A stretch of DNA of 64,000 nt from a virus: IMG/VR virus record IMGVR_UViG_3300037091_000060, positions 36,421-100,420 of that record; one strand, 5' to 3'. The notes under the pieces are model-generated. The model was not told where the DNA came from and made no database searches. It saw only the letters and a list, made by a program, of their open reading frames with translations. Shown here piece by piece: positions 1 through 64,000 of the stretch (position 1 is the stretch's first letter; the number at the start of each line of letters is the position of its first letter). The position numbers were made by a program, and so were the translations under genes.

Positions 1-49
1 GCGCGGCGGGACTGGGTCACGTTGAGCCTAAGATTTTGGCACTCACGAA

Positions 50-778
50 ATGATTACCATTAAACTGATGGGAGGATTAGGAAATCAACTTTTCCAGCGG
101 GCCTTCGGGCTGGCGTTAGAGGGCCGAGGCTATCAAGTTCGTTACGACCCGTTCGCGTTGAAAGAGGGCACTCACCGCGAGTACTCGCTCGGCTACTTCG
201 GGGACTTACCAATCGGTCGTCAAGAGGGGCCGATTGTCAAGGAGGAGGGCGCGGTTTTTAACGCGGCCTATCTCAATCCGCCTGACACGTGCACGATGAT
301 CGGATACTGGCAGTCGGAGAAGTATTTTCTCCCAGTCGCGTACGAGGTTAACGAGGCATTCAGGTTTCGAGGGCCGCGTCCGCTACTGCCCGACTGTATA
401 GCGGTTCACGTGCGCCGGGGGGACTATGTCGATTTGCAACAGTTTCACGGCATGCCTGACATTAAGTATTATACAGAGGGCGTTGAGCACATCCGTCGCC
501 GCGTGGGGGAACCTCTTAAGGTTTTAGTGCTATCGGATGACCGCCAGTGGTGTAGGGAAAATCTCCCCTCTGATTTCACAGTCGTAGAGGGTGCGAACAA
601 GTACGAGGACATGAAGATCATAGCTGCGTGCGGGTTCGCGGTGATCGCCAACAGCAGCTTCAGTTGGTGGGGCGCGTGGCTGGGAAGACAGCGGATAATA
701 GTTGCACCGAAGCAGTGGTTCACAGAGCCGTCAATGGATTCTAAGGATATCGTACCGGAGCGATGGAGAACACTATGA
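50..778 (+). CDS. alpha-1,2-fucosyltransferase (GT11)
   Basis: GGLGNQLFQ, GYWQSEKYF, HVRRGDY and NSSFSWWGAWL are GT11 motifs. Confidence 0.92.
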   Translation: MITIKLMGGLGNQLFQRAFGLALEGRGYQVRYDPFALKEGTHREYSLGYFGDLPIGRQEGPIVKEEGAVFNAAYLNPPDTCTMIGYWQSEKYFLPVAYEVNEAFRFRGPRPLLPDCIAVHVRRGDYVDLQQFHGMPDIKYYTEGVEHIRRRVGEPLKVLVLSDDRQWCRENLPSDFTVVEGANKYEDMKIIAACGFAVIANSSFSWWGAWLGRQRIIVAPKQWFTEPSMDSKDIVPERWRTL

Positions 779-1188
779 GAGTATACTTAGGCGGCACCTT
801 CGACATCATTCATCCCGGCCACATCAAGCTGTTCCGATGGGCGAAATTTACCTTCGGTGAGGTGATAGTCGCGCTCAACACCGACGAGTTTATCCTGCGG
901 TATAAGGGCAAGGCCCCGGCGATGACCTTCGAGCAGCGTAAGGATGTTCTCTCGGAACTTCGCTCGGTGGACCGCGTTGTCACGAACACGGGCGACGAGG
1001 ACTCAAGGCCATCGATTATCGAAGCCCGCCCGCAAGTCATCGTGGTAGGCTCCGACTGGACGAGAGATCGCATTTTGAAGCAACTGAATATCACTGAGGG
1101 ATTCTTACTGCAATACAGCATCAACCTTGTGATCTACGGCAACTCTGACCCGATACACTCATCAGACATCAAGAAGAGAATGGCATGA
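775..1188 (+). CDS. cytidylyltransferase (TagD/RfaE-like, HxGH family)
   Basis: GTFDIIHPGH, VGSDW and SSDIK motifs; start placed at MRVYLG, overlapping the upstream stop. Confidence 0.85.
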   Translation: MRVYLGGTFDIIHPGHIKLFRWAKFTFGEVIVALNTDEFILRYKGKAPAMTFEQRKDVLSELRSVDRVVTNTGDEDSRPSIIEARPQVIVVGSDWTRDRILKQLNITEGFLLQYSINLVIYGNSDPIHSSDIKKRMA

Positions 1189-1823
1189 TAATCGAGGCGT
1201 TCATTCCGGATTGGGCAAGCCCCCGGGCGCACGCGGGGGCGTTGGCCGAGGCACTTGAGCCTTTTTGCAAGACGACTATCTTGAGTTCCTTCGACGTGCC
1301 TTTTTCAGTTCAGTGGGCGGAAGCGGTTTCTAAATTCACTGGCGACATATTTTTGTGGGCGATGGCGGACATCGAATTTCGGGACCCTGTTGAAGACATC
1401 TTTGTTTCAATGTACCGCGCCTACACACGTGGCGACATCGTGATGTACGCTCCCAATTTGGACTACACCGCGATGGTGTATGACACGAGCAAGTTACGGC
1501 AGGTCGATCTTGGGCTGTTCGAAGTCGCGGGAACGGATTTAATCTTTGTTAGCCTGCACCGGGACCTGTTGGAATTGCTGCCCCCGCTGGGCTGCAATAC
1601 CCATGCGTGGGCCTATGATTATCTGATGACGCACATCGCGCGCAGCAAACTCGGCAAGAAGGTCGTACGCGACTACAATTTCATGATCGCTCACCCGTAC
1701 GGGAAAGCGTATAGTGAACCAGAAGCTATAGCGCAGCAAAACGAGTGGATACACCATCTGTCTTTTGTACACCAGATGGGCATCCGAGAACAGCAAGCGA
1801 TTCAAGAGAGAACCCATGCTTAA
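1185..1823 (+). CDS. hypothetical protein, possibly GT-A-like
   Basis: Translationally coupled within the GT cluster; FLWAMADI resembles a DxD-like site and HAWAYD a GT2 tail motif. Confidence 0.45.
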   Translation: MIIEAFIPDWASPRAHAGALAEALEPFCKTTILSSFDVPFSVQWAEAVSKFTGDIFLWAMADIEFRDPVEDIFVSMYRAYTRGDIVMYAPNLDYTAMVYDTSKLRQVDLGLFEVAGTDLIFVSLHRDLLELLPPLGCNTHAWAYDYLMTHIARSKLGKKVVRDYNFMIAHPYGKAYSEPEAIAQQNEWIHHLSFVHQMGIREQQAIQERTHA

Positions 1824-2598
1824 GTTATTCACTTTCGTGAGTACGAACCCCGCGCTGCTCGAACTTCAGTACAACAGCTTTCTGCGACACATGAGGGAGC
1901 CGTTCGAGTTCGTCGTTATAAACAACGGCGCGCTCACGGACCACGACAAGTACATTGAGATTGCCAAAGAGTGCATGCGCCTCCACCTTCGGTTCATAAG
2001 TGTGATGTACGACCCTATCCTCGCAGACCGACTGCGCAATTTAGGCGGCCACCGAGTGCTCGTCGGTAATATGTATGCTAACATGACTGCGGCCTGCGGA
2101 TACGGGGTCGCGTGGGCGTGGGAGAACGTGATCTCGAAACAGCGCGGCACCGTCTGTCTGATGCACCACGACATGCTGATGGTGCGCGACGCCGTTCTGT
2201 CAGATCAGATGGAGGATGCTGACTTGGTCTTTGTCCCGCAATCCCGTGAGGGCGTGCCCGTGCACTTGTGGGAGGGGTTCGTTCTCGCCAACATCGACCG
2301 CATACCTGTGATGGATGCAGCGTGTTGGTGGTACGGTGAGATCGGTGATGTCAATGTGGACGTCGGAGGGATGTCACACTACTGGTTTCAAGCGCACCCG
2401 CACCTGCGTTGGAAGGGAATTCCTACAGTCTCAGTCGAGGATACGCCCGACGTGAGTTTTCACCCAGCGGTATTTGAGCATCTGTATCTCGATGGCGAAC
2501 CAACAATTCTACACTACCGCGCGGCATCCGACTGGATGAAGCTGGGGCCAGAGTACCACGAAAAGAAGATGCTGTGGCTAAGGGAGCAACTGCGATGA
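1816..2598 (+). CDS. putative glycosyltransferase (GT-A-like)
   Basis: FVVINNG, MHHDM (DxD-like), DVGG and LHYR motifs; start at MLKLF inferred. Confidence 0.55.
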   Translation: MLKLFTFVSTNPALLELQYNSFLRHMREPFEFVVINNGALTDHDKYIEIAKECMRLHLRFISVMYDPILADRLRNLGGHRVLVGNMYANMTAACGYGVAWAWENVISKQRGTVCLMHHDMLMVRDAVLSDQMEDADLVFVPQSREGVPVHLWEGFVLANIDRIPVMDAACWWYGEIGDVNVDVGGMSHYWFQAHPHLRWKGIPTVSVEDTPDVSFHPAVFEHLYLDGEPTILHYRAASDWMKLGPEYHEKKMLWLREQLR

Positions 2599-3455
2599 TC
2601 GCAGGAAAAGTAAACATAGTTATCCCGCTCTACAATCAAGAGCAGTACATCACTCAGTGTGTCAATTCAGCCCTCGCTCAAACGTATCCGAATTTTGACG
2701 TGACCGTTATTAATGATGGCTCAACCGACTATTCGAGACAGGTGTTACAGGAAGCGATTGACGCTTATTTGAACGTAGACAGCGTCAAGAGGGCTGAATT
2801 TTATAAGGTGGTGGAAGAGAAAGGTCTTGAGACCAAACGAACCAGCGATAACAAATATCCGGACCACGAAGAAAAGTGGGCCTTGTGGGCGAGCTACTTT
2901 CCGAACGGTGAGCGCGTCCCGCCTCTCGTAATCGACCAACCGAATAAAGGTCTTTCTGAGTCTCGAAATATAGGGATTAGAAGCGGGGACGGGGAGTTTA
3001 TTTTACCGCTTGACAGCGACGACTGGATTGATGTAGACTATCTAAGTAGGACCGTGCCCAAGATGGCGGACCCGAAGGTGGGCATCGTCTCCACCGATAT
3101 GCAGTACGAGGGGCTGTTGCGCAACCGCATCGCACCGCGCGGTCTAACGTTAGCGCATCAGATGAACTGCAATGACCTTCCAATCTGCTCGCTGATTAGA
3201 CGAGAGGCGTGGGAGCAAACCCCCGGGTACGAGACCATTTTCATCGAGGTAGCGGGCAGCACGAAGGTTCCCGGATACGAGGACTGGAATATGTGGATTG
3301 ACATTTTGAAGCGCGGCTGGACCGTGGCGGTCGTCAACGAGCCGCTGTTCCACTACCGCGTGAAACCAGTTTCGATGATAACGCAGGCGAAATCGAAGCA
3401 CAACGGACTGGTGCGCGTGATTCATCTTCTGCATCCGGATTTGTGGAGACAATAG
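2595..3455 (+). CDS. glycosyltransferase family 2
   Basis: VIPLYNQ, INDGSTD, NKGLSESRN, LDSDD and EDW motifs, with an insertion of about 50 aa. Confidence 0.92.
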   Translation: MIAGKVNIVIPLYNQEQYITQCVNSALAQTYPNFDVTVINDGSTDYSRQVLQEAIDAYLNVDSVKRAEFYKVVEEKGLETKRTSDNKYPDHEEKWALWASYFPNGERVPPLVIDQPNKGLSESRNIGIRSGDGEFILPLDSDDWIDVDYLSRTVPKMADPKVGIVSTDMQYEGLLRNRIAPRGLTLAHQMNCNDLPICSLIRREAWEQTPGYETIFIEVAGSTKVPGYEDWNMWIDILKRGWTVAVVNEPLFHYRVKPVSMITQAKSKHNGLVRVIHLLHPDLWRQ

Positions 3456-4102
3456 TGAGGATAACTTTTATCGGCGACGTGCACGGGAAGACCGACCAGT
3501 ACCAGAAGAAACTGCGCCAGAAGTTCGCGGGGAAGCGCACCTTTCAGATCGGAGACATGGGCATCGGCTTCAAGGGCGTCCCCGGCATTCACAAGGACAT
3601 CCAGACGAACGGCGACCATAAATGGATTCGCGGGAACCACGATGACCCGGCGAAGTGCCGACAGCAGTTCGGATACGCGGGCGAGTACGGCTACCTGCCG
3701 GAGGACAAATTATTCTTTATGGGTGGCGCGTTCTCCATCGACCGCGCGTGGCGCACCCCCGGCGTATCGTGGTGGGGCGACGAGGAACTCAGTTGGCCGG
3801 AACTCGCGAAGGCCGTCGACTTGTACATCGCGACGAAGCCGGAGATCGTGGCGACGCACGACTGCCCCAGCCGCATCTCAGAGTATATGCTGACCGTAGT
3901 GCTCCCCGGCTTCCGACCGGAGAAACTGGACTGCATGTCCAGCCGCACCGCAGCCGCGTTGCAGCAGATGTTGGACATTCACCGCCCGAAATTTTGGGCG
4001 TTTGGGCACTATCATTGCGACACGTCGTTTGAGTGGCAAGGAACGAAGTTTGTTTGTTTGGCTGAACTCTCAGAGTACACTCTGGACACCGATGAAGAAT
4101 AA
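3452..4102 (+). CDS. calcineurin-like metallophosphoesterase
   Basis: GDVHG, GDMG, GNHD, THDCP and GHYH motifs. Confidence 0.9.
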   Translation: MVRITFIGDVHGKTDQYQKKLRQKFAGKRTFQIGDMGIGFKGVPGIHKDIQTNGDHKWIRGNHDDPAKCRQQFGYAGEYGYLPEDKLFFMGGAFSIDRAWRTPGVSWWGDEELSWPELAKAVDLYIATKPEIVATHDCPSRISEYMLTVVLPGFRPEKLDCMSSRTAAALQQMLDIHRPKFWAFGHYHCDTSFEWQGTKFVCLAELSEYTLDTDEE

Positions 4103-4199
4103 AACTTACTTTGTTTACGCTTACTTTCTAGGTAAACGAGCCATTTATGTTGGGCACACCACCAATCTCAAAGAACGAACAACGAAGGCACCAAAGTGA
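4092..4199 (+). pseudogene. truncated GIY-YIG endonuclease remnant
   Basis: MKNKTYFVYAY...IYVGHTTNLKER followed by a stop after 35 aa; AT-rich. Confidence 0.6.
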
Positions 4200-4211
4200 T
4201 CGCATGAAAAA

Positions 4212-4862
4212 GTGGTGGACCGACCGGAGACGACAGTGAATTTTTATTTAATTTCGGATACGCATCTAAAACACGAGGCCATGAAGACATACTGTCTACG
4301 CCCGCCCAACTTCACAGAACTCATACATAAGAACGTGATGAACACAGTGAAGGCAGAAGATACGCTGATACATTTAGGCGACGTGGGCATAGGTAAACAC
4401 GCGGATTGGACGTGGATGGTGCGCGCATGGCCGGGTCGTAAAATACTGATACGTGGTAATCACGATAGGGCACACTCTTGTGGATGGTGGGCAGAAACAG
4501 GCGGCTTTGATTTCGCGTGCGACTCGATGGTCTTCCGCAACGTGCTACTCACCCACGAGCCAGCGAACGCGATCATAAAATCTGACGGCCATCGTCCGTA
4601 CGGCGCGCTGGAAGAGGGTCTGCCGCAAGACTGCGAACTGAACGTGCACGGGCACCTTCACAACATCTGGGACGGATTCGCCAGCGAAGGACGTTTGGAG
4701 CGCGACAAGGAACTGCTCGGAATAGACTTCACCAAACGACTAAAGCACTCGTGGCAGCGGCTGTTCGCCGTGGAGTACACGAACTACATGCCCGTCGAGT
4801 TCAACAAATTCATATCACAGCCTGACAAGTATCAGGCGAGGGGGCCACGTGGCCGACTTTAA
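4212..4862 (+). CDS. calcineurin-like metallophosphoesterase
   Basis: SDTH, HLGDV, GNHD, THEP and HGHLH motifs; true start may be the GTG at 4236. Confidence 0.9.
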   Translation: MVDRPETTVNFYLISDTHLKHEAMKTYCLRPPNFTELIHKNVMNTVKAEDTLIHLGDVGIGKHADWTWMVRAWPGRKILIRGNHDRAHSCGWWAETGGFDFACDSMVFRNVLLTHEPANAIIKSDGHRPYGALEEGLPQDCELNVHGHLHNIWDGFASEGRLERDKELLGIDFTKRLKHSWQRLFAVEYTNYMPVEFNKFISQPDKYQARGPRGRL

Positions 4863-5376
4863 TCAGGCACTACAGAAAACGCTGATTCACGAGGGCGGGT
4901 ATCAGAACCGTCCGCTGGACAAAGGCAACTGGTACAACGGAATCAACTACGGCACGAAGTACGGCATCACTGCCACCGACGTAGCGCATTACTTTCCTAC
5001 GCTCATTTCGGACTTGAACTGCGTTCGTAATCTGACGACGGCACAGGCCACGATAGTCTACAAGGGCGGGTACTGGAAAGACCTTTACTCCCAGATCAAC
5101 GCGCAACTGGTCGCGGAGAAGCTGTTCGACATGGGCGTGCTGATGGGCGTGGGGACTGCGGTGAAACAATTGCAGATCACTTTGAAGAACGCGATTGCGA
5201 TTGTGCCGGACGGCGTGTTCGGCCCCCAGACCTTGGCCGACGTTAACCAGCAGGACGGTGCTCAACTTCTAAATAGTTACCGCACCACGCTTCTCAATCA
5301 CGCGGTCAACATCGTCAACGCCAACCCGAACGACGCTGGATTTATACAAGGCTGGATTAACAGAATCAACAGTTGA
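4849..5376 (+). CDS. endolysin, glycoside hydrolase family 108
   Basis: HEGGY catalytic motif, GTKYGIT, PDGVFGPQTL and a GWINR C-terminus. Confidence 0.9.
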   Translation: MADFNQALQKTLIHEGGYQNRPLDKGNWYNGINYGTKYGITATDVAHYFPTLISDLNCVRNLTTAQATIVYKGGYWKDLYSQINAQLVAEKLFDMGVLMGVGTAVKQLQITLKNAIAIVPDGVFGPQTLADVNQQDGAQLLNSYRTTLLNHAVNIVNANPNDAGFIQGWINRINS

Positions 5377-5386
5377 AAGGGCTCCC

Positions 5387-5716
5387 ATGATAAAAAAGTG
5401 GGTGATGACAAGGTTCATAGAGTGGGCTCCGGGGGAAAAACATCCGGCGACCCCGGTTAAGGTGTTCAAGAACGTCCACGACTGCGATAAGATTCGCCGC
5501 GTTCTGCTGGCGCGGTGCAACATCTGCAACTATGTCGTATCTCGCGACCCGATAGCGGTGAAGGAACTGCTTTATAAGTGCGACAACAAACGGTGCTGTT
5601 TGATAAGTCCCGGGCTGCACCAAGTGTGTGACGTTTGTTACTGGATGTGGCGCGCGTTGTACGCGAATCTAGGATTGAAAGACCAGAGGTACTTCAAAGA
5701 GGGAGGAGAGTTATGA
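5387..5716 (+). CDS. Cys-rich hypothetical protein
   Basis: Several CxxC motifs; coupled to the next ORF. Confidence 0.55.
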   Translation: MIKKWVMTRFIEWAPGEKHPATPVKVFKNVHDCDKIRRVLLARCNICNYVVSRDPIAVKELLYKCDNKRCCLISPGLHQVCDVCYWMWRALYANLGLKDQRYFKEGGEL

Positions 5717-5943
5717 GACACAAAATCAGCACGGTAGTATTTTCACAAGGTTGGCTGGACGGCCAGATTGAGAGCATGATCGCGAATACCGCAGCCCATC
5801 AAAATGAGGACCCGACCGGGCACTTAATAGTGGCGCAGATTGCAGAACAATGGGCCATCATCACCGCTGCGCTGGACGACCTGATTAAAGAGAACGGCGA
5901 ATTGAAGCGCAAGCTGTCTGTGGTTGAGAGCGCGTTTTTATGA
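5713..5943 (+). CDS. hypothetical protein
   Basis: GGAG SD, then MRHKIST; ATGA overlaps on both sides. Confidence 0.55.
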   Translation: MRHKISTVVFSQGWLDGQIESMIANTAAHQNEDPTGHLIVAQIAEQWAIITAALDDLIKENGELKRKLSVVESAFL

Positions 5944-6122
5944 ACATCCGCGAGTGCAGACAGTGCCACCGGATGGTCGACTTCGACGAACCGTGGTGCG
6001 ACCACGAGACGATGGAAGAGAGCGCGTGGATAGACATTCGCGAACGAGCCGCCGCCTTCGGTAGAGACGCAGCCGTGATAGACGACATCGTAGAGCAAGC
6101 GGCGAAAGACCTAATCAAGTGA
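5940..6122 (+). CDS. small hypothetical protein (CxxC)
   Basis: Coupled start/stop overlaps. Confidence 0.55.
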   Translation: MNIRECRQCHRMVDFDEPWCDHETMEESAWIDIRERAAAFGRDAAVIDDIVEQAAKDLIK

Positions 6123-6646
6123 ACCTAAAGTGGAACGCGTCGCTCAGTCGTTTCGAAGCCGAGTTCTCGGACTTCCACGGGGACCTTGCTGCCGTGAAGG
6201 CGGCGGGTTTCAAAACGGATGGTCGCCCGGACTGGATTTGGTACACATACAAGGCCGAACCACTGAACGCGCTACGCGATAATCGTCCGGCCAGCGGACT
6301 GACCATCACAGCGGACGCGAAGGCGCAATTTGCCGTGCTGTACGCGGTCGAAGAACGCAACGCGAAGACGAAGGCCGAATTCGCGGAGCACACGAAGGCC
6401 TTAAAAAAGAAGATTAAAGAAGAGACCCACGAGGGGACGACCCCGGTAATCGTCCCCGCGAAGGGCTACATCGAAGCCAGCGACCTCCCCCCGTTCACCC
6501 CTATTTGTACGCAATTCAACCCCCCGAACAAGCCGTCCACTGTATGCATCATCTGCGGGGACCCCGTTTGGTTTTATGAGAGGCAGAACCCGCCAGTTTG
6601 TTTATGGTGCGAAATAAAAGTACTTGACAACAGCGATGGAATATGA
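6119..6646 (+). CDS. hypothetical protein with C-terminal Zn finger
   Basis: CIIC...CLWC; GTGA overlap. Confidence 0.6.
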   Translation: MNLKWNASLSRFEAEFSDFHGDLAAVKAAGFKTDGRPDWIWYTYKAEPLNALRDNRPASGLTITADAKAQFAVLYAVEERNAKTKAEFAEHTKALKKKIKEETHEGTTPVIVPAKGYIEASDLPPFTPICTQFNPPNKPSTVCIICGDPVWFYERQNPPVCLWCEIKVLDNSDGI

Positions 6647-6652
6647 GAGGAT
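6624..6652 (+). promoter_or_regulatory. sigma70-type promoter
   Basis: TTGACA-17 bp-GAGGAT with an extended TG. Confidence 0.6.
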
Positions 6653-6670
6653 GTATTTAGGAGGTTACAC

Positions 6671-6778
6671 ATGCGATTTGATGATGCAGACGAGTCCGCA
6701 CCGACATTTGTGGAACTGTTCATTTTGTACATACTCGGGATGGCCCCTCCTGAAGTCGAGGACACGCCGCCCCAATGA
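6671..6778 (+). CDS. 35-aa hypothetical protein (not in ORF track)
   Basis: GGAGG SD; MRFDDADESAPTFVELFILYILGMAPPEVEDTPPQ; its stop overlaps the next ATG. Confidence 0.5.
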   Translation: MRFDDADESAPTFVELFILYILGMAPPEVEDTPPQ

Positions 6779-6957
6779 GCCACAACTGCAAACTGACGGA
6801 CAAGGACGGGTTCTACACCTTCACCTGCTCCCGCTGTCGAGCCTGTTACGTTTGCAAGCACAAGGCGGTTTATTTCGACGAGGCAGGTAAGTGGATGTGG
6901 AAATGTCGTGACGGTAAATTTCGGGAAGTCATCTTAGACGGGAGAATCCAATCATGA
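6775..6957 (+). CDS. small Cys-rich protein
   Basis: CSRC, CYVC; coupled to both neighbours. Confidence 0.55.
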   Translation: MSHNCKLTDKDGFYTFTCSRCRACYVCKHKAVYFDEAGKWMWKCRDGKFREVILDGRIQS

Positions 6958-7361
6958 GCGACAAACAGAAGCACAAGAATCCCCGCACCAGACAACCGCA
7001 AAAGGCATCGGCCCCGCTCACCGCAGAAGAGCAGGCCAAGATTATCGCCGCCCGGGAGCAAGCGGAGAAGGAAGCGAACGAGGAAGCCGCGCGCCTTCAA
7101 CTCTACGGCAAGTCCGTCGAGAAGATGTCGCACCGTCAACTCCGTTCCGAACTCGTGAAGACAATCAAGCGTGAAAGCGCGGGCCGTCCCCCGGAGCCAA
7201 TTCCGGGATTGACCGTTGCCTTCGCATCCGTCCTGCTGCTGGTGTTGGACAATACGAAGACCAGCCCCGTGTTCGACACAGACAAGAACGGCAAGCCGAC
7301 CCGCGTGGCACGGCTGGACCAGATTAATAAACTCGGTAGGCTGCACCCGTACCCGCTGTAA
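6954..7361 (+). CDS. hypothetical protein
   Basis: GGAG SD and ATGA overlap. Confidence 0.6.
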   Translation: MSDKQKHKNPRTRQPQKASAPLTAEEQAKIIAAREQAEKEANEEAARLQLYGKSVEKMSHRQLRSELVKTIKRESAGRPPEPIPGLTVAFASVLLLVLDNTKTSPVFDTDKNGKPTRVARLDQINKLGRLHPYPL

Positions 7362-7447
7362 TGTGGGAGGCACTGTTTTGTCCCGTTCACGGTATCGTGC
7401 CCTTCGTGGTCCGATACCTTAGCGCGGCGGACCCGCAACTTTTGTGC

Positions 7448-7476
7448 TTGACAATCAAGTCGTATTATGAGAGGAT
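7448..7476 (+). promoter_or_regulatory. sigma70-type promoter
   Basis: TTGACA-17 bp-GAGGAT with an extended TG, same layout as 6624. Confidence 0.6.
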
Positions 7477-7482
7477 AACAAA

Positions 7483-7692
7483 ATGAACGGCATAAACGAA
7501 AAGAATCACCGCGATAAAAAGAACGAGACCAGCGCAGAGAACTTCCGCAAGGAAAAGAGAGCGCGCAACGACGCGCGCGGCAAACAGAAGTGGGTCCCAA
7601 GTTCGTTCACGGGAACCTTAGAAGAACTCGATAAGTTATCTGACGCAAAGGTACGGGCAATTGTCCCGGCGCACTGGGAGAGATCATGTTGA
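7483..7692 (+). CDS. small basic hypothetical protein
   Basis: ORF directly after the promoter, almost leaderless. Confidence 0.5.
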   Translation: MNGINEKNHRDKKNETSAENFRKEKRARNDARGKQKWVPSSFTGTLEELDKLSDAKVRAIVPAHWERSC

Positions 7693-7733
7693 TTCAACCC
7701 CCGGCCCACGTAGCGAAGGCAGCGAAAGAGTAA

Positions 7734-7922
7734 ATGACCAACCGTTACACGGTCGACGGCATCCTCGTGGAGGCCACCAAAAGTATCGGTGGTCTCTTCT
7801 ACGAGGTGACTGCTGTGAAGACGGGACAGACGATACGCGTTCTCGTCAAGGCATTTGAAAGTATAGCGAAACCAGTACCAGAGATCATGAGTTCGGCAGC
7901 AGACTCGGAGGCAGCGACATGA
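7734..7922 (+). CDS. hypothetical protein
   Basis: Coupled to the ORF at 7919. Confidence 0.5.
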   Translation: MTNRYTVDGILVEATKSIGGLFYEVTAVKTGQTIRVLVKAFESIAKPVPEIMSSAADSEAAT

Positions 7923-8290
7923 GCTACGTTGAATTTAATTCTTTACTCGGTAAAACCTTGAAGGCGGTCTATCAGACCGACAACGATGTTATAACTTTTG
8001 CGACAGAAGACGGCGAAGAGTATCAATTGTATTATGAACCAGACTGCTGCGCAAGTTGTGTCGTCGAGGACGTTGTTGGCGATTACAACGACCTAGTCGG
8101 CTCGCCCATCATTCGTGCAGAAGAAAACAGCAGCAACGAAAACCCAGAGGGCGTTCCTGTGTCAGACTATCAGGAAAGTTTCACTTGGACATTTTACCGG
8201 ATTGGCACCGCGAAGGGCACCGTCGTTATCCGCTGGTACGGTAGCTCTAACGGTTACTATTCCGAGTCTGTTAGTTTTAGGAAGGTATGA
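7919..8290 (+). CDS. conserved phage protein
   Basis: DCCASC...DLVGSPI...TWTFY...RWYGSSNGYYSE, a motif set I recognise from widespread phage hypotheticals. Confidence 0.75.
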   Translation: MSYVEFNSLLGKTLKAVYQTDNDVITFATEDGEEYQLYYEPDCCASCVVEDVVGDYNDLVGSPIIRAEENSSNENPEGVPVSDYQESFTWTFYRIGTAKGTVVIRWYGSSNGYYSESVSFRKV

Positions 8291-8580
8291 TCGTCGCATT
8301 CCAACCCGGGGGCAACATACGTGCCGCGCGCGTGGTGCTAAAGCCGGACGAGACGGTCCCGACGCGGTACAACACGCCGGAGGCTATCGTTTACCGAGAG
8401 GGCGAGAACGGCGGCCCTTGGATTTTAGTGAAGCCGCAGTACACGGTTCTACCAGCGGATTCCCCGCTACTGTCGCAGCCAGTGCTGCCGGACATCACTC
8501 TGCCCGTAGAGCCAGAGGGTAGCGCATTTGACCATACAGACATCATCAGAATGGACGACGACTATGACCCTCCGAAATAA
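8287..8580 (+). CDS. hypothetical protein
   Basis: ATGA-coupled. Confidence 0.55.
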   Translation: MIVAFQPGGNIRAARVVLKPDETVPTRYNTPEAIVYREGENGGPWILVKPQYTVLPADSPLLSQPVLPDITLPVEPEGSAFDHTDIIRMDDDYDPPK

Positions 8581-9004
8581 GATACTGTTATCTATTCTAG
8601 CCGGGGTCCTTTGGTTTGCCGGATGCGAGGGGCTGGACCACGTCCATCCCCGCGTCTCCAATAAGTCCGACGGCTGCATCACTGCCGTCTCTCAGGCACA
8701 ACTTCAAAAGTGGTACGCGGACGCGAACAAAGATTACTTCGACGACAAGCTGCCTCATGACACCGAGATTGTCTGGGAGAGTTTGCGATACAAGAAGGCG
8801 ATGGCCGACACCGTGTGCAACGAGCAAGGCTGCAAAATGCGTTTAGACCCGTACGTGAACATCGCCCCGGTCACGGCGCAGTTAAGTGAGTATCACGAAA
8901 TGTGCCACGTCGCGACTCAGGGTGCAGACTTCATGCACGGCCCCGAATTTCAGAAGTGCATCCGGATGCTCTTCGACAAGGGAGCGTTGGACGGATTAAT
9001 TTAG
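8564..9004 (+). CDS. SprT-like zinc metalloprotease with signal/lipoprotein-like N-terminus
   Basis: HEMCH...HGPEF motif; hydrophobic ILLSILAGVLWFAGC. Confidence 0.7.
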   Translation: MTLRNKILLSILAGVLWFAGCEGLDHVHPRVSNKSDGCITAVSQAQLQKWYADANKDYFDDKLPHDTEIVWESLRYKKAMADTVCNEQGCKMRLDPYVNIAPVTAQLSEYHEMCHVATQGADFMHGPEFQKCIRMLFDKGALDGLI

Positions 9005-9229
9005 GAGAACACGTGAACTCTTACAGGAGAAAATCATGGAACTTATTGAATTAAAAGCATTAATGGCCGCGTCAGTTTTGCCGCACATCCCGAGGAAATC
9101 TGTTGATATTCGACAGACTGAGGTAGAGCAAGCGGTAATTATAGCGCAATGGATTTGGGAAGAAGCCTTAAAGCAAGGATAGACGAAGGTAGTGTAAGAG
9201 AACAGACCGTTCTAACAACAGGAGGATTT

Positions 9230-9403
9230 ATGCGTGGAGAAAGAAAAGTACCGACAGAGTGGCCCTCGTGGCAACGGATGGAGAGAAACGAAACATGGCT
9301 CGCTGAGACGCATAAACTTCAGCAAGCGAAAGAGAACGCGGTCGCAAAGAAAAAGCATCTGAGCGACATCGAATTTTTGAACCAGAACGAGAGGGGAAAA
9401 TAG
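9230..9403 (+). CDS. hypothetical protein
   Basis: GGAGG SD before MRGERK. Confidence 0.5.
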   Translation: MRGERKVPTEWPSWQRMERNETWLAETHKLQQAKENAVAKKKHLSDIEFLNQNERGK

Positions 9404-9844
9404 ATGTTGTGTGGTGAGAAATCAGTTCGCCACACATTTCCTTGCGGCTGTTCGGGAACATTATCTATTAATCGGAGTAAATTTATCGACGTAAGAAATC
9501 ATCGAGGTGGGAGAAAGTCTGCCCATTGTCGCGTGATGGCAATATTGAGTGCCTCGCAACAAAGAGCCAAAAAGTATAAATATACTCCAGTCAATCGAGA
9601 CACGCTACATTCTCTAGTTAGGAAGTTAATGAGAGTCAAAGAGTGCTGGCGTTGCAGACAACCGCTAGAGTGGGTCTTCGGTCGCGGAAAGACGCCGCAC
9701 CTCCACCACGACCACGAAACCGGAGAGGTTCATGGTTTCACACACCCAAGCTGCAATCCAAAGGCGTTGCTACACGAGATTGATGATTTGAGAAAAGAAC
9801 TCGCTATTTTAAAAATTTCACTTGACAAGACTCTCCAATCATGA
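9404..9844 (+). CDS. endonuclease VII-like HNH protein
   Basis: CWRC...HLHHDHETGEVHGFTHPSCN. Confidence 0.75.
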   Translation: MLCGEKSVRHTFPCGCSGTLSINRSKFIDVRNHRGGRKSAHCRVMAILSASQQRAKKYKYTPVNRDTLHSLVRKLMRVKECWRCRQPLEWVFGRGKTPHLHHDHETGEVHGFTHPSCNPKALLHEIDDLRKELAILKISLDKTLQS

Positions 9845-9850
9845 GATGCT
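9822..9850 (+). promoter_or_regulatory. sigma70-type promoter of the integrase
   Basis: TTGACA-17 bp-GATGCT with an extended TG. Confidence 0.5.
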
Positions 9851-9870
9851 TTGGATACGGAGAAACGCAT

Positions 9871-10743
9871 ATGACTTTTCGAGAACAGGCTGAGAAATAT
9901 ATGCTTGAGATCGCTAATCGAAAGGGTGCCCCAGCGAGAGCTACCACCCTTCACGTCTATCGCTCCGTTCTCGATGCCCGCGTACTTCCCGCTATCGGCG
10001 GGGCAGATATGGCGGCCATTAACAATAAAACCGTCAAGATGCTCGTCGGTCGTCTCGCAGAGGCCCGATTGAGTCCTGCCACCATATCCTTGACGGTCGC
10101 ACTTGTGAAACAGATCGTCGCGTCCGCCACGGATGACGAGGGTACCTACCTGTACCCGGTGAAATGGAACCCCAAGTTTATAGACGCTCCCCGGGTCGAC
10201 CCAGCCTCCCAGACCACGCCTATTGCCTCGGTTGCTGCCATTACGGCTGCATTACAGACGACATCGGGCGAAGTTGGGGTATTGGTAGCCTTATTGGCTG
10301 GAACGGGCCTACGGGTCGGGGAAGCCCTCGCCTTGAAGGCATCTGACTGGGACCGGGACGCGGGCACCCTCCGAATTCACTCCACGATGGTCAAGGGCCA
10401 AGTCCAGCCGGACCCGAAAACGAAGGCCGGGAACCGGGTGGTCGACCTAGACCCCTCGCTGAATCGATTCCTTAGCGCGCTGCTTCCGACCGAGGGCCGC
10501 CTGTTTTCATCCCCGGAGCGCACCCTGCACTTCCGCCTTGCGAAGCTGGGCATCCACGGGTTCCACAGTTTGCGCAGATTTCGCATCACGTATTTGCAAG
10601 GCACGGCAATCCCGCCTACGCTGGTGAAGTTCTGGGCGGGTCACGCGGCGGGAGACATCACAGAGCGTTACACAAAATTCGGAGCACAAATTCAAGAGAG
10701 GAAGGTCTGGTCGGAGAAGGCCGGATTAGGGTTCTCGTTGTGA
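9871..10743 (+). CDS. tyrosine recombinase/integrase
   Basis: TGLRVGE (R), KTK, HSLR, GH and terminal RY catalytic residues; GGAG SD supports MTFREQ as the start. Confidence 0.9.
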   Translation: MTFREQAEKYMLEIANRKGAPARATTLHVYRSVLDARVLPAIGGADMAAINNKTVKMLVGRLAEARLSPATISLTVALVKQIVASATDDEGTYLYPVKWNPKFIDAPRVDPASQTTPIASVAAITAALQTTSGEVGVLVALLAGTGLRVGEALALKASDWDRDAGTLRIHSTMVKGQVQPDPKTKAGNRVVDLDPSLNRFLSALLPTEGRLFSSPERTLHFRLAKLGIHGFHSLRRFRITYLQGTAIPPTLVKFWAGHAAGDITERYTKFGAQIQERKVWSEKAGLGFSL

Positions 10744-10819
10744 TGTTCCACATCTACAAATGGATTTTCGTCCTCACTGGGAACCAGTGGGCATGGGACA
10801 AGTTACAGGAGAAACGACG

Positions 10820-11002
10820 ATGACCAATTCACACATTAAGATAATTTTGTTTGGCGTGGTGCTGTTCATTATGTCCACGATACTGACGGTCGATTTAATA
10901 AACCGCCAGTGCCACGGTCAGTGCTTTCAGAAACATGACAAGGGTTGCCAAGCGCGCTGCTTCGACCGGGGTGTGTGCCCGATGTCCGGGGGAGACCAGT
11001 AG
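10820..11002 (+). CDS. small membrane protein with Cys-rich tail
   Basis: AGGAG SD; one TM segment, then 5 Cys. Confidence 0.5.
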   Translation: MTNSHIKIILFGVVLFIMSTILTVDLINRQCHGQCFQKHDKGCQARCFDRGVCPMSGGDQ

Positions 11003-11190
11003 TGCCCGGTAAGGACATCCCGGCAATCGAGTGGAAGACCCTCTTGGACGCCGACCACGTCGCGCATGTCGGCCCCGCACTAGACGGAAGAATGATGTCG
11101 GGGCATAAACTAACTCTGGCCTGCGCTTGCTGCCCGAAGGTAGACCGGACACGCTACGCCTTAATCGTTGTACACAACGTAATTCACTGA
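11002..11190 (+). CDS. hypothetical protein
   Basis: HVGP...H...CACCPKV...VVHN motif; GTG start inferred. Confidence 0.45.
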   Translation: MPGKDIPAIEWKTLLDADHVAHVGPALDGRMMSGHKLTLACACCPKVDRTRYALIVVHNVIH

Positions 11191-11198
11191 GAGGGAAT

Positions 11199-11429
11199 AT
11201 GAGAGCAGAAGTAAAGAAGATAGGCGAGAAGGAATTCGAAGTTGTGCTGGGGAACCACGTGATCGGGACCGCGAAGTCGGACTGCGACGCGCGCTTCCAC
11301 ATGCACGCTATCAACAGAGAGATTGACGCGCTAACCGAGAGGCATGATTGGAAGGGACAGGCTGACGGGTATCACGGCGGCGAATCTGAAAGTGAAAAGT
11401 TCCAAGACGAGTTAGAACCTCTCCCATGA
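11199..11429 (+). CDS. hypothetical protein
   Basis: GAGG SD before MRAEVKK. Confidence 0.55.
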   Translation: MRAEVKKIGEKEFEVVLGNHVIGTAKSDCDARFHMHAINREIDALTERHDWKGQADGYHGGESESEKFQDELEPLP

Positions 11430-11665
11430 AATGTATCACAGTGAAGGGTGAACAGTTCCGGCACCAGTTCTTATACACGGGTGTCGGCGATGAGCGTCGG
11501 TGCCACTTCTGTCAGTTGACCGTGCTGACATCGAGTGATGAAGTGATGGAAGAGACCTACCCCGGGCAGACGTACTTCCATGAACACAACCCGAACATCA
11601 AACGCGCGGAACAGGATTATAAGGCTCAAAATCCTCGGCGTACTGATCTCGGTTCGAAGTCGTAG
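11426..11665 (+). CDS. hypothetical protein (last + strand gene)
   Basis: ATGA-coupled; converges with the - strand block. Confidence 0.5.
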   Translation: MKCITVKGEQFRHQFLYTGVGDERRCHFCQLTVLTSSDEVMEETYPGQTYFHEHNPNIKRAEQDYKAQNPRRTDLGSKS

Positions 11666-12350
11666 CCATAATCTCCCTCGCGCGCTGTATCCTCGTTCCT
11701 AAATCCAGCCCGTAATTTTTGTAAATATCCAAACTGTCATAAGCCCGAAAACCGATGTGCGCGCAAACCGGAGCCTTCGGGTACGCGGGCAGCCAGTCGT
11801 TCTGGCGCATCACATTGCGAACGAGACCATCATCAAGTTGGGTGATTTCGTGCCATGCCCCGAACGTACGGTCTAGATATCCACGCATGTCTTGAAAGTA
11901 GGCGTCGCAAATATGGGGAATAAGCCTGTCCAAGAGCGGACGACGCAAGAGGCTACCCGGGTTGGTGTAAAGGTGGCGGAACTTCCAACGGCCATCGTGG
12001 TGATACCGACCGCAACTGGCGACCGCCGTCTGGCTCTCATGCCACTGAAAATAGTACGGGTAGATTAGAACATCCTCCTCGATGAGGTAGACGTTCTCCG
12101 CGCACTTCGCGGCGTTCTTAATCGCGTGCAAGATGTTCCAACTGCCGGAGGGGGCCTTCGCGTGAGGACGGGCACGAAATAAAATAGCCTCCGGAAGGTA
12201 GAGATCGCGAACGATCTTCATCTCACGGAGGCGAGAATCTGATACCGAGTCGGCGTAGATGTGAACCGCTGGCCTACCTGCCGCGCTTGCGAGTTTTTCC
12301 AGTGTAAGCGCGAGCAGTTCCGGACGGTTTGCTGCCGGAATTGCCACCAC
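11598..12350 (-). CDS. putative GT-A glycosyltransferase
   Basis: AIPAANRPE, IYAD, LIEEDV, QLDDG and AHIG motifs; start uncertain (ORF extends to 12479). Confidence 0.6.
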   Translation of the reverse strand: MVAIPAANRPELLALTLEKLASAAGRPAVHIYADSVSDSRLREMKIVRDLYLPEAILFRARPHAKAPSGSWNILHAIKNAAKCAENVYLIEEDVLIYPYYFQWHESQTAVASCGRYHHDGRWKFRHLYTNPGSLLRRPLLDRLIPHICDAYFQDMRGYLDRTFGAWHEITQLDDGLVRNVMRQNDWLPAYPKAPVCAHIGFRAYDSLDIYKNYGLDLGTRIQRAREIMATTSNRDQYAEDFEPYNPVPRV

Positions 12351-12489
12351 TTGCGTTGTTAAGTTTTGGCCCACTGTCTTCTCCAAACGCCGCGTCCCAC
12401 TTCTCTTGCGAAACGTTGTTGACCCCCCACGTGGCCTTGATCGCGCCTCGTGCGAGTTTGTCTCCACTTCCGATATCACCTAGTGACAT
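12274..12489 (-). CDS. hypothetical protein
   Basis: Strong AAGGAG SD before MSLGD. Confidence 0.5.
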   Translation of the reverse strand: MSLGDIGSGDKLARGAIKATWGVNNVSQEKWDAAFGEDSGPKLNNASGGNSGSKPSGTARAYTGKTRKRGR

Positions 12490-12491
12490 TG

Positions 12492-12656
12492 TTATTCTCC
12501 TTTATAATCCGGATGCTGCAATTCTTTTGGAATGTCCGCCTCAAGTTCTGCGGGCAGAGGCTTATTGGGGTCCGCTCCCGGCCAATTGGTCCGGACGTAG
12601 TTCTCCCGCGTTACCGGGGTGCCCTTCTTTTTCAAGTAGTCCAGAACGTAATCCAT
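12492..12656 (-). CDS. 54-aa hypothetical protein (not in ORF track)
   Basis: MDYVLDYLKKKGTPVTRENYVRTNWP...; follows a promoter and an AGGA SD. Confidence 0.6.
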   Translation of the reverse strand: MDYVLDYLKKKGTPVTRENYVRTNWPGADPNKPLPAELEADIPKELQHPDYKGE

Positions 12657-12671
12657 AAGTCTCATCCTTTT

Positions 12672-12700
12672 ATCGTAGCATTTTCTACTGGGGTTGTCAA
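12672..12700 (-). promoter_or_regulatory. sigma70-type promoter
   Basis: TTGACA-17 bp-TACGAT with an extended TG. Confidence 0.7.
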
Positions 12701-12708
12701 GCCTTATT

Positions 12709-13683
12709 TTAACTGTTCGACGCGTTAATGAGCGCGGGCGTAAAGTTTATGTTGGAGAGGTTCGTGTTGGAGACGACCACGTACGCTCTGCGGAGGTACA
12801 CCCGCACGTTCGCCGGGTCCGTTGCCTCGATGATGTACTCGCCAACAGGAACTGTAAACGAGTAATTTCCGTTCGCGTCGCTGATCGTAAACAAGGTTTG
12901 AGTTTTAGAACTATCGACGCGAGTCGGCGTCATTTGAATCAAAATATTCGAGAAGCTAACGCTCCCGGACACGTTAACAGACCCCGCCGTCAAGCTACAG
13001 ATATCAACTGGCGGCTGGGTTGCGCCAGCGGGACACGGTGTAAGTAGCGACCCGTTCCCTGTATCACCGTTCGACAAAGTATTTCCGTTTCCCGAACTAT
13101 CAAGTGTAAGATTGTCCCCACAAAACTTCCACCACCCTACTAGGTTATTAGAACTTGGCGTACCGCCTAAAGCGACGGACGCTATCTGCGAGTCAGAGAG
13201 CACGGTATTGTAGATGCGTAGGTCGGAGAGTTCACCGTCGTACTGGTTGGTGCCGCCGTCGTTACCGATATATGCAAACCCGGCTGTGTCGTTTTTCGGA
13301 GTCTGCCCCGTTGGTACCGTGGCCTCCGCAGTGTAAGTGATCTCCGCGCCGTTCCGGTAGAGTTTCAAAGGACCGCCGTCCACTATATCGAATGACATAG
13401 TGTAGTGGAACCAAGTACCCAGTGTGAGAAGGTTGGTTAAGGAATCTGATGTCGCGGGACCAGATGGGTTGTACTTTATCTTGACGCCCATTTGTCCGCT
13501 TGAACTAATCCAGCAGACATCTGTGTAGACACTGGCCGGGGCCTTCACGAACATAGCTGGCTGGGAGTTCGGATATGACAAGGGCTTGACCCACATGCAG
13601 ATAGTCCCTTTACCAAGATTCCCGTATGCCGTAGACCCCGGTGCCGTCAGTCCCGATGTGGTGCCGTTCGTTCGTACGCTCAT
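12709..13683 (-). CDS. LamG/ConA-like lectin virion protein with C-terminal prealbumin-like domain
   Basis: TICMWVKP, LKLYRNG, YDGELSDLRIYNTVLS, LVGWWKF, DSSGNGN. Confidence 0.8.
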   Translation of the reverse strand: MSVRTNGTTSGLTAPGSTAYGNLGKGTICMWVKPLSYPNSQPAMFVKAPASVYTDVCWISSSGQMGVKIKYNPSGPATSDSLTNLLTLGTWFHYTMSFDIVDGGPLKLYRNGAEITYTAEATVPTGQTPKNDTAGFAYIGNDGGTNQYDGELSDLRIYNTVLSDSQIASVALGGTPSSNNLVGWWKFCGDNLTLDSSGNGNTLSNGDTGNGSLLTPCPAGATQPPVDICSLTAGSVNVSGSVSFSNILIQMTPTRVDSSKTQTLFTISDANGNYSFTVPVGEYIIEATDPANVRVYLRRAYVVVSNTNLSNINFTPALINASNS

Positions 13684-16275
13684 TTAACTTCCGTTCCATG
13701 AGTTCACAGCCGATGGCGTGAGATTAATATCCGTGTTGGCGTTCACGCCGTCTACCACCACGAGGACTTGAAGTCTATACACGAAACCCGACGCCCATGC
13801 GCCGATGTAGTATCTCCCGACAGGCAGATTGGAGAAGCTATAATTGCCAGAAGAGTCTGAGAGGGTAGTGAAAATCTGAGTTTTGCTGCTGTCAAAGTGA
13901 TCGCTGACACACTCGACCAGCGCGCCAGTTTTGACAACATTTCCTGAGATGGCCCCAGAAGTAGGAACAGGAATGCCCGTCACAAAGTTCACCGTTGAGC
14001 CGGGGGCTAACAAGGTTCCAGCGGCTGGATTAGAACTGATAACGAGACCGCCCGAACCAGTTATTGTACCAACTGCGAAACCTTCACTGATTAACAGTGC
14101 TATGGCCTGCGCTTGAGTTAAACCAATCAAACTCGACGAGAGAACAAGGCCCGTATTGCCGCCCGCCCATAAACTGATCTGTGCATCAGTGAGGGCAATC
14201 GTGTTATTGATCTGAATTCCGGGGAATCCGGATGTGATCGAGGCAGCGTAATCCTGCGCTTGCAGAATCAGGAACCCGTTCTGGTAAACCGACAAGACAA
14301 TGCTGCCGTCACTTCCTTGGGTGGATGCAAGCCTGATGACATCACCAACTTGCACAGTAAGGTTGTTAGGGGTTGCGTTTGGATTAGAGAGAACAGTTCC
14401 TACGTTGTTGACTGACTTTCCGATTTGGAAATCTACGCCACCTGTAATTGTGCCTGTCGGCGAAGTGAGTTGTGCGTAGTAATAAGTGTGTGTCGCGACT
14501 TGTCCCAAAACAAGCGGGAGTATGAACTGAGCCGTACGTCCACCCACCATAGCGTGTACCGTTATCTCACTGTATTGGTTTACACCAAAAGATGCTCCAG
14601 TGTATAAGCCTACGCAGCGGCTTCCGGCAGTAGTTGTTGCTTCAACAAATGGTCCGGCAACAATTTTTAAAGCACCAGCCGTAGCCTGGGTGGTCCAGTT
14701 AGCAGATAAAGGTCCCACCCCGCTTGTGAACGCATCCACCGCAACTTGGGTGGTACCGTCTTCGTTCGTTGATACAATCGCGGCCAAGGTAGAGCCTACG
14801 GGAGCAAGAGCTAGGCCGCCTTGATAAACTTGTGGCCCGGTCGAGTCACCCGGCGAACCGACATAGTACATACCGACACGGTTCAACGTTGGCATGTAAA
14901 GTACCGACGTGGCGTAAGCACCTGATTCCGTTGAATTCAAAGACTCCCATAATCCGGAACGGTGAATAGAGTGATGAACGAGCGTCCAGTTAATCAAGTC
15001 GGTGGAACTGTAAAGTACGGTCTCAAGCGGGTCGAAGTTAGGGGCTGATGGGTTTCCTTGTCCCGGTTGGTTGGCGGTTCCGTACATGTAGTAGGTCGAG
15101 CCAATTTTGAGAACGCTGCAATCCATCCCGAAGACGTTTGCTAGAACAGGATTGCCTGAGTTCTGCATCGCCCACGTAATACCGTCGGCTGAAGTTGCGA
15201 GGTAGGTGTTTGGCGCACTACCTGTTCCGTTCAATGCTGAGAACAAGGCATAAAATATTCCAGCGATGACATCAGCGATCACTAGATAATAAACATTGGG
15301 ATACGTCCCACCTGTAGGGAGGTTCGTTGCAGTCTGAGCCGACCAGTGTATCCCGTCCGCGCTGGTGGACATGTAAGCCGTGGCAGAACCTATAGAAGCG
15401 GCTGGTTGGCCCCAGTGATAGTAAATTCCATTGTACTTGAAGACCTGACCGTTAGCGTACGCGCTGATGACTGGATTTGATGAATAGCGTGTCCAGCTTA
15501 TACCGTCTGCCGACTCAGCGTAATTGACCCCGTTGAGATTAGTAAACCAGCCCTTGTATACGCTAGGACCAGCCAGAATCTGTGGATTGGTGTCGTAGAT
15601 AACGCCCTGCATCCCCGTTACGCCAGTCCCGAAGTTACCACCCGAGGCCACTTCCGCAGCGGTGGGCGCGAAGATTACGCCCTGCTTTGTCCAGATACCA
15701 TCTTGTTGAACGGAATTATAACCGCGCCACGATGCAACTTGGGAATTCACGACTGCGTTGGTTGCTGATTGGAAGAACCCCGGTGCGCCACCGGACGGAA
15801 AAGTTGCGTCTCCGATATAGAAAATTCGGGTGCCGTTCTGATAAACAGCAATGACCGCCCCGAGTGCAGAGAGTGACCACACGTCACCGGAAGCAATAGT
15901 TAACCCGGAAACCGTAGAACCAAGTTGGGTTGCAGACCCAGCAGTAATCTTTTGTACAATGAGAGTGGCAACGCCGCTGGCGTGAGTGATGGCAGCTTGG
16001 TATCCACTATTTCCCGACGTATAACGAACACCCAAAGTAAGCACGTTCGTTCCGGTCGTATTTAGTGATTGAATTGTAACTTCCGAAATCTGATCGTTGC
16101 CCCAAGTCAAGGCCGTCCACAATTGTCCGCAAGAGGTATTTATAGCGGTAGGTTCGGCGTAGAAGGGAGACCCAGCGGTAATCGCGGACTCTGCTAGGTT
16201 CGGCCACGCAGACCACCCCGCAGCGAGACTGCCGGATGCGAAATTGTCAGATGCTAGTAGGGTGTTGTTTGCCAT
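13684..16275 (-). CDS. putative receptor-binding/tail protein (glycosidase-like propeller + PASTA-like + prealbumin-like domain)
   Basis: Repeated SADGIxW boxes, YSSNPVI; LIGLTQAQA...VISSNPAAGTLL PASTA-like segment. Confidence 0.65.
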   Translation of the reverse strand: MANNTLLASDNFASGSLAAGWSAWPNLAESAITAGSPFYAEPTAINTSCGQLWTALTWGNDQISEVTIQSLNTTGTNVLTLGVRYTSGNSGYQAAITHASGVATLIVQKITAGSATQLGSTVSGLTIASGDVWSLSALGAVIAVYQNGTRIFYIGDATFPSGGAPGFFQSATNAVVNSQVASWRGYNSVQQDGIWTKQGVIFAPTAAEVASGGNFGTGVTGMQGVIYDTNPQILAGPSVYKGWFTNLNGVNYAESADGISWTRYSSNPVISAYANGQVFKYNGIYYHWGQPAASIGSATAYMSTSADGIHWSAQTATNLPTGGTYPNVYYLVIADVIAGIFYALFSALNGTGSAPNTYLATSADGITWAMQNSGNPVLANVFGMDCSVLKIGSTYYMYGTANQPGQGNPSAPNFDPLETVLYSSTDLINWTLVHHSIHRSGLWESLNSTESGAYATSVLYMPTLNRVGMYYVGSPGDSTGPQVYQGGLALAPVGSTLAAIVSTNEDGTTQVAVDAFTSGVGPLSANWTTQATAGALKIVAGPFVEATTTAGSRCVGLYTGASFGVNQYSEITVHAMVGGRTAQFILPLVLGQVATHTYYYAQLTSPTGTITGGVDFQIGKSVNNVGTVLSNPNATPNNLTVQVGDVIRLASTQGSDGSIVLSVYQNGFLILQAQDYAASITSGFPGIQINNTIALTDAQISLWAGGNTGLVLSSSLIGLTQAQAIALLISEGFAVGTITGSGGLVISSNPAAGTLLAPGSTVNFVTGIPVPTSGAISGNVVKTGALVECVSDHFDSSKTQIFTTLSDSSGNYSFSNLPVGRYYIGAWASGFVYRLQVLVVVDGVNANTDINLTPSAVNSWNGS

Positions 16276-19200
16276 TTATTTCGCTCCGTGAAGATTCAGG
16301 TACTTGCTCTTCAAAACTGGCATATCGCCCAAATTAGCGACGCCCGACTTCTGGGTGTTGCCTCCAAAATCGAAGGTATCTGGCTCCAGTTTTGGAGTCT
16401 TAGGTTTTTCGGCGTTCTCGGATATTTGTTCACGGGCGGTCTTCGCGTACGCGCTGACTTGCTGTTGCGCCTGTGACTGAGTGATCTTGCCGTCCTTGTA
16501 CTTGCCCCAGATGTCATCAATTGCCGTGCGATGGGCTGGGCTGCTCTTCAACTCCGCTGGGAAGTTCTTACGAACCTGTTCCCACGTGATCGATTGTAGT
16601 TGGCGCGGCTGTATGCCGAGTTCCGCAGCGGCTTGACGGTAGGCCTCGGCGTGGACGGCGTACGTGCCCTTCAATCCTGTGGCGGCGACGCTCAGTCTCC
16701 CGAAGTTGTCTAGTACCTCTGGGTCCTTTCCACTCAGCGGACGCTGGTGGCCCGCAGCCACGGCGTGCGTGTCGATGGTAACATGGCCGCCCGGGTTATT
16801 CGGGTCCACGATGTTGTTGTAAAAGTTTCGAACCTTGTGCGACCCGCCTAGGTTGCGGCTGATATTCTCGCGAGAACCATCGTCCAGTATGTTCACGCCC
16901 TTCGCGATTTCGTTCAACGCGCCCCACGCGATCTTGGAATTGGAACCGTCGTTGTTCGTCATCGTGTGAGTGTAGTCGCCTGTGCCCGGGTCTACGTACT
17001 TAAACGAGCGGTCGTTGTGCGTCTCATCCCAGATACGAATGAACGCGGCCTTCTCCAACGGCTCGGTAAGCTGGTTCAACGTTCGGTCGCCAATCGCGTC
17101 GGCCATCCCACCCAGACCAATCTCTCCGGCCTTCTTGTGGGCCTCTGGTGCCAACGAGTCGTCCGCATGCTGGTGGTAGATGTCGGTTGTGCGTTCGGCC
17201 AGCCCGACGTTCATGTTCCAATCTTTTTGAGGCGACATCGCAGCTAACACGCCCGCGCCCTGCTTGGTGCTCTTGCCGTACTTGGAAGCGATGCGGTCGC
17301 CGATCTTGTTCGCGCTCTCGTACCACTTCGCTGTAGCGTCGCGAGTCTCTTTCGGAACCTGATTGTAAAGGTCCTTCAAGTTACTCTTGAACTGGTCGAT
17401 ATATTTGCTGATGACCTTCTGCGGGTCTTTCAGTCCGTCCGGAATTCTCATCCCGGGCATCTCGCGAATCTTGTTCGCAATCTTCACCGCAGCCTCGGGT
17501 GTGACCGAGTGCATGCCAATGTGGACGTTCTCGGTGTGCGGGTCGGCTATCGCCTTCGTGCCAGTGGGAACCGCAGTCGAGATGATTCCCTTCTGCTGGT
17601 CTTCGGTGCCTTCCGCGTTCTTACCGAAATTAAAATCCTCGCCACCCGTGCCCTCTCCGGTGCCGCCAGTTGGGATAGTCTCACCGCTGCCTAAGTGGTA
17701 GATCGCCTTCTGGTTCGCGTCCTGACCCGCCGCAACTGCGGCGTCACGGTCTGTGTGCAGCTTGGTGATATCCAGTACCGACTTCCCAGTGTCCGGGTCC
17801 TTCCACGTTCCCACGGCGCGGTCGCCCTGCGATAGCAGGTCCGCGTTGTCGGCCTTGAACTTCGCCAGAACTTCCGGAGTCAGCTTGTCGACTGACAGGG
17901 TACGATCTGGGTGCGCGCCGACAGAATACAAATCCTTACCAGCGAGGTTCTCGCCCTCTGGCGTGAAGGTAGAGCCACCGTTAGCCTCGTGCGCGGCCAC
18001 TTGATCGGTCTTGTTGACGTTCGACTGTTCCAACGCCTGAATCTTTTGCAGCATCGGCTTCACGTCGCTGGCACTTGGAAATTCCTTTTCGGTTGAAAGG
18101 GTGTTGCGGGTTTCTGGAGAGATATCCGCGCGCTCCATGCGCAAGATGCCGTTACGGTCTCCGTTCGCGCCGAATGAACGGGCCATTGCGTCAGCCTGCT
18201 CCGCACTAACTCCATCTTTTGGTACCGAGAATGCGAGCGTATTACCGCCGCGCTCCCGAGACTTATGCACGCGAATTGCCTTTGACTCGTTTATAAAATC
18301 TTGACGGTTATCCTTATAAACGGTCCCATCGCCAAAACCGTTGGCCCCGCCGCCGTGCTCTTCAATGGCTTCGGTATGATCTACAGGTAAATCGATGTAA
18401 CGGCCATCTGGTGTAATGAAACCAGCGGCACGAGAAATCTTCGGGTCATCGTGGACACCGTACGCACGCTTGATGTTGGCGAGAACCTCATCGTGATCGA
18501 TGTTCGACTGCTCCGTCTTCGGTTTATCCGCAGCCGCGTACTGAGCACGAGACGCGCGCAACTTCTCTGCGGTGGCCTCCGGTGTAACGGTTTCCTTCGG
18601 AGAGAATCCTAACGTGGTCCCAGACTCGGGGTCGTGGAACATGCGGACGTGGTTGTCCTTGTCGAACTCCATGCGCCCGCCCGGGACACCGCCGCCTTCC
18701 TTGATGGCCGCGTCATCCGCAGCATCTCCCGTGGAACGCTCCGGTGGGACACTCGGCGTCTTCTTTATTTCGCTTTTCTCGACCCTATCGGCTGTTTCAC
18801 CCTCTCCATCGCTTCCGCGAACGACTTGTCCGCGTCCGCTTTCACTTCCTCCTGTGTCCTTCTCTTCCGCCCCGTCGCCTGCTGGGCGTGCATCTTTCTC
18901 GCCGCCTTCCCCAGTTCCCCCAGAATCTGGTCCAGAGTCAGTTCCTTCGTGCTCATTGTGTGCCTCCAATATATCTCGTTGAAACTGCATCATTCTACCA
19001 CGGCTCATGTGCAGACTCTCGTGCAAACCGTCTTCACGAACTGCGGCATTAGCTTTAATTCTATCCGCAATATGTGGTTGTGTCAAGAACTTTCTTGTGG
19101 CCTCATACTGCGCGTCTATGTAATCCTCGACCTGCGAGGGGGTCCAATCTGGGTAAGCTGTGCGTACAGCGGTGCGCGCGCCACTCACATCAGTCCTAGT

Positions 19201-22035
19201 TGCTGGATGGCTCATCGCTTCGTCTTTCGTCATCCCGCCGAATACCTCGTGGCTCACTGGACCAGCTAATTTCTGATTAACCCTCTTATCAATCTGAGAC
19301 AACAATTTTTCCGGGTCAACGATTCCGTTTTTATCTACAATGCTAGACGTATCATATACATACGCAGCCCCTGAACCCTTCGGCATGCTGGGGTGTTTAT
19401 CACTGCGAATTTCAATTCCGGTTGGCTCGTCTACCGCGTCCATAGCAGCGTGTGCCACCTCGTGAATGTGCGCGTCATTTGATGATACTTTCGTTCCAGT
19501 AATTTCTGTTGCAGGAGAGTGAGCCTTCATTGCAACTGAGTGCGACACTAGCGCAGACTCATCGCTACGTCCTAGTGAAACTAAGGTCGGATTTAGTTTG
19601 GTCGGCTCGCCGTCCGTCGCTCTCTGGTCGGCTTCGCTGATGATGTCGCTCTCGCTCTTGGGGCCTTCCGCTGCCGGGAGCGAGGTCTTCGCTGCCGCCG
19701 CGTGAATTTTACGATCTGCTGCATCCGCTTTCTCGATTTGAAGATTGATTCTCTTCATATCGCCTTCTAACTTTCCACCATTCTTCTTGATTGCAGCCAC
19801 GTCTTTCTTGAAGTCGTCTTCCAACTCCTGATAGCTCAAGGTCGCAGCATCTGGGTCGGAGGAGTTCGCTATCAGTTCTGCGTGCAAATCCTCGTTCTCG
19901 CGTGGAGTTAGATCGATTGGCTCTGGTGCCGCGACTGGCGTGGGCGTTGGTGGTTTCGGAATTGCAGGGCTGCCCTCTCCGGTGATCTTAGTTGGCTTAC
20001 GGTCGGTGCCCTTGTACTTCATCGCCTTCTCGATGAGTTGATTACGAGTCTTGGCGCGAGGAGAGAAGAAATCAGCGAGCGGGTCTGCCGCAGCTTCGCC
20101 TATACCTGCGCCAACCATCGCGCCGTGGACGCCGCCAGCTTCCCCACCGACGACTGCGCCTGCTACTGCTCCACCCTTGCGGGTCAACTTCGCTACCAAG
20201 CTGCCTAACTTGCTTTGGCCACCAGTGCCACGAACGGCTACATCGCCACGATTGGCTCTGATTTGCGCTCCCACGGCATCGCGCACGCGAGCCAGTGACG
20301 CAGTCTCGCTTCTAGCCTCTCTAGAGTTTTCGATTCCGTGACCTTCTAAATTGTTGTGAAGCGCATCACGCGCGGCTTCTAACATGAAAAAGCGGGCCGC
20401 AAACTCTGGGTTCGTTTCAATCATGTTGTTGATGTCCCAGTTGTTCGCACCCTTCATCGCACCGCGCTGGTAGTTGTTCAACTTCGTGATTAGCTCTATG
20501 GTCTCCCCCACAGTCGGGTTGGCAGCGGTTGGGAACTTGTCCAACGTTTTCGCAGCATTGTCAAAGTTGCTGTCTACCTTCGCCATCTCCATTAACTTTT
20601 GGACAGCGATGTTCTTCGGAGACAAAGAATCTTCCGGCTTTGTACCCGCAGGTTCACTGACAACTGGTTCGTCTTTGTACGGCTCGGCCTTTTCAAATAG
20701 GTTATTCTCGATGCCATCGCGGCCCTCTTCGATTGCGCTATACATCGCCGGAAGGTCCGTAATCTTGGTACCGCCCGCCTTCGCGGCCTCTGTGTGAGCT
20801 AGTGCGCGGTCCAAATCCTCATCCGAATATCGGTTCGTTCCCTTGTTTTTCGGCACGACCTGCTCAATCAAATCTTTTGCTTTCTTAGAGTCGCTGGCGG
20901 TACGTTCGTACTCCGCAGCCTTCGCCTTTTCGTCGGCTGATGTAATACGACGGTGTAGTTTCTCCAACTCGATTTTCGCGTCGGCGCGGGACTCAGATGC
21001 TTGGTCGAATGCCTTTTGAGCATCACCCACGTTCTTTGCAGCCTCATTTGCAAGCTGGCGTGCTGCATCTGTTTGTTGTGGAGTTCCTTTACCATCGGCC
21101 TCCGCTTGTGCCGCATCGAGTGCACGCTGGTGAACTTCCGCCGCCTGTCCGCGTGATGTTTCTAGATTACGTGAACGGTTGGTGTACTCTGTCTCCGCTG
21201 CGGTGTTTTTGTTTACCGCAACTCCGAAGCGTTCGATGACCGGGTTAAGTGCCTCGTGAACCTGACGTCCGGCGACGATGGCGGCAACGTTGCCGACCAT
21301 CTCCTGTGTATCCGGGTCTGCGCCCATCGCGGCGGCGGCTTTCACAGCCATCTGTTGGGCAGCCATCGCGGGAGTAATAACTGCGAGTGCCTCCGGCTGA
21401 AGCATGGCCGCAGGACCTAGTGCCTCAAACGTTCCGGCTACCGTTTTGTTGGCTGCGATTTCTAATTTCTTCGCATCTTCACCGTGAGCAGCGGCTGCTG
21501 ATACTGGGTTCACGCCGTGAGCGATGTCTGTTAGTGTTGGTGCAACTGCACGCTTGACATCGATGGCACCTTCGAGTGCTGCAGGCGCGCCTGTTAAAGC
21601 ACTGACACCCGGCATCATCTTCGCCGCGCCCGGTGCCACGCCGTACTCGGTGCCCTTCGCACCGAACTTGCTCAACATCGAACCAACCCAAGTTGAGTGG
21701 GTTCCGTTCTTAACGTCACCTTGAACATCCTGCAACCAAGAATGGAAGTCGTTTGGACGCGCACTCATTGATGTCGGACCTGCGCCAGCGAACGCTTTAT
21801 CAGCAACGTCGCGAGACGTGGTTGGTACGACACCACTTGGCGTAGCAATCGGAGTTGACTTGCTCATGTCAACCTTTATCGGTGCAGCTTGCTGTTGCTG
21901 TCCAATCGGAGTTGACTTGCTCATGTCAACCTTTATCGGTGCAGCTTGTTCTTGCGGAGCAGCGTCCTGCGGCGGTGCGTCAGGAGTCTGCTCGGGAGCC
22001 TGCTGTAGTTCTTCGTTACTCATCTGGTGTCTCAC
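16276..22035 (-). CDS. large multidomain (polyvalent-type) ejection protein
   Basis: 1919 aa at the end of the ejection-gene cluster; HEVAH zincin motif; C-terminal WY..SPQ..KVRNFY..TIDTH domain. Confidence 0.65.
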   Translation of the reverse strand: MRHQMSNEELQQAPEQTPDAPPQDAAPQEQAAPIKVDMSKSTPIGQQQQAAPIKVDMSKSTPIATPSGVVPTTSRDVADKAFAGAGPTSMSARPNDFHSWLQDVQGDVKNGTHSTWVGSMLSKFGAKGTEYGVAPGAAKMMPGVSALTGAPAALEGAIDVKRAVAPTLTDIAHGVNPVSAAAAHGEDAKKLEIAANKTVAGTFEALGPAAMLQPEALAVITPAMAAQQMAVKAAAAMGADPDTQEMVGNVAAIVAGRQVHEALNPVIERFGVAVNKNTAAETEYTNRSRNLETSRGQAAEVHQRALDAAQAEADGKGTPQQTDAARQLANEAAKNVGDAQKAFDQASESRADAKIELEKLHRRITSADEKAKAAEYERTASDSKKAKDLIEQVVPKNKGTNRYSDEDLDRALAHTEAAKAGGTKITDLPAMYSAIEEGRDGIENNLFEKAEPYKDEPVVSEPAGTKPEDSLSPKNIAVQKLMEMAKVDSNFDNAAKTLDKFPTAANPTVGETIELITKLNNYQRGAMKGANNWDINNMIETNPEFAARFFMLEAARDALHNNLEGHGIENSREARSETASLARVRDAVGAQIRANRGDVAVRGTGGQSKLGSLVAKLTRKGGAVAGAVVGGEAGGVHGAMVGAGIGEAAADPLADFFSPRAKTRNQLIEKAMKYKGTDRKPTKITGEGSPAIPKPPTPTPVAAPEPIDLTPRENEDLHAELIANSSDPDAATLSYQELEDDFKKDVAAIKKNGGKLEGDMKRINLQIEKADAADRKIHAAAAKTSLPAAEGPKSESDIISEADQRATDGEPTKLNPTLVSLGRSDESALVSHSVAMKAHSPATEITGTKVSSNDAHIHEVAHAAMDAVDEPTGIEIRSDKHPSMPKGSGAAYVYDTSSIVDKNGIVDPEKLLSQIDKRVNQKLAGPVSHEVFGGMTKDEAMSHPATRTDVSGARTAVRTAYPDWTPSQVEDYIDAQYEATRKFLTQPHIADRIKANAAVREDGLHESLHMSRGRMMQFQRDILEAHNEHEGTDSGPDSGGTGEGGEKDARPAGDGAEEKDTGGSESGRGQVVRGSDGEGETADRVEKSEIKKTPSVPPERSTGDAADDAAIKEGGGVPGGRMEFDKDNHVRMFHDPESGTTLGFSPKETVTPEATAEKLRASRAQYAAADKPKTEQSNIDHDEVLANIKRAYGVHDDPKISRAAGFITPDGRYIDLPVDHTEAIEEHGGGANGFGDGTVYKDNRQDFINESKAIRVHKSRERGGNTLAFSVPKDGVSAEQADAMARSFGANGDRNGILRMERADISPETRNTLSTEKEFPSASDVKPMLQKIQALEQSNVNKTDQVAAHEANGGSTFTPEGENLAGKDLYSVGAHPDRTLSVDKLTPEVLAKFKADNADLLSQGDRAVGTWKDPDTGKSVLDITKLHTDRDAAVAAGQDANQKAIYHLGSGETIPTGGTGEGTGGEDFNFGKNAEGTEDQQKGIISTAVPTGTKAIADPHTENVHIGMHSVTPEAAVKIANKIREMPGMRIPDGLKDPQKVISKYIDQFKSNLKDLYNQVPKETRDATAKWYESANKIGDRIASKYGKSTKQGAGVLAAMSPQKDWNMNVGLAERTTDIYHQHADDSLAPEAHKKAGEIGLGGMADAIGDRTLNQLTEPLEKAAFIRIWDETHNDRSFKYVDPGTGDYTHTMTNNDGSNSKIAWGALNEIAKGVNILDDGSRENISRNLGGSHKVRNFYNNIVDPNNPGGHVTIDTHAVAAGHQRPLSGKDPEVLDNFGRLSVAATGLKGTYAVHAEAYRQAAAELGIQPRQLQSITWEQVRKNFPAELKSSPAHRTAIDDIWGKYKDGKITQSQAQQQVSAYAKTAREQISENAEKPKTPKLEPDTFDFGGNTQKSGVANLGDMPVLKSKYLNLHGAK
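21847..21948. repeat. 45-bp direct repeat x2 (period 57 bp)
   Basis: Encodes QAAPIKVDMSKSTPI twice. Confidence 0.85.
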
Positions 22036-24343
22036 CCGGATTTACTTTACGTAAACCGTTGCCCGCTGCGTCGTGCCAATACAGCGTCTTACCATCTGGT
22101 CCCGGTCCAAAGCCTGTTGCTTTCGGTAGATCGGATGGACGCTGTATCGCGCCCTTGGGAGCGTTAGCTGGTAGACCCGCTGACTTCGTTGGCTGTTGCT
22201 TTTGTTCCTGCGGCTGCGGGAAATCCTTAAGCAGGTAACGGTTGTCGCCTATCATCTCTTTCTTACGATTACCTAATAGGTTGCGCAAGGTTTCAGAGAC
22301 ACCCTTGACTTGGTCCTTGGTAAACTTCTGGTTGAAGAGTGCTTGTGCTTGAACCAATTTTGCGTCGCTGGTGCCGCTGCCGGAGCCGCCACCTTGCAAA
22401 ATCTTAGCAACTTGGTCGGCAACTTCCGTGACGGTTGCATAATACGCAGCCATCTGTGAGTCACCTGTGTTGATCTTAGCCCATGCCTCTGCGTTGTTGA
22501 TGGGTGGGAATTCTGTACGGTTTATTTTGTCAGACTGTGACACCAACTCACCCAAGTTACCGCTCTTGTTATCTTGTCCGGTCAAAGAATTTAGGTACTT
22601 TAGTGTGTTCTGAGTTGCTGGGTTGTTAGCAAACTTGAAGTCGGTCTGCGCCTTCGCAATATCAAAGTGCTTACCCGTTGCTGCCATCTCTTGCTTGTCA
22701 GCCTCGTTTAAGGTTGCTTGATATGACTTGGCACGCTTCGACAACTGGCTCGGGTCCATATTCCCCGTACGCAGCAGGTCAGCAGCTTGGGAAACATCGC
22801 CCGACTCGTCCGCCTTCTTAAGAGCTTCCTTAGTTGCCGCCTCGCGATCTTCCTTCCGAATCTGACGGTCTTCATCAGCCTTTGCTACCGCGAGATTCTG
22901 TGTAACAAGGTCCCCCAATTGCTTTTTCTGCGTGGCTGTGTAATCATTAGTCGGGTCATCTAGCATTGCTTTAGCTGATGCCGCTAGTCCTGTAGCCTGT
23001 TCGCCAGACGCGCCGATTGACTTCTTTTGCAGTTCGCTATACGTTGTACCGAAATCACTGCTCTTCTTTTCGAAGGCATTAACTTGCTTTTCAGTGAACG
23101 CGTCTGCCGCGAATTGCTTCAACTTCTCATGCTCTTCCTGCACGTCCGCAAGCTGGCTCTTTGCCCAATCATACGCGGGCTGATTCTTCTGCGCTTGCGC
23201 ATCAGCCATCTGCTTCTGGTAATCATCGATCTGCGCGTTGCCATTCGCAATCTGTTCTTGGACCCCGCCGTACGGGTCGCCCGGTTTGTGTGAGATGGCA
23301 GCTTGGATGGTCGGGTCCGTCAAGGCTGGTCTCAGCGTTTTAATTTCATCGGCTGACAACGGCTTCTCCCTACCGTTATTCAAATGGTTGACGGCCATTC
23401 TGTCCGCCTGCATGGTCGTGTCCATCGCAACGAACTGCCCCGTGGTCAATTTCGTGCCCACAGGCATCTTGGTGCCGTAAAAATTCTCCATGTGAGCAGA
23501 CATAGCTGCGTCGACCGCGTGGTCATCTGGCGCGCCGTCCTTAGTTGCTTTATCAATGATGGTGTAGCGCGGCGTGGTAACAGGGTCTCCGTACTTGTCT
23601 TTCTGCGGTTTACCGTCTGCGTTTGAAACAGGCTCGCTGCCGATCTCGCGAACGTAGTGATTGAGCGCGAATTTCGGGTCCTTCATTTTCTTTTGTACTT
23701 CGTCAAAACTAGCCTCGACGTTGTTGTGGTTCAAATCCATGATGTCATTGAAGTGCTGGTTGCCCTTGTGAAACTCCGCAGCATCCTCCGCACTTTGTTT
23801 GAACGCGTTACGGTGCAGCGCGATGGTCTCGGCCTGAGTCTTCGCCATCAAGATATCGTCTTTCTTCGCTTGCGCGAGACGCTGGTTGCGAGCGTTCAAG
23901 GTGTTCGCAACGCCTGATAACCATCCGCCCTTTGTGTCGCTAGCGTGGGCCGCGTCACCGAATCCGGCTGCAACTTCACCGACCGCACTCGACAACTTAC
24001 CGCCGAAGGAACCGGGACGCGGCTGGTCGCCGCCCGCTGGTGCTGGTGTTGGCGCATCCGGGTCTGCCGCTGGCTTCGTTGTATCTACCGGGGCCGCATC
24101 CTTCGCAGCCTTAGCGTCCCGAATGGCTTTGGTCTGTTGACCTAAGGGTGAATTCGCCTGCACCTCTGTGATGTGCTGCAAATAGCCCGCTACGATACCG
24201 TCTAAACCCGAACCAGCGAGGATGCCGCCGCCCACAGCGGCTGGTGAGGCCGGAGGCGCGGTCCCTTGGGTATCCGCAGCTTGAGTCGGGGCCTGCTGTA
24301 CGCCAGCGAGTGCGCTCGGAATCTGGTTGTCGTTTTCAGTCAT
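22016..24343 (-). CDS. putative DNA ejection protein
   Basis: A/Q/K-rich helical protein in the ejection-gene position. Confidence 0.55.
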   Translation of the reverse strand: MTENDNQIPSALAGVQQAPTQAADTQGTAPPASPAAVGGGILAGSGLDGIVAGYLQHITEVQANSPLGQQTKAIRDAKAAKDAAPVDTTKPAADPDAPTPAPAGGDQPRPGSFGGKLSSAVGEVAAGFGDAAHASDTKGGWLSGVANTLNARNQRLAQAKKDDILMAKTQAETIALHRNAFKQSAEDAAEFHKGNQHFNDIMDLNHNNVEASFDEVQKKMKDPKFALNHYVREIGSEPVSNADGKPQKDKYGDPVTTPRYTIIDKATKDGAPDDHAVDAAMSAHMENFYGTKMPVGTKLTTGQFVAMDTTMQADRMAVNHLNNGREKPLSADEIKTLRPALTDPTIQAAISHKPGDPYGGVQEQIANGNAQIDDYQKQMADAQAQKNQPAYDWAKSQLADVQEEHEKLKQFAADAFTEKQVNAFEKKSSDFGTTYSELQKKSIGASGEQATGLAASAKAMLDDPTNDYTATQKKQLGDLVTQNLAVAKADEDRQIRKEDREAATKEALKKADESGDVSQAADLLRTGNMDPSQLSKRAKSYQATLNEADKQEMAATGKHFDIAKAQTDFKFANNPATQNTLKYLNSLTGQDNKSGNLGELVSQSDKINRTEFPPINNAEAWAKINTGDSQMAAYYATVTEVADQVAKILQGGGSGSGTSDAKLVQAQALFNQKFTKDQVKGVSETLRNLLGNRKKEMIGDNRYLLKDFPQPQEQKQQPTKSAGLPANAPKGAIQRPSDLPKATGFGPGPDGKTLYWHDAAGNGLRKVNPGETPDE

Positions 24344-24355
24344 TTTATTAGTCCT

Positions 24356-24973
24356 TTATTTATGCGCCCCGTATATGCTTGCAGCAGAACCCGCGAGCGC
24401 GGTAATGCCGCCTGCGATGTCTTGACCCATCTGGTTGTTTTCCTGCGTGATCTGAGATGCTTGACCGAAGGCGTTTTGGTTCTCGCCGATTGCACCACTC
24501 TGCGCACCGTTTGGGTTGTAGTCTTGAGCCAACGCCTGCATGCCGCCCAACGCGGTATTGTAGTTTCGGTTGCCTTGCTCTTCGTCCGCGAGAGCGATGT
24601 TGCCCTCTTGACCAGCCAAAGCGTTCGCCGCGCCGGAGCCGATCTGAGACTGAATCTGTTTCTGGATGCCAGAAGTTAGACCGCTGGTTCCGCCGCCGCC
24701 CTGTCCCGCGCCGTACGTGCGGGCCGCCTGCTGCGCTGCGGTGTTTGCACCGCCAGCGGCGTTAATCGCCTTCGTTTCTAAGGCCGATCTCTCTGCGCCA
24801 CTGAAGCCGTTCTGGCTCGGACCAGCAGCGAGAGTCGGAGACAGCGTTTTGTTGAGCACGTCCAGCACGCCTCCTTGTCCAGCGAACAGTTTGGCGTAAT
24901 TCCCTTGCAGTTGATTTGCAAACGCTTGGCTCGATGCTTGGAGCGACTTTTCGTCTGATGATGGTCCGCACAT
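24356..24973 (-). CDS. putative small ejection/pilot protein
   Basis: G/A/Q-rich, MCG start, directly after the GNAT-like gene. Confidence 0.55.
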   Translation of the reverse strand: MCGPSSDEKSLQASSQAFANQLQGNYAKLFAGQGGVLDVLNKTLSPTLAAGPSQNGFSGAERSALETKAINAAGGANTAAQQAARTYGAGQGGGGTSGLTSGIQKQIQSQIGSGAANALAGQEGNIALADEEQGNRNYNTALGGMQALAQDYNPNGAQSGAIGENQNAFGQASQITQENNQMGQDIAGGITALAGSAASIYGAHK

Positions 24974-25401
24974 TATTTTTGTACCTCAAAATCCAGTTGG
25001 TAATCGTCGTCTTCCACTGGTTTAAAACCTAAACGTTTACACATGAACGCCACTAAAGTCGGGCTGACTGAGTTGAATATCATGCCCTTTTTGTCTGGTA
25101 ACTCTTTGAAATACCCAATCAACGATTCCATGCACTTCAACATCCCGACAACCAGTCTGCGCTTCGAGACGACGGACTCGGGCGCGAACTGGGTGTGGAT
25201 GCGAACATACCCGCCTTCCTCATCAAGTCGAACGTAGGTCAGGGGACCACGCTCGTCCATCAGACAGAAGGCGAGTAAGCTACCTTTGACACCAGTTAAC
25301 CACCACTCAGGATGTCCGAGGTGGAAGTGGTAAGGGTCGTGTTGAATCCACTCACTGATTTGTTCCAAATCATCGGTGGTGGACGAGGTGAAATTAATCA
25401 T
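24973..25401 (-). CDS. GNAT-like morphogenesis protein
   Basis: Ends KRLGFKP; position matches P22 gp14-like genes; start at MINF. Confidence 0.5.
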   Translation of the reverse strand: MINFTSSTTDDLEQISEWIQHDPYHFHLGHPEWWLTGVKGSLLAFCLMDERGPLTYVRLDEEGGYVRIHTQFAPESVVSKRRLVVGMLKCMESLIGYFKELPDKKGMIFNSVSPTLVAFMCKRLGFKPVEDDDYQLDFEVQK

Positions 25402-27137
25402 TACATGGCCTCTAACTTCATATGCACTTCGTAGATCATTGTTCCCGGCACGTTCGAGGCATAGCCGACGGCCCACTGGAAGGAAGTTCCCGCCGCCACC
25501 CACACAATCATGCTGCCAGTGAGTACGGAAACCGTTGTGTTTATAGAGTTCGACGTGACCGCCGCGCCCGTCTCATCAGCCATCAACATGATATTGCTCT
25601 GAGCGACTGAATCGGTTCCGTCCGTGTATGCTATCGTGACTGGCCCCAACGTAGAAGATGTAGCGTCTACTGTCGTGACTTTCAAATAGGCCGAGATACG
25701 ATACAACCTAGTCAAAGGTGGGTTAAGGAAGGTTGTCGGCGCGATTGCAGCGGACTGCGCTGTCAGGTCGACAGTGGCTTTCTCGATAGCAACTCCGGCA
25801 CCAGCTAAGTCCGCAGCCGAAATCGTGCCAACTGTGAACGCACCGCCGACGGTGGTCTGCTTTACAAAGTCCCCAGTTCCGCCCGTCGCACCGAGGTTCG
25901 CCCCGGTTCCGCCAGAGAACGTCGATAGAACTCCCTGACTGTTACTAAGATTTATAGGCGCGGGAGTGCGAAATCTTGGGATGCCAGCGACCAAAGTTGT
26001 AGTTGAAATTTCCAACACTTCAACATTCGCGAGAACCGACGCTAGACCATAAATTCCGCCGTCTTGAAGGTAGACCTGAATTGTGAGGGTCTCCGCTCCC
26101 GCTAGCGTGTTTGGCAACAACCAAACAGTGCTTTGAGCGTTCGACAAAAACGATTGTTCGAATCCGGTGTACGAGTCCGCGATGAAAATCGGAGTAAGAC
26201 CCTGAGTGTCTGATATGCTATACCCGGTTTTGGCGATGCCGTTAGGATTGGAAGCAGTTACAACCGCGCGAAAAATTAACAGCAACGCGTGTCCGGCCCC
26301 GGTAGGAGCCAGCGTCACAGTAATCTGTGATGTACCGCCGTTACTTCCGCTAGCACTTTGATAAACCGTCGGAAGTGGTCCCGCAAAGATAGCGATGTTG
26401 GTTGCCCAGCTTGCGTTGTTTGCTGTGACAGCACCCTCGGTTGCGACGGCACCAACCCCGGCGACCATCGCCTGTTCCATGATCGGATTAGTTGTGGTAT
26501 GTCCCGGTAGCGCAGTCCAGCCTACGGGGTCCGATGCGAAAGACCCAGCAGTTATGGTGCCGACGTACAATGCCCACGAAGGAATTACAGAGGCCACGCC
26601 GCTCGTTGTTGTAACAATGGTGCCGAGAGACGTCGCACTTCCACCATTGGTCCCGAAGGACGCGTCGAAACCGCCCGCGTTTGCAGGAGGCCCGGAGAAT
26701 ACAGTCAGAGCGGGTTCTGCCGCCCATCCGAGAACCAACGGCCCCGGGAGAGTGACTGTCTGCGTTGGGGGAGTAAGTTCCGGTGGGACGTTCAGTGTGA
26801 TTTGATCTGAGTCGCTACCACCGCCTGAACCGGACCCGCCAGAGCTAGTACCGCCGCCAGCCTTGGTAACCACGGAGGCACTCTTCGTTGCCGCGTTCAC
26901 TGACGCGATAGCCGCAGGGGCGGGCGGCATCAACGAGAAATTCGGAACACGAGGCGAACCAGTTGCGGTACTTACAAAACTAGTATCGTGTTGCAACCCC
27001 GGGGCGATTGAGCCTGCAAAAAGTGGCGGCGAATCGTGGGGAGCAGGCGCAGTCGGACCAGCGGTAGGGTTCGGAGACTCCGCTGGCTCCCAGTTGTCCG
27101 GAACCTCTCCCTCTTTAATCAGGTTGTTGTTTGCCAT
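25401..27137 (-). CDS. tail/virion structural protein
   Basis: T/G/A-rich beta-type composition; inside the morphogenesis operon. Confidence 0.55.
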   Translation of the reverse strand: MANNNLIKEGEVPDNWEPAESPNPTAGPTAPAPHDSPPLFAGSIAPGLQHDTSFVSTATGSPRVPNFSLMPPAPAAIASVNAATKSASVVTKAGGGTSSGGSGSGGGSDSDQITLNVPPELTPPTQTVTLPGPLVLGWAAEPALTVFSGPPANAGGFDASFGTNGGSATSLGTIVTTTSGVASVIPSWALYVGTITAGSFASDPVGWTALPGHTTTNPIMEQAMVAGVGAVATEGAVTANNASWATNIAIFAGPLPTVYQSASGSNGGTSQITVTLAPTGAGHALLLIFRAVVTASNPNGIAKTGYSISDTQGLTPIFIADSYTGFEQSFLSNAQSTVWLLPNTLAGAETLTIQVYLQDGGIYGLASVLANVEVLEISTTTLVAGIPRFRTPAPINLSNSQGVLSTFSGGTGANLGATGGTGDFVKQTTVGGAFTVGTISAADLAGAGVAIEKATVDLTAQSAAIAPTTFLNPPLTRLYRISAYLKVTTVDATSSTLGPVTIAYTDGTDSVAQSNIMLMADETGAAVTSNSINTTVSVLTGSMIVWVAAGTSFQWAVGYASNVPGTMIYEVHMKLEAM

Positions 27138-30100
27138 TAGATTTCAATTACTAGTCGCCCGAATATTGTCAGGTTGAAAAGTTCATCGGGGTTAGCCGTC
27201 ACGCCCATATCCACTCTTAGCTGCAAGTGTCTGCAACGCGCCAATGAACCTGTGGTATCAAAGTAGTAGCGATTCGGACTGTAACTGGTCGGTGAGATCG
27301 TGTCGCCGTACAACGACGGCGGGTCAAACTGCGGCACGCCTAGCGCACCGTTTACGAACGACGTGAAGGTGCCGTTTAATTCGTTCAACAGATAGCTCAC
27401 AGTCGGCTGATAACTGATGCCTGAGAAATCCATCTCGAAGAATCTTAGCAACGCAATCGCTCCCGGCTTCGCCAACATTATACTGCCCATCGTAAAGTTT
27501 GCATCATACGGAGTGCCGTTGTCAGTGAAGACCGTCAAATCACGAGTGGATAGAACTGCGGGCGACGTTGGGCCACCGATTAGCAAACGATGAATGCCCG
27601 GTGCTGTCTCCACGCTCTGAACCAACTTGCAGCCGCCCGTAATTGCTGCGAACGGAGACCAAATCGGTTCCGGGCCTTGAGAACCGCCCGGTACTTGACG
27701 TGGGTTTAGACGGTACCACCCAGTTGAACCGTCGGATACGAAGATACAGTTATCAGTTCCGTTTCGAAGAATCGATACATAAATATTCTTCGGATTCCAC
27801 GTGGCATCGCCAATTCCGAACGACGGTTGATTTGCAAACTGGTCCCCCAGCGCATATCCATAAGTAGACACGTTCAACGAGGGGGTAATGACATTGAATG
27901 AGTTATCCGCTGCAAAGAAATATATTTCTCCCGCGAACACGTCACACGCGTTGAAACTTAGTAGACCGATTCCCGGTGCCATCGTGTACGAAAAGAACGT
28001 TCCTGTTGCAGGTCCGCCGCCAATCATCTCGATGCTGTCGGTTAAGAATGTCACAATGCCTTGCGACGTTCTGATTAAACGTATAGCTGGCGCAAGGAAA
28101 GGAAGTTCGTCCGCTGCATTGAAGGCCTCGTTTGGATTCCCGACGTTGGTGTCTGGACCGCCTGAGAACGGAACGCTCTGACCGTTTATCATATTTACAC
28201 CCCAGATGCGGGTGTAGTTATATGTCATTGGCAGGTAGCTGTTCAACGGTGGGTCGTTCACGCCGTTAATCGGAGCAGGTAGAAGAACGTTTAATCCCGG
28301 AAAGGTTCCTGTGGCTACGCTCGGTAAGAAATCTTTGAAAGTCCATCCCTTACCACCGTAGATTGGTGCTTGAGACGGGATGTTAGGAATTTCTGTTAAC
28401 TCGAACATGTTGGCAGAACCGCTCGCGCTGTCTGCGGAACGATAAATCACGATAGTGTCGACTTGTGGGTCTGGACTGTAGTCACCGCTGATAGTGTTTA
28501 TCGCGCCCGTGTTCGCACCGATGATCTGATTTACAGGAGACGCAGACGAGATCGCGTTTGTTTGAGAACCGAATGGCGGTTGAAGAAAGGCCTTGCCGCC
28601 CGGAGGGATTGCCCCGCCGCCCAGTGGTCCAACCGAATAGAAGTCGTCCAAAGGTCGCGCCTTGTAACTGTAAGCGTATGCTAAACCAAACGACCAAGCA
28701 ATTGATTGCGACGAGGCGGCGGATGCAGCCTGCCACGTAATTGTGTCGTCCGTGGTAGTCGGGGGCGTCGATAATATAGTAGACCACGTCGGCACTGTGC
28801 CGCCCGACGTGCCAGACGAAATCACGGCCTGCACGTTACCGCTCCCGATGACCTCGGAACCGCCGAAGGGTTCAGACGGACCCGGTGGCTGAAATCCTTG
28901 TGTCGGTAAATTCCAAGTTTGAAGTGCAGCCCAAGGGACGTTGGGTCCAACGCAGGTCCATATGATGCCGCCGTCGGTTGTGGTCGACATGTAACCCGTA
29001 CTAAACGTTGGTACGGTGCCGCCACTGAGTCCTGTACCACCCGCGACCAATCTGGTGCAGACTTGAAAAGTTGAACTTACAGTGTCAAAAATAACACCAA
29101 AGGTGCTCCCTTGTGCAGACCAAGGAACGTAGGCGAAATTAGCCTGCCATGCGGAAGGGCCTAGATTTAACCACTGAACCTCTCCGTCGCCTTGTACAAA
29201 ACCGATAGGCGATGCAGGAGGAAACGGCTGGTAGCCCGTTCCTGATGTCCCGGCTGTTGTCGGAACGAACAGATAAACTGTGGTACCCGGCGCAGCCGGA
29301 AGATTGCCAGTTAGAACGATATCTGAGTTCGTCGCATTAATTGTCGCAGGACTTCCAGTGGTGTGCCACAACGCGTACGAGTGAGACGGGTGCCAACGCA
29401 TCAAGGCCATACCCGCAGGGGTTGCATAACTTCCGATTGCAAACCAGTGCAAGCCAACGTTGCCTGTATTGTTTATGTCTGGGTAGCCGCCGCTGGGTCC
29501 CGGATACGCACCGTTGAACTTCGGTTCGTTATTCGGAGTGTTCGCTTGGCCGAGGCCGCCCGAGTTCTTGTAGTTACCGTAAACCGCCGACTGCGTAGTC
29601 GGGCCTGCGATTGCTCCCGGCTTCGCGTATGACTCGCCACCAACGCCAGCGGACCCGAGGTCAGTATAAAAACCGCCCGGTACATAATCTGCGAGCGCAC
29701 CCATGTTAGTCCACACCACACCGTTATCGTTTACAGTCCCGCCCTCGTTGGTCGGCCAAGTCGGCTCACCGTTTCCAGTGGTGCCGAACTGAGGGGTGGT
29801 CGTGTTCAATCCGTTTGCGTTCACGCCAATGACTTGCCAAATCTGTGAAGGCGAGTTGGTGTCGAGTGTAAGACCCATTGTCGAGAAGACAGTTGCAGCC
29901 TGCCACACAGATGCGCCTGCGCCTGATGGACTGATGCTAACCCCGGGCTGCTTAGTGGGGGCTATGATGCCCCAATTCCAAACAGAAACTGAACTTCCCG
30001 CAGGAGTGCTAGGGAAATTAATATTCAGCGGGGTATACTTATGAGTAGTGATTCCATCACCCGCGAACAACACGCCCGCTACAGCGACAAAGTATGTCTG

Positions 30101-31450
30101 ACCTGCGATGCCGAATAGCGTCCCGTTCGCGCCCACGCCCCCGGGCCACTTCGCCCAAAGTAGAACCTTAGTGCCATTCTGGTTATCAAGATAGACACCG
30201 CCTGCTGTAATTCCGGTTGCTCCGATTGTTTCAGCAACACCGATTGCATTTTTCAATGTCACGGTTGTTGTGGTCGACGCAGTGATAACGAAGGTGCCGT
30301 TGTTTTGAATGTTGGCTACGAATCCAGCTACTGCCATGTACAAACCAGCGTAGCCGTTGTTTGCACCGCCCGGGAAAGTGCCCGTGTAAACAGTTGTTCC
30401 AGCCGACGCGTCAGCTGCACTCGTAACAACCATCGGACCACTAGTTCCGGTGTCGATGATTAACTGGATTGTTCCATTTGCAAGTTGGAAAGAGAACGCG
30501 CGATCTGGTGGTGTCGGATATACTGCACTCACATGGACGCCGTTCGCCCCAGAGACTGTTGGAACACTGATGTTGGTCGCAGATGAGATAGTGACTGGAC
30601 CTGTGGTAACTAACGCGCGACCCGTAAGAGTTCCGCCGTTGAGCGTTATGGCTGACGTTGCGAGGATATCTCCCGAGAAGACGTGGGTGTGTGCATCGAA
30701 TGTCGCCGCACTTCCGACTACCCAAATAACATTGTCGGCGATTGCGCCGTTAATCAAACTGATTGTGGTCGCAGCGGTGTCGACATTAAGTGCCGAACCG
30801 ACTTGGAAAACGAACACGGGGTTCACAAGACCCGCACCGTCTAGCGTGATGGTGCCGCCTGTGAAGTGCAGCGTCGATGACGCCGCGCCCACGAAACCGG
30901 GGCTGCCGTTGTAGCCTGTAGCCGTTGCGGTAAAAGTCTGATTAGCGTAGGTGCCAAGGATAGCGACCGGAGTCAAACCATTAAAGAACGTGAAGGCCGT
31001 CGTTAGATCAACTTGGTTCTGTGCAGTGGCTGTGACCACCGATGCCGGAGGAGTGAAATTCGCACTCGTAAATCCAGTGATAGAACTTGTTGGGAAAGAG
31101 CCAACGTTACCACCAGTTATCAACGTCGCGCCCGTATTAGTTACACCCGCAGAAGCGAGAGCCGCGTACAAAGCGGCGGTTCCAAGCTGCACTTCTACGA
31201 CTCCGCTGGTCCCCATCAAGGTAGAGCCGGGACGGCGCATCAAGGTTAGCCGATTGGTCAACTCAATGTTGCGACCGCCTAGAAGAGCATCAGGACGACC
31301 GCCATAATAGTGTTTCTGCGCAGGGTCAGACGGGTCGTGCAGTACCGCACGCTGCGTGTACAAACCCGTGAAGGCATCGTCCATGAAGAGCGCAGTATAC
31401 TTTGGCTGCTTATTCGGCTGTGCTCCTGCTGCTTCAAATGCAGTGGTCAT
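27137..31450 (-). CDS. tail hub/stabilization (tubular B-like) protein with inserted DUF3494 domain and WxA repeats
   Basis: Position after the adaptor genes; N-terminal LTLMRRPG; ITLDGAG..VFVFQVGS..NVIWVVGS..LTGRAL; repeated TSG..PTW..TTDG.I.W. Confidence 0.65.
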   Translation of the reverse strand: MTTAFEAAGAQPNKQPKYTALFMDDAFTGLYTQRAVLHDPSDPAQKHYYGGRPDALLGGRNIELTNRLTLMRRPGSTLMGTSGVVEVQLGTAALYAALASAGVTNTGATLITGGNVGSFPTSSITGFTSANFTPPASVVTATAQNQVDLTTAFTFFNGLTPVAILGTYANQTFTATATGYNGSPGFVGAASSTLHFTGGTITLDGAGLVNPVFVFQVGSALNVDTAATTISLINGAIADNVIWVVGSAATFDAHTHVFSGDILATSAITLNGGTLTGRALVTTGPVTISSATNISVPTVSGANGVHVSAVYPTPPDRAFSFQLANGTIQLIIDTGTSGPMVVTSAADASAGTTVYTGTFPGGANNGYAGLYMAVAGFVANIQNNGTFVITASTTTTVTLKNAIGVAETIGATGITAGGVYLDNQNGTKVLLWAKWPGGVGANGTLFGIAGQTYFVAVAGVLFAGDGITTHKYTPLNINFPSTPAGSSVSVWNWGIIAPTKQPGVSISPSGAGASVWQAATVFSTMGLTLDTNSPSQIWQVIGVNANGLNTTTPQFGTTGNGEPTWPTNEGGTVNDNGVVWTNMGALADYVPGGFYTDLGSAGVGGESYAKPGAIAGPTTQSAVYGNYKNSGGLGQANTPNNEPKFNGAYPGPSGGYPDINNTGNVGLHWFAIGSYATPAGMALMRWHPSHSYALWHTTGSPATINATNSDIVLTGNLPAAPGTTVYLFVPTTAGTSGTGYQPFPPASPIGFVQGDGEVQWLNLGPSAWQANFAYVPWSAQGSTFGVIFDTVSSTFQVCTRLVAGGTGLSGGTVPTFSTGYMSTTTDGGIIWTCVGPNVPWAALQTWNLPTQGFQPPGPSEPFGGSEVIGSGNVQAVISSGTSGGTVPTWSTILSTPPTTTDDTITWQAASAASSQSIAWSFGLAYAYSYKARPLDDFYSVGPLGGGAIPPGGKAFLQPPFGSQTNAISSASPVNQIIGANTGAINTISGDYSPDPQVDTIVIYRSADSASGSANMFELTEIPNIPSQAPIYGGKGWTFKDFLPSVATGTFPGLNVLLPAPINGVNDPPLNSYLPMTYNYTRIWGVNMINGQSVPFSGGPDTNVGNPNEAFNAADELPFLAPAIRLIRTSQGIVTFLTDSIEMIGGGPATGTFFSYTMAPGIGLLSFNACDVFAGEIYFFAADNSFNVITPSLNVSTYGYALGDQFANQPSFGIGDATWNPKNIYVSILRNGTDNCIFVSDGSTGWYRLNPRQVPGGSQGPEPIWSPFAAITGGCKLVQSVETAPGIHRLLIGGPTSPAVLSTRDLTVFTDNGTPYDANFTMGSIMLAKPGAIALLRFFEMDFSGISYQPTVSYLLNELNGTFTSFVNGALGVPQFDPPSLYGDTISPTSYSPNRYYFDTTGSLARCRHLQLRVDMGVTANPDELFNLTIFGRLVIEI

Positions 31451-32592
31451 TACATCCCTCTACCTGTACTTCCGGTTTGAGTTATAGCAGTCGTTGACTG
31501 ACGTTCTACATCATGAGCAATCCACTGTTGAATGAACGCGTTCTTCTGCGTCTCGGTTAATCCTGTTGCCTTTGCCAAAAACGCTGCGATGCCGCGCTGT
31601 CTATACAGTTGTGCGCGCCCGTCATCAACAACCGCGAGTGCTTCTGAGAGGAACAAATTGTTGAACACGTCGGAGAACTGATCGGGAATCGGTGCCCAAC
31701 TCAGGTTGTTCACAAAACCTGCTTGAGCAGCATTCGCCACGCCAGCGTGAGTTTCGTTAACTTGCGTTGTAGTTGTACCTACTAAGGTCGTGGATGTGGA
31801 AGAGGTCACTGTGAATGCAACATCGTTGCCAACGTTAGTAAAACCAGTCATCGTGAAGATCATACCAGCGTACGCGTTCGCTGCACCGCCAGTAATAGTT
31901 CCCGTGTATGTGGTGGTGGCACCAGAGACCGTAACTTGTGTCAAAACCAAAGACGACACACCATTGGGATTCGCTACGACCAATGATGTCGCGCTGCTGC
32001 TCACAACTGTGAACGAACCACTGTTTATTAACCCCATCCCGGTTATGACCGCTGTCGAACCTGCGGGGAATGATGCAGGATTGAAAACACCAGTGTACGT
32101 TGTATTTCCGGCAGACGCATTAGCAACTGCGGTAATGAAGAACGGCCCGAACTGAGCGGCAGTCTTCTGGTACGTAACTGTGACCGTATAAATCTTATCG
32201 GGGACGCCGAGGAAACGGAACACGCATCCCGCTACTGAGTCTGAGGACTGTACCGACATCGAGTTCGGGCGCTGTTGAAAAGCAGAAACGGCCAACGACG
32301 CGGTGTTAAGGAGGTCTTTTATCTCCCAGATATTACCTTGGTCGTCCGTAAGAGAGACCTTCTCCACGAACGCTAGGTCAACGACGGCTGCTCGGGTGTA
32401 ATCTTGAGTCCCTACTACAGTCGAAAACGTTATCTCGGCGCGATTCCAATACCAAGTCAACGGCGGATTCATCATCGTGTTGCGAATCATTGAAGCGATT
32501 GAAACCGCAGGTTCGTTTCCACTTCCCGCCGTCAAAGGGCTGTACTGAATATATGGACGAGCGAAATTAATTGTGTTTTGTAGGGTGAGCAT
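31450..32592 (-). CDS. head-tail adaptor-like protein
   Basis: WYWNR..FSTVVGTQDY..PDKIYTV..WAPIPD resembles phage adaptor proteins. Confidence 0.6.
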   Translation of the reverse strand: MLTLQNTINFARPYIQYSPLTAGSGNEPAVSIASMIRNTMMNPPLTWYWNRAEITFSTVVGTQDYTRAAVVDLAFVEKVSLTDDQGNIWEIKDLLNTASLAVSAFQQRPNSMSVQSSDSVAGCVFRFLGVPDKIYTVTVTYQKTAAQFGPFFITAVANASAGNTTYTGVFNPASFPAGSTAVITGMGLINSGSFTVVSSSATSLVVANPNGVSSLVLTQVTVSGATTTYTGTITGGAANAYAGMIFTMTGFTNVGNDVAFTVTSSTSTTLVGTTTTQVNETHAGVANAAQAGFVNNLSWAPIPDQFSDVFNNLFLSEALAVVDDGRAQLYRQRGIAAFLAKATGLTETQKNAFIQQWIAHDVERQSTTAITQTGSTGRGM

Positions 32593-33152
32593 TAAGCAGC
32601 CTCTGTGCAGTACTTACAATTTTGCGAAGTCAACCCACGGCTAATGTGCCAACGGGTGTGCATGCCTTTAGGGCCGCCAATCTTGCCGCTGATTTTTCCA
32701 TATACCCGGCCAGCAGCAACCCTGTCATAGTCAGGCGAAAAGATACCTTTCTTTTCTTTCTCCATCAGAGCACCGCAAGCCAACCCACCTTTAGAAGAGA
32801 TAGATCGAAGATGCCCGGATTCAACCATCATACGTCCAGCCATACGACCTCCCACAGCACCAAATTCTGATGTGAGGCCGAAATATTTCTGGTCTAAAGG
32901 AGAGAATTGATTTGACAAAGGACCACTACGAAACGTGTTGGCGCGAAGAATTTCCATGTGTTCAGAAGCAACTAAATGCCACAGGAAATCATCACTATCG
33001 TCCTCGATGGTCTTTGCGAGTTTCAGAAAATGATTTGAGTATTTCGTTTTATCGTATTCACGCCAACGAACTTCTAGCGCACGAACTGTGCTGCCCACTT
33101 TAACAACCTCTCCGGTTGTCTTGTCTACAACGTGATAGATTTGTCCAATCAT
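32592..33152 (-). CDS. putative GIY-YIG-like homing endonuclease
   Basis: GQIYHV...KVGST...R..E; GG repeats and HTRWH..CKYC tail; AT-rich insert; start at MIGQIY. Confidence 0.6.
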   Translation of the reverse strand: MIGQIYHVVDKTTGEVVKVGSTVRALEVRWREYDKTKYSNHFLKLAKTIEDDSDDFLWHLVASEHMEILRANTFRSGPLSNQFSPLDQKYFGLTSEFGAVGGRMAGRMMVESGHLRSISSKGGLACGALMEKEKKGIFSPDYDRVAAGRVYGKISGKIGGPKGMHTRWHISRGLTSQNCKYCTEAA

Positions 33153-33153
33153 A

Positions 33154-34737
33154 TTAAGGTCTGGGATAATTATACGGCCAACTGCCACCTTGGAAGTTGT
33201 TGCGACTACGGGCTGCGCCGAATACGGTACGCTGTGGAACGAACTTGTTCTCTTCCAACTCGCGATCTTCTTTCACGCGAAGGGCTAACAGTGCCTTTTC
33301 CCACAACGCCCACTCGGGTTGGAACTTCGCGAATACGGCCTTCTCTGGGGAGCGGCGGTAAAGTTGCGCAACGAAGCCGTCGCGGAAGTGCTGCTCTAAC
33401 TCATCTGGCAGCGGTGCTAGTGTCTGGTTCAAGTCAACGAAGCGGACTGGCTTCATTTGTGATACTATATTAAACTCCCACTCCGCGCCTGTCTGTGAAG
33501 GTACCGGGGTGAAACGGAAGCCCCAGCCGTTCGGGTCCAACACGGTCCACTGGGTCGATGCGCCTGTGCCGCTGACGGTCGTACCGGGAACTGCGTTACG
33601 TGCCGCGACTGGTGGTGTGGTCCCTTCGATGCCGTACGTAGTTATCAGCAAAAAGTTACCGTTCGAATCACGAATCTGAGTGATCGGATTCTTTGGCTGA
33701 CTATTGTTAGCTGAGTTGTTCACGTAGCCGCCTGACTCGTATGTGCCGGGGTTCACGGCCATCGTAACAGTTATAACTGGCGCAGTGAGCACGGTGTCGT
33801 TGATGTTTGTGACAACCCAGTCGCCGTTATACGCTGTGGGAAACGCGCTCGCGATGTTCATCGTCTGCCCGACTATGATGGTCGGGAGGATGCTCGTTAT
33901 CGTGAAGGTCGCAGAACCACCGCCCCACGAGGCCGCAGTTACGACTGAGCCTGTCGGCTGAAGGTAGACCGAACCGGGTTGCGGGTTGTTGCCAATGGTC
34001 GGGCCGCCTACGTTTGCTTGTCCCCATACCCCGTAATACAACGTACGGTTCGGGAACCAGTTGCACTTGAAGCCGGGATTGCCTAGACCTATACGAGCAC
34101 CGCCCGAGTAAGCCGCTGTTAGTTGAGGTAGTTGACGACCAACTTCGACGGTCGTGTACGGTTTCGGAATCGATGAGTTGTTGATGTCGAATGCGATGCC
34201 GCGCTCCAACCACGATAGATTCAAGAGCGGGCCGCCTGCTGAGACAGCGGTAGCCGCGTGTGTTTCCGGCACGCCGCCTGCGTTTCTTAGCACCAGCGCG
34301 CCCGCTGATGAGGCTACGCACATGAACGTGCCGTTGTTGCCTGCCTGTACAAAGCCTGTGATTACGAACGGTATGCCGACGTAACCGCCGAACGCTCCGT
34401 CAGGCATCGTGCCTGCATAAGTTGTGTAGCCTTGGGAGGCCGAGACCAGAGTAACCGCAGTGAGCGTCAACGTGCCACTCAAGCCTGCTGCATTCACTAC
34501 AGCGTAGTCCTGCTGAAAGCTGTTGCTAAAAATCGGAGGGACGTTGAACTCATTCCACTTGAACGGAAAAGGAACGGCGCAGATCGCAGTCATAACCTTA
34601 TTGGCGATGGACAGTGCGACTACCTGTGTAAATCCCGCAGCGTTGATGACTGGCTCTAAATCGCCGTACGTCTGACAGTCGTCGACTATGTTTTGCAACG
34701 TGACTGTCGACTGGTTCGAAGTGTTATAGATTGACAT
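33154..34737 (-). CDS. head-tail adaptor-like protein
   Basis: FKWNE..QQDY..FRFTPVP..LAPLPD, paralogous layout to 31450..32592. Confidence 0.6.
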   Translation of the reverse strand: MSIYNTSNQSTVTLQNIVDDCQTYGDLEPVINAAGFTQVVALSIANKVMTAICAVPFPFKWNEFNVPPIFSNSFQQDYAVVNAAGLSGTLTLTAVTLVSASQGYTTYAGTMPDGAFGGYVGIPFVITGFVQAGNNGTFMCVASSAGALVLRNAGGVPETHAATAVSAGGPLLNLSWLERGIAFDINNSSIPKPYTTVEVGRQLPQLTAAYSGGARIGLGNPGFKCNWFPNRTLYYGVWGQANVGGPTIGNNPQPGSVYLQPTGSVVTAASWGGGSATFTITSILPTIIVGQTMNIASAFPTAYNGDWVVTNINDTVLTAPVITVTMAVNPGTYESGGYVNNSANNSQPKNPITQIRDSNGNFLLITTYGIEGTTPPVAARNAVPGTTVSGTGASTQWTVLDPNGWGFRFTPVPSQTGAEWEFNIVSQMKPVRFVDLNQTLAPLPDELEQHFRDGFVAQLYRRSPEKAVFAKFQPEWALWEKALLALRVKEDRELEENKFVPQRTVFGAARSRNNFQGGSWPYNYPRP

Positions 34738-35066
34738 GCGTCACCTTAAATTAGTTTGTGCTCGCGAAGAATCTTCATCACGAGTGCCTCTGCCGCTTGC
34801 TCCGCGTTATGCACAGCCGCGCTGATGTCTCCGGCTGGCCCGCGCCGCCTACAATCTCTGCCGTTGTCGGCTTCGCGCTGTTAGGGTTACCAGCATTTAC
34901 TGACATGAAAATACCTCTAGCGCAGATACGGAGACGCTAAGATTATAAATTCCATATGTGGTGGATTGGGACGTCTGGGTGGTTGCTACGGTGGTCATCT
35001 TGGTCCCTGAGAAAGGAATAGGGCGGGAACCGCCGCCCTTCGGGGCCTTGTGGCCGTTGGTGAAAC

Positions 35067-35618
35067 TTAAATCTGTAGGTTCGGTACTTCCAAGCCTTCG
35101 GCAGACTTCGGCAAAGGACTCGTTGTCATTGTGGCGAAGCGTTCTGATGATGACATCTTGTTGCTAGAATCTTCTGCCATCTCCCACGCTCTGCGCCAAC
35201 CGATGTTGGTCCAGTTCGGAATCTTACTTCCGTTACGAGTCAAGTACTCGTCTGTGTCGCCCGGGAGCCAACGTGCGCTGCACAAGGTGCACTTAATGAC
35301 CTGAGTGCGGTCGGTGAAGATGTGAAAGTAAACTGCGGGGTCCTTCGCTTGCGCGCGCTGACGGGTGCTACCACCCTTCATGTGCTTGCAATTCTTCTGG
35401 GCCTCGATCTTCGCGATTGTGTAGTTCTCGCTGTCTCTGCGGCGTTGCTTGTCGCGGGCTTGTAAGGCCACTTCCAACGCGGCTTCTTTCTCAGCAACGC
35501 GAACTTCCTTCGCCATCATGATGCTTAACAGCGCGGAGAAATCTGCGTCCGAGATATTGCCTTTTGATGCCTTCGTCAAAATGCTGTTCACATTTGGCGG
35601 GGTCTGTTGATCTGACAT
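35067..35618 (-). CDS. hypothetical Zn-finger protein
   Basis: CKHMKGG..HIFTD..CTLC; paralog of 39872..40342. Confidence 0.65.
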   Translation of the reverse strand: MSDQQTPPNVNSILTKASKGNISDADFSALLSIMMAKEVRVAEKEAALEVALQARDKQRRRDSENYTIAKIEAQKNCKHMKGGSTRQRAQAKDPAVYFHIFTDRTQVIKCTLCSARWLPGDTDEYLTRNGSKIPNWTNIGWRRAWEMAEDSSNKMSSSERFATMTTSPLPKSAEGLEVPNLQI

Positions 35619-35692
35619 ATTACACCTTGAAAGGTTGGCAAGTGAATCTTCAACCGCCCTGTTTTGGCCCGGGGTCAGGCAGATTGTGCGGC

Positions 35693-36391
35693 CTATACGC
35701 TGGCGTTATAGCTTGCGACAGGGTCCGATTGTCCGAGAGCCTCTTGGTCTTCGATGTCAACGTAACGCGTAGCGTTGCGCTTCTCCCAAAGACTGCGGAA
35801 GTATCTCGCGGAAATTACGTTCGGCGATGGTACGCCGAAGATTTTGTGGCACTGCTCTTCTGTGATAATCTCTTTCTCAACTAACTGAACTGCAACCGTG
35901 CGCCAGCCTCGGAAGGCCTCGCCGTTCGGGATGCCGTGGGCGTCCAACTTCAACACCGACCACTCGTACATCGCCGGAACTTGAATGAAACAGACGTAAC
36001 GGAGTTTATCGTGGCGGTACGGCGGGGTCGCCCAAAGACCGAGGGTGCCTCTCAAACCGTTGTCCATCACGATTGCCTTGATTCCGCCTTCTTTCAACTT
36101 CGCCATAAAATCGATAGTGGAGATCGGATTGATCTTGCGCGCGACCTCGTTGGTCAACTGCTCCTGATCGTCCCACTTGTACGCCGCTGCCATCTTGTTC
36201 GAGATTTCTTTCTCGGCGGCGAATGACTCTCTCGCAAACTCTTTATACTCTTCTGGGTGCGAAACCCACTTGGGCGTGCCGCCCGCGAGCATCTTTTGAA
36301 TGCTCTCATGTGTAGCGTTCACATCGTGGTGCTCATTGTACGGCTCTGCGTCGATACCCTTGATGAACGGCTGATCTGGTTGATGAATCAT
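35693..36391 (-). CDS. conserved hypothetical protein downstream of capsid gene
   Basis: 232-aa ORF; RGWRTV motif. Confidence 0.65.
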   Translation of the reverse strand: MIHQPDQPFIKGIDAEPYNEHHDVNATHESIQKMLAGGTPKWVSHPEEYKEFARESFAAEKEISNKMAAAYKWDDQEQLTNEVARKINPISTIDFMAKLKEGGIKAIVMDNGLRGTLGLWATPPYRHDKLRYVCFIQVPAMYEWSVLKLDAHGIPNGEAFRGWRTVAVQLVEKEIITEEQCHKIFGVPSPNVISARYFRSLWEKRNATRYVDIEDQEALGQSDPVASYNASV

Positions 36392-36801
36392 TGTTGGTAC
36401 CCCTTTAAGTATTCGATTGCGTTGGTGAGGATGATTATGGAGTCTTTGAATCTACCGAGACCGAGATTGCAATCTTCGCATAGGAGACCGCGACGGCACT
36501 TGTCACAACTTCGCATTGGGCGGCAGCACTTATGGTTGTGGTCTATGTGCGGTGTCCCTTCAAACTCTTTACGACAGACGGCGCAACGATTATCTTGTTT
36601 CGCCTTCTTGGCATCGTACTGCTCTTGCGTGAGACCATGTCGTCGTGACCGATGAACCGCAAGTATTCTGTCTTTATTTTTGCGATAGTAAGGTCCGTAA
36701 TACTCTCTATTACGAGTCAGTTCATCTTCACGGTGGCTATCATAGAATCTTTTGTTTTTCTCGCTCGACGTGAGCGGTGCCTCTGGATTAATTCTTTTCA
36801 T
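36388..36801 (-). CDS. endonuclease VII-like HNH protein
   Basis: QDNRCAVC..HIDHNH..RGLLCEDCNLGLG; GGAG SD supports MKRINP (36801) as the start. Confidence 0.9.
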   Translation of the reverse strand: MKRINPEAPLTSSEKNKRFYDSHREDELTRNREYYGPYYRKNKDRILAVHRSRRHGLTQEQYDAKKAKQDNRCAVCRKEFEGTPHIDHNHKCCRPMRSCDKCRRGLLCEDCNLGLGRFKDSIIILTNAIEYLKGYQQ

Positions 36802-36859
36802 TTTTCTCTCCACGAAAAGAGTTGATTAAGGGAGCACGTTCGTGCGTACTCCCCTAATC
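36802..36859 (-). promoter_or_regulatory. kissing-loop leader, copy A
   Basis: Loop CACGAA of a 15-bp stem is complementary to loop UUCGUG of the CUCUU/GAGAG stem that holds the SD. Confidence 0.75.
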
Positions 36860-36862
36860 TGC

Positions 36863-36891
36863 ATCTTAACACAAGTTGCAACCTGTGTCAA
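36863..36891 (-). promoter_or_regulatory. sigma70-type promoter overlapping a palindrome after the capsid stop
   Basis: TTGACA-17 bp-TAAGAT; TTGACACAGGTTGCAACTTGTGTTAA is nearly self-complementary. Confidence 0.7.
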
Positions 36892-36900
36892 GAGGAAATT

Positions 36901-36992
36901 TTACTGAATTGCCGGAACTGAATCAATGAAGCGAATACGCTGGGTATTCACGCCAGTAGCAGGTGGCAACGTCACTGTTTGATGGAATTTGT
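36901..36992 (-). CDS. major capsid protein exon 2
   Basis: After splicing reads (Y)KFHQTVTLPPATGVNTQRIRFIDSVPAIQ*, in frame with exon 1. Confidence 0.85.
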
Positions 36993-37232
36993 CCTATGTG
37001 TTACATTACTTTTCAGTAATGGGTTGGTCATTTCTGCCAACCACTCATGGTTTGATTCCCATGAGAGCAGACTATCGCATCGCCTTTCGGCGTTCTCTCG
37101 CTTAGTCGTTCACGGTGCCTTTCGGCTTCCGCCTTGTTCCCGTCTCAGGGTTCAAGTCAATCAGAGAGAATTCTCACTCGTACTACGTTACTGAGTGACC
37201 CCGCTCTTAAGCTGCTAGCTTAAGAGATGTTG
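36993..37232 (-). mobile_element. group I intron (240 nt, no ORF) in major capsid gene
   Basis: Exon ends in U and intron ends in G; P7 strands GACUA...UAGUC (R: GAACGACUAAG, S: GAUGCGAUAGUC); P3 UUCUCUC/GAGAGAA; GAAA tetraloops. Confidence 0.9.
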
Positions 37233-38166
37233 AGGAACACCATCCACCGATTGTTGAGACGGGGTCAAAGCTGGAAGCAGGAGCATCGGTCACAACTCTG
37301 CAATCGATGGTCTTCCAATCGCCCTCGTCCAAGTCAGTGTCGCCCGGAACCTGCAACCATACACCGATCATCGCGTAATTTCCGAACACATAAGTTCTGT
37401 ATCCGATCTTACCCGTGCCGAGGTAGTTGGCCGTCGTGGTTACGAACGGGGTCTGCATGAAGCCTATGTTCGTGCCCGGTAGGACGATGACCTTATTCTG
37501 GTCGCTGCCCGCCATTGCGTCGAACTTCTCCATGTTCTCGTACTTCCACAAGTCAACGATGCTGTTGTTCACAGTCGTTGCGTTGTAGATGTCGCCCAAC
37601 ACGTTCGGGCTGACTGCGCCCAAGAACATGCCACGCTTGCAAGGCAATACGTTCTTTGAAACAAGCTGCTGCTTCAATTCACGGATTGTGCCTAGGTCTA
37701 GCGTGTACGGAGATGCTAGCAACGTGTTCTGGTTGACCTGTGAGTCTACGCCAGATGCGCTGTCAGCAACTGCGCTGTACAACTCGCTGATGGACTGCCC
37801 AGCTTGGTAGCCGAGTTCCACTGCGCTGTTGCCCACCAACTCATCGATTGCGGCTGCGATTGCAAACGAACTGAAGTTGGCGTAGTTGTTCCACTCACCA
37901 ATCTGGGCGGGTGAAGACAACTGAGTGATGACTTCCGGGTTTCCCACGGTGCCGTCAGCACTCTGTACAATGTCGCCCGTGAGCGTGTTGTACTGGAAAA
38001 ACGTACGGTTTACGCCCATGTGAAGACCTTGTACACGTCGTTCTGCTGCTCCAACGAATGCGTTGGTGTTGCCCTTAAGGTTCGGAATCAATTCCTTATC
38101 GAAAATGATTGCCTGTGCCGTTAGGACGTTTGATACGTTTGACCCCGAAGGGTTTGGACCGCTCAT
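37233..38166 (-). CDS. major capsid protein exon 1 (spliced product 341 aa)
   Basis: Follows the scaffold gene; HK97-fold/N4 gp56-like pattern; ends DPVSTIGGWCS. Confidence 0.85.
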
Positions 38167-38211
38167 GGTGTTGCCATAGTCTGGGTCTCGGCGCGAACGC
38201 CGGGAAGATTG

Positions 38212-39504
38212 TTACTTGACAGGGATGCCGTAAGACGCAAGCTGCTTAACGAACTGAGGGTCGTTCTTCAGCTTTGCCTTCATTACCTTCGGGTCCATGT
38301 CTCGAACTGTCTTCAAAAATTCCTTTCTCGCGAGTGCTGGGTCTGGTAGCCCCGGGCGTTGTGCGCTTAATGAACCCGGTGCTATACTCCCACCTACTCC
38401 CGGACGACGGGCCGCTGGTTGCGCATTGTGCGCGGCGGCAGACGTCGGAGCCGTTGCTTCAACCACAGGAGTGACTACTGCCTGTGGAGGGGCTTGTGTT
38501 TCTAGTGCTGGCACTGTTGCTGCCGTTTCCGCTACTACCGGGATTGCCGGGGTCACGGGCGTTGCTACAGCGGCTGGTGCAACCGGATTAGCGGCTACAA
38601 CAGCGGGTACGGTTGCCGAAGGTTCTACCTTGGCAAGTTTGTTTCCCTGTTCCTTAAGGTCTTGGAATGCGGCCTCAAGGTTGTCCAGAGTAAATTCTAG
38701 GTTGTGGTCTCGGAAGTACTCGTCGATAGCTACCGAGTTAGCTGTGCACGGAACATAGTCGTGCAAGTGACGGCGCATGAATTCGTTGGAGATCGCGCGC
38801 CCGTTTTCTTGTTGTATCTTGGCGCGAAGTTTATCTTCGCGTTCCTTATACGAGGTCTCGATCACCTCGTGAATAACATCGGTGACCTTAGCCGTGTCCT
38901 TCGATTCTAGAGCGATGCGCGCGGCTTCCGCGATCTCTTCTGGCGTCAAGAGAGTCTTCTCTTTGAAGGTCAACTTCTGTTTCTTTAGACGGTGAAATGC
39001 GCGTGTCGCATTCTCGTGCGCGTCGCGCTTCTTGATCGCCAACTCCGGGAGCGTACGTGCCTCCAAGTGAGTCGGGCGTCCGATGGGTGTTCCGTCTTCG
39101 TCGCGAACCTGATACTCTTCGACGTAGCGTGTGGCCTTGCCGCTGGCGTCGCGAGTGATCGTGACCCCTGCACCCTTCCACTCTGCGTCTTCCTCTTCGT
39201 AGGACTTAGCAACAGGAACTGCTTGTGTTGGCACAACCTCAATGGCTTGTGCTGGCACGGCTGCCATCTCGGTCGCCTGTGCTGCGAGTTCTTCTGTCGA
39301 CGGGGGGACGACGCGATTTAATTGCGCGTCTAACTCCTCTTCCTTCTGTTTTGCTTCTAACATCAGCGCGCTAATGCGCGTGGCAACGCCGCTTCCGCGC
39401 GTTCCCATCAACTTCTGCATATCAGCAGATGTCTCTGGATTTTTGATAGCTAGTAGAATAGACTTCAAGTCCATCTTCAGAACTTGTTCAAGAGTTATTG
39501 ACAT
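38212..39504 (-). CDS. putative capsid scaffolding protein
   Basis: Charged helical N-terminus and A/P-rich linker; immediately upstream of the capsid gene. Confidence 0.6.
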   Translation of the reverse strand: MSITLEQVLKMDLKSILLAIKNPETSADMQKLMGTRGSGVATRISALMLEAKQKEEELDAQLNRVVPPSTEELAAQATEMAAVPAQAIEVVPTQAVPVAKSYEEEDAEWKGAGVTITRDASGKATRYVEEYQVRDEDGTPIGRPTHLEARTLPELAIKKRDAHENATRAFHRLKKQKLTFKEKTLLTPEEIAEAARIALESKDTAKVTDVIHEVIETSYKEREDKLRAKIQQENGRAISNEFMRRHLHDYVPCTANSVAIDEYFRDHNLEFTLDNLEAAFQDLKEQGNKLAKVEPSATVPAVVAANPVAPAAVATPVTPAIPVVAETAATVPALETQAPPQAVVTPVVEATAPTSAAAHNAQPAARRPGVGGSIAPGSLSAQRPGLPDPALARKEFLKTVRDMDPKVMKAKLKNDPQFVKQLASYGIPVK

Positions 39505-39516
39505 GTGGCATCCTTA

Positions 39517-39885
39517 TTAATTCTGTTTCGGTTCCTTTGCAGGAGATTCGATTGGCATGCGAAAACGCGCGGGCGGTTCGAAAACAGCCGTTGAACTTTC
39601 GCGCTGCTGTGCTTCTAGTACGGCGTTGCGTTGGTGCAACTTCACCGAGTCAAGTACCTCGGCTGAAAACTTGTTCATAGCGTGTGCGGTGGTTTGGAGA
39701 CCTGCAAGCACTTCGCTGTAGCGTTCCTGTGTCGGCTTCAATTTGATGACTTCCTGCGTCGCGGTGCGGCAGGCCTCGGCCATCAGCTTCACGAGAATTT
39801 TCCAACCCGGTTGATTCACGAGTTGCGCCAGTGCCAATCTCTCTTCGAAGGGCAGTCCGTCGCCTAATAGTTTACGATCTGACAT
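39517..39885 (-). CDS. hypothetical protein (portal-scaffold interval)
   Basis: GGAGAGG SD before MSDRKL; PGWKIL motif. Confidence 0.6.
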   Translation of the reverse strand: MSDRKLLGDGLPFEERLALAQLVNQPGWKILVKLMAEACRTATQEVIKLKPTQERYSEVLAGLQTTAHAMNKFSAEVLDSVKLHQRNAVLEAQQRESSTAVFEPPARFRMPIESPAKEPKQN

Positions 39886-40342
39886 TGGGTCCTCTCCAGA
39901 AGGCTGCACTGCCGCCGCGTTCTGACGATGACGGGCGATTGGTGGACGACGCTAACAGATTCTTTGCGGTGAGCCAGTTCTCATCCTTGGGACCACGACT
40001 CACGAATCCGCAGTTCAACAGGCACCAGATTTTAACCGTGCCATCGGAGAACGTGTGCATCGCCATATTATAATCTTTGAAGACACCTTGGACGCTGGTG
40101 CCGCCCTTTAAATGCTTGCAGAACGGATTGGGCGGGTCTGGATTTCTCGGTACGAGCTTGAACCCTTTGTAGCTCTCGCGACTTCTAAACTCCCGAAGGA
40201 ACTCGTCCGCTAATCGGACTTGTTCGGCTTGCGCGGCCTTGCGCGCGTCTTGTTCGAGTTGCTGTACGAGCGGCGCGAACTTCCCGTTCACAAATGTGAG
40301 TATGTGAAGCCAGAGGTTCCACATCCAGAGTTTAATTTTCAT
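39872..40342 (-). CDS. hypothetical Zn-finger protein
   Basis: CKHLKGG..HTFSD..CLLNC; paralog of 35067..35618. Confidence 0.6.
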   Translation of the reverse strand: MKIKLWMWNLWLHILTFVNGKFAPLVQQLEQDARKAAQAEQVRLADEFLREFRSRESYKGFKLVPRNPDPPNPFCKHLKGGTSVQGVFKDYNMAMHTFSDGTVKIWCLLNCGFVSRGPKDENWLTAKNLLASSTNRPSSSERGGSAAFWRGPNVRS

Positions 40343-40399
40343 TGTATTGTTCCTTTCCCTTTCAGGTATTGTGGTAGGGGCGTTTCCGCCCCCACTGAA

Positions 40400-42496
40400 T
40401 TATAAAGCTGTTGTTGCGCCGAAGCCTTGCGTCTGGTCGCCGCCGACGCCCATTGCTGGCTGCGTAGACTTTTCGATAGAAGCGCGGAAGGCCTCGTTGC
40501 CAGCCTTACCGAGTTGCTTCTGATTCTCTGTCACTTGTTCCTGTTGGAACTTCTGCTGCTGCATATCCATCGCGTTCTTCTGCTGCGCGGCCTGCAATGC
40601 GGCAGGGCTGTTCGCTTGATGTCTCGCCTTCTCTGGGTCCGTCATCATGCGTAGGAAGGCCTGACTGAACTTCCATCCGGCTGCGTCAACGAATGCTTGG
40701 AAGATGGCTGGTGCATCGAACTGGTACCCGGCGTCGTTGGCGTTAGCGACGAACGTTGGGTTGTTCAAAAGCTGAATCATGATCGGTAGGGCCTGTGCCA
40801 TTTCTTTCTTGGCACCTAGGCTTGAACCCGCGAGAACTTCGTACTCGACCTTGGCGTTGCGCAGCTTAACGTGGTCGACCTTGAAGTCGTTGCCGATCTT
40901 CTCACCGAGGATGTCACGGATGACGCTCGTCGGAAGTAGGTCGTTGTCTAGATCGTCCATCTGGAAGAGCCACGGCACAAAGACCTGTCTCACGAAGCGT
41001 CCGGTTGGGCCGTCTAGACGGGCCGCGTTGGCCCCGATGACTGCCGCCGCACCTGTGGCATTCCTCATGCCCGTTGTGGCGATGCCCGCGTGACCCGCGC
41101 CCTGCATGACCTGCTCGTTCGCGCCGGAGGTTGCTGCACCTGCCGACTGCGACTGCTGGATGAACTCGAAAGCCTGCGGTGGTACCGGAGGCATCTGTAG
41201 GAACTTGAAGGCCTTCTCAACGTCCTCTTCGACGTCGATGATGCCGCCTTGCTCCCAACGCGTGTTCTGCGTGACCGCGTTAAAGCCTTTCTTACGAAGG
41301 GCGACTGGCTGCAAACAGTATGCCAGCAAATCAAGAGCAAGGTTAGTTACGCCCTGCTCAACAATTTGCTCGCTACCGATAAGCAGGCCTAGTCCCTGCC
41401 CATAAAAGTTGTCTGGGATGTTGCGCCAGTTGGCTGAGAAGAACGGAATCTTCCCGAACGGGTTTGCCTCATTGCGGATTAGAATGTTGTGGCCGTTGAA
41501 GAGTAGGACCACGATAACTTTCTCGTCGTCCCAGTGCTCCAAGATTTCTAGCGGTGCTCTGTTCGGGTCCGCTGACGTTGCCACGTTGCGCGGGCGCGCG
41601 TGCTGCAAATAGCCCATCATCCCTTCCGGGATGGTCATCGTGATGTTGTCCGGCCCGCCTGAAGTCGCCTTCGCGAACATCGCACGTAGGACAGACTCCT
41701 CCGGGATGTTATAACCCTCGGTGCCGCGCAGGCGGTCCAAGTCTTGGTACGTCGCGTAGTCGCGGTAGACAACCCACTTCGCGGCACGGATGTCTCCGAC
41801 GCGACATGATGGGTCAACGAGAACTGTACGAATGTCGCAGAACTTTAACCACGGATGAGATACCTTTTTCTTATAAAACTCGATCTCGAAGTCGTCCGAG
41901 TCAGGCGTATCGATTGGCGCGGTCTCCAAACCATCTGGGACCTGAACCTTCGGCGCGTAACGCTTGTACTTTTTCTCGGTCTTTTCGTACTCGACGTAGC
42001 CCCACTTCCAGATCGCAGTGCCTAGCAATGCCATCTGCTCCAACCCACGCTCGACCTCTTCCTCGAAGCGCATCGCCTTCAACTGGAAGGTGAACAGCGC
42101 GGTCTTGGCTGTTACGAGTTCCTGATCTGTGCCCGGGCTGGGACGAAGTAGGAAGCAAGGGTCCTCATAGAAAATGCCCTGCATAATCTTCGGGATGATC
42201 GAACTGATGTGGTTCGACACCATGAACTTTGGTACTGCTGAGTTGGCGGCGTTGCCGTCGCTGTTGGATGAAATCGGCGACTGGTACAGCAAGTCGCTCA
42301 TCGTCCATCCGCTGGCCCACTGATTAATGTTTACGAAGTTGTCCGCCGTCTCGGTATCTGTTAAGACTAATTTTATGGCAGCGACATCGTTGAAAAGGAT
42401 AGTGCCAGTTTCGCTGTCGATGTACGTATTTTCTGTTGTTATCTCATTCGCAGGTACTTGTTCGAGGGCTGCAACCTGTTGGTCGATATCGCTCAT
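40400..42496 (-). CDS. portal protein
   Basis: About 700 aa after the terminase; LLGTAIWKWG, VLVDP, FYGQGLG; Q-rich C-terminal barrel. Confidence 0.85.
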   Translation of the reverse strand: MSDIDQQVAALEQVPANEITTENTYIDSETGTILFNDVAAIKLVLTDTETADNFVNINQWASGWTMSDLLYQSPISSNSDGNAANSAVPKFMVSNHISSIIPKIMQGIFYEDPCFLLRPSPGTDQELVTAKTALFTFQLKAMRFEEEVERGLEQMALLGTAIWKWGYVEYEKTEKKYKRYAPKVQVPDGLETAPIDTPDSDDFEIEFYKKKVSHPWLKFCDIRTVLVDPSCRVGDIRAAKWVVYRDYATYQDLDRLRGTEGYNIPEESVLRAMFAKATSGGPDNITMTIPEGMMGYLQHARPRNVATSADPNRAPLEILEHWDDEKVIVVLLFNGHNILIRNEANPFGKIPFFSANWRNIPDNFYGQGLGLLIGSEQIVEQGVTNLALDLLAYCLQPVALRKKGFNAVTQNTRWEQGGIIDVEEDVEKAFKFLQMPPVPPQAFEFIQQSQSAGAATSGANEQVMQGAGHAGIATTGMRNATGAAAVIGANAARLDGPTGRFVRQVFVPWLFQMDDLDNDLLPTSVIRDILGEKIGNDFKVDHVKLRNAKVEYEVLAGSSLGAKKEMAQALPIMIQLLNNPTFVANANDAGYQFDAPAIFQAFVDAAGWKFSQAFLRMMTDPEKARHQANSPAALQAAQQKNAMDMQQQKFQQEQVTENQKQLGKAGNEAFRASIEKSTQPAMGVGGDQTQGFGATTAL

Positions 42497-44727
42497 AATC
42501 TCCACGGCCCTTTATTGCCGAAGACTTTCATCCTCGGGTCCTGCGGCGTTGGCGGTGCGACCTCGATTAAGGTCGGTACTGCCTCTGTTCGCGTTTGAAG
42601 CTGTTGTCCGAAGTAGCGGTCGTATTGTTGCTGCTTGCGGAAGTGCTTCGCTTGCTCTTCCTCTAACCGTCTCTCTTCTCCCGGGTCCGGCAGTGCGCCA
42701 CTTGTAGGTCTTGAACCTGCGGGAAGGATATAGATGAGGTAAGAGATTGCATCTGGGATATCGTCTTTACGTCCCTTGTTCTTTTTCTCGCCTGTGTACT
42801 GAATGAACTGTTTGAAGGTCTCGTCAATCCAAGGACCCATAACGAAGTGTAGGCGGTGTTCGCTGAGAAGGATTTCGACGCTCTTGATTCGGTTGCGCTT
42901 CGCGTTCTCTTCTCTCGATGGCTGTCTGGGGAAAATGTATGGCTGGTAGCCGAACTTGTTGCCGACACGAGTGATCTCGTCTCGTAACATCTCGTAGCCG
43001 TTCGACTGCTCGATCATCGTAACCTTCGGCCCCCACTTCTTTGAGAGGGATATGATCTGGAAGGCTAACTCTGAGTACTTCCACTTGTCGTAGATGATCT
43101 CAAGGATGACGAAGGACCACTCGCCTGCATCATTCTTATACAAGCGGGCGACCACTCCTACTGAGTAGTCTGAGGTCTTCTTATCTGACAACGCCCAGTC
43201 CCAGACGATGTAGATGTCGCCGGACTTCGGCGCGGCCTCGCGCTGGTACATATGCGAACGAAGATCGGCCTCGGTGAAGCTGATTCTGAATCCGCTGTCT
43301 TCGGCGGCGTCGGTCGGCTCGTTCAACTGCTGGTTGCGGAAATACTTCTCACCCTTCTTGAGAAGGATGCCGCGTAACTTTTTGAAGGTAGAAATCTGAG
43401 GGAAGGTCAGAGTGACCATTTCTTCGGTCAGATGGAATATGTTTACTTCCGCGTACTCTGGCTTGACTGTCCAGCATCCGCGCGCGTGGTACTTAATAGG
43501 CGCGATTTCGCCTGTCTCCGCATTCGGACCAAGGCGAGTTCCGTACCAGTCATCGGTGAAGTAGCGGGTACCGATGTGATCTATGAATCCGACGAACGGC
43601 TCCAAATAGTCGTCTGTGCCGTCGTACTTGACTTTGATCTTGGCGCGGCCCTCTTCGTTGTTCGAGTTTTCGTCGGTGACGATATCGTCGCCCTTCTTAA
43701 CGTCGCAGTGCCAACCTGAAAGGTTAGCGACAATCGAGTTAACCCACAGCGAGCCTTCCTTCTGATTGTGTAGGCGGGCGGGGCAGAACAACGGTTCTTT
43801 CGAGGTTCCGTCAACACCGCGCAGAACGTACTCGGGGAACAGCAAGTGAAACGCTGTCGGTTCTGCTCCGGCTGACAAGTTAAAGTAACCTTTGATTTCC
43901 TGCGCAAAGGACACGGCGAGTTTATACTCACCTGTGATAATAAAGATTCTGATGTCGGGACAATTCAGCAACCACTGAGCGGCATCAACTCCGTTGATCG
44001 TGCTCTTGTAGTATCCGCGACTGTCCAACAGCATCATCTCGCGCTCGCGCCACTGGTGCTGGTCGTCGACCATGTCGTGAAAGTCGTCGAGGGTATAGCC
44101 TTCGAAATACATAGGCTCCACAGCCGGACGGCTGCGGTCTACGGTGCCGTCTTGATTCAGCCACGGGCCGCCGAAATTCTTCGGAACGAACTGGTCGCAG
44201 GTAACTTGGTGCACGGTGCGGTATAAACCCTTGCCAAGCAAACGAGAGAGCCAAAACAAATCTTTGCGCGCGCGATCTCTTAAATCGAGCCAACGCCAGA
44301 AAGACACGACGTCATTAACTTCGTAACTGATATCTTCGGTGGTACGGTGACCACGTCCCTTCTTTTTCTGGGCGGGGTCGACCTCGGAACTCTGGATTCG
44401 AATGGCCGTCTCGGAAGGGTTGGGACGTTTCGGACCCTTCTTGGTCGCCTTGATAGCGGTGGCCTCATCGTCGTCTTCGTCGGCATCTCCGTTCTCCGGT
44501 TGACCGTAAAATAGACGCACGAGTTGTGTATAGCTACGAGCCTCGCTCTTAAATCTTTTGCCCGCCTTGTCGTGAGCGGCTACCTCTTCCAAAAGCCGAG
44601 TCATTGCAAGTTCTTTCTCAGCGAGTGCTGCTTGTGTTGCCTTTACGACTTCCGCGCTGTATGGTTCCGGTAGACCCTTATCACGCGCTCTTTTATTGGC
44701 TTGCTTCTGCTGGGATGTTAATGCCAC
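42493..44727 (-). CDS. terL: terminase large subunit
   Basis: SRGYYKST Walker A, GWHCDVKKGDD Walker B, IGTRY, and WDWA..DYS..IE..DDIPDA nuclease residues. Confidence 0.9.
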   Translation of the reverse strand: MALTSQQKQANKRARDKGLPEPYSAEVVKATQAALAEKELAMTRLLEEVAAHDKAGKRFKSEARSYTQLVRLFYGQPENGDADEDDDEATAIKATKKGPKRPNPSETAIRIQSSEVDPAQKKKGRGHRTTEDISYEVNDVVSFWRWLDLRDRARKDLFWLSRLLGKGLYRTVHQVTCDQFVPKNFGGPWLNQDGTVDRSRPAVEPMYFEGYTLDDFHDMVDDQHQWREREMMLLDSRGYYKSTINGVDAAQWLLNCPDIRIFIITGEYKLAVSFAQEIKGYFNLSAGAEPTAFHLLFPEYVLRGVDGTSKEPLFCPARLHNQKEGSLWVNSIVANLSGWHCDVKKGDDIVTDENSNNEEGRAKIKVKYDGTDDYLEPFVGFIDHIGTRYFTDDWYGTRLGPNAETGEIAPIKYHARGCWTVKPEYAEVNIFHLTEEMVTLTFPQISTFKKLRGILLKKGEKYFRNQQLNEPTDAAEDSGFRISFTEADLRSHMYQREAAPKSGDIYIVWDWALSDKKTSDYSVGVVARLYKNDAGEWSFVILEIIYDKWKYSELAFQIISLSKKWGPKVTMIEQSNGYEMLRDEITRVGNKFGYQPYIFPRQPSREENAKRNRIKSVEILLSEHRLHFVMGPWIDETFKQFIQYTGEKKNKGRKDDIPDAISYLIYILPAGSRPTSGALPDPGEERRLEEEQAKHFRKQQQYDRYFGQQLQTRTEAVPTLIEVAPPTPQDPRMKVFGNKGPWRL

Positions 44728-44744
44728 GGCGTACTCCTATTGGT

Positions 44745-45005
44745 TTACTGCGATGATGCGTCTGTGACTTCCTTCACTTGGCGAGCCTTCGCGGCTAATT
44801 CGTCCCCGGTAGTCGTGGGAGCAGCAGCGGCGGCCTTTCGAGCATTATGTGCATGAGCGTAATCGGATGTTGGTGCGAGGGCTTTCTTGGGTGCGGTCGG
44901 GTCTACTTTATTCCCGGCCTGATGTGTTACGCTGGACGACAAGTTGTTTGAGTCATCAAGTGCTTTTTGTGCGCTCGCGAGCGCGGATGTTATAGGGTTG
45001 CCCAT
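44745..45005 (-). CDS. hypothetical protein
   Basis: GAGGAG SD. Confidence 0.6.
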   Translation of the reverse strand: MGNPITSALASAQKALDDSNNLSSSVTHQAGNKVDPTAPKKALAPTSDYAHAHNARKAAAAAPTTTGDELAAKARQVKEVTDASSQ

Positions 45006-45014
45006 GTTCTCCTC

Positions 45015-45485
45015 TTACTGCGCCTGTGCGCGGCTATCTGGGGCTGGTGCGTCGCTATCTTGAGTGGCGTTTAAGTCTCGACAAACCTTCACTTCTACGT
45101 TCGCGTTTTTCGCTAGCTGGGTGCCATCGGCTGCGACGCCATAAACAATCGCAACTACCTCGTCGCCGTTCAAAAACACACCAGAGATTTTCCCTTTGCC
45201 AGCCTCTTTTATTACCAGCACGAGGTCGTTGTGGCCGTAATGCTTTCCGTTCTTATCGGTGGACGTGTACTCGTAAACAACTGGCTTCTCAGGCTTCATG
45301 TTAGTATCTGGCCCGGTCTGGAACTCGGTAAAGGTGACGCTCTTTCCGTCTCGGTATACGAGGTGAGCCGCAACGAACTTACCCGGCGAACAAGCACCGA
45401 TGTCGTAACCAACCGCCCTGTTAAGAAGTCCGCAACCGGAGAACAACAGGGTTGCCGCGAGCACTGCGGTGCAAAGAGCCTTCAT
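45015..45485 (-). CDS. lipoprotein
   Basis: Signal peptide with LFSGC lipobox. Confidence 0.7.
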   Translation of the reverse strand: MKALCTAVLAATLLFSGCGLLNRAVGYDIGACSPGKFVAAHLVYRDGKSVTFTEFQTGPDTNMKPEKPVVYEYTSTDKNGKHYGHNDLVLVIKEAGKGKISGVFLNGDEVVAIVYGVAADGTQLAKNANVEVKVCRDLNATQDSDAPAPDSRAQAQ

Positions 45486-45497
45486 GGTGTGTCTCCG

Positions 45498-45767
45498 TCA
45501 CTTCTGGATATTGATGTCGTTTACGATGGTCGTGTTCTGGTTCTGACGGGTGTGCATGTCGTCGAGAGCGTCGTGAGCACAAAGCAAGCCTTGGATGGCC
45601 GTGACGGCCAACGCAAAATTCCCGTCGAGTTTGCCTCTGAATGCTAAGACTATACAGGACGCGCCGAATACGACGGCCCAAAACTCGCTGAGGCCGCCAA
45701 AGAAAACATACACAGGTGTGAACGCACCAGCGTGAATAATTTGTGAGGCCTTGTCCTTCCAGCCCAT
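45498..45767 (-). CDS. small membrane protein, possible holin
   Basis: 89 aa with hydrophobic segments and a polar C-terminus. Confidence 0.45.
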   Translation of the reverse strand: MGWKDKASQIIHAGAFTPVYVFFGGLSEFWAVVFGASCIVLAFRGKLDGNFALAVTAIQGLLCAHDALDDMHTRQNQNTTIVNDINIQK

Positions 45768-46204
45768 TACTTCTTAAACCCGCCCATCGTGTGAGCGAAG
45801 TTCGCCATATGGGCGACGTGAGAATTATCCGAGTTACGGGCACTCTCTAACTTCTCTGCCGGGATGGTCTCGTCTTGAGGGATGCCGAGTGCCTTGTGAA
45901 GGCCGCCCTTGCGCAGTTGGTGCATCGCGCGATAAAGTGATACGTTTTTCTTTGCCACGGGTTTATCCTTGGGAATTACTTTCTCCCCGCCTTGAAGATT
46001 ATAGACGCCGTCCTTCGGTACAACACCGCCTGTGTGCATGCTGGGGACGGCAGGCGTGCGGTCGGTCGCGTCAAACGTCGGATGTTTCTCACTCATTATG
46101 GACTTGCTAACGGCATTTGCCGCAGTACTTATGCGGTTAAGGTCTTTGTCCTTGGCTGATTCTACTTCCTTTTTGACTTCGTCCGTTCCGTCGCCTGTTT
46201 CCAT
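45767..46204 (-). CDS. conserved phage protein
   Basis: MHTGGVV..GE.VIP and KGGLHKALGIP..IP..KL motifs. Confidence 0.6.
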   Translation of the reverse strand: METGDGTDEVKKEVESAKDKDLNRISTAANAVSKSIMSEKHPTFDATDRTPAVPSMHTGGVVPKDGVYNLQGGEKVIPKDKPVAKKNVSLYRAMHQLRKGGLHKALGIPQDETIPAEKLESARNSDNSHVAHMANFAHTMGGFKK

Positions 46205-46205
46205 A

Positions 46206-46448
46206 TTAAACCTGTGGAGGTGCGCCTGCGGCTGGTGGTGCGCCCGCGCCCGGTGCCACTGGCTCCGGCTCGCCCGGATTCGGTGCCGAAGTGTGGTCCA
46301 TCATGTGGTCCATCATCGCATCGTGATCTGCTGCCGCGCCCTTGACGTCCTTATGAGGGCCGTCTTCGTGAACGTGGTGAACAGTGTGACTTCCATCTCG
46401 GTGGTGCTCTATGTGCGAGTGAGTGAACTTGTGGTGTTTCTTAGCCAT
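46206..46448 (-). CDS. His-rich small protein
   Basis: HHKFTHSHIEHHRDGSHTVHHVH; GGAG SD. Confidence 0.6.
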   Translation of the reverse strand: MAKKHHKFTHSHIEHHRDGSHTVHHVHEDGPHKDVKGAAADHDAMMDHMMDHTSAPNPGEPEPVAPGAGAPPAAGAPPQV

Positions 46449-46863
46449 TGAAAACTCCGTGCTTCTTCAAATAATCTATAGCTCTTTCTAGAACAACAAT
46501 CTTATCTTTTGCATTTCCTAAAACAAGATTACAAAATCTGCAAAGCAGTTCTCGACTCTTCCCTGTTACGTGGTCGTGGTCTAAATGCGGAGTCAACAAC
46601 GGCTCTGAACAAATAGCACAACGCCCGCTCTGCGCTATTAGCATCTCGTCGAATTTCTGTTGCGTAACCCCAAACAGCCGCTGATATTTTCTGATTATAT
46701 CTGGTTTCTGGCTATCGTGATATCGTCGTCTGTGTCCAGCGTTAACTCTATCTTTGTTCTTTCTGTCTGAACGAAGTTGAATTTCTTTACATCGCTCTGG
46801 ATGACGCTCGCGATATCGACTCTGCGCTTCTCGGCGTTGCTGTAATACTCTTTCCGTTCTCAT
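46441..46863 (-). CDS. endonuclease VII-like HNH protein
   Basis: QSGRCAIC..HLDHDHVTGKSRELLCRFCNLVLG. Confidence 0.9.
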   Translation of the reverse strand: MRTERVLQQRREAQSRYRERHPERCKEIQLRSDRKNKDRVNAGHRRRYHDSQKPDIIRKYQRLFGVTQQKFDEMLIAQSGRCAICSEPLLTPHLDHDHVTGKSRELLCRFCNLVLGNAKDKIVVLERAIDYLKKHGVFNG

Positions 46864-46939
46864 TTTGTTCTCCTTTAAAGAACGACAAAGAGGGTGTTAA
46901 AGGCACCCTCCAAGTCTAGCCCCGGGAGCAACCCCGAGG
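46864..46939 (-). promoter_or_regulatory. kissing-loop leader, copy B
   Basis: GAGGGUG-CCUUUAA-CACCCUC and GUUCU-UUAAAGG-AGAAC; extra 5' hairpin. Confidence 0.8.
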
Positions 46940-46945
46940 AATCTT

Positions 46946-47851
46946 TTAACTCATTAAACTATCGTGTGTAGTGCTCTCATTCAATAAAGCCGCTGCGTAA
47001 TAGCTGCCAGAGGGACGCTTGTAAACTCCGACAACGCCGCCCGGGCGAACCTTAATCGCGTTGTGGTCCTGATGAAACAAGTGACTCACTTGGTGAATCG
47101 TTGAACTGTGGGCGAAGACAATCGATGGGCGGCCTGTCTTTTCGCCCTCTGCAATTGCCATCTTAATCTCTGGGTTTGTTCGCTCGCGGAAATCGTTGAT
47201 GCGCTCCCCGCCCGGAATTTTCTCGTCTGGGTACTTCTGGTAGTGGATAATTTCTTCCATGTTCTTGTCGGTCTTTTTCTGGCCGGAGAACTTGCCCACA
47301 TTCAGCGCGTCGAAATTCTTAACGACTTTCGCCTTGCCGGGACCCAATGTTATATCGGCTGTCTCGCGCGTGCGGTCTTTACTGCTGCGAAAAGCCGCGC
47401 CGAGTTGTTGGCCGCCGAGGTGGTTCGCTAGGAACCCGCGAACGTCCAAAGCCTGCTGACGGCCTACGTTATCGAGAGGGATTTCCATCTGGCCGCGAAA
47501 GCGTTTTTCTTTATTGAACTCTGTCTGGCCGTGACGGACGAAGAGCGCGACAAGTTTCGGGGCTGGATTGATCTGAGTCAATTTATTCTCCGGCTCTACG
47601 AATTCGCAACACTGGTGCACCGCGTCGGTGATGATCGCCAAACCCCTCTCATCGTGCTGAACTTCGGGGTCGGCCATCATGACTTCTTGTCGGCAACGGT
47701 TCTTATCCTTATTGATATACTCGCAGTTCGCACAGTTGTAAGGTCCGTCGCTGGCGAAGCCTGCTAACTTTGTACTCTTGGGCCAGATCGGGCCGACCTT
47801 GGATATTAGATCATTTAGTCCACGAATAATTGTAGGCCAATTCTTAGCCAT
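46946..47851 (-). CDS. histidine phosphatase family protein with N-terminal Cys-rich domain
   Basis: VRHGQT, GGE and FAH motifs; N-terminal CANC..C..CC. Confidence 0.85.
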   Translation of the reverse strand: MAKNWPTIIRGLNDLISKVGPIWPKSTKLAGFASDGPYNCANCEYINKDKNRCRQEVMMADPEVQHDERGLAIITDAVHQCCEFVEPENKLTQINPAPKLVALFVRHGQTEFNKEKRFRGQMEIPLDNVGRQQALDVRGFLANHLGGQQLGAAFRSSKDRTRETADITLGPGKAKVVKNFDALNVGKFSGQKKTDKNMEEIIHYQKYPDEKIPGGERINDFRERTNPEIKMAIAEGEKTGRPSIVFAHSSTIHQVSHLFHQDHNAIKVRPGGVVGVYKRPSGSYYAAALLNESTTHDSLMS

Positions 47852-48039
47852 TACTCTTCCTTTTTGCGGGCCTCGCGCGCGTGCTTATATGAGGGCAGAC
47901 CCTTTTCTGGTGTCGCCGCGAACTCGTGTAGCTGCTTGTGGGACATATCAGCGACGCCCTTGTTTCGAGCATAGAGTTTTTCAGGACTGTGTTCGGCAAT
48001 TGCCATCACAATTCTTTGCGCTTTCGATTCCGCTGGCAC
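47851..48039 (-). CDS. small conserved phage protein (DUF3008-like)
   Basis: MPAESKAQR..LHEFAATPEKGLP. Confidence 0.65.
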   Translation of the reverse strand: MPAESKAQRIVMAIAEHSPEKLYARNKGVADMSHKQLHEFAATPEKGLPSYKHAREARKKEE

Positions 48040-48044
48040 GATTC

Positions 48045-48383
48045 CTACCTCTCAAGATATTTGAGAATCTTTTTCTGTAATCTCTCAAACCACCCAAGTC
48101 GAGTGTTGCACTGTTGACAAAGAACGCCGCGATAATCCTGATTAAAAACATTCGCTGGCCCTTTATGGTCGAGGCACATCTTCTTGGGACGCTTACCACA
48201 AATCTCACAACATTTACGACGCTTTCTTTTTGCTTGGGCGGCAGTCAAGCCATAGCGATGTTTAGCATCCCGATCATCGCGAATGCTTTTAGATTGTTCT
48301 GGGTTGCGCTTTCTCCATCCCGCGCTTATCTCGGGATGATTTCTACGCCACGCATTTTGCTTTTCTTTGGTATCGTACGGCAT
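48045..48383 (-). CDS. endonuclease VII-like HNH protein
   Basis: CEICG..CLDH..RGVLCQQCNTRLG. Confidence 0.88.
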   Translation of the reverse strand: MPYDTKEKQNAWRRNHPEISAGWRKRNPEQSKSIRDDRDAKHRYGLTAAQAKRKRRKCCEICGKRPKKMCLDHKGPANVFNQDYRGVLCQQCNTRLGWFERLQKKILKYLER

Positions 48384-48460
48384 ATACTCTCCTAAACAAA
48401 GTGCGACCCGAGGCGTGGTTTAGGCACGCCCCGAATCTGCGCCCCGGTAATGAGCCGGGG
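48384..48460 (-). promoter_or_regulatory. kissing-loop leader, copy C
   Basis: GGGGCGUG-CCUAAAC-CACGCCUC and ACUUU-GUUUAGG-AGAGU; extra 5' hairpin. Confidence 0.8.
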
Positions 48461-48465
48461 AATAT

Positions 48466-48696
48466 TTACTTAATCCAGTGAAAATGCTGCGCTATCTGAT
48501 GAAGCGCGCCCACAACGGGGATGACGCAGACCATTTGAATCTTCTGCCAAAGACGATCACTTTTCGCATCATCTTCGAGTGCCGCGACCTTAGTCTTTTG
48601 CTCGCCGCGAAACTCGCGAAAGTCGCCGTGGTACGTCTCGACAACCTTGGTCAGTTCAGTGATCGCTTCTAAAATTTTTGAGGTCTCATCAGTCAT
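48466..48696 (-). CDS. small coiled-coil + TM protein (possible holin-like)
   Basis: Coiled N-terminus and hydrophobic C-terminus. Confidence 0.5.
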   Translation of the reverse strand: MTDETSKILEAITELTKVVETYHGDFREFRGEQKTKVAALEDDAKSDRLWQKIQMVCVIPVVGALHQIAQHFHWIK

Positions 48697-48790
48697 AAAA
48701 TTAATGGTAGGCTTTTACTACCTGTGCTCGGGGGTTCCACCCGATAGCCCGTAGTGATCGCCATTATAAACGGCGCATCAGCCAACGGAG

Positions 48791-48818
48791 AAAATGTAGG
48801 GGAGCCTCTCGACTCCCC
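48791..48818 (-). terminator. intrinsic terminator candidate
   Basis: GGGGAGUC-GAGA-GGCUCCCC then UACAUUUU. Confidence 0.5.
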
Positions 48819-48825
48819 GAGGGGT

Positions 48826-49437
48826 TTAGCTTTCGATTGTGAATTCGTTCAAGCCAGCCTTGTTAGTTGCGTCCGAGGTTCCGAACGTCACACCAACAAC
48901 GAAGCCCACCACCGCGCCCTGCGCAAGCAGCACGTTGCCTAGGTTGAAATCGAGACCTGATACAATCGAGGTCACGGTGGTCGAAGCGATTACTGCCCCG
49001 CGAATTGACGCTCGATAACTACCGATCAGCAATCCGGGAGTCGGCGGGCTAACGAGCGATACGCCAACGAGAGATGCCTGAATTGCCCAAGGCTCAATCG
49101 CGAAGAACGGAGTGATCGCGCCTGTGGTAGCAACCGACGTGTAGACCGGAGCAGAAATCGTTCCAGTTACGGCGTACAACTGCACGGTCACGGTGCCGGA
49201 TGGGTCACCACTATCTGAACCAAAGCTGCCGCTTGCCATCACATCAAACTGCTGGCCGTTGAATACGTTGGCTGCCGGGAGAAGCAACGCACCAACCGCG
49301 CTAGTTGCAGACGGAGTTGACGGTGCTACGCCGATGGACGGGCCAAGCGGGCGAGGGAAATATTTTACGGTGGTGCCGAGTCCGCCGACCTTAGAACTGA
49401 ACTGGCCGTTGACTCCGAAATCTAGTACGTTACTCAT
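48826..49437 (-). CDS. virion structural protein
   Basis: AAGGA SD before MSNVLD; G/S/T-rich. Confidence 0.6.
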   Translation of the reverse strand: MSNVLDFGVNGQFSSKVGGLGTTVKYFPRPLGPSIGVAPSTPSATSAVGALLLPAANVFNGQQFDVMASGSFGSDSGDPSGTVTVQLYAVTGTISAPVYTSVATTGAITPFFAIEPWAIQASLVGVSLVSPPTPGLLIGSYRASIRGAVIASTTVTSIVSGLDFNLGNVLLAQGAVVGFVVGVTFGTSDATNKAGLNEFTIES

Positions 49438-49541
49438 TGGGTGTTTTCCTTTTAGTGTACGCCGCCACAACGGGAAACCGCCGTGGTGACGCTTTTATGG
49501 GAAGCCGTTCTTAGATCGTGCTGAACGGATTGCCAAAACTC

Positions 49542-49835
49542 TTAGTAGTTAGTTGCTTGTGGGGGCGCGTTCGCCGCAGTCAGTGCGGTAGGGGTCAAAT
49601 TTATTCCCGTGTAAGCCGATGTACCATCCACCACGACTTGAACCGGGTGATAGTAAACGCTGGCATTAAGAAAGGCCCGCATGATGTGCGCGCCTGCTGT
49701 TTGGACCGTGACTGAATAATTGCCGGAGGCATCGGCTGCGCTGAATATGACATTCTTTGTCAAAACATTCAGACACTGTATCTGCGCGCCGACTGCCGCT
49801 GCGCCACCTACGTTGCCGCTGATTGTGCTTGACAT
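49542..49835 (-). CDS. stand-alone prealbumin/carboxypeptidase-regulatory-like domain protein
   Basis: ISGNV..ADASGNYS..VVVDG..INLTP, similar to the C-termini of 12709 and 13684. Confidence 0.65.
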   Translation of the reverse strand: MSSTISGNVGGAAAVGAQIQCLNVLTKNVIFSAADASGNYSVTVQTAGAHIMRAFLNASVYYHPVQVVVDGTSAYTGINLTPTALTAANAPPQATNY

Positions 49836-49836
49836 G

Positions 49837-50916
49837 TTAAGACCCGTGAGCTACGAGAACATAGTCAAGCCAATAGGAGATATTTCCGCCGAGGTTGATG
49901 ACCTGAATGATGTCTTCCTGCGCCGGGTTGTTGGTCCAAGTGTCGAGTGACAACGCAGCTAGGGTTGCTGATGAATTTAGTCTGGTGAAGTACTGGCCTA
50001 GACGGGTTCCATCGGTTGGGCTTACTGCCGGGTAGTGAACCACGCCAGCGTAATCAACATTCAAAACGACATTCAAACCTTTACCGCCTTCGCCTTGATT
50101 TACAATCTGGATTATGTCTAACTTAGGAGCACCTGCACCTTGAGAGGTGGGTTGCGGCCACGCGGTGAGAACCGACGAACCCAGATTGCGAGAGATGAGA
50201 CAATTTTGTGATGGTCCGGGGCCGGGAGGGGGCGGGGGCGGTGCAAAGGATGGAGCCGTGATAAGTTCTGCCGCCGCGATAGTGATCGCGCCGTTACCGC
50301 CGCCGACTGCGAGCGCGCGCCCGTTGAGGGTGCCGCCGCCGAGGGTGATGGATGTGAAAGCGAGAATGTTTCCTTGGGTCAGCGCGCCGGGGCCGATGCT
50401 CGTCCACGAGCTACCGACAACCCAGATGACGTTGTTGGCTTGTGCGCCGTTGACGAGGTTGATCGTCCCGGCGATAGCCTGTGTGATGGTTGAAGCAGTG
50501 GAGTAGAACACGAAGAGGGCGTTCGGGTCGCCTTGCGCGTCGAGCGTGACGGCGGTGCTGATGGCGATGGAACTGGCGCTGACGTACACGCCTGTGTAGT
50601 AGGTGCCGTTTGGAGCGCCGGGGCTGTGCTGAATGCCGCTGACGCCGATGTCAGCAGTTGTGAGCGCCATCGTCTGGGGCAGACCTGAGTAATACAAAAA
50701 GGCGTTATTGCCGTCGATGCGCGCCTGCTGAGCGTTGGCGTTATCTATAGCCGCTGGGGGAACAAAGTTCGCGCCCGTGAATCCTGTCTGGGTTGCCGTG
50801 GGGAAAGACCCCACGTTGCCACCCGAGATCAGGGTCGCGCCAGTGTTCGTTTCGCCCGCATAAGCAAGCAAGGCGTAATTCGCGGAAGTCAAAAGTTCTG
50901 TTTGTACGTTTGGCAC
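49837..50916 (-). CDS. DUF3494 ice-binding-like protein
   Basis: YALLAYAG..TLDAQGDPNALFVF..NGAQANNVIWVVGSS..GNILA..LNGRAL. Confidence 0.85.
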   Translation of the reverse strand: MPNVQTELLTSANYALLAYAGETNTGATLISGGNVGSFPTATQTGFTGANFVPPAAIDNANAQQARIDGNNAFLYYSGLPQTMALTTADIGVSGIQHSPGAPNGTYYTGVYVSASSIAISTAVTLDAQGDPNALFVFYSTASTITQAIAGTINLVNGAQANNVIWVVGSSWTSIGPGALTQGNILAFTSITLGGGTLNGRALAVGGGNGAITIAAAELITAPSFAPPPPPPGPGPSQNCLISRNLGSSVLTAWPQPTSQGAGAPKLDIIQIVNQGEGGKGLNVVLNVDYAGVVHYPAVSPTDGTRLGQYFTRLNSSATLAALSLDTWTNNPAQEDIIQVINLGGNISYWLDYVLVAHGS

Positions 50917-50975
50917 TGTATGATATCTCCAAAATTAAAATCTAAATCTAACTCTGAAATCCTATCGTAAACTGT

Positions 50976-51221
50976 TTAGGCTGAAAGAGCCGCTGCAGCC
51001 GCTGCTTGTATCGCCGCACTCTTAGTAATGTGGTCTGCAGTAAAAGCCGATCCTTCCACTGTCGTACCAAGCACTACGGCAGGGTGCACTGATACGCACT
51101 TCGTGTGATCAACCGACACAAATTTATGCGTCCTTGATGCTTGCGGAACGGTGTCGTCCCATTGGTAGGAGATGACGCAGCCGCAGGTATTCGGGGACCA
51201 GGTTGTAACTTGTAAAGACAT
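50976..51221 (-). CDS. hypothetical protein
   Basis: WSPNTCGCVI motif; GGAG SD. Confidence 0.6.
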   Translation of the reverse strand: MSLQVTTWSPNTCGCVISYQWDDTVPQASRTHKFVSVDHTKCVSVHPAVVLGTTVEGSAFTADHITKSAAIQAAAAAALSA

Positions 51222-51222
51222 A

Positions 51223-53088
51223 TTATGCTCCTACTCCCGTTATGGGCAGAAGATGTGTTCCCGGAGGAAGACCGGGGAATCCGGGAGAAGCGCTTCCAGC
51301 TTGAGCCGCCAATACTCCTATAGAATTGAATACCATTGAAGTACCCGTTCCTCCAACGATGATTTGATAATTAACTTCGTCAGTAGCAACGACTGAATCG
51401 GTGTTGACTAAATCCTCGAAATACCCGATTGTGCTGCCCGGAATCGAGACTACTTGATTTCCGTTACCGGCATTTTTTCTCAATTTCACAGTGCTTGATA
51501 CTGTTATAGAACTAACAGTTACACGAGCCGCTAAATTGCTTAAAGTACTGACTTGTTTTGAAAATTGAAAATCACTCTCGGTAGTGCTAACCATACCGTT
51601 GCCCGAAAGAGGAAGATTGGTGGTAACAGATTGAAGTACAACGAACCCTTGCAATACCCCATTTAGAAAATAATATGATCCATTAACGGTAACAAAGAAA
51701 ACACCAAAGTAATTAACAGTGAATGCCGTGGCTTCGGCACCGAACGTTATATAATAGTTTACGAAACTCCCAGAAACAATACTGTCGGTATGTACGTTAT
51801 CCTCAAAAAGCCCCGTGGTTCCGGCTAAAATGCTAAGTACCAGATTTCCGTTCACACCGGCATTTCTCGTTCCGAAGGTAGTCGTAGTTGTTCTGCTATT
51901 GACTTTTATATTTATCTGAAGGTTTTGAAGAGTTCCCGGGGTTTTTATTTTAAATTGCGAGGTAGCCTCGGCTACGGCTCCTGTTACGACTGCACCGTCA
52001 ATCGTAAAAAACCGGGTGACGTTATTAGCCTGAATGTTAATTCCGGCGGCAGTATTATAACATGTAAGATTTTCTACTGTTTGTGCTGCATTTAAACTGG
52101 CAAAGTTTACAGAAACTAACGCCGAAACAGTCGTTGTAGTAGTAGCCCACGCATAATTAACGGTATCTCCTGAAGCAACTTGGTCATAATTAGAAGTATC
52201 TTGAAATTCCCCCGTTGTAGTGTTAGGAATGGATACTGTTTGTGCTCCCGTGACTCCGTTTTTCTGAAAGACGAGTGTAGTAGTACCAACGCCGGTATTG
52301 GTTAAAAGACGAGTATACAAACCTGTAAAAATTCCTGCCGTTCGCCACGTCGTAATAGGAATATTGGACACGACAACAAGCGGACCTTGGCCAAACCCCT
52401 GCCCTGGCACGGGACTAACGGAAGTACTAACCGCTTGCTTGGCTCCCAATAATTGCGGAACTTTATTATTAGTCGATGATGGTTGCAGTTCAACTGCTGC
52501 GGCGGCCCAGTTCACGCCCGCGCCAAGAGTGACAGACGTGACTACAGATACGGCGTTGATGGCCGTGTTATCTACGGCGGCAGTTTGTACAGTAGCTGCC
52601 CCCGCGCCTGACGCAGTGTGATCTCGAAGAGTGCCAGTAGCTATAGTTAAAGATTCTGTACTTCCAAGGTTGTTAGCCAGAGCCGCAACGACATAGCCGT
52701 TCGGGCCGATAGCTAAAGTGATCGTCTCGGGAGTTGAAGCGGCCCCTGTATTTGTCCCGTTTGCCCCGACCGCGCTGACACCACTATACTCGCTAACAAC
52801 GGCGGCATTTCCAGTAGACGTTGCGCTGTACGTAATCGTGACCGTAGTAACGCCAGCAACAATGTTGGTCGCAGTCCAAACTTCCGCCCTGACCGTGTTC
52901 GTTACTCCAGCTCGGACAATGTAGGTGTTTGATCCGGTGTTATCGACTATGCCGGTGATCGTCTGAACGCCAGCTACTCCCGATTGAACAACAAGAGTAT
53001 TACCCGCAGCGGGGGCGATTGTAACCGCCAAGGTAGTAGTCGAACCGTTGCTGTTCGCAACAGCGTCTTTTACGAAAGCTATCGCCAT
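51223..53088 (-). CDS. Thr/Val-rich virion protein with three internal repeats
   Basis: Repeated SIPx.TTG.FED..xD.V..xD.VNY. Confidence 0.6.
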   Translation of the reverse strand: MAIAFVKDAVANSNGSTTTLAVTIAPAAGNTLVVQSGVAGVQTITGIVDNTGSNTYIVRAGVTNTVRAEVWTATNIVAGVTTVTITYSATSTGNAAVVSEYSGVSAVGANGTNTGAASTPETITLAIGPNGYVVAALANNLGSTESLTIATGTLRDHTASGAGAATVQTAAVDNTAINAVSVVTSVTLGAGVNWAAAAVELQPSSTNNKVPQLLGAKQAVSTSVSPVPGQGFGQGPLVVVSNIPITTWRTAGIFTGLYTRLLTNTGVGTTTLVFQKNGVTGAQTVSIPNTTTGEFQDTSNYDQVASGDTVNYAWATTTTTVSALVSVNFASLNAAQTVENLTCYNTAAGINIQANNVTRFFTIDGAVVTGAVAEATSQFKIKTPGTLQNLQINIKVNSRTTTTTFGTRNAGVNGNLVLSILAGTTGLFEDNVHTDSIVSGSFVNYYITFGAEATAFTVNYFGVFFVTVNGSYYFLNGVLQGFVVLQSVTTNLPLSGNGMVSTTESDFQFSKQVSTLSNLAARVTVSSITVSSTVKLRKNAGNGNQVVSIPGSTIGYFEDLVNTDSVVATDEVNYQIIVGGTGTSMVFNSIGVLAAQAGSASPGFPGLPPGTHLLPITGVGA

Positions 53089-53099
53089 TTAATCTCTGT

Positions 53100-54170
53100 T
53101 TAGAAGTACATGAAATTGTAATCAACGGTATTTGCGGGGCCAGTCAGACCCGATCTAGTGGTCGTGAACGCAATCGAGATGGCCGTACTAAAAGCTATAC
53201 CCATCGCATTCAAAACGTTGGCGGCGGAACCGGCAGGAATACCAAAAGACAGTTTAGGAGCGGTTGTTCCCAGAGTAACGCTGCCTGTGGCAAGATCAAA
53301 TATCTGGCAATAAACGAAACCGACGTTGTTATTGAATATATACCAACCGTAGATTTGACCTGCGCTGGCTTTAACCGCCGTGGCAGTTGCACCGATAGTT
53401 CCAGTTGCCGTCAACGTACCGCCTTGCGTAACTGGCAAGTTCGTGACACGCTGGGCACCGGTCAAAGTTACGGACGCGAGAACCTGATCCCCTTCAGTCC
53501 AAGTTGGATTCGCGGCGTTTGCTAATGCTGGAAGAACTCCTAGTTGTGTAGATGGGGGTGCAGAGTTATTAGTTTTCGTTCCGATGACTCTGTGGTTTCC
53601 AGCTAAGTCCACAGACTCAAGGACTAATTGACCTTCTGTCCACGACGGCGCAGCCGCGTTCGCTAACGCGCTCAAAGCCATCGTGCCGTCAGCAGCCGGA
53701 GCTGCGTTGTTGTTAGTGAGTGTTCCGCAAATTCTCTGTCTGCCCGAGAGATCGACGGACTCTAATACCTGGTCGCCTTCAGTCCAAGTCTGTGTAGCCG
53801 CGTTAGCGACAGCGGGCAGCACACCGAGGTTGTTGCCGTCTGGGACTACGGCATTGTTGGTTTTTAATCCTGTTATAGCCGGGTTACCGGTAATAGTAAC
53901 TGGAACGGTGGACTGATCGGATGCGATAACGACGGGCAACGAAGCGGCCATAGTCTTCTGGCCTTCTGAAATCGCGACACCGCCAACTTGTATTAAATTA
54001 ACGTTACCTGTTGTGCCACCACCGCCGCCCACAACAACGTTGACTTTTAAATTTCCTGAAGAATCTAATTCTAACGAACTGGCGTCGCCATCATTAAGAA
54101 CCGGAGGCACGGCATCGTAAACTCCTCCAATTACCTGCGCTGTCGTTGGTTTTGAGCTGTTGCGACCCAT
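53100..54170 (-). CDS. virion/tail fibre-like repeat protein
   Basis: Three repeats of NNAxP..LPAxANAA..WTEGDQVLESVDL. Confidence 0.6.
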   Translation of the reverse strand: MGRNSSKPTTAQVIGGVYDAVPPVLNDGDASSLELDSSGNLKVNVVVGGGGGTTGNVNLIQVGGVAISEGQKTMAASLPVVIASDQSTVPVTITGNPAITGLKTNNAVVPDGNNLGVLPAVANAATQTWTEGDQVLESVDLSGRQRICGTLTNNNAAPAADGTMALSALANAAAPSWTEGQLVLESVDLAGNHRVIGTKTNNSAPPSTQLGVLPALANAANPTWTEGDQVLASVTLTGAQRVTNLPVTQGGTLTATGTIGATATAVKASAGQIYGWYIFNNNVGFVYCQIFDLATGSVTLGTTAPKLSFGIPAGSAANVLNAMGIAFSTAISIAFTTTRSGLTGPANTVDYNFMYF

Positions 54171-54198
54171 AGTTTCTCCAGTTGCTTAAAATCTAAAT

Positions 54199-56148
54199 TT
54201 AGTATTCAAAGCCTACGATGAGAACGTCCCAAGTAGGGCCGTTCGTAACGAATATAGTGTTCGCCGTTAAACCTATTTGAGTGGTTCCGTTTCCAGCGAT
54301 CTCAAAACCGTCAGGAATCGTCGTTTGAAATCTGTCATACACCAGAGCCGTCGCTGGTGTTGCGGACACCAGAGACATAAGAACTGGTGTACTAGTAACG
54401 ACGACCGCGCCACCTGTGTTCAAGCGTAAATTAAATGTCGTTTTCTGAGCCGTGGCTGTAACGTTTCCGCGAGAGGCAACGTTAATACTCGTGATGCGAA
54501 ACGTCTTGCCGCTGGTAACCACGAAAGAAACACCAGTCGTTGTCGCTGCGGTTCCGGCAGACTTAGTCAACGTGATCGCTGTTTCAGTTCCGGACGTTCC
54601 CGCAACCACACCAGTTGCAGAAAACGTAATAGCCGTTCGACCTGAGTCTTTAAGGTCTTGTGTACCAAGAGCGTTGGCCGCTTGCGTTCCCTTTACAACG
54701 GAGTTTAACGCCGCGCCTATGCTATCTGAGATACCGACTTTCTGAATCCCTGCGGCTGCCGTAACGGTTGCTGTGCCCGCGACCGAAGATAAGTCGGTCT
54801 TCAATGCGGTGGTTCCGGCTATGACGCCCGGGACCGTGGTTCCGTCAGTAATCTTTACTGACCCGATGGTGTTCGCGCCCGTGGGCAGCGCGTTTGTGAT
54901 AGCTGTTACCGCTGTGATGGTTCCGCTATCTACGACCATGTGAAGATTGGTTCCGGTCGCCTGAGATGCAGTAACCGTTCCAGAAACTGGCTGCGTAACG
55001 CCGGACCCGTCGACCTTCAGCGCGGTCATTGAGGCCACGCCTTGAACTGAAATCACATCCGCCGAAGCGGTGCCCGCCGTACCTAACGCGGGTTGTTTTG
55101 CTGCGGTTGAAGCGCCTGCCGGAAGCGGCAGAGACACGGAAGAGACTGGCTGAGTTACAGCCGACCCGTCTACCTTCAACGCCGTCATGCTCGCGACACC
55201 TTGGACGCTTATAACATCAGCGGAGGCCGTGCCAGCAGTTCCAAGGGCGGGTTGTTTTGCTACAGTACTCGCGCCCGCAGGTAGCGGCAAAGCTGCCGCG
55301 CTTACAGGCTGCGTTACCGCAGAGCCATCAACCTTCAGTGCATTTGTAAGCGCAGGTTGATCTGTTGCTAGAACAACACGAAGCGTACCAGCAGACTTAG
55401 TACCGCTATTAGTGTCTGTCGCGGTCCCGGCCACTTGAGCGACGTTCGTAGAGGCGTTGGCTGGTGGAGTCGTTGTTACTGTACCACTAACGGGCTGCGT
55501 TACTCCGGAACCATCTACCTTCAAGGCTCCAGCGGCTGATACAGATGCGACGTTCGTTCCGCCAGTATCAACGAGTTTAGTCTTTTGCGTTCCGCCCGTA
55601 AGAGTAGCGTCTAAGGCCAAGAACCCACTTGTTCCGATGTTCGCGGTAACTGTTCCCGATACCGTCTGGGTATCCGCTGGCTTTGTGCGTGTAGAGAGCG
55701 CGACGTCGATGTTATCCGTCTTCGCCTTGATAAGAGCGAGCGTTGCATCGGTTGATGCCCCGGCAGGCAACGGTAATGAGACGGCACTAACAGGTTGAGT
55801 CGGGAGAGGCGACGGACCCGCGAGTGTTAAGACGGCTGTAACTGCTACGCTCGTCCCGCCAGAAAAACCTGTGCAAACTAATTTATAAGAGAGGTTCCGA
55901 GATATCACGACTGTCGTCGTGTTCGAAGCAACGGCGTCCCAAGTTCCTACGATCTGTGTATCTCCCGTAGGGAGCGACGCTACTAAATTAAAAGTCAGTG
56001 TTGTAAAGACACCAACTTCGGTCGCGGTTAACAGAACCGTATAATCATTCGGCGCAATAAACGGCGCAGAAACCGCTTGACCTAAAGATGTAGCTGTAGG
56101 TAAGATTGTCTGAGCAAGCCCGTATGAGACCGCAATATAAGCTGGCAT
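54199..56148 (-). CDS. tail fibre-like protein with VDGSxVTQPVS repeats
   Basis: Four LKVDGS(A/G)VTQPVS units. Confidence 0.65.
   Translation of the reverse strand: MPAYIAVSYGLAQTILPTATSLGQAVSAPFIAPNDYTVLLTATEVGVFTTLTFNLVASLPTGDTQIVGTWDAVASNTTTVVISRNLSYKLVCTGFSGGTSVAVTAVLTLAGPSPLPTQPVSAVSLPLPAGASTDATLALIKAKTDNIDVALSTRTKPADTQTVSGTVTANIGTSGFLALDATLTGGTQKTKLVDTGGTNVASVSAAGALKVDGSGVTQPVSGTVTTTPPANASTNVAQVAGTATDTNSGTKSAGTLRVVLATDQPALTNALKVDGSAVTQPVSAAALPLPAGASTVAKQPALGTAGTASADVISVQGVASMTALKVDGSAVTQPVSSVSLPLPAGASTAAKQPALGTAGTASADVISVQGVASMTALKVDGSGVTQPVSGTVTASQATGTNLHMVVDSGTITAVTAITNALPTGANTIGSVKITDGTTVPGVIAGTTALKTDLSSVAGTATVTAAAGIQKVGISDSIGAALNSVVKGTQAANALGTQDLKDSGRTAITFSATGVVAGTSGTETAITLTKSAGTAATTTGVSFVVTSGKTFRITSINVASRGNVTATAQKTTFNLRLNTGGAVVVTSTPVLMSLVSATPATALVYDRFQTTIPDGFEIAGNGTTQIGLTANTIFVTNGPTWDVLIVGFEY
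54982..55340. repeat. tandem intragenic repeat (period 159 bp)
   Basis: LPLPAGAST..KQPALGTAGTASADVISVQGVASMTALKVDGS twice, diverged at synonymous sites. Confidence 0.8.
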
Positions 56149-56915
56149 CAGACCTCAATCCCTGCAACATTAACTCGGTAGTTTCCAGTTGCGCCCGCCG
56201 GAGCGCTGCTTACGTTAAGATTCAAAACGTTGTTTATAGTGGACGACAAGATTCCGTTTCCGAGATCAATCCAGCCATCTGAAAGATTTAAATTCCCGCC
56301 AAATAATACATCCGTTGCCGTCGCTACTGCCGGAAGAAGAACTTCATATGTTCCTATCGTTATGCCAACTGCTGCGTCTTGAAAAGACAAAGTGACTACC
56401 GATGCCGCCGTAGCTGTTAGATTGCACCCAGTAATCTGAAATCGCATTAACTGAAATTTCTTACCGGCAGTGGGCGTCCAAACGGCGCTGTTACCAGAAG
56501 TCCCGGCAGTAACAGATACTGTTTTATAAATAGTAGGCGATACTTGCGTTGCAGGAAAGTTCGATACAGCTACCGTCCCAGAAACTGACTGCGTTGCTGG
56601 AAAGTTACTTACTGCAACTGTCGATAGCGGTGTCAGCGTAGCAACTTGTGCAGCCGTTAAAATAACGGGCAGACTTGCTGCCGCTGGTGCCTGACCTAAC
56701 GAGATCGGCGCGCCACCAACCTGAGCGAGATTCTCGCTGACTACAGTGCTGCCGCCGCCAACTGCGACGTTGACAAGGAGGTTTCCCTGACTGTCACATT
56801 GCAGAGAGCAGCCTTGCTGGTCTTGAGGTGCAGGAGCGGTCGCGTTATAAACGGCACCAGTTACGATAGGTGTTATCGATGCTGGGCTTAACAACGGGCC
56901 TCTCGGTAATGCCAT
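56148..56915 (-). CDS. virion/tail fibre-like protein
   Basis: N-terminus paralogous to 53100..54170; VAVSNFPATQ twice. Confidence 0.6.
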   Translation of the reverse strand: MALPRGPLLSPASITPIVTGAVYNATAPAPQDQQGCSLQCDSQGNLLVNVAVGGGSTVVSENLAQVGGAPISLGQAPAAASLPVILTAAQVATLTPLSTVAVSNFPATQSVSGTVAVSNFPATQVSPTIYKTVSVTAGTSGNSAVWTPTAGKKFQLMRFQITGCNLTATAASVVTLSFQDAAVGITIGTYEVLLPAVATATDVLFGGNLNLSDGWIDLGNGILSSTINNVLNLNVSSAPAGATGNYRVNVAGIEV

Positions 56916-56924
56916 CAAATCCTC

Positions 56925-57293
56925 TTAGCGGTTTCCCCGCTGTCTGGCTCTCCACACCGCGTGGTCGCTTTGAGCGGACGGGTCGGGTGGTATCAGGCCT
57001 GAGTTCTCGTGATGAGATTTTCTAAGTGACGCTGCCATCTCTAAAAAATCTGGAGCGGTGGCGCGGGAAGCTATTTGCTCCCGTCTCTCTTCTACGCTTA
57101 AAAATGTGGGCTGCTCTTCCACGTCGGTTCTCGGCCCAAGATTTCTGCCACGGACTAGCTCGACGAGCGGCGCGACCTCTGGAGTCTTGGGAGCGGGCAC
57201 TGATTGGGTCTTAATAAAAACATACCACACTGATGCCGATGAAATTAAAACGGCTGCGGCAGCAAATGCTTCCGCGAAAATTAGTGCGCTCAT
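56925..57293 (-). CDS. membrane-anchored hypothetical protein
   Basis: N-terminal TM segment. Confidence 0.55.
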   Translation of the reverse strand: MSALIFAEAFAAAAVLISSASVWYVFIKTQSVPAPKTPEVAPLVELVRGRNLGPRTDVEEQPTFLSVEERREQIASRATAPDFLEMAASLRKSHHENSGLIPPDPSAQSDHAVWRARQRGNR

Positions 57294-57520
57294 CGCGCTC
57301 GGCTTACTGGGGCCTTGGATGTCGTTGCGAACGAAAAGCCCGCCTGCTTAAATGCGGCGGCAACTTCGCGGCGAAGAGAACTCAAATCAAGTGTCTGCGC
57401 GGCGAGTGCGGCTTCTAGAACGGAGATTCGGTCTTTTAGTCCTTGGTGTTCTGAGAGCACCTTGTTGACGGCGCTGATTTCTAAAAGGCTATTGGGCTGC
57501 TGCCTGTTGTCGGTGAACAT
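57290..57520 (-). CDS. small coiled-coil protein
   Basis: AAGGAG SD directly after the last tRNA. Confidence 0.6.
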   Translation of the reverse strand: MFTDNRQQPNSLLEISAVNKVLSEHQGLKDRISVLEAALAAQTLDLSSLRREVAAAFKQAGFSFATTSKAPVSRAR

Positions 57521-57537
57521 TGGACTCCTTCAAAGAT

Positions 57538-57611
57538 TGGTTCCGGCGCGTGGACTCGAACCACGATAAACAGATTCAGAATCTGCTGGCCTACCGTTGG
57601 CCGACATCGGA
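57538..57611 (-). tRNA. tRNA-Gln(CTG)
   Basis: Cloverleaf; loop TTCTGAA; encoded CCA. Confidence 0.9.
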
Positions 57612-57620
57612 ACTGAAAAT

Positions 57621-57695
57621 TGGTTGGGCAAGAACGATTCGAACGTTCATCGAGCGGATTCAAAGTCCGACGTGTTACCGTTACACTATCGCCCA
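57621..57695 (-). tRNA. tRNA-Gln(TTG)
   Basis: Loop CTTTGAA; CCA. Confidence 0.88.
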
Positions 57696-57703
57696 ACAGA
57701 AAA

Positions 57704-57777
57704 TGGTCCTAGCTAATCGAGTTGAGCGATTTCTACTTGTGTTTCAAACAAGGGTGCAACCCCTACACCAAACTAGG
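57704..57777 (-). tRNA. tRNA-Phe(GAA), atypical T-loop
   Basis: Loop TTGAAAC; T-loop CTCAACT; CCA. Confidence 0.65.
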
Positions 57778-57784
57778 ATTAAGA

Positions 57785-57869
57785 TGGAGGAAGAATGATG
57801 AGTCGAACACCACACCTTTCGGTGCCCTCCGGGTTCAAACCGGATTGCGAGCCACTCGCAGAATCTTCC
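57785..57869 (-). tRNA. tRNA-Ser(TGA)
   Basis: Loop TTTGAAC; long variable arm; CCA. Confidence 0.8.
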
Positions 57870-57941
57870 ATAAATTGTGGTCGTGAGCACCCTACTCTTT
57901 ATGGGGCTGCTCTTCGTTCTGCCGACCAGCAGATTTAAAAT

Positions 57942-58033
57942 TGGCGGACGATGTAGGATTTGAACCCACGATACCCATTTAAGAGTATGGCGCGTTAGCA
58001 CCGCGCTGCGATCAGCCTCTCTGCCAATCGTCC
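57942..58033 (-). tRNA. tRNA-Ser(GCT)
   Basis: Loop GTGCTAA; long variable arm; G73; CCA. Confidence 0.88.
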
Positions 58034-58039
58034 GTAAAA

Positions 58040-58114
58040 TGGCATGAGAGGATGGACTCGAACCACCGTAGTCGGGTTTGGAGTCCGACGTCCTAGCCGC
58101 TGAACGACTCTCAT
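58040..58114 (-). tRNA. tRNA-Trp(CCA)
   Basis: Loop CTCCAAA; G73; CCA. Confidence 0.9.
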
Positions 58115-58212
58115 GTAGAAAATGAATTCTGGGGAGCGCGCCTAACGTCTCCAATCTTCCGTTCGCTTGGAACGGGTGCTCGTATCGACGACTTCGAACT
58201 GCCAGAAAAAAT

Positions 58213-58300
58213 TGGTGGATAGTGAACGACTCGAACGTTCGAAGCCCACAAGGGGCATCTGGTTTACAGCCAGAGGCAATTGCCGCTATGCGAACCATCC
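58213..58300 (-). tRNA. tRNA-Tyr(GTA)
   Basis: Loop CTGTAAA; long variable arm; CCA. Confidence 0.9.
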
Positions 58301-58384
58301 ACAGAAAATTGGAGCCGGAAGTTATGGTTACGACCCAAGGCTTCATCCCCTCATGAAGGAACTTATCCCCTCCGACATAGAAAT

Positions 58385-58458
58385 TGGAGCGGCGTATGAG
58401 AGTCGAACTCATACCTGAACCTTGGCAAGGTTCCACGCTACCGCTACGCCAACACCGC
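58385..58458 (-). tRNA. tRNA-Gly(GCC)
   Basis: Loop TTGCCAA; U73; CCA. Confidence 0.92.
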
Positions 58459-58466
58459 TCAGAAAA

Positions 58467-58540
58467 TGGAGCACCGAAAAGGAATCGAACCTTTACGTCC
58501 GCTTTACGAAAGCGGCATCATGCCACTAGATCATCAGTGC
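58467..58540 (-). tRNA. tRNA-Thr(CGT)
   Basis: Loop TTCGTAA; CCA. Confidence 0.9.
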
Positions 58541-58546
58541 AAAAAT

Positions 58547-58621
58547 TGGAGCATCGACGTGGAATCGAACCACGGCGTTCGCATTACAGGTGCGACATCA
58601 TGACCACTAGATCATCAATGC
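58547..58621 (-). tRNA. tRNA-Thr(TGT)
   Basis: Loop CCTGTAA (C33); CCA. Confidence 0.85.
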
Positions 58622-58628
58622 TCAAAAC

Positions 58629-58702
58629 TGGAGCCAAGACGTGGAATCGAACCACGACCTAATCCTTACCAAGGATTCGTTCTGCCACTAGACTATCTAG
58701 GC
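58629..58702 (-). tRNA. tRNA-Thr(GGT)
   Basis: Loop TTGGTAA; CCA. Confidence 0.9.
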
Positions 58703-58710
58703 TCAAAAAT

Positions 58711-58787
58711 TGGAGCGGCGTATCGGATTCGAACCGATTCTCGGAGTTTGGAAAACTCATGTGCTAGCCGTTGAACACTAACACCGC
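58711..58787 (-). tRNA. tRNA-Gly(TCC)
   Basis: Loop TTTCCAA; U73; CCA. Confidence 0.9.
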
Positions 58788-58789
58788 GT

Positions 58790-58877
58790 TGGTTGCGCAG
58801 GTGGGAGTCGAACCCACGAGTCCCTTTCGGGATGAGGCTTATGAGACCTCTGACATCGGCCACTAGTCGACCGCGCA
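58790..58877 (-). tRNA. tRNA with CAT anticodon and long variable arm (identity uncertain)
   Basis: Loop CTCATAA; variable arm TCCC-GAAA-GGGA; CCA. Confidence 0.8.
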
Positions 58878-58885
58878 ATTGAAAT

Positions 58886-58959
58886 TGGTATCTAACCGTG
58901 GATTCGAACCACGATAACGCCCCTATCAAGGGCGAGTCCTACCGTTGGACGAGTCAGAT
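58886..58959 (-). tRNA. tRNA-Ile(GAT)
   Basis: Loop TTGATAG; CCA. Confidence 0.88.
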
Positions 58960-58961
58960 AT

Positions 58962-59036
58962 TGGTGGACGGTGGCGGATTCGGACCCCCACTTCATCGGT
59001 GCAAGCGACGCGTGCTCCCATTAACACTAACTGCCC
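58962..59036 (-). tRNA. tRNA-Ala(TGC)
   Basis: Loop CTTGCAC; G3:U70; CCA. Confidence 0.88.
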
Positions 59037-59046
59037 ACTGTAAAAT

Positions 59047-59120
59047 TGGTACCGCTACAGGGACTCAAACCCTGTCTACGAGGTTGAAAGCCTCGTTGCC
59101 TATCCATAGCAGATAGCGGC
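59047..59120 (-). tRNA. tRNA-Glu(TTC)
   Basis: Loop CTTTCAA; CCA. Confidence 0.85.
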
Positions 59121-59130
59121 ATTGAAAATT

Positions 59131-59204
59131 TGGCACGGCTGCGGAGAATCGAACTCCGGCCACGCGCCTGAGAAGCGCATGTTCTGCCACTAAACTACAA
59201 CCGC
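59131..59204 (-). tRNA. tRNA-Glu(CTC)
   Basis: Loop TTCTCAG; CCA. Confidence 0.85.
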
Positions 59205-59259
59205 ACTGAAAATTGGCGGGTCCCACCGAACCGAAGTCCGTATTTTCCCCATTGAAAAT

Positions 59260-59335
59260 TGGTAGGCAATAAGAGAATCGAACTCTTCCGCTCTGGGTGT
59301 AGGCCAGATGTATACGACCAGTTTACTAATCGCCT
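59260..59335 (-). tRNA. tRNA-Val(TAC)
   Basis: Loop CCTACAC (C33); CCA. Confidence 0.85.
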
Positions 59336-59744
59336 ATCTATCCAATCGAGACTCCCTACAATAGTGCGCTAATCCTGTCCAGCGACCCCTATCTACTGTA
59401 AAGTTTTCAATTGGTTCAAACTTTTTACATCCAACGCACCACGACATACCGTCTGGTGCAATCTTACGCTTGGCGACGCCGCCATGAAACGTGTGCGGCT
59501 TATTACATCTCATGTGAGAGAACGCCACATTATCTAAATCCCAAAACAAGTCAGCGGAGAGACCTTCCCACGGCTTGACGTGCTCAATGCTTAATTCGTC
59601 GATGTTCTCTATTTTCTCGCTGCATCGAACACAGACATTGTCGTCGTACTTCGCAAGTTGACGAAACAAGACCATCTTACGAAGCCTGCTGCACGCTGCG
59701 CCGTGAGACATACCTAAAGTTTCTACTGCCCGTTTGTTTGACAT
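59334..59744 (-). CDS. HNH endonuclease inserted in the tRNA array
   Basis: CVRC..SIEHVKPW..NVAFSHMRCN; C-terminal WCVGC. Confidence 0.85.
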   Translation of the reverse strand: MSNKRAVETLGMSHGAACSRLRKMVLFRQLAKYDDNVCVRCSEKIENIDELSIEHVKPWEGLSADLFWDLDNVAFSHMRCNKPHTFHGGVAKRKIAPDGMSWCVGCKKFEPIENFTVDRGRWTGLAHYCRESRLDR

Positions 59745-59785
59745 AATCGTTGGTCTCCTTGACCGTTGATTGATGTGCAGAAAAT

Positions 59786-59861
59786 TGGTGGACCCAGAAG
59801 GAATCGAACCTTCATCCCTCGCTTTAAGAGAGCGGTACTCTAGCCATTGAGCTACGAGTCC
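59786..59861 (-). tRNA. tRNA-Lys(CTT)
   Basis: Loop CTCTTAA; CCA. Confidence 0.92.
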
Positions 59862-59869
59862 ATAAAACT

Positions 59870-59944
59870 TGGTGCGCCGCCCGAGGCTCGAACTCGGACA
59901 TTGGGCTTAAAAGGCCCCATTGCTGCCGCTCGCATCCGCAGCGC
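59870..59944 (-). tRNA. tRNA-Lys(TTT), atypical D arm
   Basis: Loop CTTTTAA; CCA. Confidence 0.78.
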
Positions 59945-59992
59945 ATATTTAATAAAAGTGCCATATTTACACATGCTGTAAATATTGAATCT

Positions 59993-60300
59993 TGGTCGCG
60001 CGATAGCCCGGTTTCTGTCTAGGACGAACATTCCTCTAAGCCTGCTACCCGACTCTCATCGCGCTCAACAAGCGCTCAAGTCCTATTTGCAGTTGCACCC
60101 GTGTGGAGTACCTTCGCTCGAATGGCGAGTAGTTTGCTTATCAGGCAAACAACTCAGCACGAAGCCTTACCCGTACGCTTGCGCGTCCCGCAACTTCCAC
60201 GGCACGATGTTGAGATGTGACCGGAACTTCCTCGATATGTGATCGCATATATTTCTTGCGAATTATATACTCTCGCATATCGCGTTCGTCTACGCTACCA
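59993..60300 (-). ncRNA. rnpB: RNase P RNA (bacterial type A-like)
   Basis: GAGGAAGUUCCGG / ACAGAAACCGGGCUA (P4); P2 GACGAAC/GUUCGUC; P6 CUCAACA/UGUUGAG; GCAA-CUGC-AAAUAG...GGGUA-GCAG (P15 with L15 GGU). Confidence 0.88.
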
Positions 60301-60374
60301 AAATTTTGCCCGATACTATGTTGGGTCGGAACCGCCCACTCGCTGTGTTATAGTCTTGCGGCATGACTCAAACT

Positions 60375-60448
60375 TGGAGCATGAAGAGTGAATCGAACAC
60401 TCGATGCCTCTTTTGCAGAGAGGTAGCTTACCACTTGCCGATTCATGC
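60375..60448 (-). tRNA. tRNA-Cys(GCA)
   Basis: Loop CTGCAAA; U73; CCA. Confidence 0.9.
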
Positions 60449-60534
60449 AAACTCAGTAGACACCCTACCGCTGTCATCGCAACCCTGTCTTTATGCCTTT
60501 ATGGACAGGGCGGCTATTTCGATAGGTACAAGAT

Positions 60535-60627
60535 TGGTGCGCCACACAGGATTCGGAATTCGGACCTGTACGCCTGTTAGGGCAGAGGGTTTTAAATCCT
60601 CCGTGTCTGCCATTTCACCAGCAGCGC
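60535..60627 (-). tRNA. tRNA-Leu(TAA) with duplicated T-loop
   Basis: Loop TTTAAAA; T-loop TCCGAAT twice; CCA. Confidence 0.75.
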
Positions 60628-60633
60628 GAAACT

Positions 60634-60876
60634 TTAATCGTCTACGATGTGTTCTTCACACGAGGTGTGATTCTTTGCTCGTGGTTTGTTGCAATCTACG
60701 CGAAAACAGGTGGTCGGTTCTACATACTCTTTAACCACAATTTCTTGGTTTTCGTAAACATAGCCTGCCGCTACCGGAACAGTCTCGCCGGAATAAATCT
60801 TTTTAGGGAAGTCTGAGCCAACCCTGACTTCGATGATACCCGGACCCAGATTCACAACTAGCACGCGTGTAGTCAT
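60634..60876 (-). CDS. hypothetical protein in the tRNA array
   Basis: AAGGA SD; C-terminal CxxxxC..CxxH. Confidence 0.6.
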   Translation of the reverse strand: MTTRVLVVNLGPGIIEVRVGSDFPKKIYSGETVPVAAGYVYENQEIVVKEYVEPTTCFRVDCNKPRAKNHTSCEEHIVDD

Positions 60877-60892
60877 TGTCTTCCTTTCGAAT

Positions 60893-60981
60893 TGGTTGTC
60901 GACGATGGTGTCGAACCATCCTGCAAGCCTGATCTAGGCCAAGGGTTTATAAGACCCTGCCGCGAGCCGTCGCAGTCGACA
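60893..60981 (-). tRNA. tRNA with TAT anticodon, long variable arm and minimal D arm (nominal Ile)
   Basis: Loop CTTATAA; variable arm GCCT-AGATC-AGGC; D arm GCGA-CGGC-TCGC; CCA. Confidence 0.72.
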
Positions 60982-60990
60982 ATTGAAACT

Positions 60991-61077
60991 TGGTCGCCAA
61001 CCAGAGACTCGAACTCTGACGCCCTTTCGGGCACCGGGTTTTGAATCCGGCGTGTCTGCCAATTCCACCAGCAGGCG
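60991..61077 (-). tRNA. tRNA-Leu(CAA)
   Basis: Loop TTCAAAA; long variable arm; CCA. Confidence 0.9.
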
Positions 61078-61084
61078 ATAAACT

Positions 61085-61159
61085 TGGAGGACCGCTTCGG
61101 ACTTGCACCGAAATTTCGTGGTTCGTAGCCACGCGACGTGTCTATTGGTCTAACAGTCC
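61085..61159 (-). tRNA. tRNA-Arg(ACG)
   Basis: Loop CTACGAA; T-loop TGCAAGT; CCA. Confidence 0.82.
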
Positions 61160-61164
61160 AAAAC

Positions 61165-61239
61165 TGGAGCACCCACTCGGATTCCAACCGAGGTCATCAC
61201 GGTAGAAACGTGAGGTCCTGTGCGCTGAACGACAGGTGC
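61165..61239 (-). tRNA. tRNA-Arg(TCT)
   Basis: Loop TTTCTAC; T-loop TTGGAAT; CCA. Confidence 0.82.
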
Positions 61240-61246
61240 ATAAAAT

Positions 61247-61331
61247 TGGTAGCCCGCAGAGGACTCGAACCTCTACGCCCGAAGGCGTCCGTTTCTAAGA
61301 CGGACATGTCTGCCAGTTCCATCAGCAGGCC
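61247..61331 (-). tRNA. tRNA-Leu(TAG)
   Basis: Loop CTTAGAA; long variable arm; CCA. Confidence 0.9.
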
Positions 61332-61412
61332 ACAGAAAAATTGGGCGGCATTTATCAGCGCGCGCCGTCCATCGCGCTTCGGGTTCCAATCAAGGAACCG
61401 AAGCCATTGCGC

Positions 61413-61925
61413 CTAACCAGCTAGCGACGCCACGTCACGGGAGCTACCCGGAAATGTTATAGGCTTCTGTTGTACAACCTCTTTCATCCATGTCAGGTAA
61501 TTCATTACCGCTTCGTCTGACATTTTAGAAAACAAACCTTCGATACTGTTACAATCCCTATGAATGAACCCTCTCGGTTCACCTGTCTCGTGGTTGTGGT
61601 CAAAACAACTACCATTCGAACCTTGGAGACTCAACACGCCACCACAAGCGACACAAAACCCTTTCTGTGATTCCCAGATTTTTAACATCTCATCTGGCGT
61701 TATTGTCGGAGACGAGTACCCTTTAGACTTTGCCAACGACCTGAGTCTTGGGAGTAAAACTCTAAATCTTCCCACAAGACCACTTGGGCCTTCGCCCATC
61801 CTACGTGCTCTCACGCGCCGACACTCGGACGTTACCGAACATTTCTGACAAATAAAATACGTTCTTCCGTGTCCGTTTTTCTTCGGCTTATTCCTTTCAT
61901 TGCCACAAATAGAGCATAACTTCAT
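61413..61925 (-). CDS. endonuclease VII-like HNH protein in the tRNA array
   Basis: QKGFCVAC..FDHNHETGEPRGFIHRDCN. Confidence 0.85.
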   Translation of the reverse strand: MKLCSICGNERNKPKKNGHGRTYFICQKCSVTSECRRVRARRMGEGPSGLVGRFRVLLPRLRSLAKSKGYSSPTITPDEMLKIWESQKGFCVACGGVLSLQGSNGSCFDHNHETGEPRGFIHRDCNSIEGLFSKMSDEAVMNYLTWMKEVVQQKPITFPGSSRDVASLAG

Positions 61926-61973
61926 TTCACCCTCCGCAATAGAGTGTCGGGGGTGATTGCGGCACCCCCAACC
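61926..61973 (-). promoter_or_regulatory. kissing-loop leader, copy D
   Basis: GGGGGUG-CCGCAAU-CACCCCC and CACUCU-AUUGCGG-AGGGUG. Confidence 0.8.
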
Positions 61974-61988
61974 GATGTACGTACAAGA

Positions 61989-62063
61989 TGGCTGACCCAG
62001 TAGGATTCGAACCTACACCCTCTTCATTAACAGTGAAGTGCCCTGCCGTTAGACCACAGGTCA
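61989..62063 (-). tRNA. tRNA-Asn(GTT)
   Basis: Loop CTGTTAA; G73; CCA. Confidence 0.92.
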
Positions 62064-62072
62064 GTAGAAACT

Positions 62073-62146
62073 TGGTCGAGAATGGGTGAATCGAACACCC
62101 GCCTCATGTATCCGAAACATGGAGACTACCACTATCAGAACTCTCG
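62073..62146 (-). tRNA. tRNA-Pro(CGG)
   Basis: Loop TTCGGAT; C1:G72, A73; CCA. Confidence 0.85.
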
Positions 62147-62154
62147 ATAAAAAT

Positions 62155-62228
62155 TGGCGCGGGTACCGGGAATCGAACCCGGCCTACCACAGTGACAGTG
62201 TGGCGTCATGCCGACAGACCCTACCTGC
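62155..62228 (-). tRNA. tRNA-Asp(GTC)
   Basis: Loop CTGTCAC; G73; CCA. Confidence 0.88.
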
Positions 62229-62238
62229 GTCGTAAACT

Positions 62239-62312
62239 TGGTCGAAAGTGCTGGAGTCGAACCAACGCCACATGCTTCCAAAGCACGCATGCTACCGTAA
62301 CACTTACTCTCG
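62239..62312 (-). tRNA. tRNA-Pro(TGG)
   Basis: Loop TTTGGAA; C1:G72; CCA. Confidence 0.88.
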
Positions 62313-62319
62313 ACAAAAA

Positions 62320-62395
62320 TGTTGAGTACGGTGGGACTCGAACCCACATCGGCGCGCGTTATGAGCGCGCTGCTTTACCATTAAGCTACGTCCTC
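62320..62395 (-). tRNA. tRNA-Met or Ile2 (CAT); 3' end ACA rather than CCA
   Basis: Loop CTCATAA; standard cloverleaf. Confidence 0.85.
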
Positions 62396-62484
62396 GACAA
62401 TGACATGTGCAACTGTGCGGGAGCTACCCGCGTCTGCACTGTGCCCGCGTAAGCAGGCGAGCCATCGCTTTAAAGAATAAACTT

Positions 62485-62667
62485 TTACTTCGCTGCTGGT
62501 GCCGCCTTTTTCGCTGCCTTCAAAATGAACAGGTTACGAATCGTGATAGCTGCTGAACCAGCCGCCATCATTTCGAACGGTACCGCGCCGAGGTAGTTAT
62601 AAAATCCGTGCTGCGCGAGAATCGAACCTATGACTCCGGTTCCGATCAACTTCACGCCCGCGTCCAA
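62485..62667 (-). CDS. possible small membrane protein
   Basis: Two hydrophobic stretches and a KAAKKAAPAAK tail, but no good start or SD. Confidence 0.35.
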   Translation of the reverse strand: MDAGVKLIGTGVIGSILAQHGFYNYLGAVPFEMMAAGSAAITIRNLFILKAAKKAAPAAK

Positions 62668-62716
62668 GAACGTGCCGAACGCTCTCGCGCCGGGGCGGTC
62701 TTCGTAAATTAAAATT

Positions 62717-62791
62717 TGGGGTGGGCACCCAGTATCGATCTGGGGCCGAGAGGTTCACAACCTCCCGTGCTACCATTACACCATGCTCACC
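62717..62791 (-). tRNA. tRNA-His(GTG)
   Basis: Loop TTGTGAA; encoded G-1:C73; CCA. Confidence 0.88.
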
Positions 62792-62802
62792 GTCGTAAAC
62801 CT

Positions 62803-62832
62803 ACTCTACCACAGGAAGCCGGATGCCGTCAA
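62803..62832 (-). promoter_or_regulatory. promoter of the tRNA/RNA island
   Basis: TTGACG-18 bp-TAGAGT with an extended TG, 11 bp upstream of tRNA-His. Confidence 0.6.
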
Positions 62833-62838
62833 GCGAAA

Positions 62839-63024
62839 TTATAGAAGCGACTTTACGCGGGTAACAACCTCGCGGTAATCGGCGATGATGCAAACTGACG
62901 CTTCCGATTCGATCTTTGCGATCTCAGCCTTGATAGCAGCTAGCTTGAAGTTGGCCGGATGATGGACGCGACCTGCGCCAAAACCTATGGCGAGCGCGAA
63001 CGCGAATAAAATCATGAGTCCCAT
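62839..63024 (-). CDS. small membrane-anchored protein
   Basis: N-terminal TM segment; GGAG SD. Confidence 0.55.
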   Translation of the reverse strand: MGLMILFAFALAIGFGAGRVHHPANFKLAAIKAEIAKIESEASVCIIADYREVVTRVKSLL

Positions 63025-63257
63025 TAGCTCTCCCCTTTCGTGGCCTTCGCCATCTCGACCAGCAGCAGTTGGAACTGGCGGTCGTATAATTTTTCTAACT
63101 CTGGAAACTTCTCAAACGTGTCTCGAATCACTTCCGTCGCGGTCACTAACCTTTCAAGTTGGTCGATAGCTGGGTCGATTATTTCCGTTTTCGTTTCTGT
63201 AACCGGAGAACTCACGTCATCCGGAAGAATCATCCAAGGGACGCTCATTATGAACAC
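63024..63257 (-). CDS. hypothetical protein
   Basis: Coupled to the next ORF. Confidence 0.5.
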   Translation of the reverse strand: MFIMSVPWMILPDDVSSPVTETKTEIIDPAIDQLERLVTATEVIRDTFEKFPELEKLYDRQFQLLLVEMAKATKGES

Positions 63258-63264
63258 CTGCGTG

Positions 63265-63762
63265 TTAGTTGTTCAGATAGAGTTTATTTTTATATCTTCT
63301 TTCTCTCTTCTGTCTCTCGTGCTGTGAAGCCCAAACTGCATTAGCGTCCCGCTCAATCGTTGACTTGTGAGGGCAGACACCGTCGTTGCACTGCCGCCCC
63401 ATGTTACAGTTGTGACACAAAACGCGGTATTTGCCTTGAGGGTAACCATGCTTTCTTAATTGCAAATAAAAATTATAACCGCCATCGTTATTGCGACGCA
63501 AAGGGTCTTCCTTAGCATTACCAAAGATGTGATCTATTGCTAAGAAATAAATCTCGGTTTCGCCACAGCAAGAACAACAGCCCCCATACGCGTCTATTAC
63601 CTTCTGTCTGAGTTTTCGCTGGCAATCTTTGTGATACCGTCTCCGACAGATTTTACAATGATAATCCTTTCCTTGTTTGCCGTTAATGTTCGTACCAAAA
63701 TCATCTAGGCTCTTATCGGTGCCGCAACGGCCACAGCGTTTGGTTTCAGTAGATGCTATCAT
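63265..63762 (-). CDS. HNH endonuclease
   Basis: CSCCGE..LAIDHI..VLCHNCN; N-terminal CGRC..CKIC. Confidence 0.88.
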   Translation of the reverse strand: MIASTETKRCGRCGTDKSLDDFGTNINGKQGKDYHCKICRRRYHKDCQRKLRQKVIDAYGGCCSCCGETEIYFLAIDHIFGNAKEDPLRRNNDGGYNFYLQLRKHGYPQGKYRVLCHNCNMGRQCNDGVCPHKSTIERDANAVWASQHERQKRERRYKNKLYLNN

Positions 63763-63827
63763 CACTCCTCCACAAAGGAGTCACGGGGTGTTGTGGCACC
63801 CCGCTAATTCGGCTCATGACTTCCGAA
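63763..63827 (-). promoter_or_regulatory. kissing-loop leader, copy E
   Basis: CGGGGUG-CCACAA-CACCCCG and ACUCCU-UUGUGG-AGGAGU; extra 5' hairpin. Confidence 0.8.
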
Positions 63828-63844
63828 CTTCTCCAAATCTTTAA

Positions 63845-64000
63845 CTAATTATTAGGCCCATGACTCTTGTGCTTCTCTTCGTGCTCGTTGATCGGATAGC
63901 GGTTCAAACCAGTCTGTTTCTTCTGGAGATTCACGGCGGTGTTCAGTTCGGCCTTCGCCGTTGTTACTTGAGAAACCGGAGGAGTCGGGCGACCGGGATA
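63845..64000 (-). CDS. partial CDS (3' end)
   Basis: Frame stays open from the window edge: YPGRPTPPVSQ...HGPNN*. Confidence 0.45.
   Translation of the reverse strand, partial: YPGRPTPPVSQVTTAKAELNTAVNLQKKQTGLNRYPINEHEEKHKSHGPNN

Follow-up and report, generated by a model that had tools for sequence, protein, structure and literature searches.

What is the element that directly precedes five endonuclease genes of an uncultured peat phage, on which nucleic acid strand does it act, and what does it do for the genes behind it? The phage has a ~100-kb genome (100,420 bp; IMGVR_UViG_3300037091_000060, here G000), and coordinates are positions in a window of 64,000 nt, the whole stretch analysed, which is equivalent to record positions 36,421 to 100,420. 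Each element consists of two hairpins, X and Y in 5′ to 3′ order, with an optional third hairpin P0 located 5′ of X. Further copies were sought with R1, a covariance model of stems X and Y only (i.e. leaving out the loop pairing).

Anatomy of the leader

The features of the five copies are as follows.

Copy A
36802..36859, − strand: leader A; R1 E 1e-6; RNAfold MFE −29.6, z −6.4
36824-36859, − strand: X, loop CACGAA at 36839-36844, 15-bp stem
36806-36821, − strand: Y, loop TTCGTG at 36811-36816, SD GGAGAG across the Y loop and 3′ stem
36388..36801, − strand: nuclease gene A, 137 aa; Pfam Endonuclease_7, 3.6e-17
36863..36891, − strand: putative sigma70-like promoter, by sequence match only; TTGACA, 17 nt with an inverted repeat, TAAGAT

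Copy B
46864..46911, − strand: leader B; R1 E 2e-11; RNAfold
46889-46911, − strand: X, loop CCTTTAA at 46897-46903
46867-46883, − strand: Y, loop TTAAAGG at 46872-46878
46920..46939, − strand: P0, stem CCTCGGGG / TCCCGGGG, loop TTGC
46441..46863, − strand: nuclease gene B, 140 aa; Endonuclease_7, 2.1e-21

Copy C
48384..48437, − strand: leader C; R1 E 1e-11; RNAfold
48405-48437, − strand: X, loop CCTAAAC at 48418-48424
48386-48402, − strand: Y, loop GTTTAGG at 48391-48397
48442..48460, − strand: P0, stem CCCCGG / CCGGGG, loop CTCATTA
48045..48383, − strand: nuclease gene C, 112 aa; Endonuclease_7, 1.2e-7

Copy D
61926..61972, − strand: leader D; R1 E 2e-13; RNAfold
61946-61972, − strand: X, loop CCGCAAT at 61956-61962
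61928-61946, − strand: Y, loop ATTGCGG at 61934-61940
61976..61985, − strand: palindromic box TGTACGTACA, 3 nt upstream of X, just past tRNA-Asn
61413..61925, − strand: nuclease gene D, 170 aa; Endonuclease_7, 4.7e-10; within a tRNA cluster

Copy E
63763..63804, − strand: leader E; R1 E 4e-9; RNAfold z −4.2
63783-63804, − strand: X, loop CCACAA at 63791-63796
63764-63781, − strand: Y, loop TTGTGG at 63770-63775
63806..63829, − strand: P0, stem AGTTCGG / CCGAATT, loop AAGTCATGAG
63265..63762, − strand: nuclease gene E, 165 aa, HNH-type; PHROG 2255 HNH endonuclease (phrog_2255), 6.9e-16

A first-pass annotation had placed the five leaders on the − strand immediately 5′ of the gene starts at 36801, 46863, 48383, 61925 and 63762, and direct reading confirms this. 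The loops of X and Y are exact reverse complements of 6-7 nt in 5/5 leaders, with the sequences given by that annotation, and the Y stems also read as it had them. The X loop is closed by GTG..CAC in the four copies B-E and by ACG..CGT in A, and P0 is present in copies B, C and E. RNAfold recovers both X and Y in 5/5 leaders (z −1.7 to −6.4). A leader measures ~45-60 nt, or ~85 nt with P0.

X is GC-rich and very stable (mean −15 kcal/mol, range −9.5 to −23). Its loop of 6-7 nt has the consensus C-C-N-N-N-A-W, the core (positions 3-5) being free to vary. Y is a weak hairpin carrying the Shine-Dalgarno (SD) sequence, whose GG makes up the end of the loop and whose AG(A/G)G part makes up the 3′ strand. 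All five copies and 45/45 relatives are predicted to have GGAG divided between the 3′-terminal part of the Y loop and the Y 3′ strand; 7-9 nt separate this loop end from the ATG in 35/43 copies. The predicted structure thus places stable pairing of the SD directly upstream of the nuclease start. With a CC-containing X loop and a pyrimidine Y 5′ strand, the SD would be covered by two separate anti-SD pieces. Y is marginal (mean −2.7 kcal/mol), and because its energies are only −8.7 to +2.4 kcal/mol it is calculated to be too weak for repression by itself; the loop-loop duplex contributes about −7 kcal/mol.

The linker between X and Y is 0-14 nt, often only 0-3 nt, and in many copies AU-rich; in copy D the hairpins adjoin or share 1 nt. 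We considered whether X might be an intrinsic terminator. A T-run of at least four follows X in just 2/44 copies, and hence X is not a terminator.

The predicted transcript start of copy A is at the foot of X, and the same promoter type is found upstream of leaders L218, L117 and L238. The box TGTACGTACA of copy D occurs once in its own genome, and the same box, TGTA(G/C)(C/G)TACA, is found in other phages, where some 12 leaders have it 3-8 nt ahead of X. The P0 loop AAGTCATGAG of copy E recurs in L162 and L156, and relatives carry homologous P0 hairpins with compensated stems. Gene A is directly downstream of a putative major capsid gene, and the stop of gene B overlaps the start of the next gene. 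Gene E has no above-threshold Pfam match. Mutual identity between the five nucleases is just 24-40%.

The loops covary and the structure is formed in RNA

The complementarity of the loops had been taken as genuine covariation in a conserved RNA element, and this is borne out by the loops of relatives and by pair counts. Loop statistics refer to 44 parsed copies, and pair counts to an alignment (A4) of 32 sequences. Complementary loops are found in 45/45 copies, and there are 36 distinct loop sequences among the 44. When loops are swapped between copies 57% of positions are paired, and full complementarity never results. In A4 the loop-loop helix is 98.7% paired, with both sides changed in 6/7 pairs, and there are two-sided changes in 7/8 pairs of the X stem and 3/5 pairs of the Y stem; 0/500 shuffles match the observed values, and slid controls are ~50% paired. 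Watson-Crick pairing of the loops is therefore kept by compensatory change.

The first 17 relatives were chosen for loop complementarity, so the unbiased evidence comes from the 21 copies matched by model only and from a count based on X alone. The 21 further copies lie outside the training set of R1 and many have different X stems, and the loops are fully complementary in 21/21. A pattern for X only (GGGGTGCC, 4-5 N, CACCCC) gave 123 matches in IMG/VR, 18 of which are followed within 45 nt by the exact reverse complement of their loop, where <1 is expected. In 17 of these 18 the layout is Y 5′ strand, loop ending in GG, AG(A/G)G, ATG. A direct comparison is provided by the A locus of a relative (G001), which has a homologous nuclease (41% identity) and retains the X stem GGGGAGT; the two loops have changed jointly, from CACGAA/TTCGTG in G000 to CCAAGAA/TTCTTGG in G001.

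G·U pairs exceed A·C pairs by 38 to 5 overall (25:1 in X, 13:4 in Y), and this excess indicates that the structure is that of the sense-strand RNA.

Distribution and mobility

Over the whole 100,420-bp genome R1 detects only the five leaders (E 2e-13 to 1e-6; the next match has E 2.4), and a blind script seeking adjacent hairpins with complementary loops returned the same five plus a few weak 6-mers. In IMG/VR R1 finds about 40 more copies in 17 other phage records. No RNA run contained the phage itself. Rfam 15 does not contain the motif, nor did a search of the literature yield a description, in keeping with the first-pass annotation, which could name no family; the RNA motif is genuine and widespread.

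The genes behind the leader are ~31 HNH/EndoVII, four GIY-YIG+NUMOD3 and one T5orf172, and just one is clearly something else, i.e. a primase. Of the HNH/EndoVII-type genes in the phage's own genome, at least seven others (six on the + strand arm, and one at 59334-59744 on the − strand) lack the leader, and nucleases of this kind therefore do not require it in general.

Leader and nuclease gene come and go as one unit. G001 lacks gene B together with its leader and P0, 531 nt (46441-46971) being replaced by 43 nt, and in a soil-metagenome contig 47896 is joined to 48466, omitting gene C, its leader and P0. Leader D is 89.6% identical to that of G001, where the backbone is ~72% identical. The proposal that the leader travels with the nuclease as a cassette is upheld to that extent. 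Its occurrence before unrelated nuclease families and one primase points to a shared module rather than a single cassette lineage, and for the same reason the suggestion that the RNA is a binding partner of its own nuclease seems unlikely.

Can the stems and the loop-loop helix coexist?

Reach was estimated roughly from A-form geometry, ignoring bending. A kissing complex formed in cis with both stems intact would be sterically out of reach in 18-32 of 44 copies on this rough measure, including D and E. A stretched linker would span coaxially stacked X, loop-loop helix and Y in 12/44 copies with full stems, and in 26/44 if these are trimmed to 7 and 4 bp. Given that the linker is often 0-3 nt, the Y stem and the loop-loop helix probably do not coexist in many copies.

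Between the two loops lie 12-26 nt, so that every copy has at least 5 nt with which to span a 7-bp X stem, and thus an H-type pseudoknot at the ribosome-binding site is feasible at the level of sequence. The Y-loop strand that is predicted to pair with the X loop carries the GG of the SD. On these models either a toggle between pseudoknot and hairpin or pairing in trans is possible.

The leader as a probable portable repressor

We think it probable that the leader is a portable, cis-acting translational repressor of free-standing homing-endonuclease genes. The folded leader would hold down the initiation of translation of the nuclease. The Y stem and the loop-loop helix may alternate in many copies; the weak Y stem would breathe open, allowing the X loop to capture the Y loop in an H-type pseudoknot stacked on X, and some of the SD would stay paired across the alternating states. 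Both the repression and the toggling are what we infer from the modelled structures. If this is correct, a nuclease gene could land downstream of strongly transcribed phage genes, such as the capsid gene or the tRNA cluster, without being strongly translated.

We note that the Y stem is maintained as well as the loop-loop helix; if they are mutually exclusive this is a point against the toggle. We also count against repression the leaderless nuclease genes of the same genome, and that no route for its relief is visible in the leaders, the promoter-like boxes being upstream of X. The first-pass annotation had suggested that the leader limits expression from read-through transcripts. Repression is plausible, but the sigma70-like promoter upstream of X in copy A and the conserved palindromic box in copy D suggest that the leader does not serve such transcripts alone. 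Its other suggestion, that private loops prevent cross-talk, is unsupported, as identical loops occur in 1/60 pairs within genomes compared with 8/886 between genomes.

Could the leader be a regulated switch or activator rather than a constitutive brake? Two conserved and probably mutually exclusive structures are what a switch requires, linkers are often AU-rich, and GGA is placed at the border of the Y loop and stem. The pseudoknot might turn translation ON, like the activator pseudoknot of IncI-alpha repZ; alternatively, the leader might respond to temperature, to Mg2+, to cleavage of the linker by an RNase or to a phage or host protein such as S1 or a GGA binder of the CsrA type. We nevertheless consider a switch unlikely. 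The SD would be partly paired in either state, no unpaired nucleotides hinting at the binding of a ligand or protein are conserved among the leader copies compared, the loop core is variable, and autoregulation by the encoded protein is improbable because the leader serves unrelated nucleases. Slightly more doubtful is pairing in trans, whereby two leader copies form a symmetric dimer with the X loop of one paired to the Y loop of the other and reciprocally, much as loops of phi29 pRNA pair between molecules. Rising mRNA levels would then depress translation, and dosage would be limited in this way. The fully complementary loops, with no spare nucleotides and both closed directly by stems, have the geometry of bimolecular kissing, and the coaxial stack can be spanned within one molecule in just the 12 or 26 of 44 copies noted above. 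In an antiparallel dimer the X and Y feet of one molecule would be side by side, and linkers of 0-3 nt would fit; some copies have a long Y stem and no linker (L148, 9 bp; L117 and L215, 8 bp) yet perfect loop complementarity. However, dimerization would need a high concentration of mRNA, we know of no precedent in an mRNA leader, and sterically every copy could form the cis pseudoknot (X plus loop-loop helix, with Y open), which is also favoured by entropy.

A role mainly in mRNA stability or processing, in which X insulates the cassette transcript as a stem-loop shielding the 5′ end or as a substrate of an RNase and cover of the SD is secondary, would agree with the great stability of X and with the predicted start of the copy A transcript at the foot of its 15-bp stem. 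It leaves unexplained why the X loop matches the SD-containing Y loop in 45/45 copies, and we regard it as highly improbable. The least probable reading, already disfavoured, is that these nested inverted repeats act as DNA, i.e. as a cruciform, a recombination site or an EndoVII-type recognition site. EndoVII enzymes do cleave branched DNA, and the motif is made up of inverted repeats, but the symmetry of a DNA duplex would not yield the bias in G·T over A·C mismatches towards the sense strand, GIY-YIG and T5orf172 genes are preceded by the element as well, and it is placed with GGAG 7-9 nt before the ATG.

Comparison with known systems

Kissing complexes with fully paired loops of 6-7 nt are formed between separate molecules by ColE1 RNA I/RNA II and HIV TAR-TAR*. 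The leader resembles these in that whole loops of this size are complementary, leaving no unpaired loop residues, and the stems abut the predicted helix. In contrast, its hairpins lie on one strand, 0-14 nt apart, and on rough A-form geometry this distance would not allow a coaxial complex in many of the copies.

The E. coli rpsO-S15 operator, the T4 gene 32 leader and IncI-alpha repZ are hairpin/pseudoknot translational operators. There too a hairpin loop pairs with a strand beside the ribosome-binding site, and two-hairpin and pseudoknot forms are interconvertible. Each serves a single gene and is bound by a specific protein or driven by translation of a leader peptide, whereas the present element has neither an apparent protein site nor an apparent leader ORF, and its pairing sequence varies freely. 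PMC10690425 mentions the gene 32 pseudoknot.

CyVA-1 (RF02965) and freshwater-2 (RF02980) are likewise small motifs, associated with phages or metagenomes, that include an AAGGAGA element. Their consensus structures are unlike the leader, and leader B scores far under their gathering thresholds (19.0 against 41.4 bits and 15.7 against 49.9, respectively); the other four leaders and those of 15 related records gave zero matches to either family.

The closest parallel in function is found in the T-even phages, where RNA structures that sequester the ribosome-binding site limit translation of I-TevI, I-TevII, I-TevIII, segB and mobE (PMC2988022, PMC3014915). In these leaders (mobE being that of Aeh1) an RNA structure pairing the SD is likewise directly 5′ of a homing endonuclease gene located within transcription units of the host phage, presumably so that little nuclease is made. 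The T-even structure is a single long, gene-specific hairpin. The present leader is not one continuous hairpin with an anti-SD 5′ arm, its anti-SD being made up of the X loop and the Y 5′ strand; it comprises two hairpins and a covarying loop-loop helix. A late promoter in the 5′ arm relieves repression in the T-even case. Here no promoter is apparent inside the structure, where the linker is 0-14 nt, and the promoter-like boxes (TTGACA, 17 nt, TAAGAT; TGTACGTACA) are upstream of the whole of it, although phage-specific promoters are possible. Lastly, the T-even structures belong each to its own gene, whereas the leader described here is a module common to unrelated nuclease families and many phages.

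Five nuclease genes and their leaders

The whole record (100,420 bp, with an estimated completeness of 99%), whose right-hand 64 kb make up the window, is that of a phage present in peat and soil metagenomes. No close relative was found among the GenBank phages, by megablast with 3 kb or by tblastn with a 621-aa ORF. Five of its nuclease genes are preceded by a two-hairpin leader, and on direct reading of the sequence the description of these leaders in the first-pass annotation was exact to the base.

Nuclease genes with a leader (starts by sequence reading)
36801, - strand, gene A, matches Pfam Endonuclease_7
46863, - strand, gene B, matches Pfam Endonuclease_7
48383, - strand, gene C, matches Pfam Endonuclease_7
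61925, - strand, gene D, matches Pfam Endonuclease_7
63762, - strand, gene E, matches PHROG 2255 HNH endonuclease

Thus four of the five match the same Pfam family, and mutual identity among the proteins is only 24-40%. All lie in the minus-strand arm, together with the terminase, the portal, the putative capsid gene and a cluster of 33 tRNA genes (57538-62790, - strand, ARAGORN). Nucleases within heavily transcribed regions might be expected to need insulation. ARAGORN also calls a 'tmRNA' at 59786-60083, overlapping tRNA-Lys; neither a tmRNA nor an RNase P RNA was found in the region of the cluster by Rfam at the gathering threshold. The stop codon of gene B and the start of the gene after it overlap (ATGGCTAA; 46441-46448), so that the inserted cassette provides the translation start context of its neighbor.

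Each leader begins with a GC-rich hairpin (X) that has a core of 6-9 bp, extendable to 8-15 bp, and a loop of 6-7 nt. A linker of 0-9 nt connects this to a weaker hairpin (Y) with a stem of 5-6 bp, whose loop and the X loop are exact reverse complements. The sequence GGAG spans the 3′ end of the Y loop and the 3′ strand of the Y stem, which ends 1-4 nt from the start codon. RNAfold recovered both X and Y in all five leaders, and copies B, C and E have a third hairpin (P0) on the 5′ side of X. The element is about 50 nt long. Over all parsed copies (see below), X has a mean stability of -15 kcal/mol, while Y by itself is marginal (mean -2.7 kcal/mol, range -8.7 to +2.4); the loop-loop duplex contributes about -7 kcal/mol.

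Covariation of the stems and loops

The complete genome was searched with a covariance model (R1) that describes the two stems and nothing else. It returned exactly the five leaders with E values of 2e-13 to 1e-6, the next match having an E value of 2.4. A pattern for the X hairpin alone gave 123 matches in IMG/VR, in 18 of which the X loop has its exact complement no more than 45 nt downstream (expected <1), and the layout ends in GG-AG(A/G)G-ATG in 17 of these 18. When R1 was applied to the records having X-pattern copies it found 21 more copies on which it had not been trained, and in several of these the X stem is quite different. The loops are fully complementary in every one of these 21, one including a single G·U pair. 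Note that neither R1 nor the X-only pattern presupposes complementarity between the loops.

Automatic parsing gave 44 distinct copies in total, and a 45th (L143 9551, with a Y stem of 2 bp) was read by eye. There are 36 different X loops among the parsed copies. On swapping loops between different copies 57% of positions match and full complementarity is never obtained. In an alignment of 32 leaders the loop-loop helix is 98.7% paired, with six of its seven pairs varying on both sides; both-sided changes also occur in seven of the eight pairs of the X stem and three of the five of the Y stem. None of 500 shuffles reached the observed values, and partners slid out of register pair at about 50%. 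G·U pairs outnumber A·C mismatches by 25:1 in X and 13:4 in Y, indicating that the structure is selected in the sense-strand RNA and not in the DNA. Covariation this clean is unusual: three loop positions vary freely and are always compensated. The first-pass annotation had proposed a covariance model and a covariation analysis, and loop-loop covariation is indeed present in homologous leaders, both in the alignment and in the additional R1 copies.

The Y loop ends 7-9 nt before the ATG in 35 of 43 copies, and thus the Shine-Dalgarno (SD) sequence is made up of the final GG of the loop together with the AG(A/G)G next to it. One half of the SD is predicted to pair with the CC in the X loop, and the other half with the pyrimidine-rich 5′ strand of Y. 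Two other features were considered. A role for X as an intrinsic terminator was rejected, as a run of four or more T follows it in just 2 of 44 copies. A YUNR/U-turn in the Y loop was dropped; about 70% fit UNR by eye, against 50% by chance, which is unconvincing.

Distribution and gene partners

The leader is carried by 17 IMG/VR records, often in several copies (6, 5, 5, 4, 4 and 4 in the richest). Among them are complete genomes of 104, 111 and 68 kb, and one of 42 kb with an estimated completeness of 89%. The ORFs behind some 45 leaders were sorted using Pfam and PHROGs.

ORFs located behind the leaders
HNH/EndoVII-type, about 31
GIY-YIG+NUMOD3, 4
T5orf172/MUG113, 1
DNA primase, C-terminal two-thirds, 1 (locus L097)
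Unknown protein of 247 aa, 1
Tiny ORFs of 49-51 aa, 2 leaders
No ORF, 3 leaders

The leader is therefore tied to free-standing homing-type nucleases of unrelated folds. The suggestion in the first-pass annotation that the RNA could be a binding partner of its own nuclease is argued against by this sharing of one leader between unrelated folds. The sole clear non-nuclease partner is the 481-aa ORF at L097:2361-3862 (in the complete 68-kb genome G002), which matches only positions 325-763 of the 772 of a DNA primase PHROG; from this partial match, the ORF may come from a split primase gene, as its downstream half. Intact leaders with a 49-51-aa ORF or none behind them are located at L090:4912-5058, L138:3184-3336, L143:6455-6506, L156:6595-6644 and L231:1577-1630. 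Such leaders probably precede decayed nuclease genes, and it seems that a leader outlives the decay of its own nuclease gene.

Possession of the leader is not general to EndoVII genes, since it was found at just one (L003) of 80 IMG/VR loci holding homologs of gene B. At least seven further HNH/EndoVII genes of the same genome are without it, six of them in the plus-strand arm.

EndoVII/HNH-type genes without a leader
genome 4218-4439, before the window
genome 8163-8369, before the window
genome 17759-17914, before the window
genome 21972-22145, before the window
genome 28461-28628, before the window
window 9572-9766, + strand
window 59334-59744, - strand, with only a small SD hairpin

R1 was also applied to the whole genomes of five cultured phages whose EndoVII genes come closest (Pseudomonas Ep020, Salmonella PKM.Hi.22.6, Klebsiella KpV2811, Synechococcus S-SRM01 and Escherichia Baskent_phicoli_1). 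This gave only terminator-plus-RBS look-alikes in which the loops are not complementary, and so there is no culturable carrier among these five.

Modules upstream of X

Three kinds of module recur on the 5′ side of X. One is a sigma70-like promoter (TTGACA-N17-TAAGAT with an internal inverted repeat), identified by sequence match in copies A, L218, L117 and L238. Another is a box with a perfect 10-bp palindrome, TGTA(G/C)(C/G)TACA, that is present in about 12 leaders (including D, L090, L147, L138, L215, L226 and L235), often after the 3′ end of a tRNA and usually embedded in (A/G)TTTGTAGCTACAT. In copy D it is located at 61976-61985, and over the copies the box lies 3-8 nt before X. It occurs once in the genome of the phage under study, which indicates that it is part of the cassette and not of the phage's general promoters; its possible roles are those of a promoter, an operator or a processing signal. 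The third is the P0 hairpin, the stem of which is compensated between copies (CCTCGG/CCGAGG, CCCCGG/CCGGGG, CTTCGG/CCGAAG and CCATAG/CTATGG). P0 together with (T/C)AGA(C/T)T was tried as a sigma70 promoter, and the match to -35 was poor.

Leader and nuclease as a mobile unit

Two other phage records, G001 and G017, are collinear with the present phage (G000) at a nucleotide identity of about 70-75%. At locus B, gene, leader and P0 together occupy 531 nt in G000, compared with an intergenic spacer of 43 nt in G001. At locus C, 47896 is followed directly by 48466 in a contig from a soil metagenome, which lacks the gene, its leader and P0. Leader and nuclease have thus been gained or lost together at these two loci, in agreement with the earlier proposal that they travel as a cassette. 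At locus A, G001 has a homologous EndoVII gene (41% identity) and the X stem GGGGAGT is kept, while the loops have changed together from CACGAA/TTCGTG in G000 to CCAAGAA/TTCTTGG in G001 and the sigma70-like promoter upstream in G000 is replaced by a P0 hairpin. At locus D the leader and its upstream box are 89.6% identical between G000 and G001, well over the level of the backbone, and the ORF in G001 is only 49 aa.

A minor-variant contig (metagenome runs X2 and X4; 46454-46952) retains leader B with five differences in 92 nt, and in the 5′ half of gene B it has 291 other nucleotides in place of 279. In this contig, therefore, leader B is better conserved than the nuclease ORF.

Gene A and its leader lie just downstream of the putative major capsid gene. 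The latter contains an insert of about 240 nt (36993-37235, - strand) that is cleanly absent from G001, and for which Rfam gave no intron match at the gathering threshold. The arrangement is reminiscent of 'collaborative homing', in which a free-standing nuclease is associated with an ORF-less intron.

Possible mechanism of the leader

Translation of homing-endonuclease genes of T-even phages is restrained by structures that sequester the RBS (PMC2988022, PMC3014915), and the two-half coverage of the SD fits this principle. We consider it probable that the leader is a cis-acting translational brake; here we infer repression of translation from the structure.

How the loops would pair is constrained by geometry, which the first-pass annotation did not take into account. 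In a kissing complex the stems stack at opposite ends of the loop-loop helix, so the full stack, some 50-75 Å here, would lie between the last nucleotide of X and the first of Y; the linker is only 0-3 nt in many copies. Assuming ideal A-form helices and 7 Å per linker step, and ignoring bending, the linker can span this distance in only 12 of 44 copies if the stems are taken as drawn and in 26 of 44 if they are trimmed to 7 and 4 bp; on the same estimate it falls short in copies D and E with either full or trimmed stems. An H-type pseudoknot (X with the loop-loop helix, crossed by the 5′ strand of Y) is feasible in every copy, as is the combination of X and Y without loop pairing. Since covariation is seen in the Y stem as well as in the loop-loop helix, either alternation between them or pairing in trans is suggested. 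If they alternate, whichever opens, the other would still cover part of the SD. Pairing of the loops in trans to form a symmetric dimer would tolerate short linkers, and in this respect it may be likened to the phi29 pRNA; we regard it as less likely.

Taken further, the leader might be sterically frustrated, the Y stem and the loop-loop helix being mutually exclusive in cis in many copies, and acting as a two-state 'double lock' over the SD or as a self-dimerizing concentration sensor, and be a portable insulator exchanged among unrelated homing-endonuclease families in many phage lineages. This fuller reading is speculative, and we would not favor it at present. What the first-pass annotation observed stands, and its interpretation is supported only in part. 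One proposal that finds no support is that a private loop pair in each copy could prevent cross-talk; two copies share the same loop in 1 of 60 pairs within a genome and in 8 of 886 between genomes, which gives no indication of within-genome avoidance. The diversity of the loops is adequately explained by drift of the three free positions with compensation, or by turnover of the cassettes.

Relation to known systems

A search of the whole window with Rfam 15 at gathering thresholds returned tRNAs only, in keeping with the initial failure to match the leader to a named RNA family, and in permissive scans around leaders A-D all matches were sub-threshold noise. Weak matches of leader B to CyVA-1 and freshwater-2 were rejected; they arise from the AAAGGAGAAC stretch of this leader and are not seen with the others. 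A full-text literature search turned up no account of homing-endonuclease leaders with a loop-loop helix or a pseudoknot.

The leader is a candidate Rfam family, and a marker for mobile nuclease cassettes in the annotation of metagenomic phages. It would provide a compact natural model for the control of ribosome access by loop-loop or pseudoknot structures. Because the loop code is free, the lock is potentially tunable and orthogonal, and it could be used in this way as a translational 'lock' in synthetic biology.

Homing endonucleases are the commonest selfish genes in large phages. To our knowledge, how they spare the phage that carries them is known only from a few T-even examples. In function the present leader would be a structural variant of the RBS-sequestering leaders of homing endonucleases, one that is uncatalogued, widespread and modular. 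In the T-even examples each gene has its own hairpin, whereas here one modular RNA is common to nucleases of unrelated folds.

Follow-up and report, generated by a model that had tools for sequence, protein, structure and literature searches.

Few ribozymes are common to all cellular life; RNase P RNA is among them and is regarded as a strictly cellular or organellar gene. The phage locus described here, in which an RNA of this kind lies among tRNA genes, raises the question of whether a virus can carry a conserved copy of its own, and what such a copy would do. If it does, phages that encode many tRNAs would also supply the enzyme for the maturation of those tRNAs, which bears on the independence of phages from the host translation machinery and on their survival of host shut-off or tRNA-targeting defences. 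The window, meaning the whole stretch of 64,000 nucleotides that was analysed, corresponds to the 64 kb at the right-hand end of a 100,420-bp IMG/VR virus record rated 99% complete by CheckV. The record contains genes for the large subunit of a terminase and for a portal protein and is therefore that of a tailed phage, which bears out the phage origin assumed in a preliminary description made from the letters of the DNA alone. That description had proposed that the phage supplies its own RNase P RNA. This proposal is supported by a full-model match to the bacterial class A family (RF00010), by a fold kept in at least 25 relatives, and by the position of the RNA on the tRNA strand within the array. 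We consider it probable that the window holds a functional phage gene encoding the RNA subunit of RNase P, and we infer that the RNA would be catalytic, would take its RnpA partner from the host and would benefit the phage.

Detection of the RNA and conservation of its fold

A cmscan search of positions 59300-60950 with permissive filters returned RF00010 (RNaseP_bact_a) at 59988-60301 on the minus strand, with 93.1 bits and an E-value of 1.3e-28, aligned from model position 1 to 367, i.e. over the full model. RF00010 is the best-scoring family of the RNase P clan for this RNA, and it has no other match in the complete 100,420-bp record (E 1.8e-30). At gathering thresholds, the scan of the window reported tRNAs only and no RF00010, because the score is 7 bits short of the curated gathering cut-off of 100 bits. 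The covariance-model comparison that the preliminary description had named as its check thus upholds the assignment over the whole model, though with a score under that cut-off. Consensus stretches matched in the alignment comprise GAGGAA..UCCGG, GCAA, CAAAUAGG, CGGGUAG, UAGA.GAAUG and ACAGAA.CCGG; all of these highly conserved stretches are invariant, or almost so, in the 25 homologues described below, and those of CR-I, CR-IV and CR-V (the first and the last two) agree with the upper-case consensus and are invariant in the family. The gene, an RNase P RNA of a reduced bacterial class A type according to the full-model match, the alignment of 25 members and the covariation described below, extends from 59992 to 60301 on the minus strand (310 nt), its ends being defined by the first and last P1 pair. 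The RNA and its strand are those given previously, but the ends lie one base pair further out on each side than in the 308-nt version (59993-60300).

Among 15 relatives scored against RF00010, six pass the cut-off (101-132 bits) and nine fail; the relative L066 has 80.8 bits. The lineage straddles the Rfam cut-off, and routine annotation misses more than half of the members checked because they fall below it. Since six of the 15 do pass, public annotation probably contains some copies that bear the label but have drawn no comment. A blastn search of the RNA against 50,697 GenBank phage records gave no match, and in the full-text literature covered, which lies mostly outside the subscription journals, no account of an RNase P RNA encoded by a phage or other virus was found.

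Homologues were collected by scanning viral and metagenome contigs for sequence patterns and then applying a family HMM (nhmmer). This yielded 25 distinct full-length homologues on phage or phage-like contigs, 243-336 nt long and with identities to the window copy down to 55-57%. Most of the metagenome and viral pattern matches were rejected by the HMM as chance, as were, among the matches listed, all of those to the combined CR-I and P8 pattern in cellular genome contigs (at least 120 loci), which fell in coding sequence. No further full members came from an IMG/VR scan with ACAGAANCCGGGCTA, the compensated 3' strand of P4. Short RNase P-like RNAs of other lineages, with canonical or near-canonical CR-I, were seen on further viral contigs (L002, L003, L004, L011 and L334); in L334, which is 263 kb long, only ~150 nt separate CR-I from CR-V.

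A structure of 75 pairs, the pseudoknots P4 and P6 among them, was projected onto a MAFFT alignment of the 25 members, and pairs were counted explicitly. Standard pairs occupy 93.0% of the cells; in controls with the 3' partners shifted by 1-3 columns, this share is 33-40%. Both sides are changed in 52 of the 75 pairs, with 330 compensated cells, and the covariation score is 0.482 versus 0.06-0.09 in the shifted controls. None of 500 shuffles reached the observed measures. P2, P4, P8 and P9 are 100% paired across the 25 members. RNAalifold, which was blind to the projected structure, recovered P1, P2, P7-P11, P15 and P16, with 34 of its 51 pairs compensated. The invariant core columns read GAGGAAGUUCCGG, GCAA, AAAUAGG, GGGU, AGA.GAAUG and ACAGAA..CGGGCUA. 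A true homologue of RNase P RNA, it is under selection for its fold in at least 25 distinct relatives, and the covariation together with the invariant catalytic core shows that it is not a decaying captured gene.

A conserved catalytic domain and a reduced specificity domain

The core elements named in the preliminary description (P1, P2, an AU-rich P3, P4, P6, P15-P17 and the L15 GGU) were each located, all on the minus strand. The 5' strand of P1, UUGGUAGCGU (60292-60301), pairs with GCGCGACCAA (59992-60001), which includes ACCA, through 10 pairs, six of them changed on both sides in relatives; position 6 is the conserved A.G/A.A mismatch. The RNA had been said to end in ACCA like its neighbours. 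The letters are indeed present (...ACCA-A), but they do not form a free tail, being paired with the 5' UUGG within P1, and a base-paired P1 end, possibly an L9 receptor, accounts for the terminal ACCA at least equally well. In P2, GACGAAC (60284-60290) pairs with GUUCGUC (60023-60029); all cells of its seven pairs are paired, and six pairs are changed on both sides. P3 (60233-60282) is an enlarged AU-rich hairpin of 51 nt with a GCAA loop and a folding energy of -20 kcal/mol, and its counterparts in relatives range from 13 to 73 nt and are hairpins in every case.

The first conserved region had been described as deviating from its usual form, and it does so: CR-I reads GAGGAAGUUCC instead of GAGGAAAGUCC. 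CR-I and the 5' strand of P4, GAGGAAGUUCCGGU with its bulged U (60220-60233), are invariant in all 25 sequences and pair with 60004-60012, within the segment ACAGAAACCGGGCUA (60004-60018) that holds CR-V and the 3' strand of P4. The resulting helix, GAGGAAGUUCCGGU paired with ACCGGGCU, retains the bulged U and comprises seven pairs, with 100% of the cells paired in the 25 sequences. Relative to the consensus, an A-U pair has become G-C and a G-C pair has become U.G; both strands have changed at each substituted pair, and therefore the helix is preserved. The last P4 pair, U-A, covaries to C-G, A-U or G-C in 12 sequences.

P15, P16 and P17 with the L15/16 loop occupy 60042-60092, with GGGUA at 60046-60050, in which G252, G253 and U255 are invariant, and the GCAA of J5/15 is retained. 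The 5' strand of P6, CUCAACA (60208-60214), forms a pseudoknot of 6-7 pairs with the L17 loop UGUUGAG (60064-60070), and five of its six counted pairs are changed on both sides. Nearly every pair covaries in these four helices, whose cells are paired in 97% (P15), 86% (P16), 91% (P17) and 89% (P6) of cases. The combination of P15-P16-P17 and its L15 GGU with the P6 pseudoknot is what distinguishes class A from class B. The absence of P18, already suspected from the letters, is evident in the alignment, where the 24-nt P18 block of the model is deleted to 0 nt: GCUU followed by UAGAGGAAUG, the J18/2 motif (60029-60041), is joined directly to P15, and the linker from L15 to J18/2 measures 7-10 nt in 25 of 25 members. 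In class A RNAs, the GNRA loop of P18 docks on P8.

The specificity domain (60099-60207), in addition, has been rebuilt, a feature absent from the preliminary description that became visible through comparison with the model and with Terriglobia rnpB genes. P5 is present, and the domain itself contains P7, P8, P9 with a GNRA loop, P10, P11 and one P12-like hairpin, carrying an invariant P8 GUGGAAGUUGC and a conserved CAUUCGAG. A 99-nt block of the model is replaced by 58 nt, in which CR-II and CR-III (J11/12 and J12/13) as well as P13 and P14 are missing. In an alignment with four Terriglobia rnpB genes, the latter show CR-II as GUGCCACAGAAAA and CR-III/P13 as GGUAAGGGUGAAAAGGUG, neither of which occurs in the phage RNAs, and a genuine CR-II or CR-III motif was found in none of the 25 family members. 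The distal specificity domain differs in size across the family, its extremes being a hairpin of 18 nt and a branched arm of 80 nt. In cellular RNase P RNAs, CR-II and CR-III form the module that reads the tRNA elbow, while P13, P14 and P18 stabilise the fold. The lineage is a natural deletion series, in which P18, P13/P14 and CR-II/III are lost, P4 is rewritten and the distal specificity domain measures 18-80 nt, and which tests the parts of the ribozyme needed for catalysis and substrate choice.

The P8 hairpin GUGGAAGUUGCGG (60188-60200, minus strand) is invariant in 25 of 25 members, and 11 of its 13 letters are identical to the CR-I 13-mer GAGGAAGUUCCGG (60221-60233, minus strand). Bacterial P8 loops are variable. 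When the P8 loop was compared by eye with the conserved CAUUCGAG and with the 3' strand of P4, no convincing complementarity was seen; the columns concerned are invariant, and covariation is hence impossible there.

The tRNA array, transcription and the search for a protein partner

The RNA lies, as had been described, inside an array of 33 tRNA genes on the same strand (57538-62790, minus), which consists of 32 tRNAs called by ARAGORN and one Leu(UAA)-like gene detected by Rfam alone. CCA is encoded in 31 of the 32 ARAGORN-called genes. Neighbouring tRNA genes are mostly 5-10 nt apart, with stereotyped trailers (A or G, then UUU), and the RNase P RNA is punctuated like them, by AAAAUU before P1 and ACCA-AGAUU after it. 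Its upstream neighbour is tRNA-Cys(GCA) (60375-60448, minus), 73 nt before P1. Downstream, a 47-nt spacer with an AU-rich hairpin of -6.9 kcal/mol (59945-59991, minus) leads to tRNA-Lys(UUU) (59870-59944, minus); 5' cleavage of this tRNA would release the RNase P RNA at its 3' end. A "tmRNA" called by ARAGORN at 59786-60083 (minus, tag AADASGSNGAF) is false, being stitched together from tRNA-Lys(CUU), tRNA-Lys(UUU) and 3' sequence of the RNase P RNA; no Rfam tmRNA is found there even at E<=10.

Several other genes of the window deserve mention. The tRNA-Leu(UAA)-like gene (60535-60627, minus) stands where relatives have tRNA-Leu(taa), and has a long variable arm and an encoded CCA; a tandem duplication of UCCGAAU (7 nt) gives it a T loop of 15 nt. 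It scores 30.6 bits in Rfam, goes uncalled by ARAGORN at every setting, and may be either a disabled tRNA or a substrate still cut by an RNase P independent of the elbow. At 62323-62395 (minus), ARAGORN calls a tRNA-Tyr(ata), for which the Rfam alignment (63.8 bits) shows the loop CUCAUAA and thus the anticodon CAU; it is the best-scoring tRNA of the window in Rfam and, alone among the tRNA genes of the array, encodes no CCA. The larger gaps of the array are occupied by interspersed genes of the HNH and endonuclease VII families (59334-59744, 61413-61925 and 63265-63765, minus), as would be the case for free-standing homing endonucleases, which they resemble. Outside the array of this peat phage, a 359-aa protein (49837-50916, minus), located among unannotated large open reading frames, contains an ice-binding-like domain (PF11999, E 1.5e-28) and may be a tail or adhesin module.

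Most of the homologues occupy a corresponding place in a tRNA array. Among relatives with the RNA in such an array, nearly all carry it on the strand of the tRNAs, flanked by tRNA-Cys (or Leu-UAA) and tRNA-Lys. In about nine of these, the tRNA-Lys gene starts 8-13 nt past the last base of P1, compared with the 47-nt gap in the window. A distant subgroup of three (L008, L028 and L088) is found beside few tRNAs and has its own near-consensus promoter, TTGACA-N17-TATTCT, confirmed with a scanner in the first two and read from the sequence in L088. This promoter ends 5 nt before P1, which places the start of transcription at the predicted 5' end of the RNA. Another member, L061, adjoins phage DNA polymerase, helicase and Erf recombinase genes, with no tRNA within 12 kb. 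From these members with few tRNAs or none it follows that the gene moves in phages with or without an array.

In the array of the window, a scan for sigma-70-type promoters found seven sites against 5.1 expected, which is not above chance, and two candidate sites at 62803-62867, just upstream of the first tRNA, are at most suggestive. A conserved leader of ~100 nt separates tRNA-Cys from the RNase P RNA in L066 (3261-3427) and in six further close relatives (L009, L010, L069, L089, L135 and L019), and consists in order of GUCGGC, CCGAAUCGUUU, a hairpin, and UAACGAAAA ~20 nt before P1. No Rfam family matches the leader of the L066 group, and the window has a different 73-nt spacer in its place. 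In L017, a 104-nt Rfam tRNA match (4340-4443, minus, 48.5 bits), which may be a tRNA with an insertion, lies directly upstream of the RNA and is missing from the ARAGORN list.

DNA of the window recurs across peat metagenomes of several studies. A 242-nt contig from a soil metatranscriptome, lying wholly within the gene, matches 59998-60126 and 60187-60231; its letters differ across the variable hairpin, and it therefore represents the RNase P RNA of a relative. Of the RNA runs compared, X17 gave one and X19 two small contigs of relatives, and X18 gave none. Such contigs give a weak hint that the RNA of a relative is expressed, as RNA libraries can hold DNA.

The preliminary description had seen no gene for the RnpA protein in the window, and this holds for the entire genome: PF00825 has no match at E<=1 in the 100,420 bp, while 10 of 14 control genomes were positive. 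Thus, no RnpA partner is encoded alongside the RNA.

Proposed function, origin and comparison with known systems

The most probable explanation is that the RNA, which combines a class-A-type catalytic domain (P1-P6, P15-P17) with a reduced specificity domain, would be transcribed together with or beside the tRNA array, would most likely bind host RnpA, and would cut the 5' leaders of the tightly packed phage pre-tRNAs. Some polycistronic tRNA transcripts of E. coli are separated by RNase P cuts. With tRNA genes 5-10 nt apart and nearly all encoding CCA, a single RNase P cut per gene would split the entire array, leaving short trailers for exonucleases, and the L15 GGU would pair with the CCA of each substrate. 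Through 5' cleavage of tRNA-Lys, which lies downstream, the ribozyme would likewise have its own 3' end released. The phage would gain extra or host-independent tRNA maturation during infection. Pre-tRNA cleavage, the borrowing of RnpA, and either tuning to phage tRNAs or a backup role would all fit the invariant core, the CCA-bearing substrates and the short spacers. Some observations count against a working ribozyme: the window copy scores below the Rfam cut-off; the elbow-reading CR-II/III, as well as P13, P14 and P18, are missing; and P4, the most conserved helix, has two double substitutions beside its metal-binding bulged U.

An intact fold could also serve a non-enzymatic purpose, the RNA acting as a decoy that soaks up host RnpA or regulates host RNase P and thereby biases tRNA maturation or shuts off the host. 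Such a decoy would be in keeping with a genome lacking rnpA, in which the protein partner must be that of the host, with a degenerate specificity domain, and with a P4 altered at normally invariant positions. We nevertheless regard it as unlikely, since the L15 GGU, the J5/15 GCAA, the P4 geometry with its bulged U and the ACAGAA stretch, none of which has a known protein-binding role, are invariant in 25 diverged members, the P6 pseudoknot covaries, and a site among CCA-encoding substrates suits catalysis better. The missing rnpA, together with the many open reading frames near the array without a family match and the range of P3 from 13 to 73 nt, could instead point to a ribozyme independent of host RnpA, working free of protein in vivo or with an unrecognised phage cofactor. 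This, too, seems improbable to us: no small conserved open reading frame stands beside the RNA in relatives, its flanks being tRNAs, leaders and homing endonucleases, and bacterial P RNAs require their protein in vivo, all the more so after losing stabilising helices.

For a working RNase P with a host protein, the loss of CR-II/III, P13/P14 and P18 and the distal specificity domain of 18-80 nt suggest, as far as sequence can indicate, a relaxed recognition of the elbow. It is possible, and we propose it tentatively, that the enzyme would identify its substrates chiefly by the acceptor stem and by the pairing of their encoded CCA with L15, and that the altered P4 (G-C and U.G) and the invariant P8 loop would be compensating innovations. 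An elbow-independent enzyme would suit dense, CCA-encoding and sometimes odd phage tRNAs, such as the one in which the T loop is duplicated. Cleavage at tRNA-Lys, downstream of it, would also set its own 3' end free.

As to the origin of the gene, four Terriglobia rnpB genes are 388-410 nt long and score 286-301 bits with RF00010. The identity of the phage RNA to them is ~50% over alignable columns, no higher than the divergence inside the phage family, which speaks for an old phage-borne lineage and against a recent capture. BLAST of 401 Acidobacteriota genomes found no copy, and no host or prophage link among those. By its terminase, the nearest cultured phage is Tunturiibacter phage Tunturi_3 (26.6% identity), which has an acidobacterial host; its genome has no RF00010 match, and it is therefore not a ready experimental system. 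Phages can carry fragments of RNA genes into which they integrate, and the low Rfam score and several missing helices might recall a decaying host rnpB captured by chance or an attP integration-target piece of a temperate phage, but this is highly improbable for a gene of full length that retains both strands of P1 and is no mere 3' fragment, and is contradicted by 330 compensated cells in 52 pairs over 25 homologues, by the ~50% identity to Terriglobia rnpB with no copy in the 401 genomes, and by the promoter of its own in relatives.

Judged by comparison of sequences, the window gene is a virus-encoded, class-A-derived RNase P RNA without P18, P13/P14 and CR-II/III and with a rewritten P4. 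Like bacterial class A RNAs (RF00010; E. coli M1 RNA/rnpB, Thermotoga maritima P RNA), it has the helix order P1-P12 and P15-P16-P17, the P4 and P6 pseudoknots, the P4 bulged U, CR-I, CR-IV, CR-V, the L15 GGU and the GNRA loop of P9. Unlike them, it measures 310 nt, as against 388-410 nt in Terriglobia, and lacks P18, P13, P14, CR-II and CR-III; its distal domain is a labile hairpin of 18-80 nt, its P4 has G-C for A-U and U.G for G-C, and its P8 is invariant. In addition, the gene is encoded by a phage, within a tRNA array and in a genome without rnpA. Reduced P RNAs are known from Mycoplasma fermentans, the engineered "Micro P", Chlorobium, which is without P18, and Pyrobaculum (type T, RF02357); they lose P18, P12-P14 or most of the specificity domain and yet keep catalysis, usually at a cost in stability and with greater reliance on protein or salt. 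In contrast to these cellular or laboratory RNAs, the RNA of the window is viral and keeps P15-P17 and P6. Theta (HDV-like) ribozymes are likewise encoded by phages beside tRNA genes and have been proposed to aid tRNA maturation (PMC10879173). They are, however, small, self-cleaving and proposed to act on the 3' side of tRNAs (PMC10879173), whereas the RNA described here is a homologue of the trans-acting RNase P, which acts on the 5' side.
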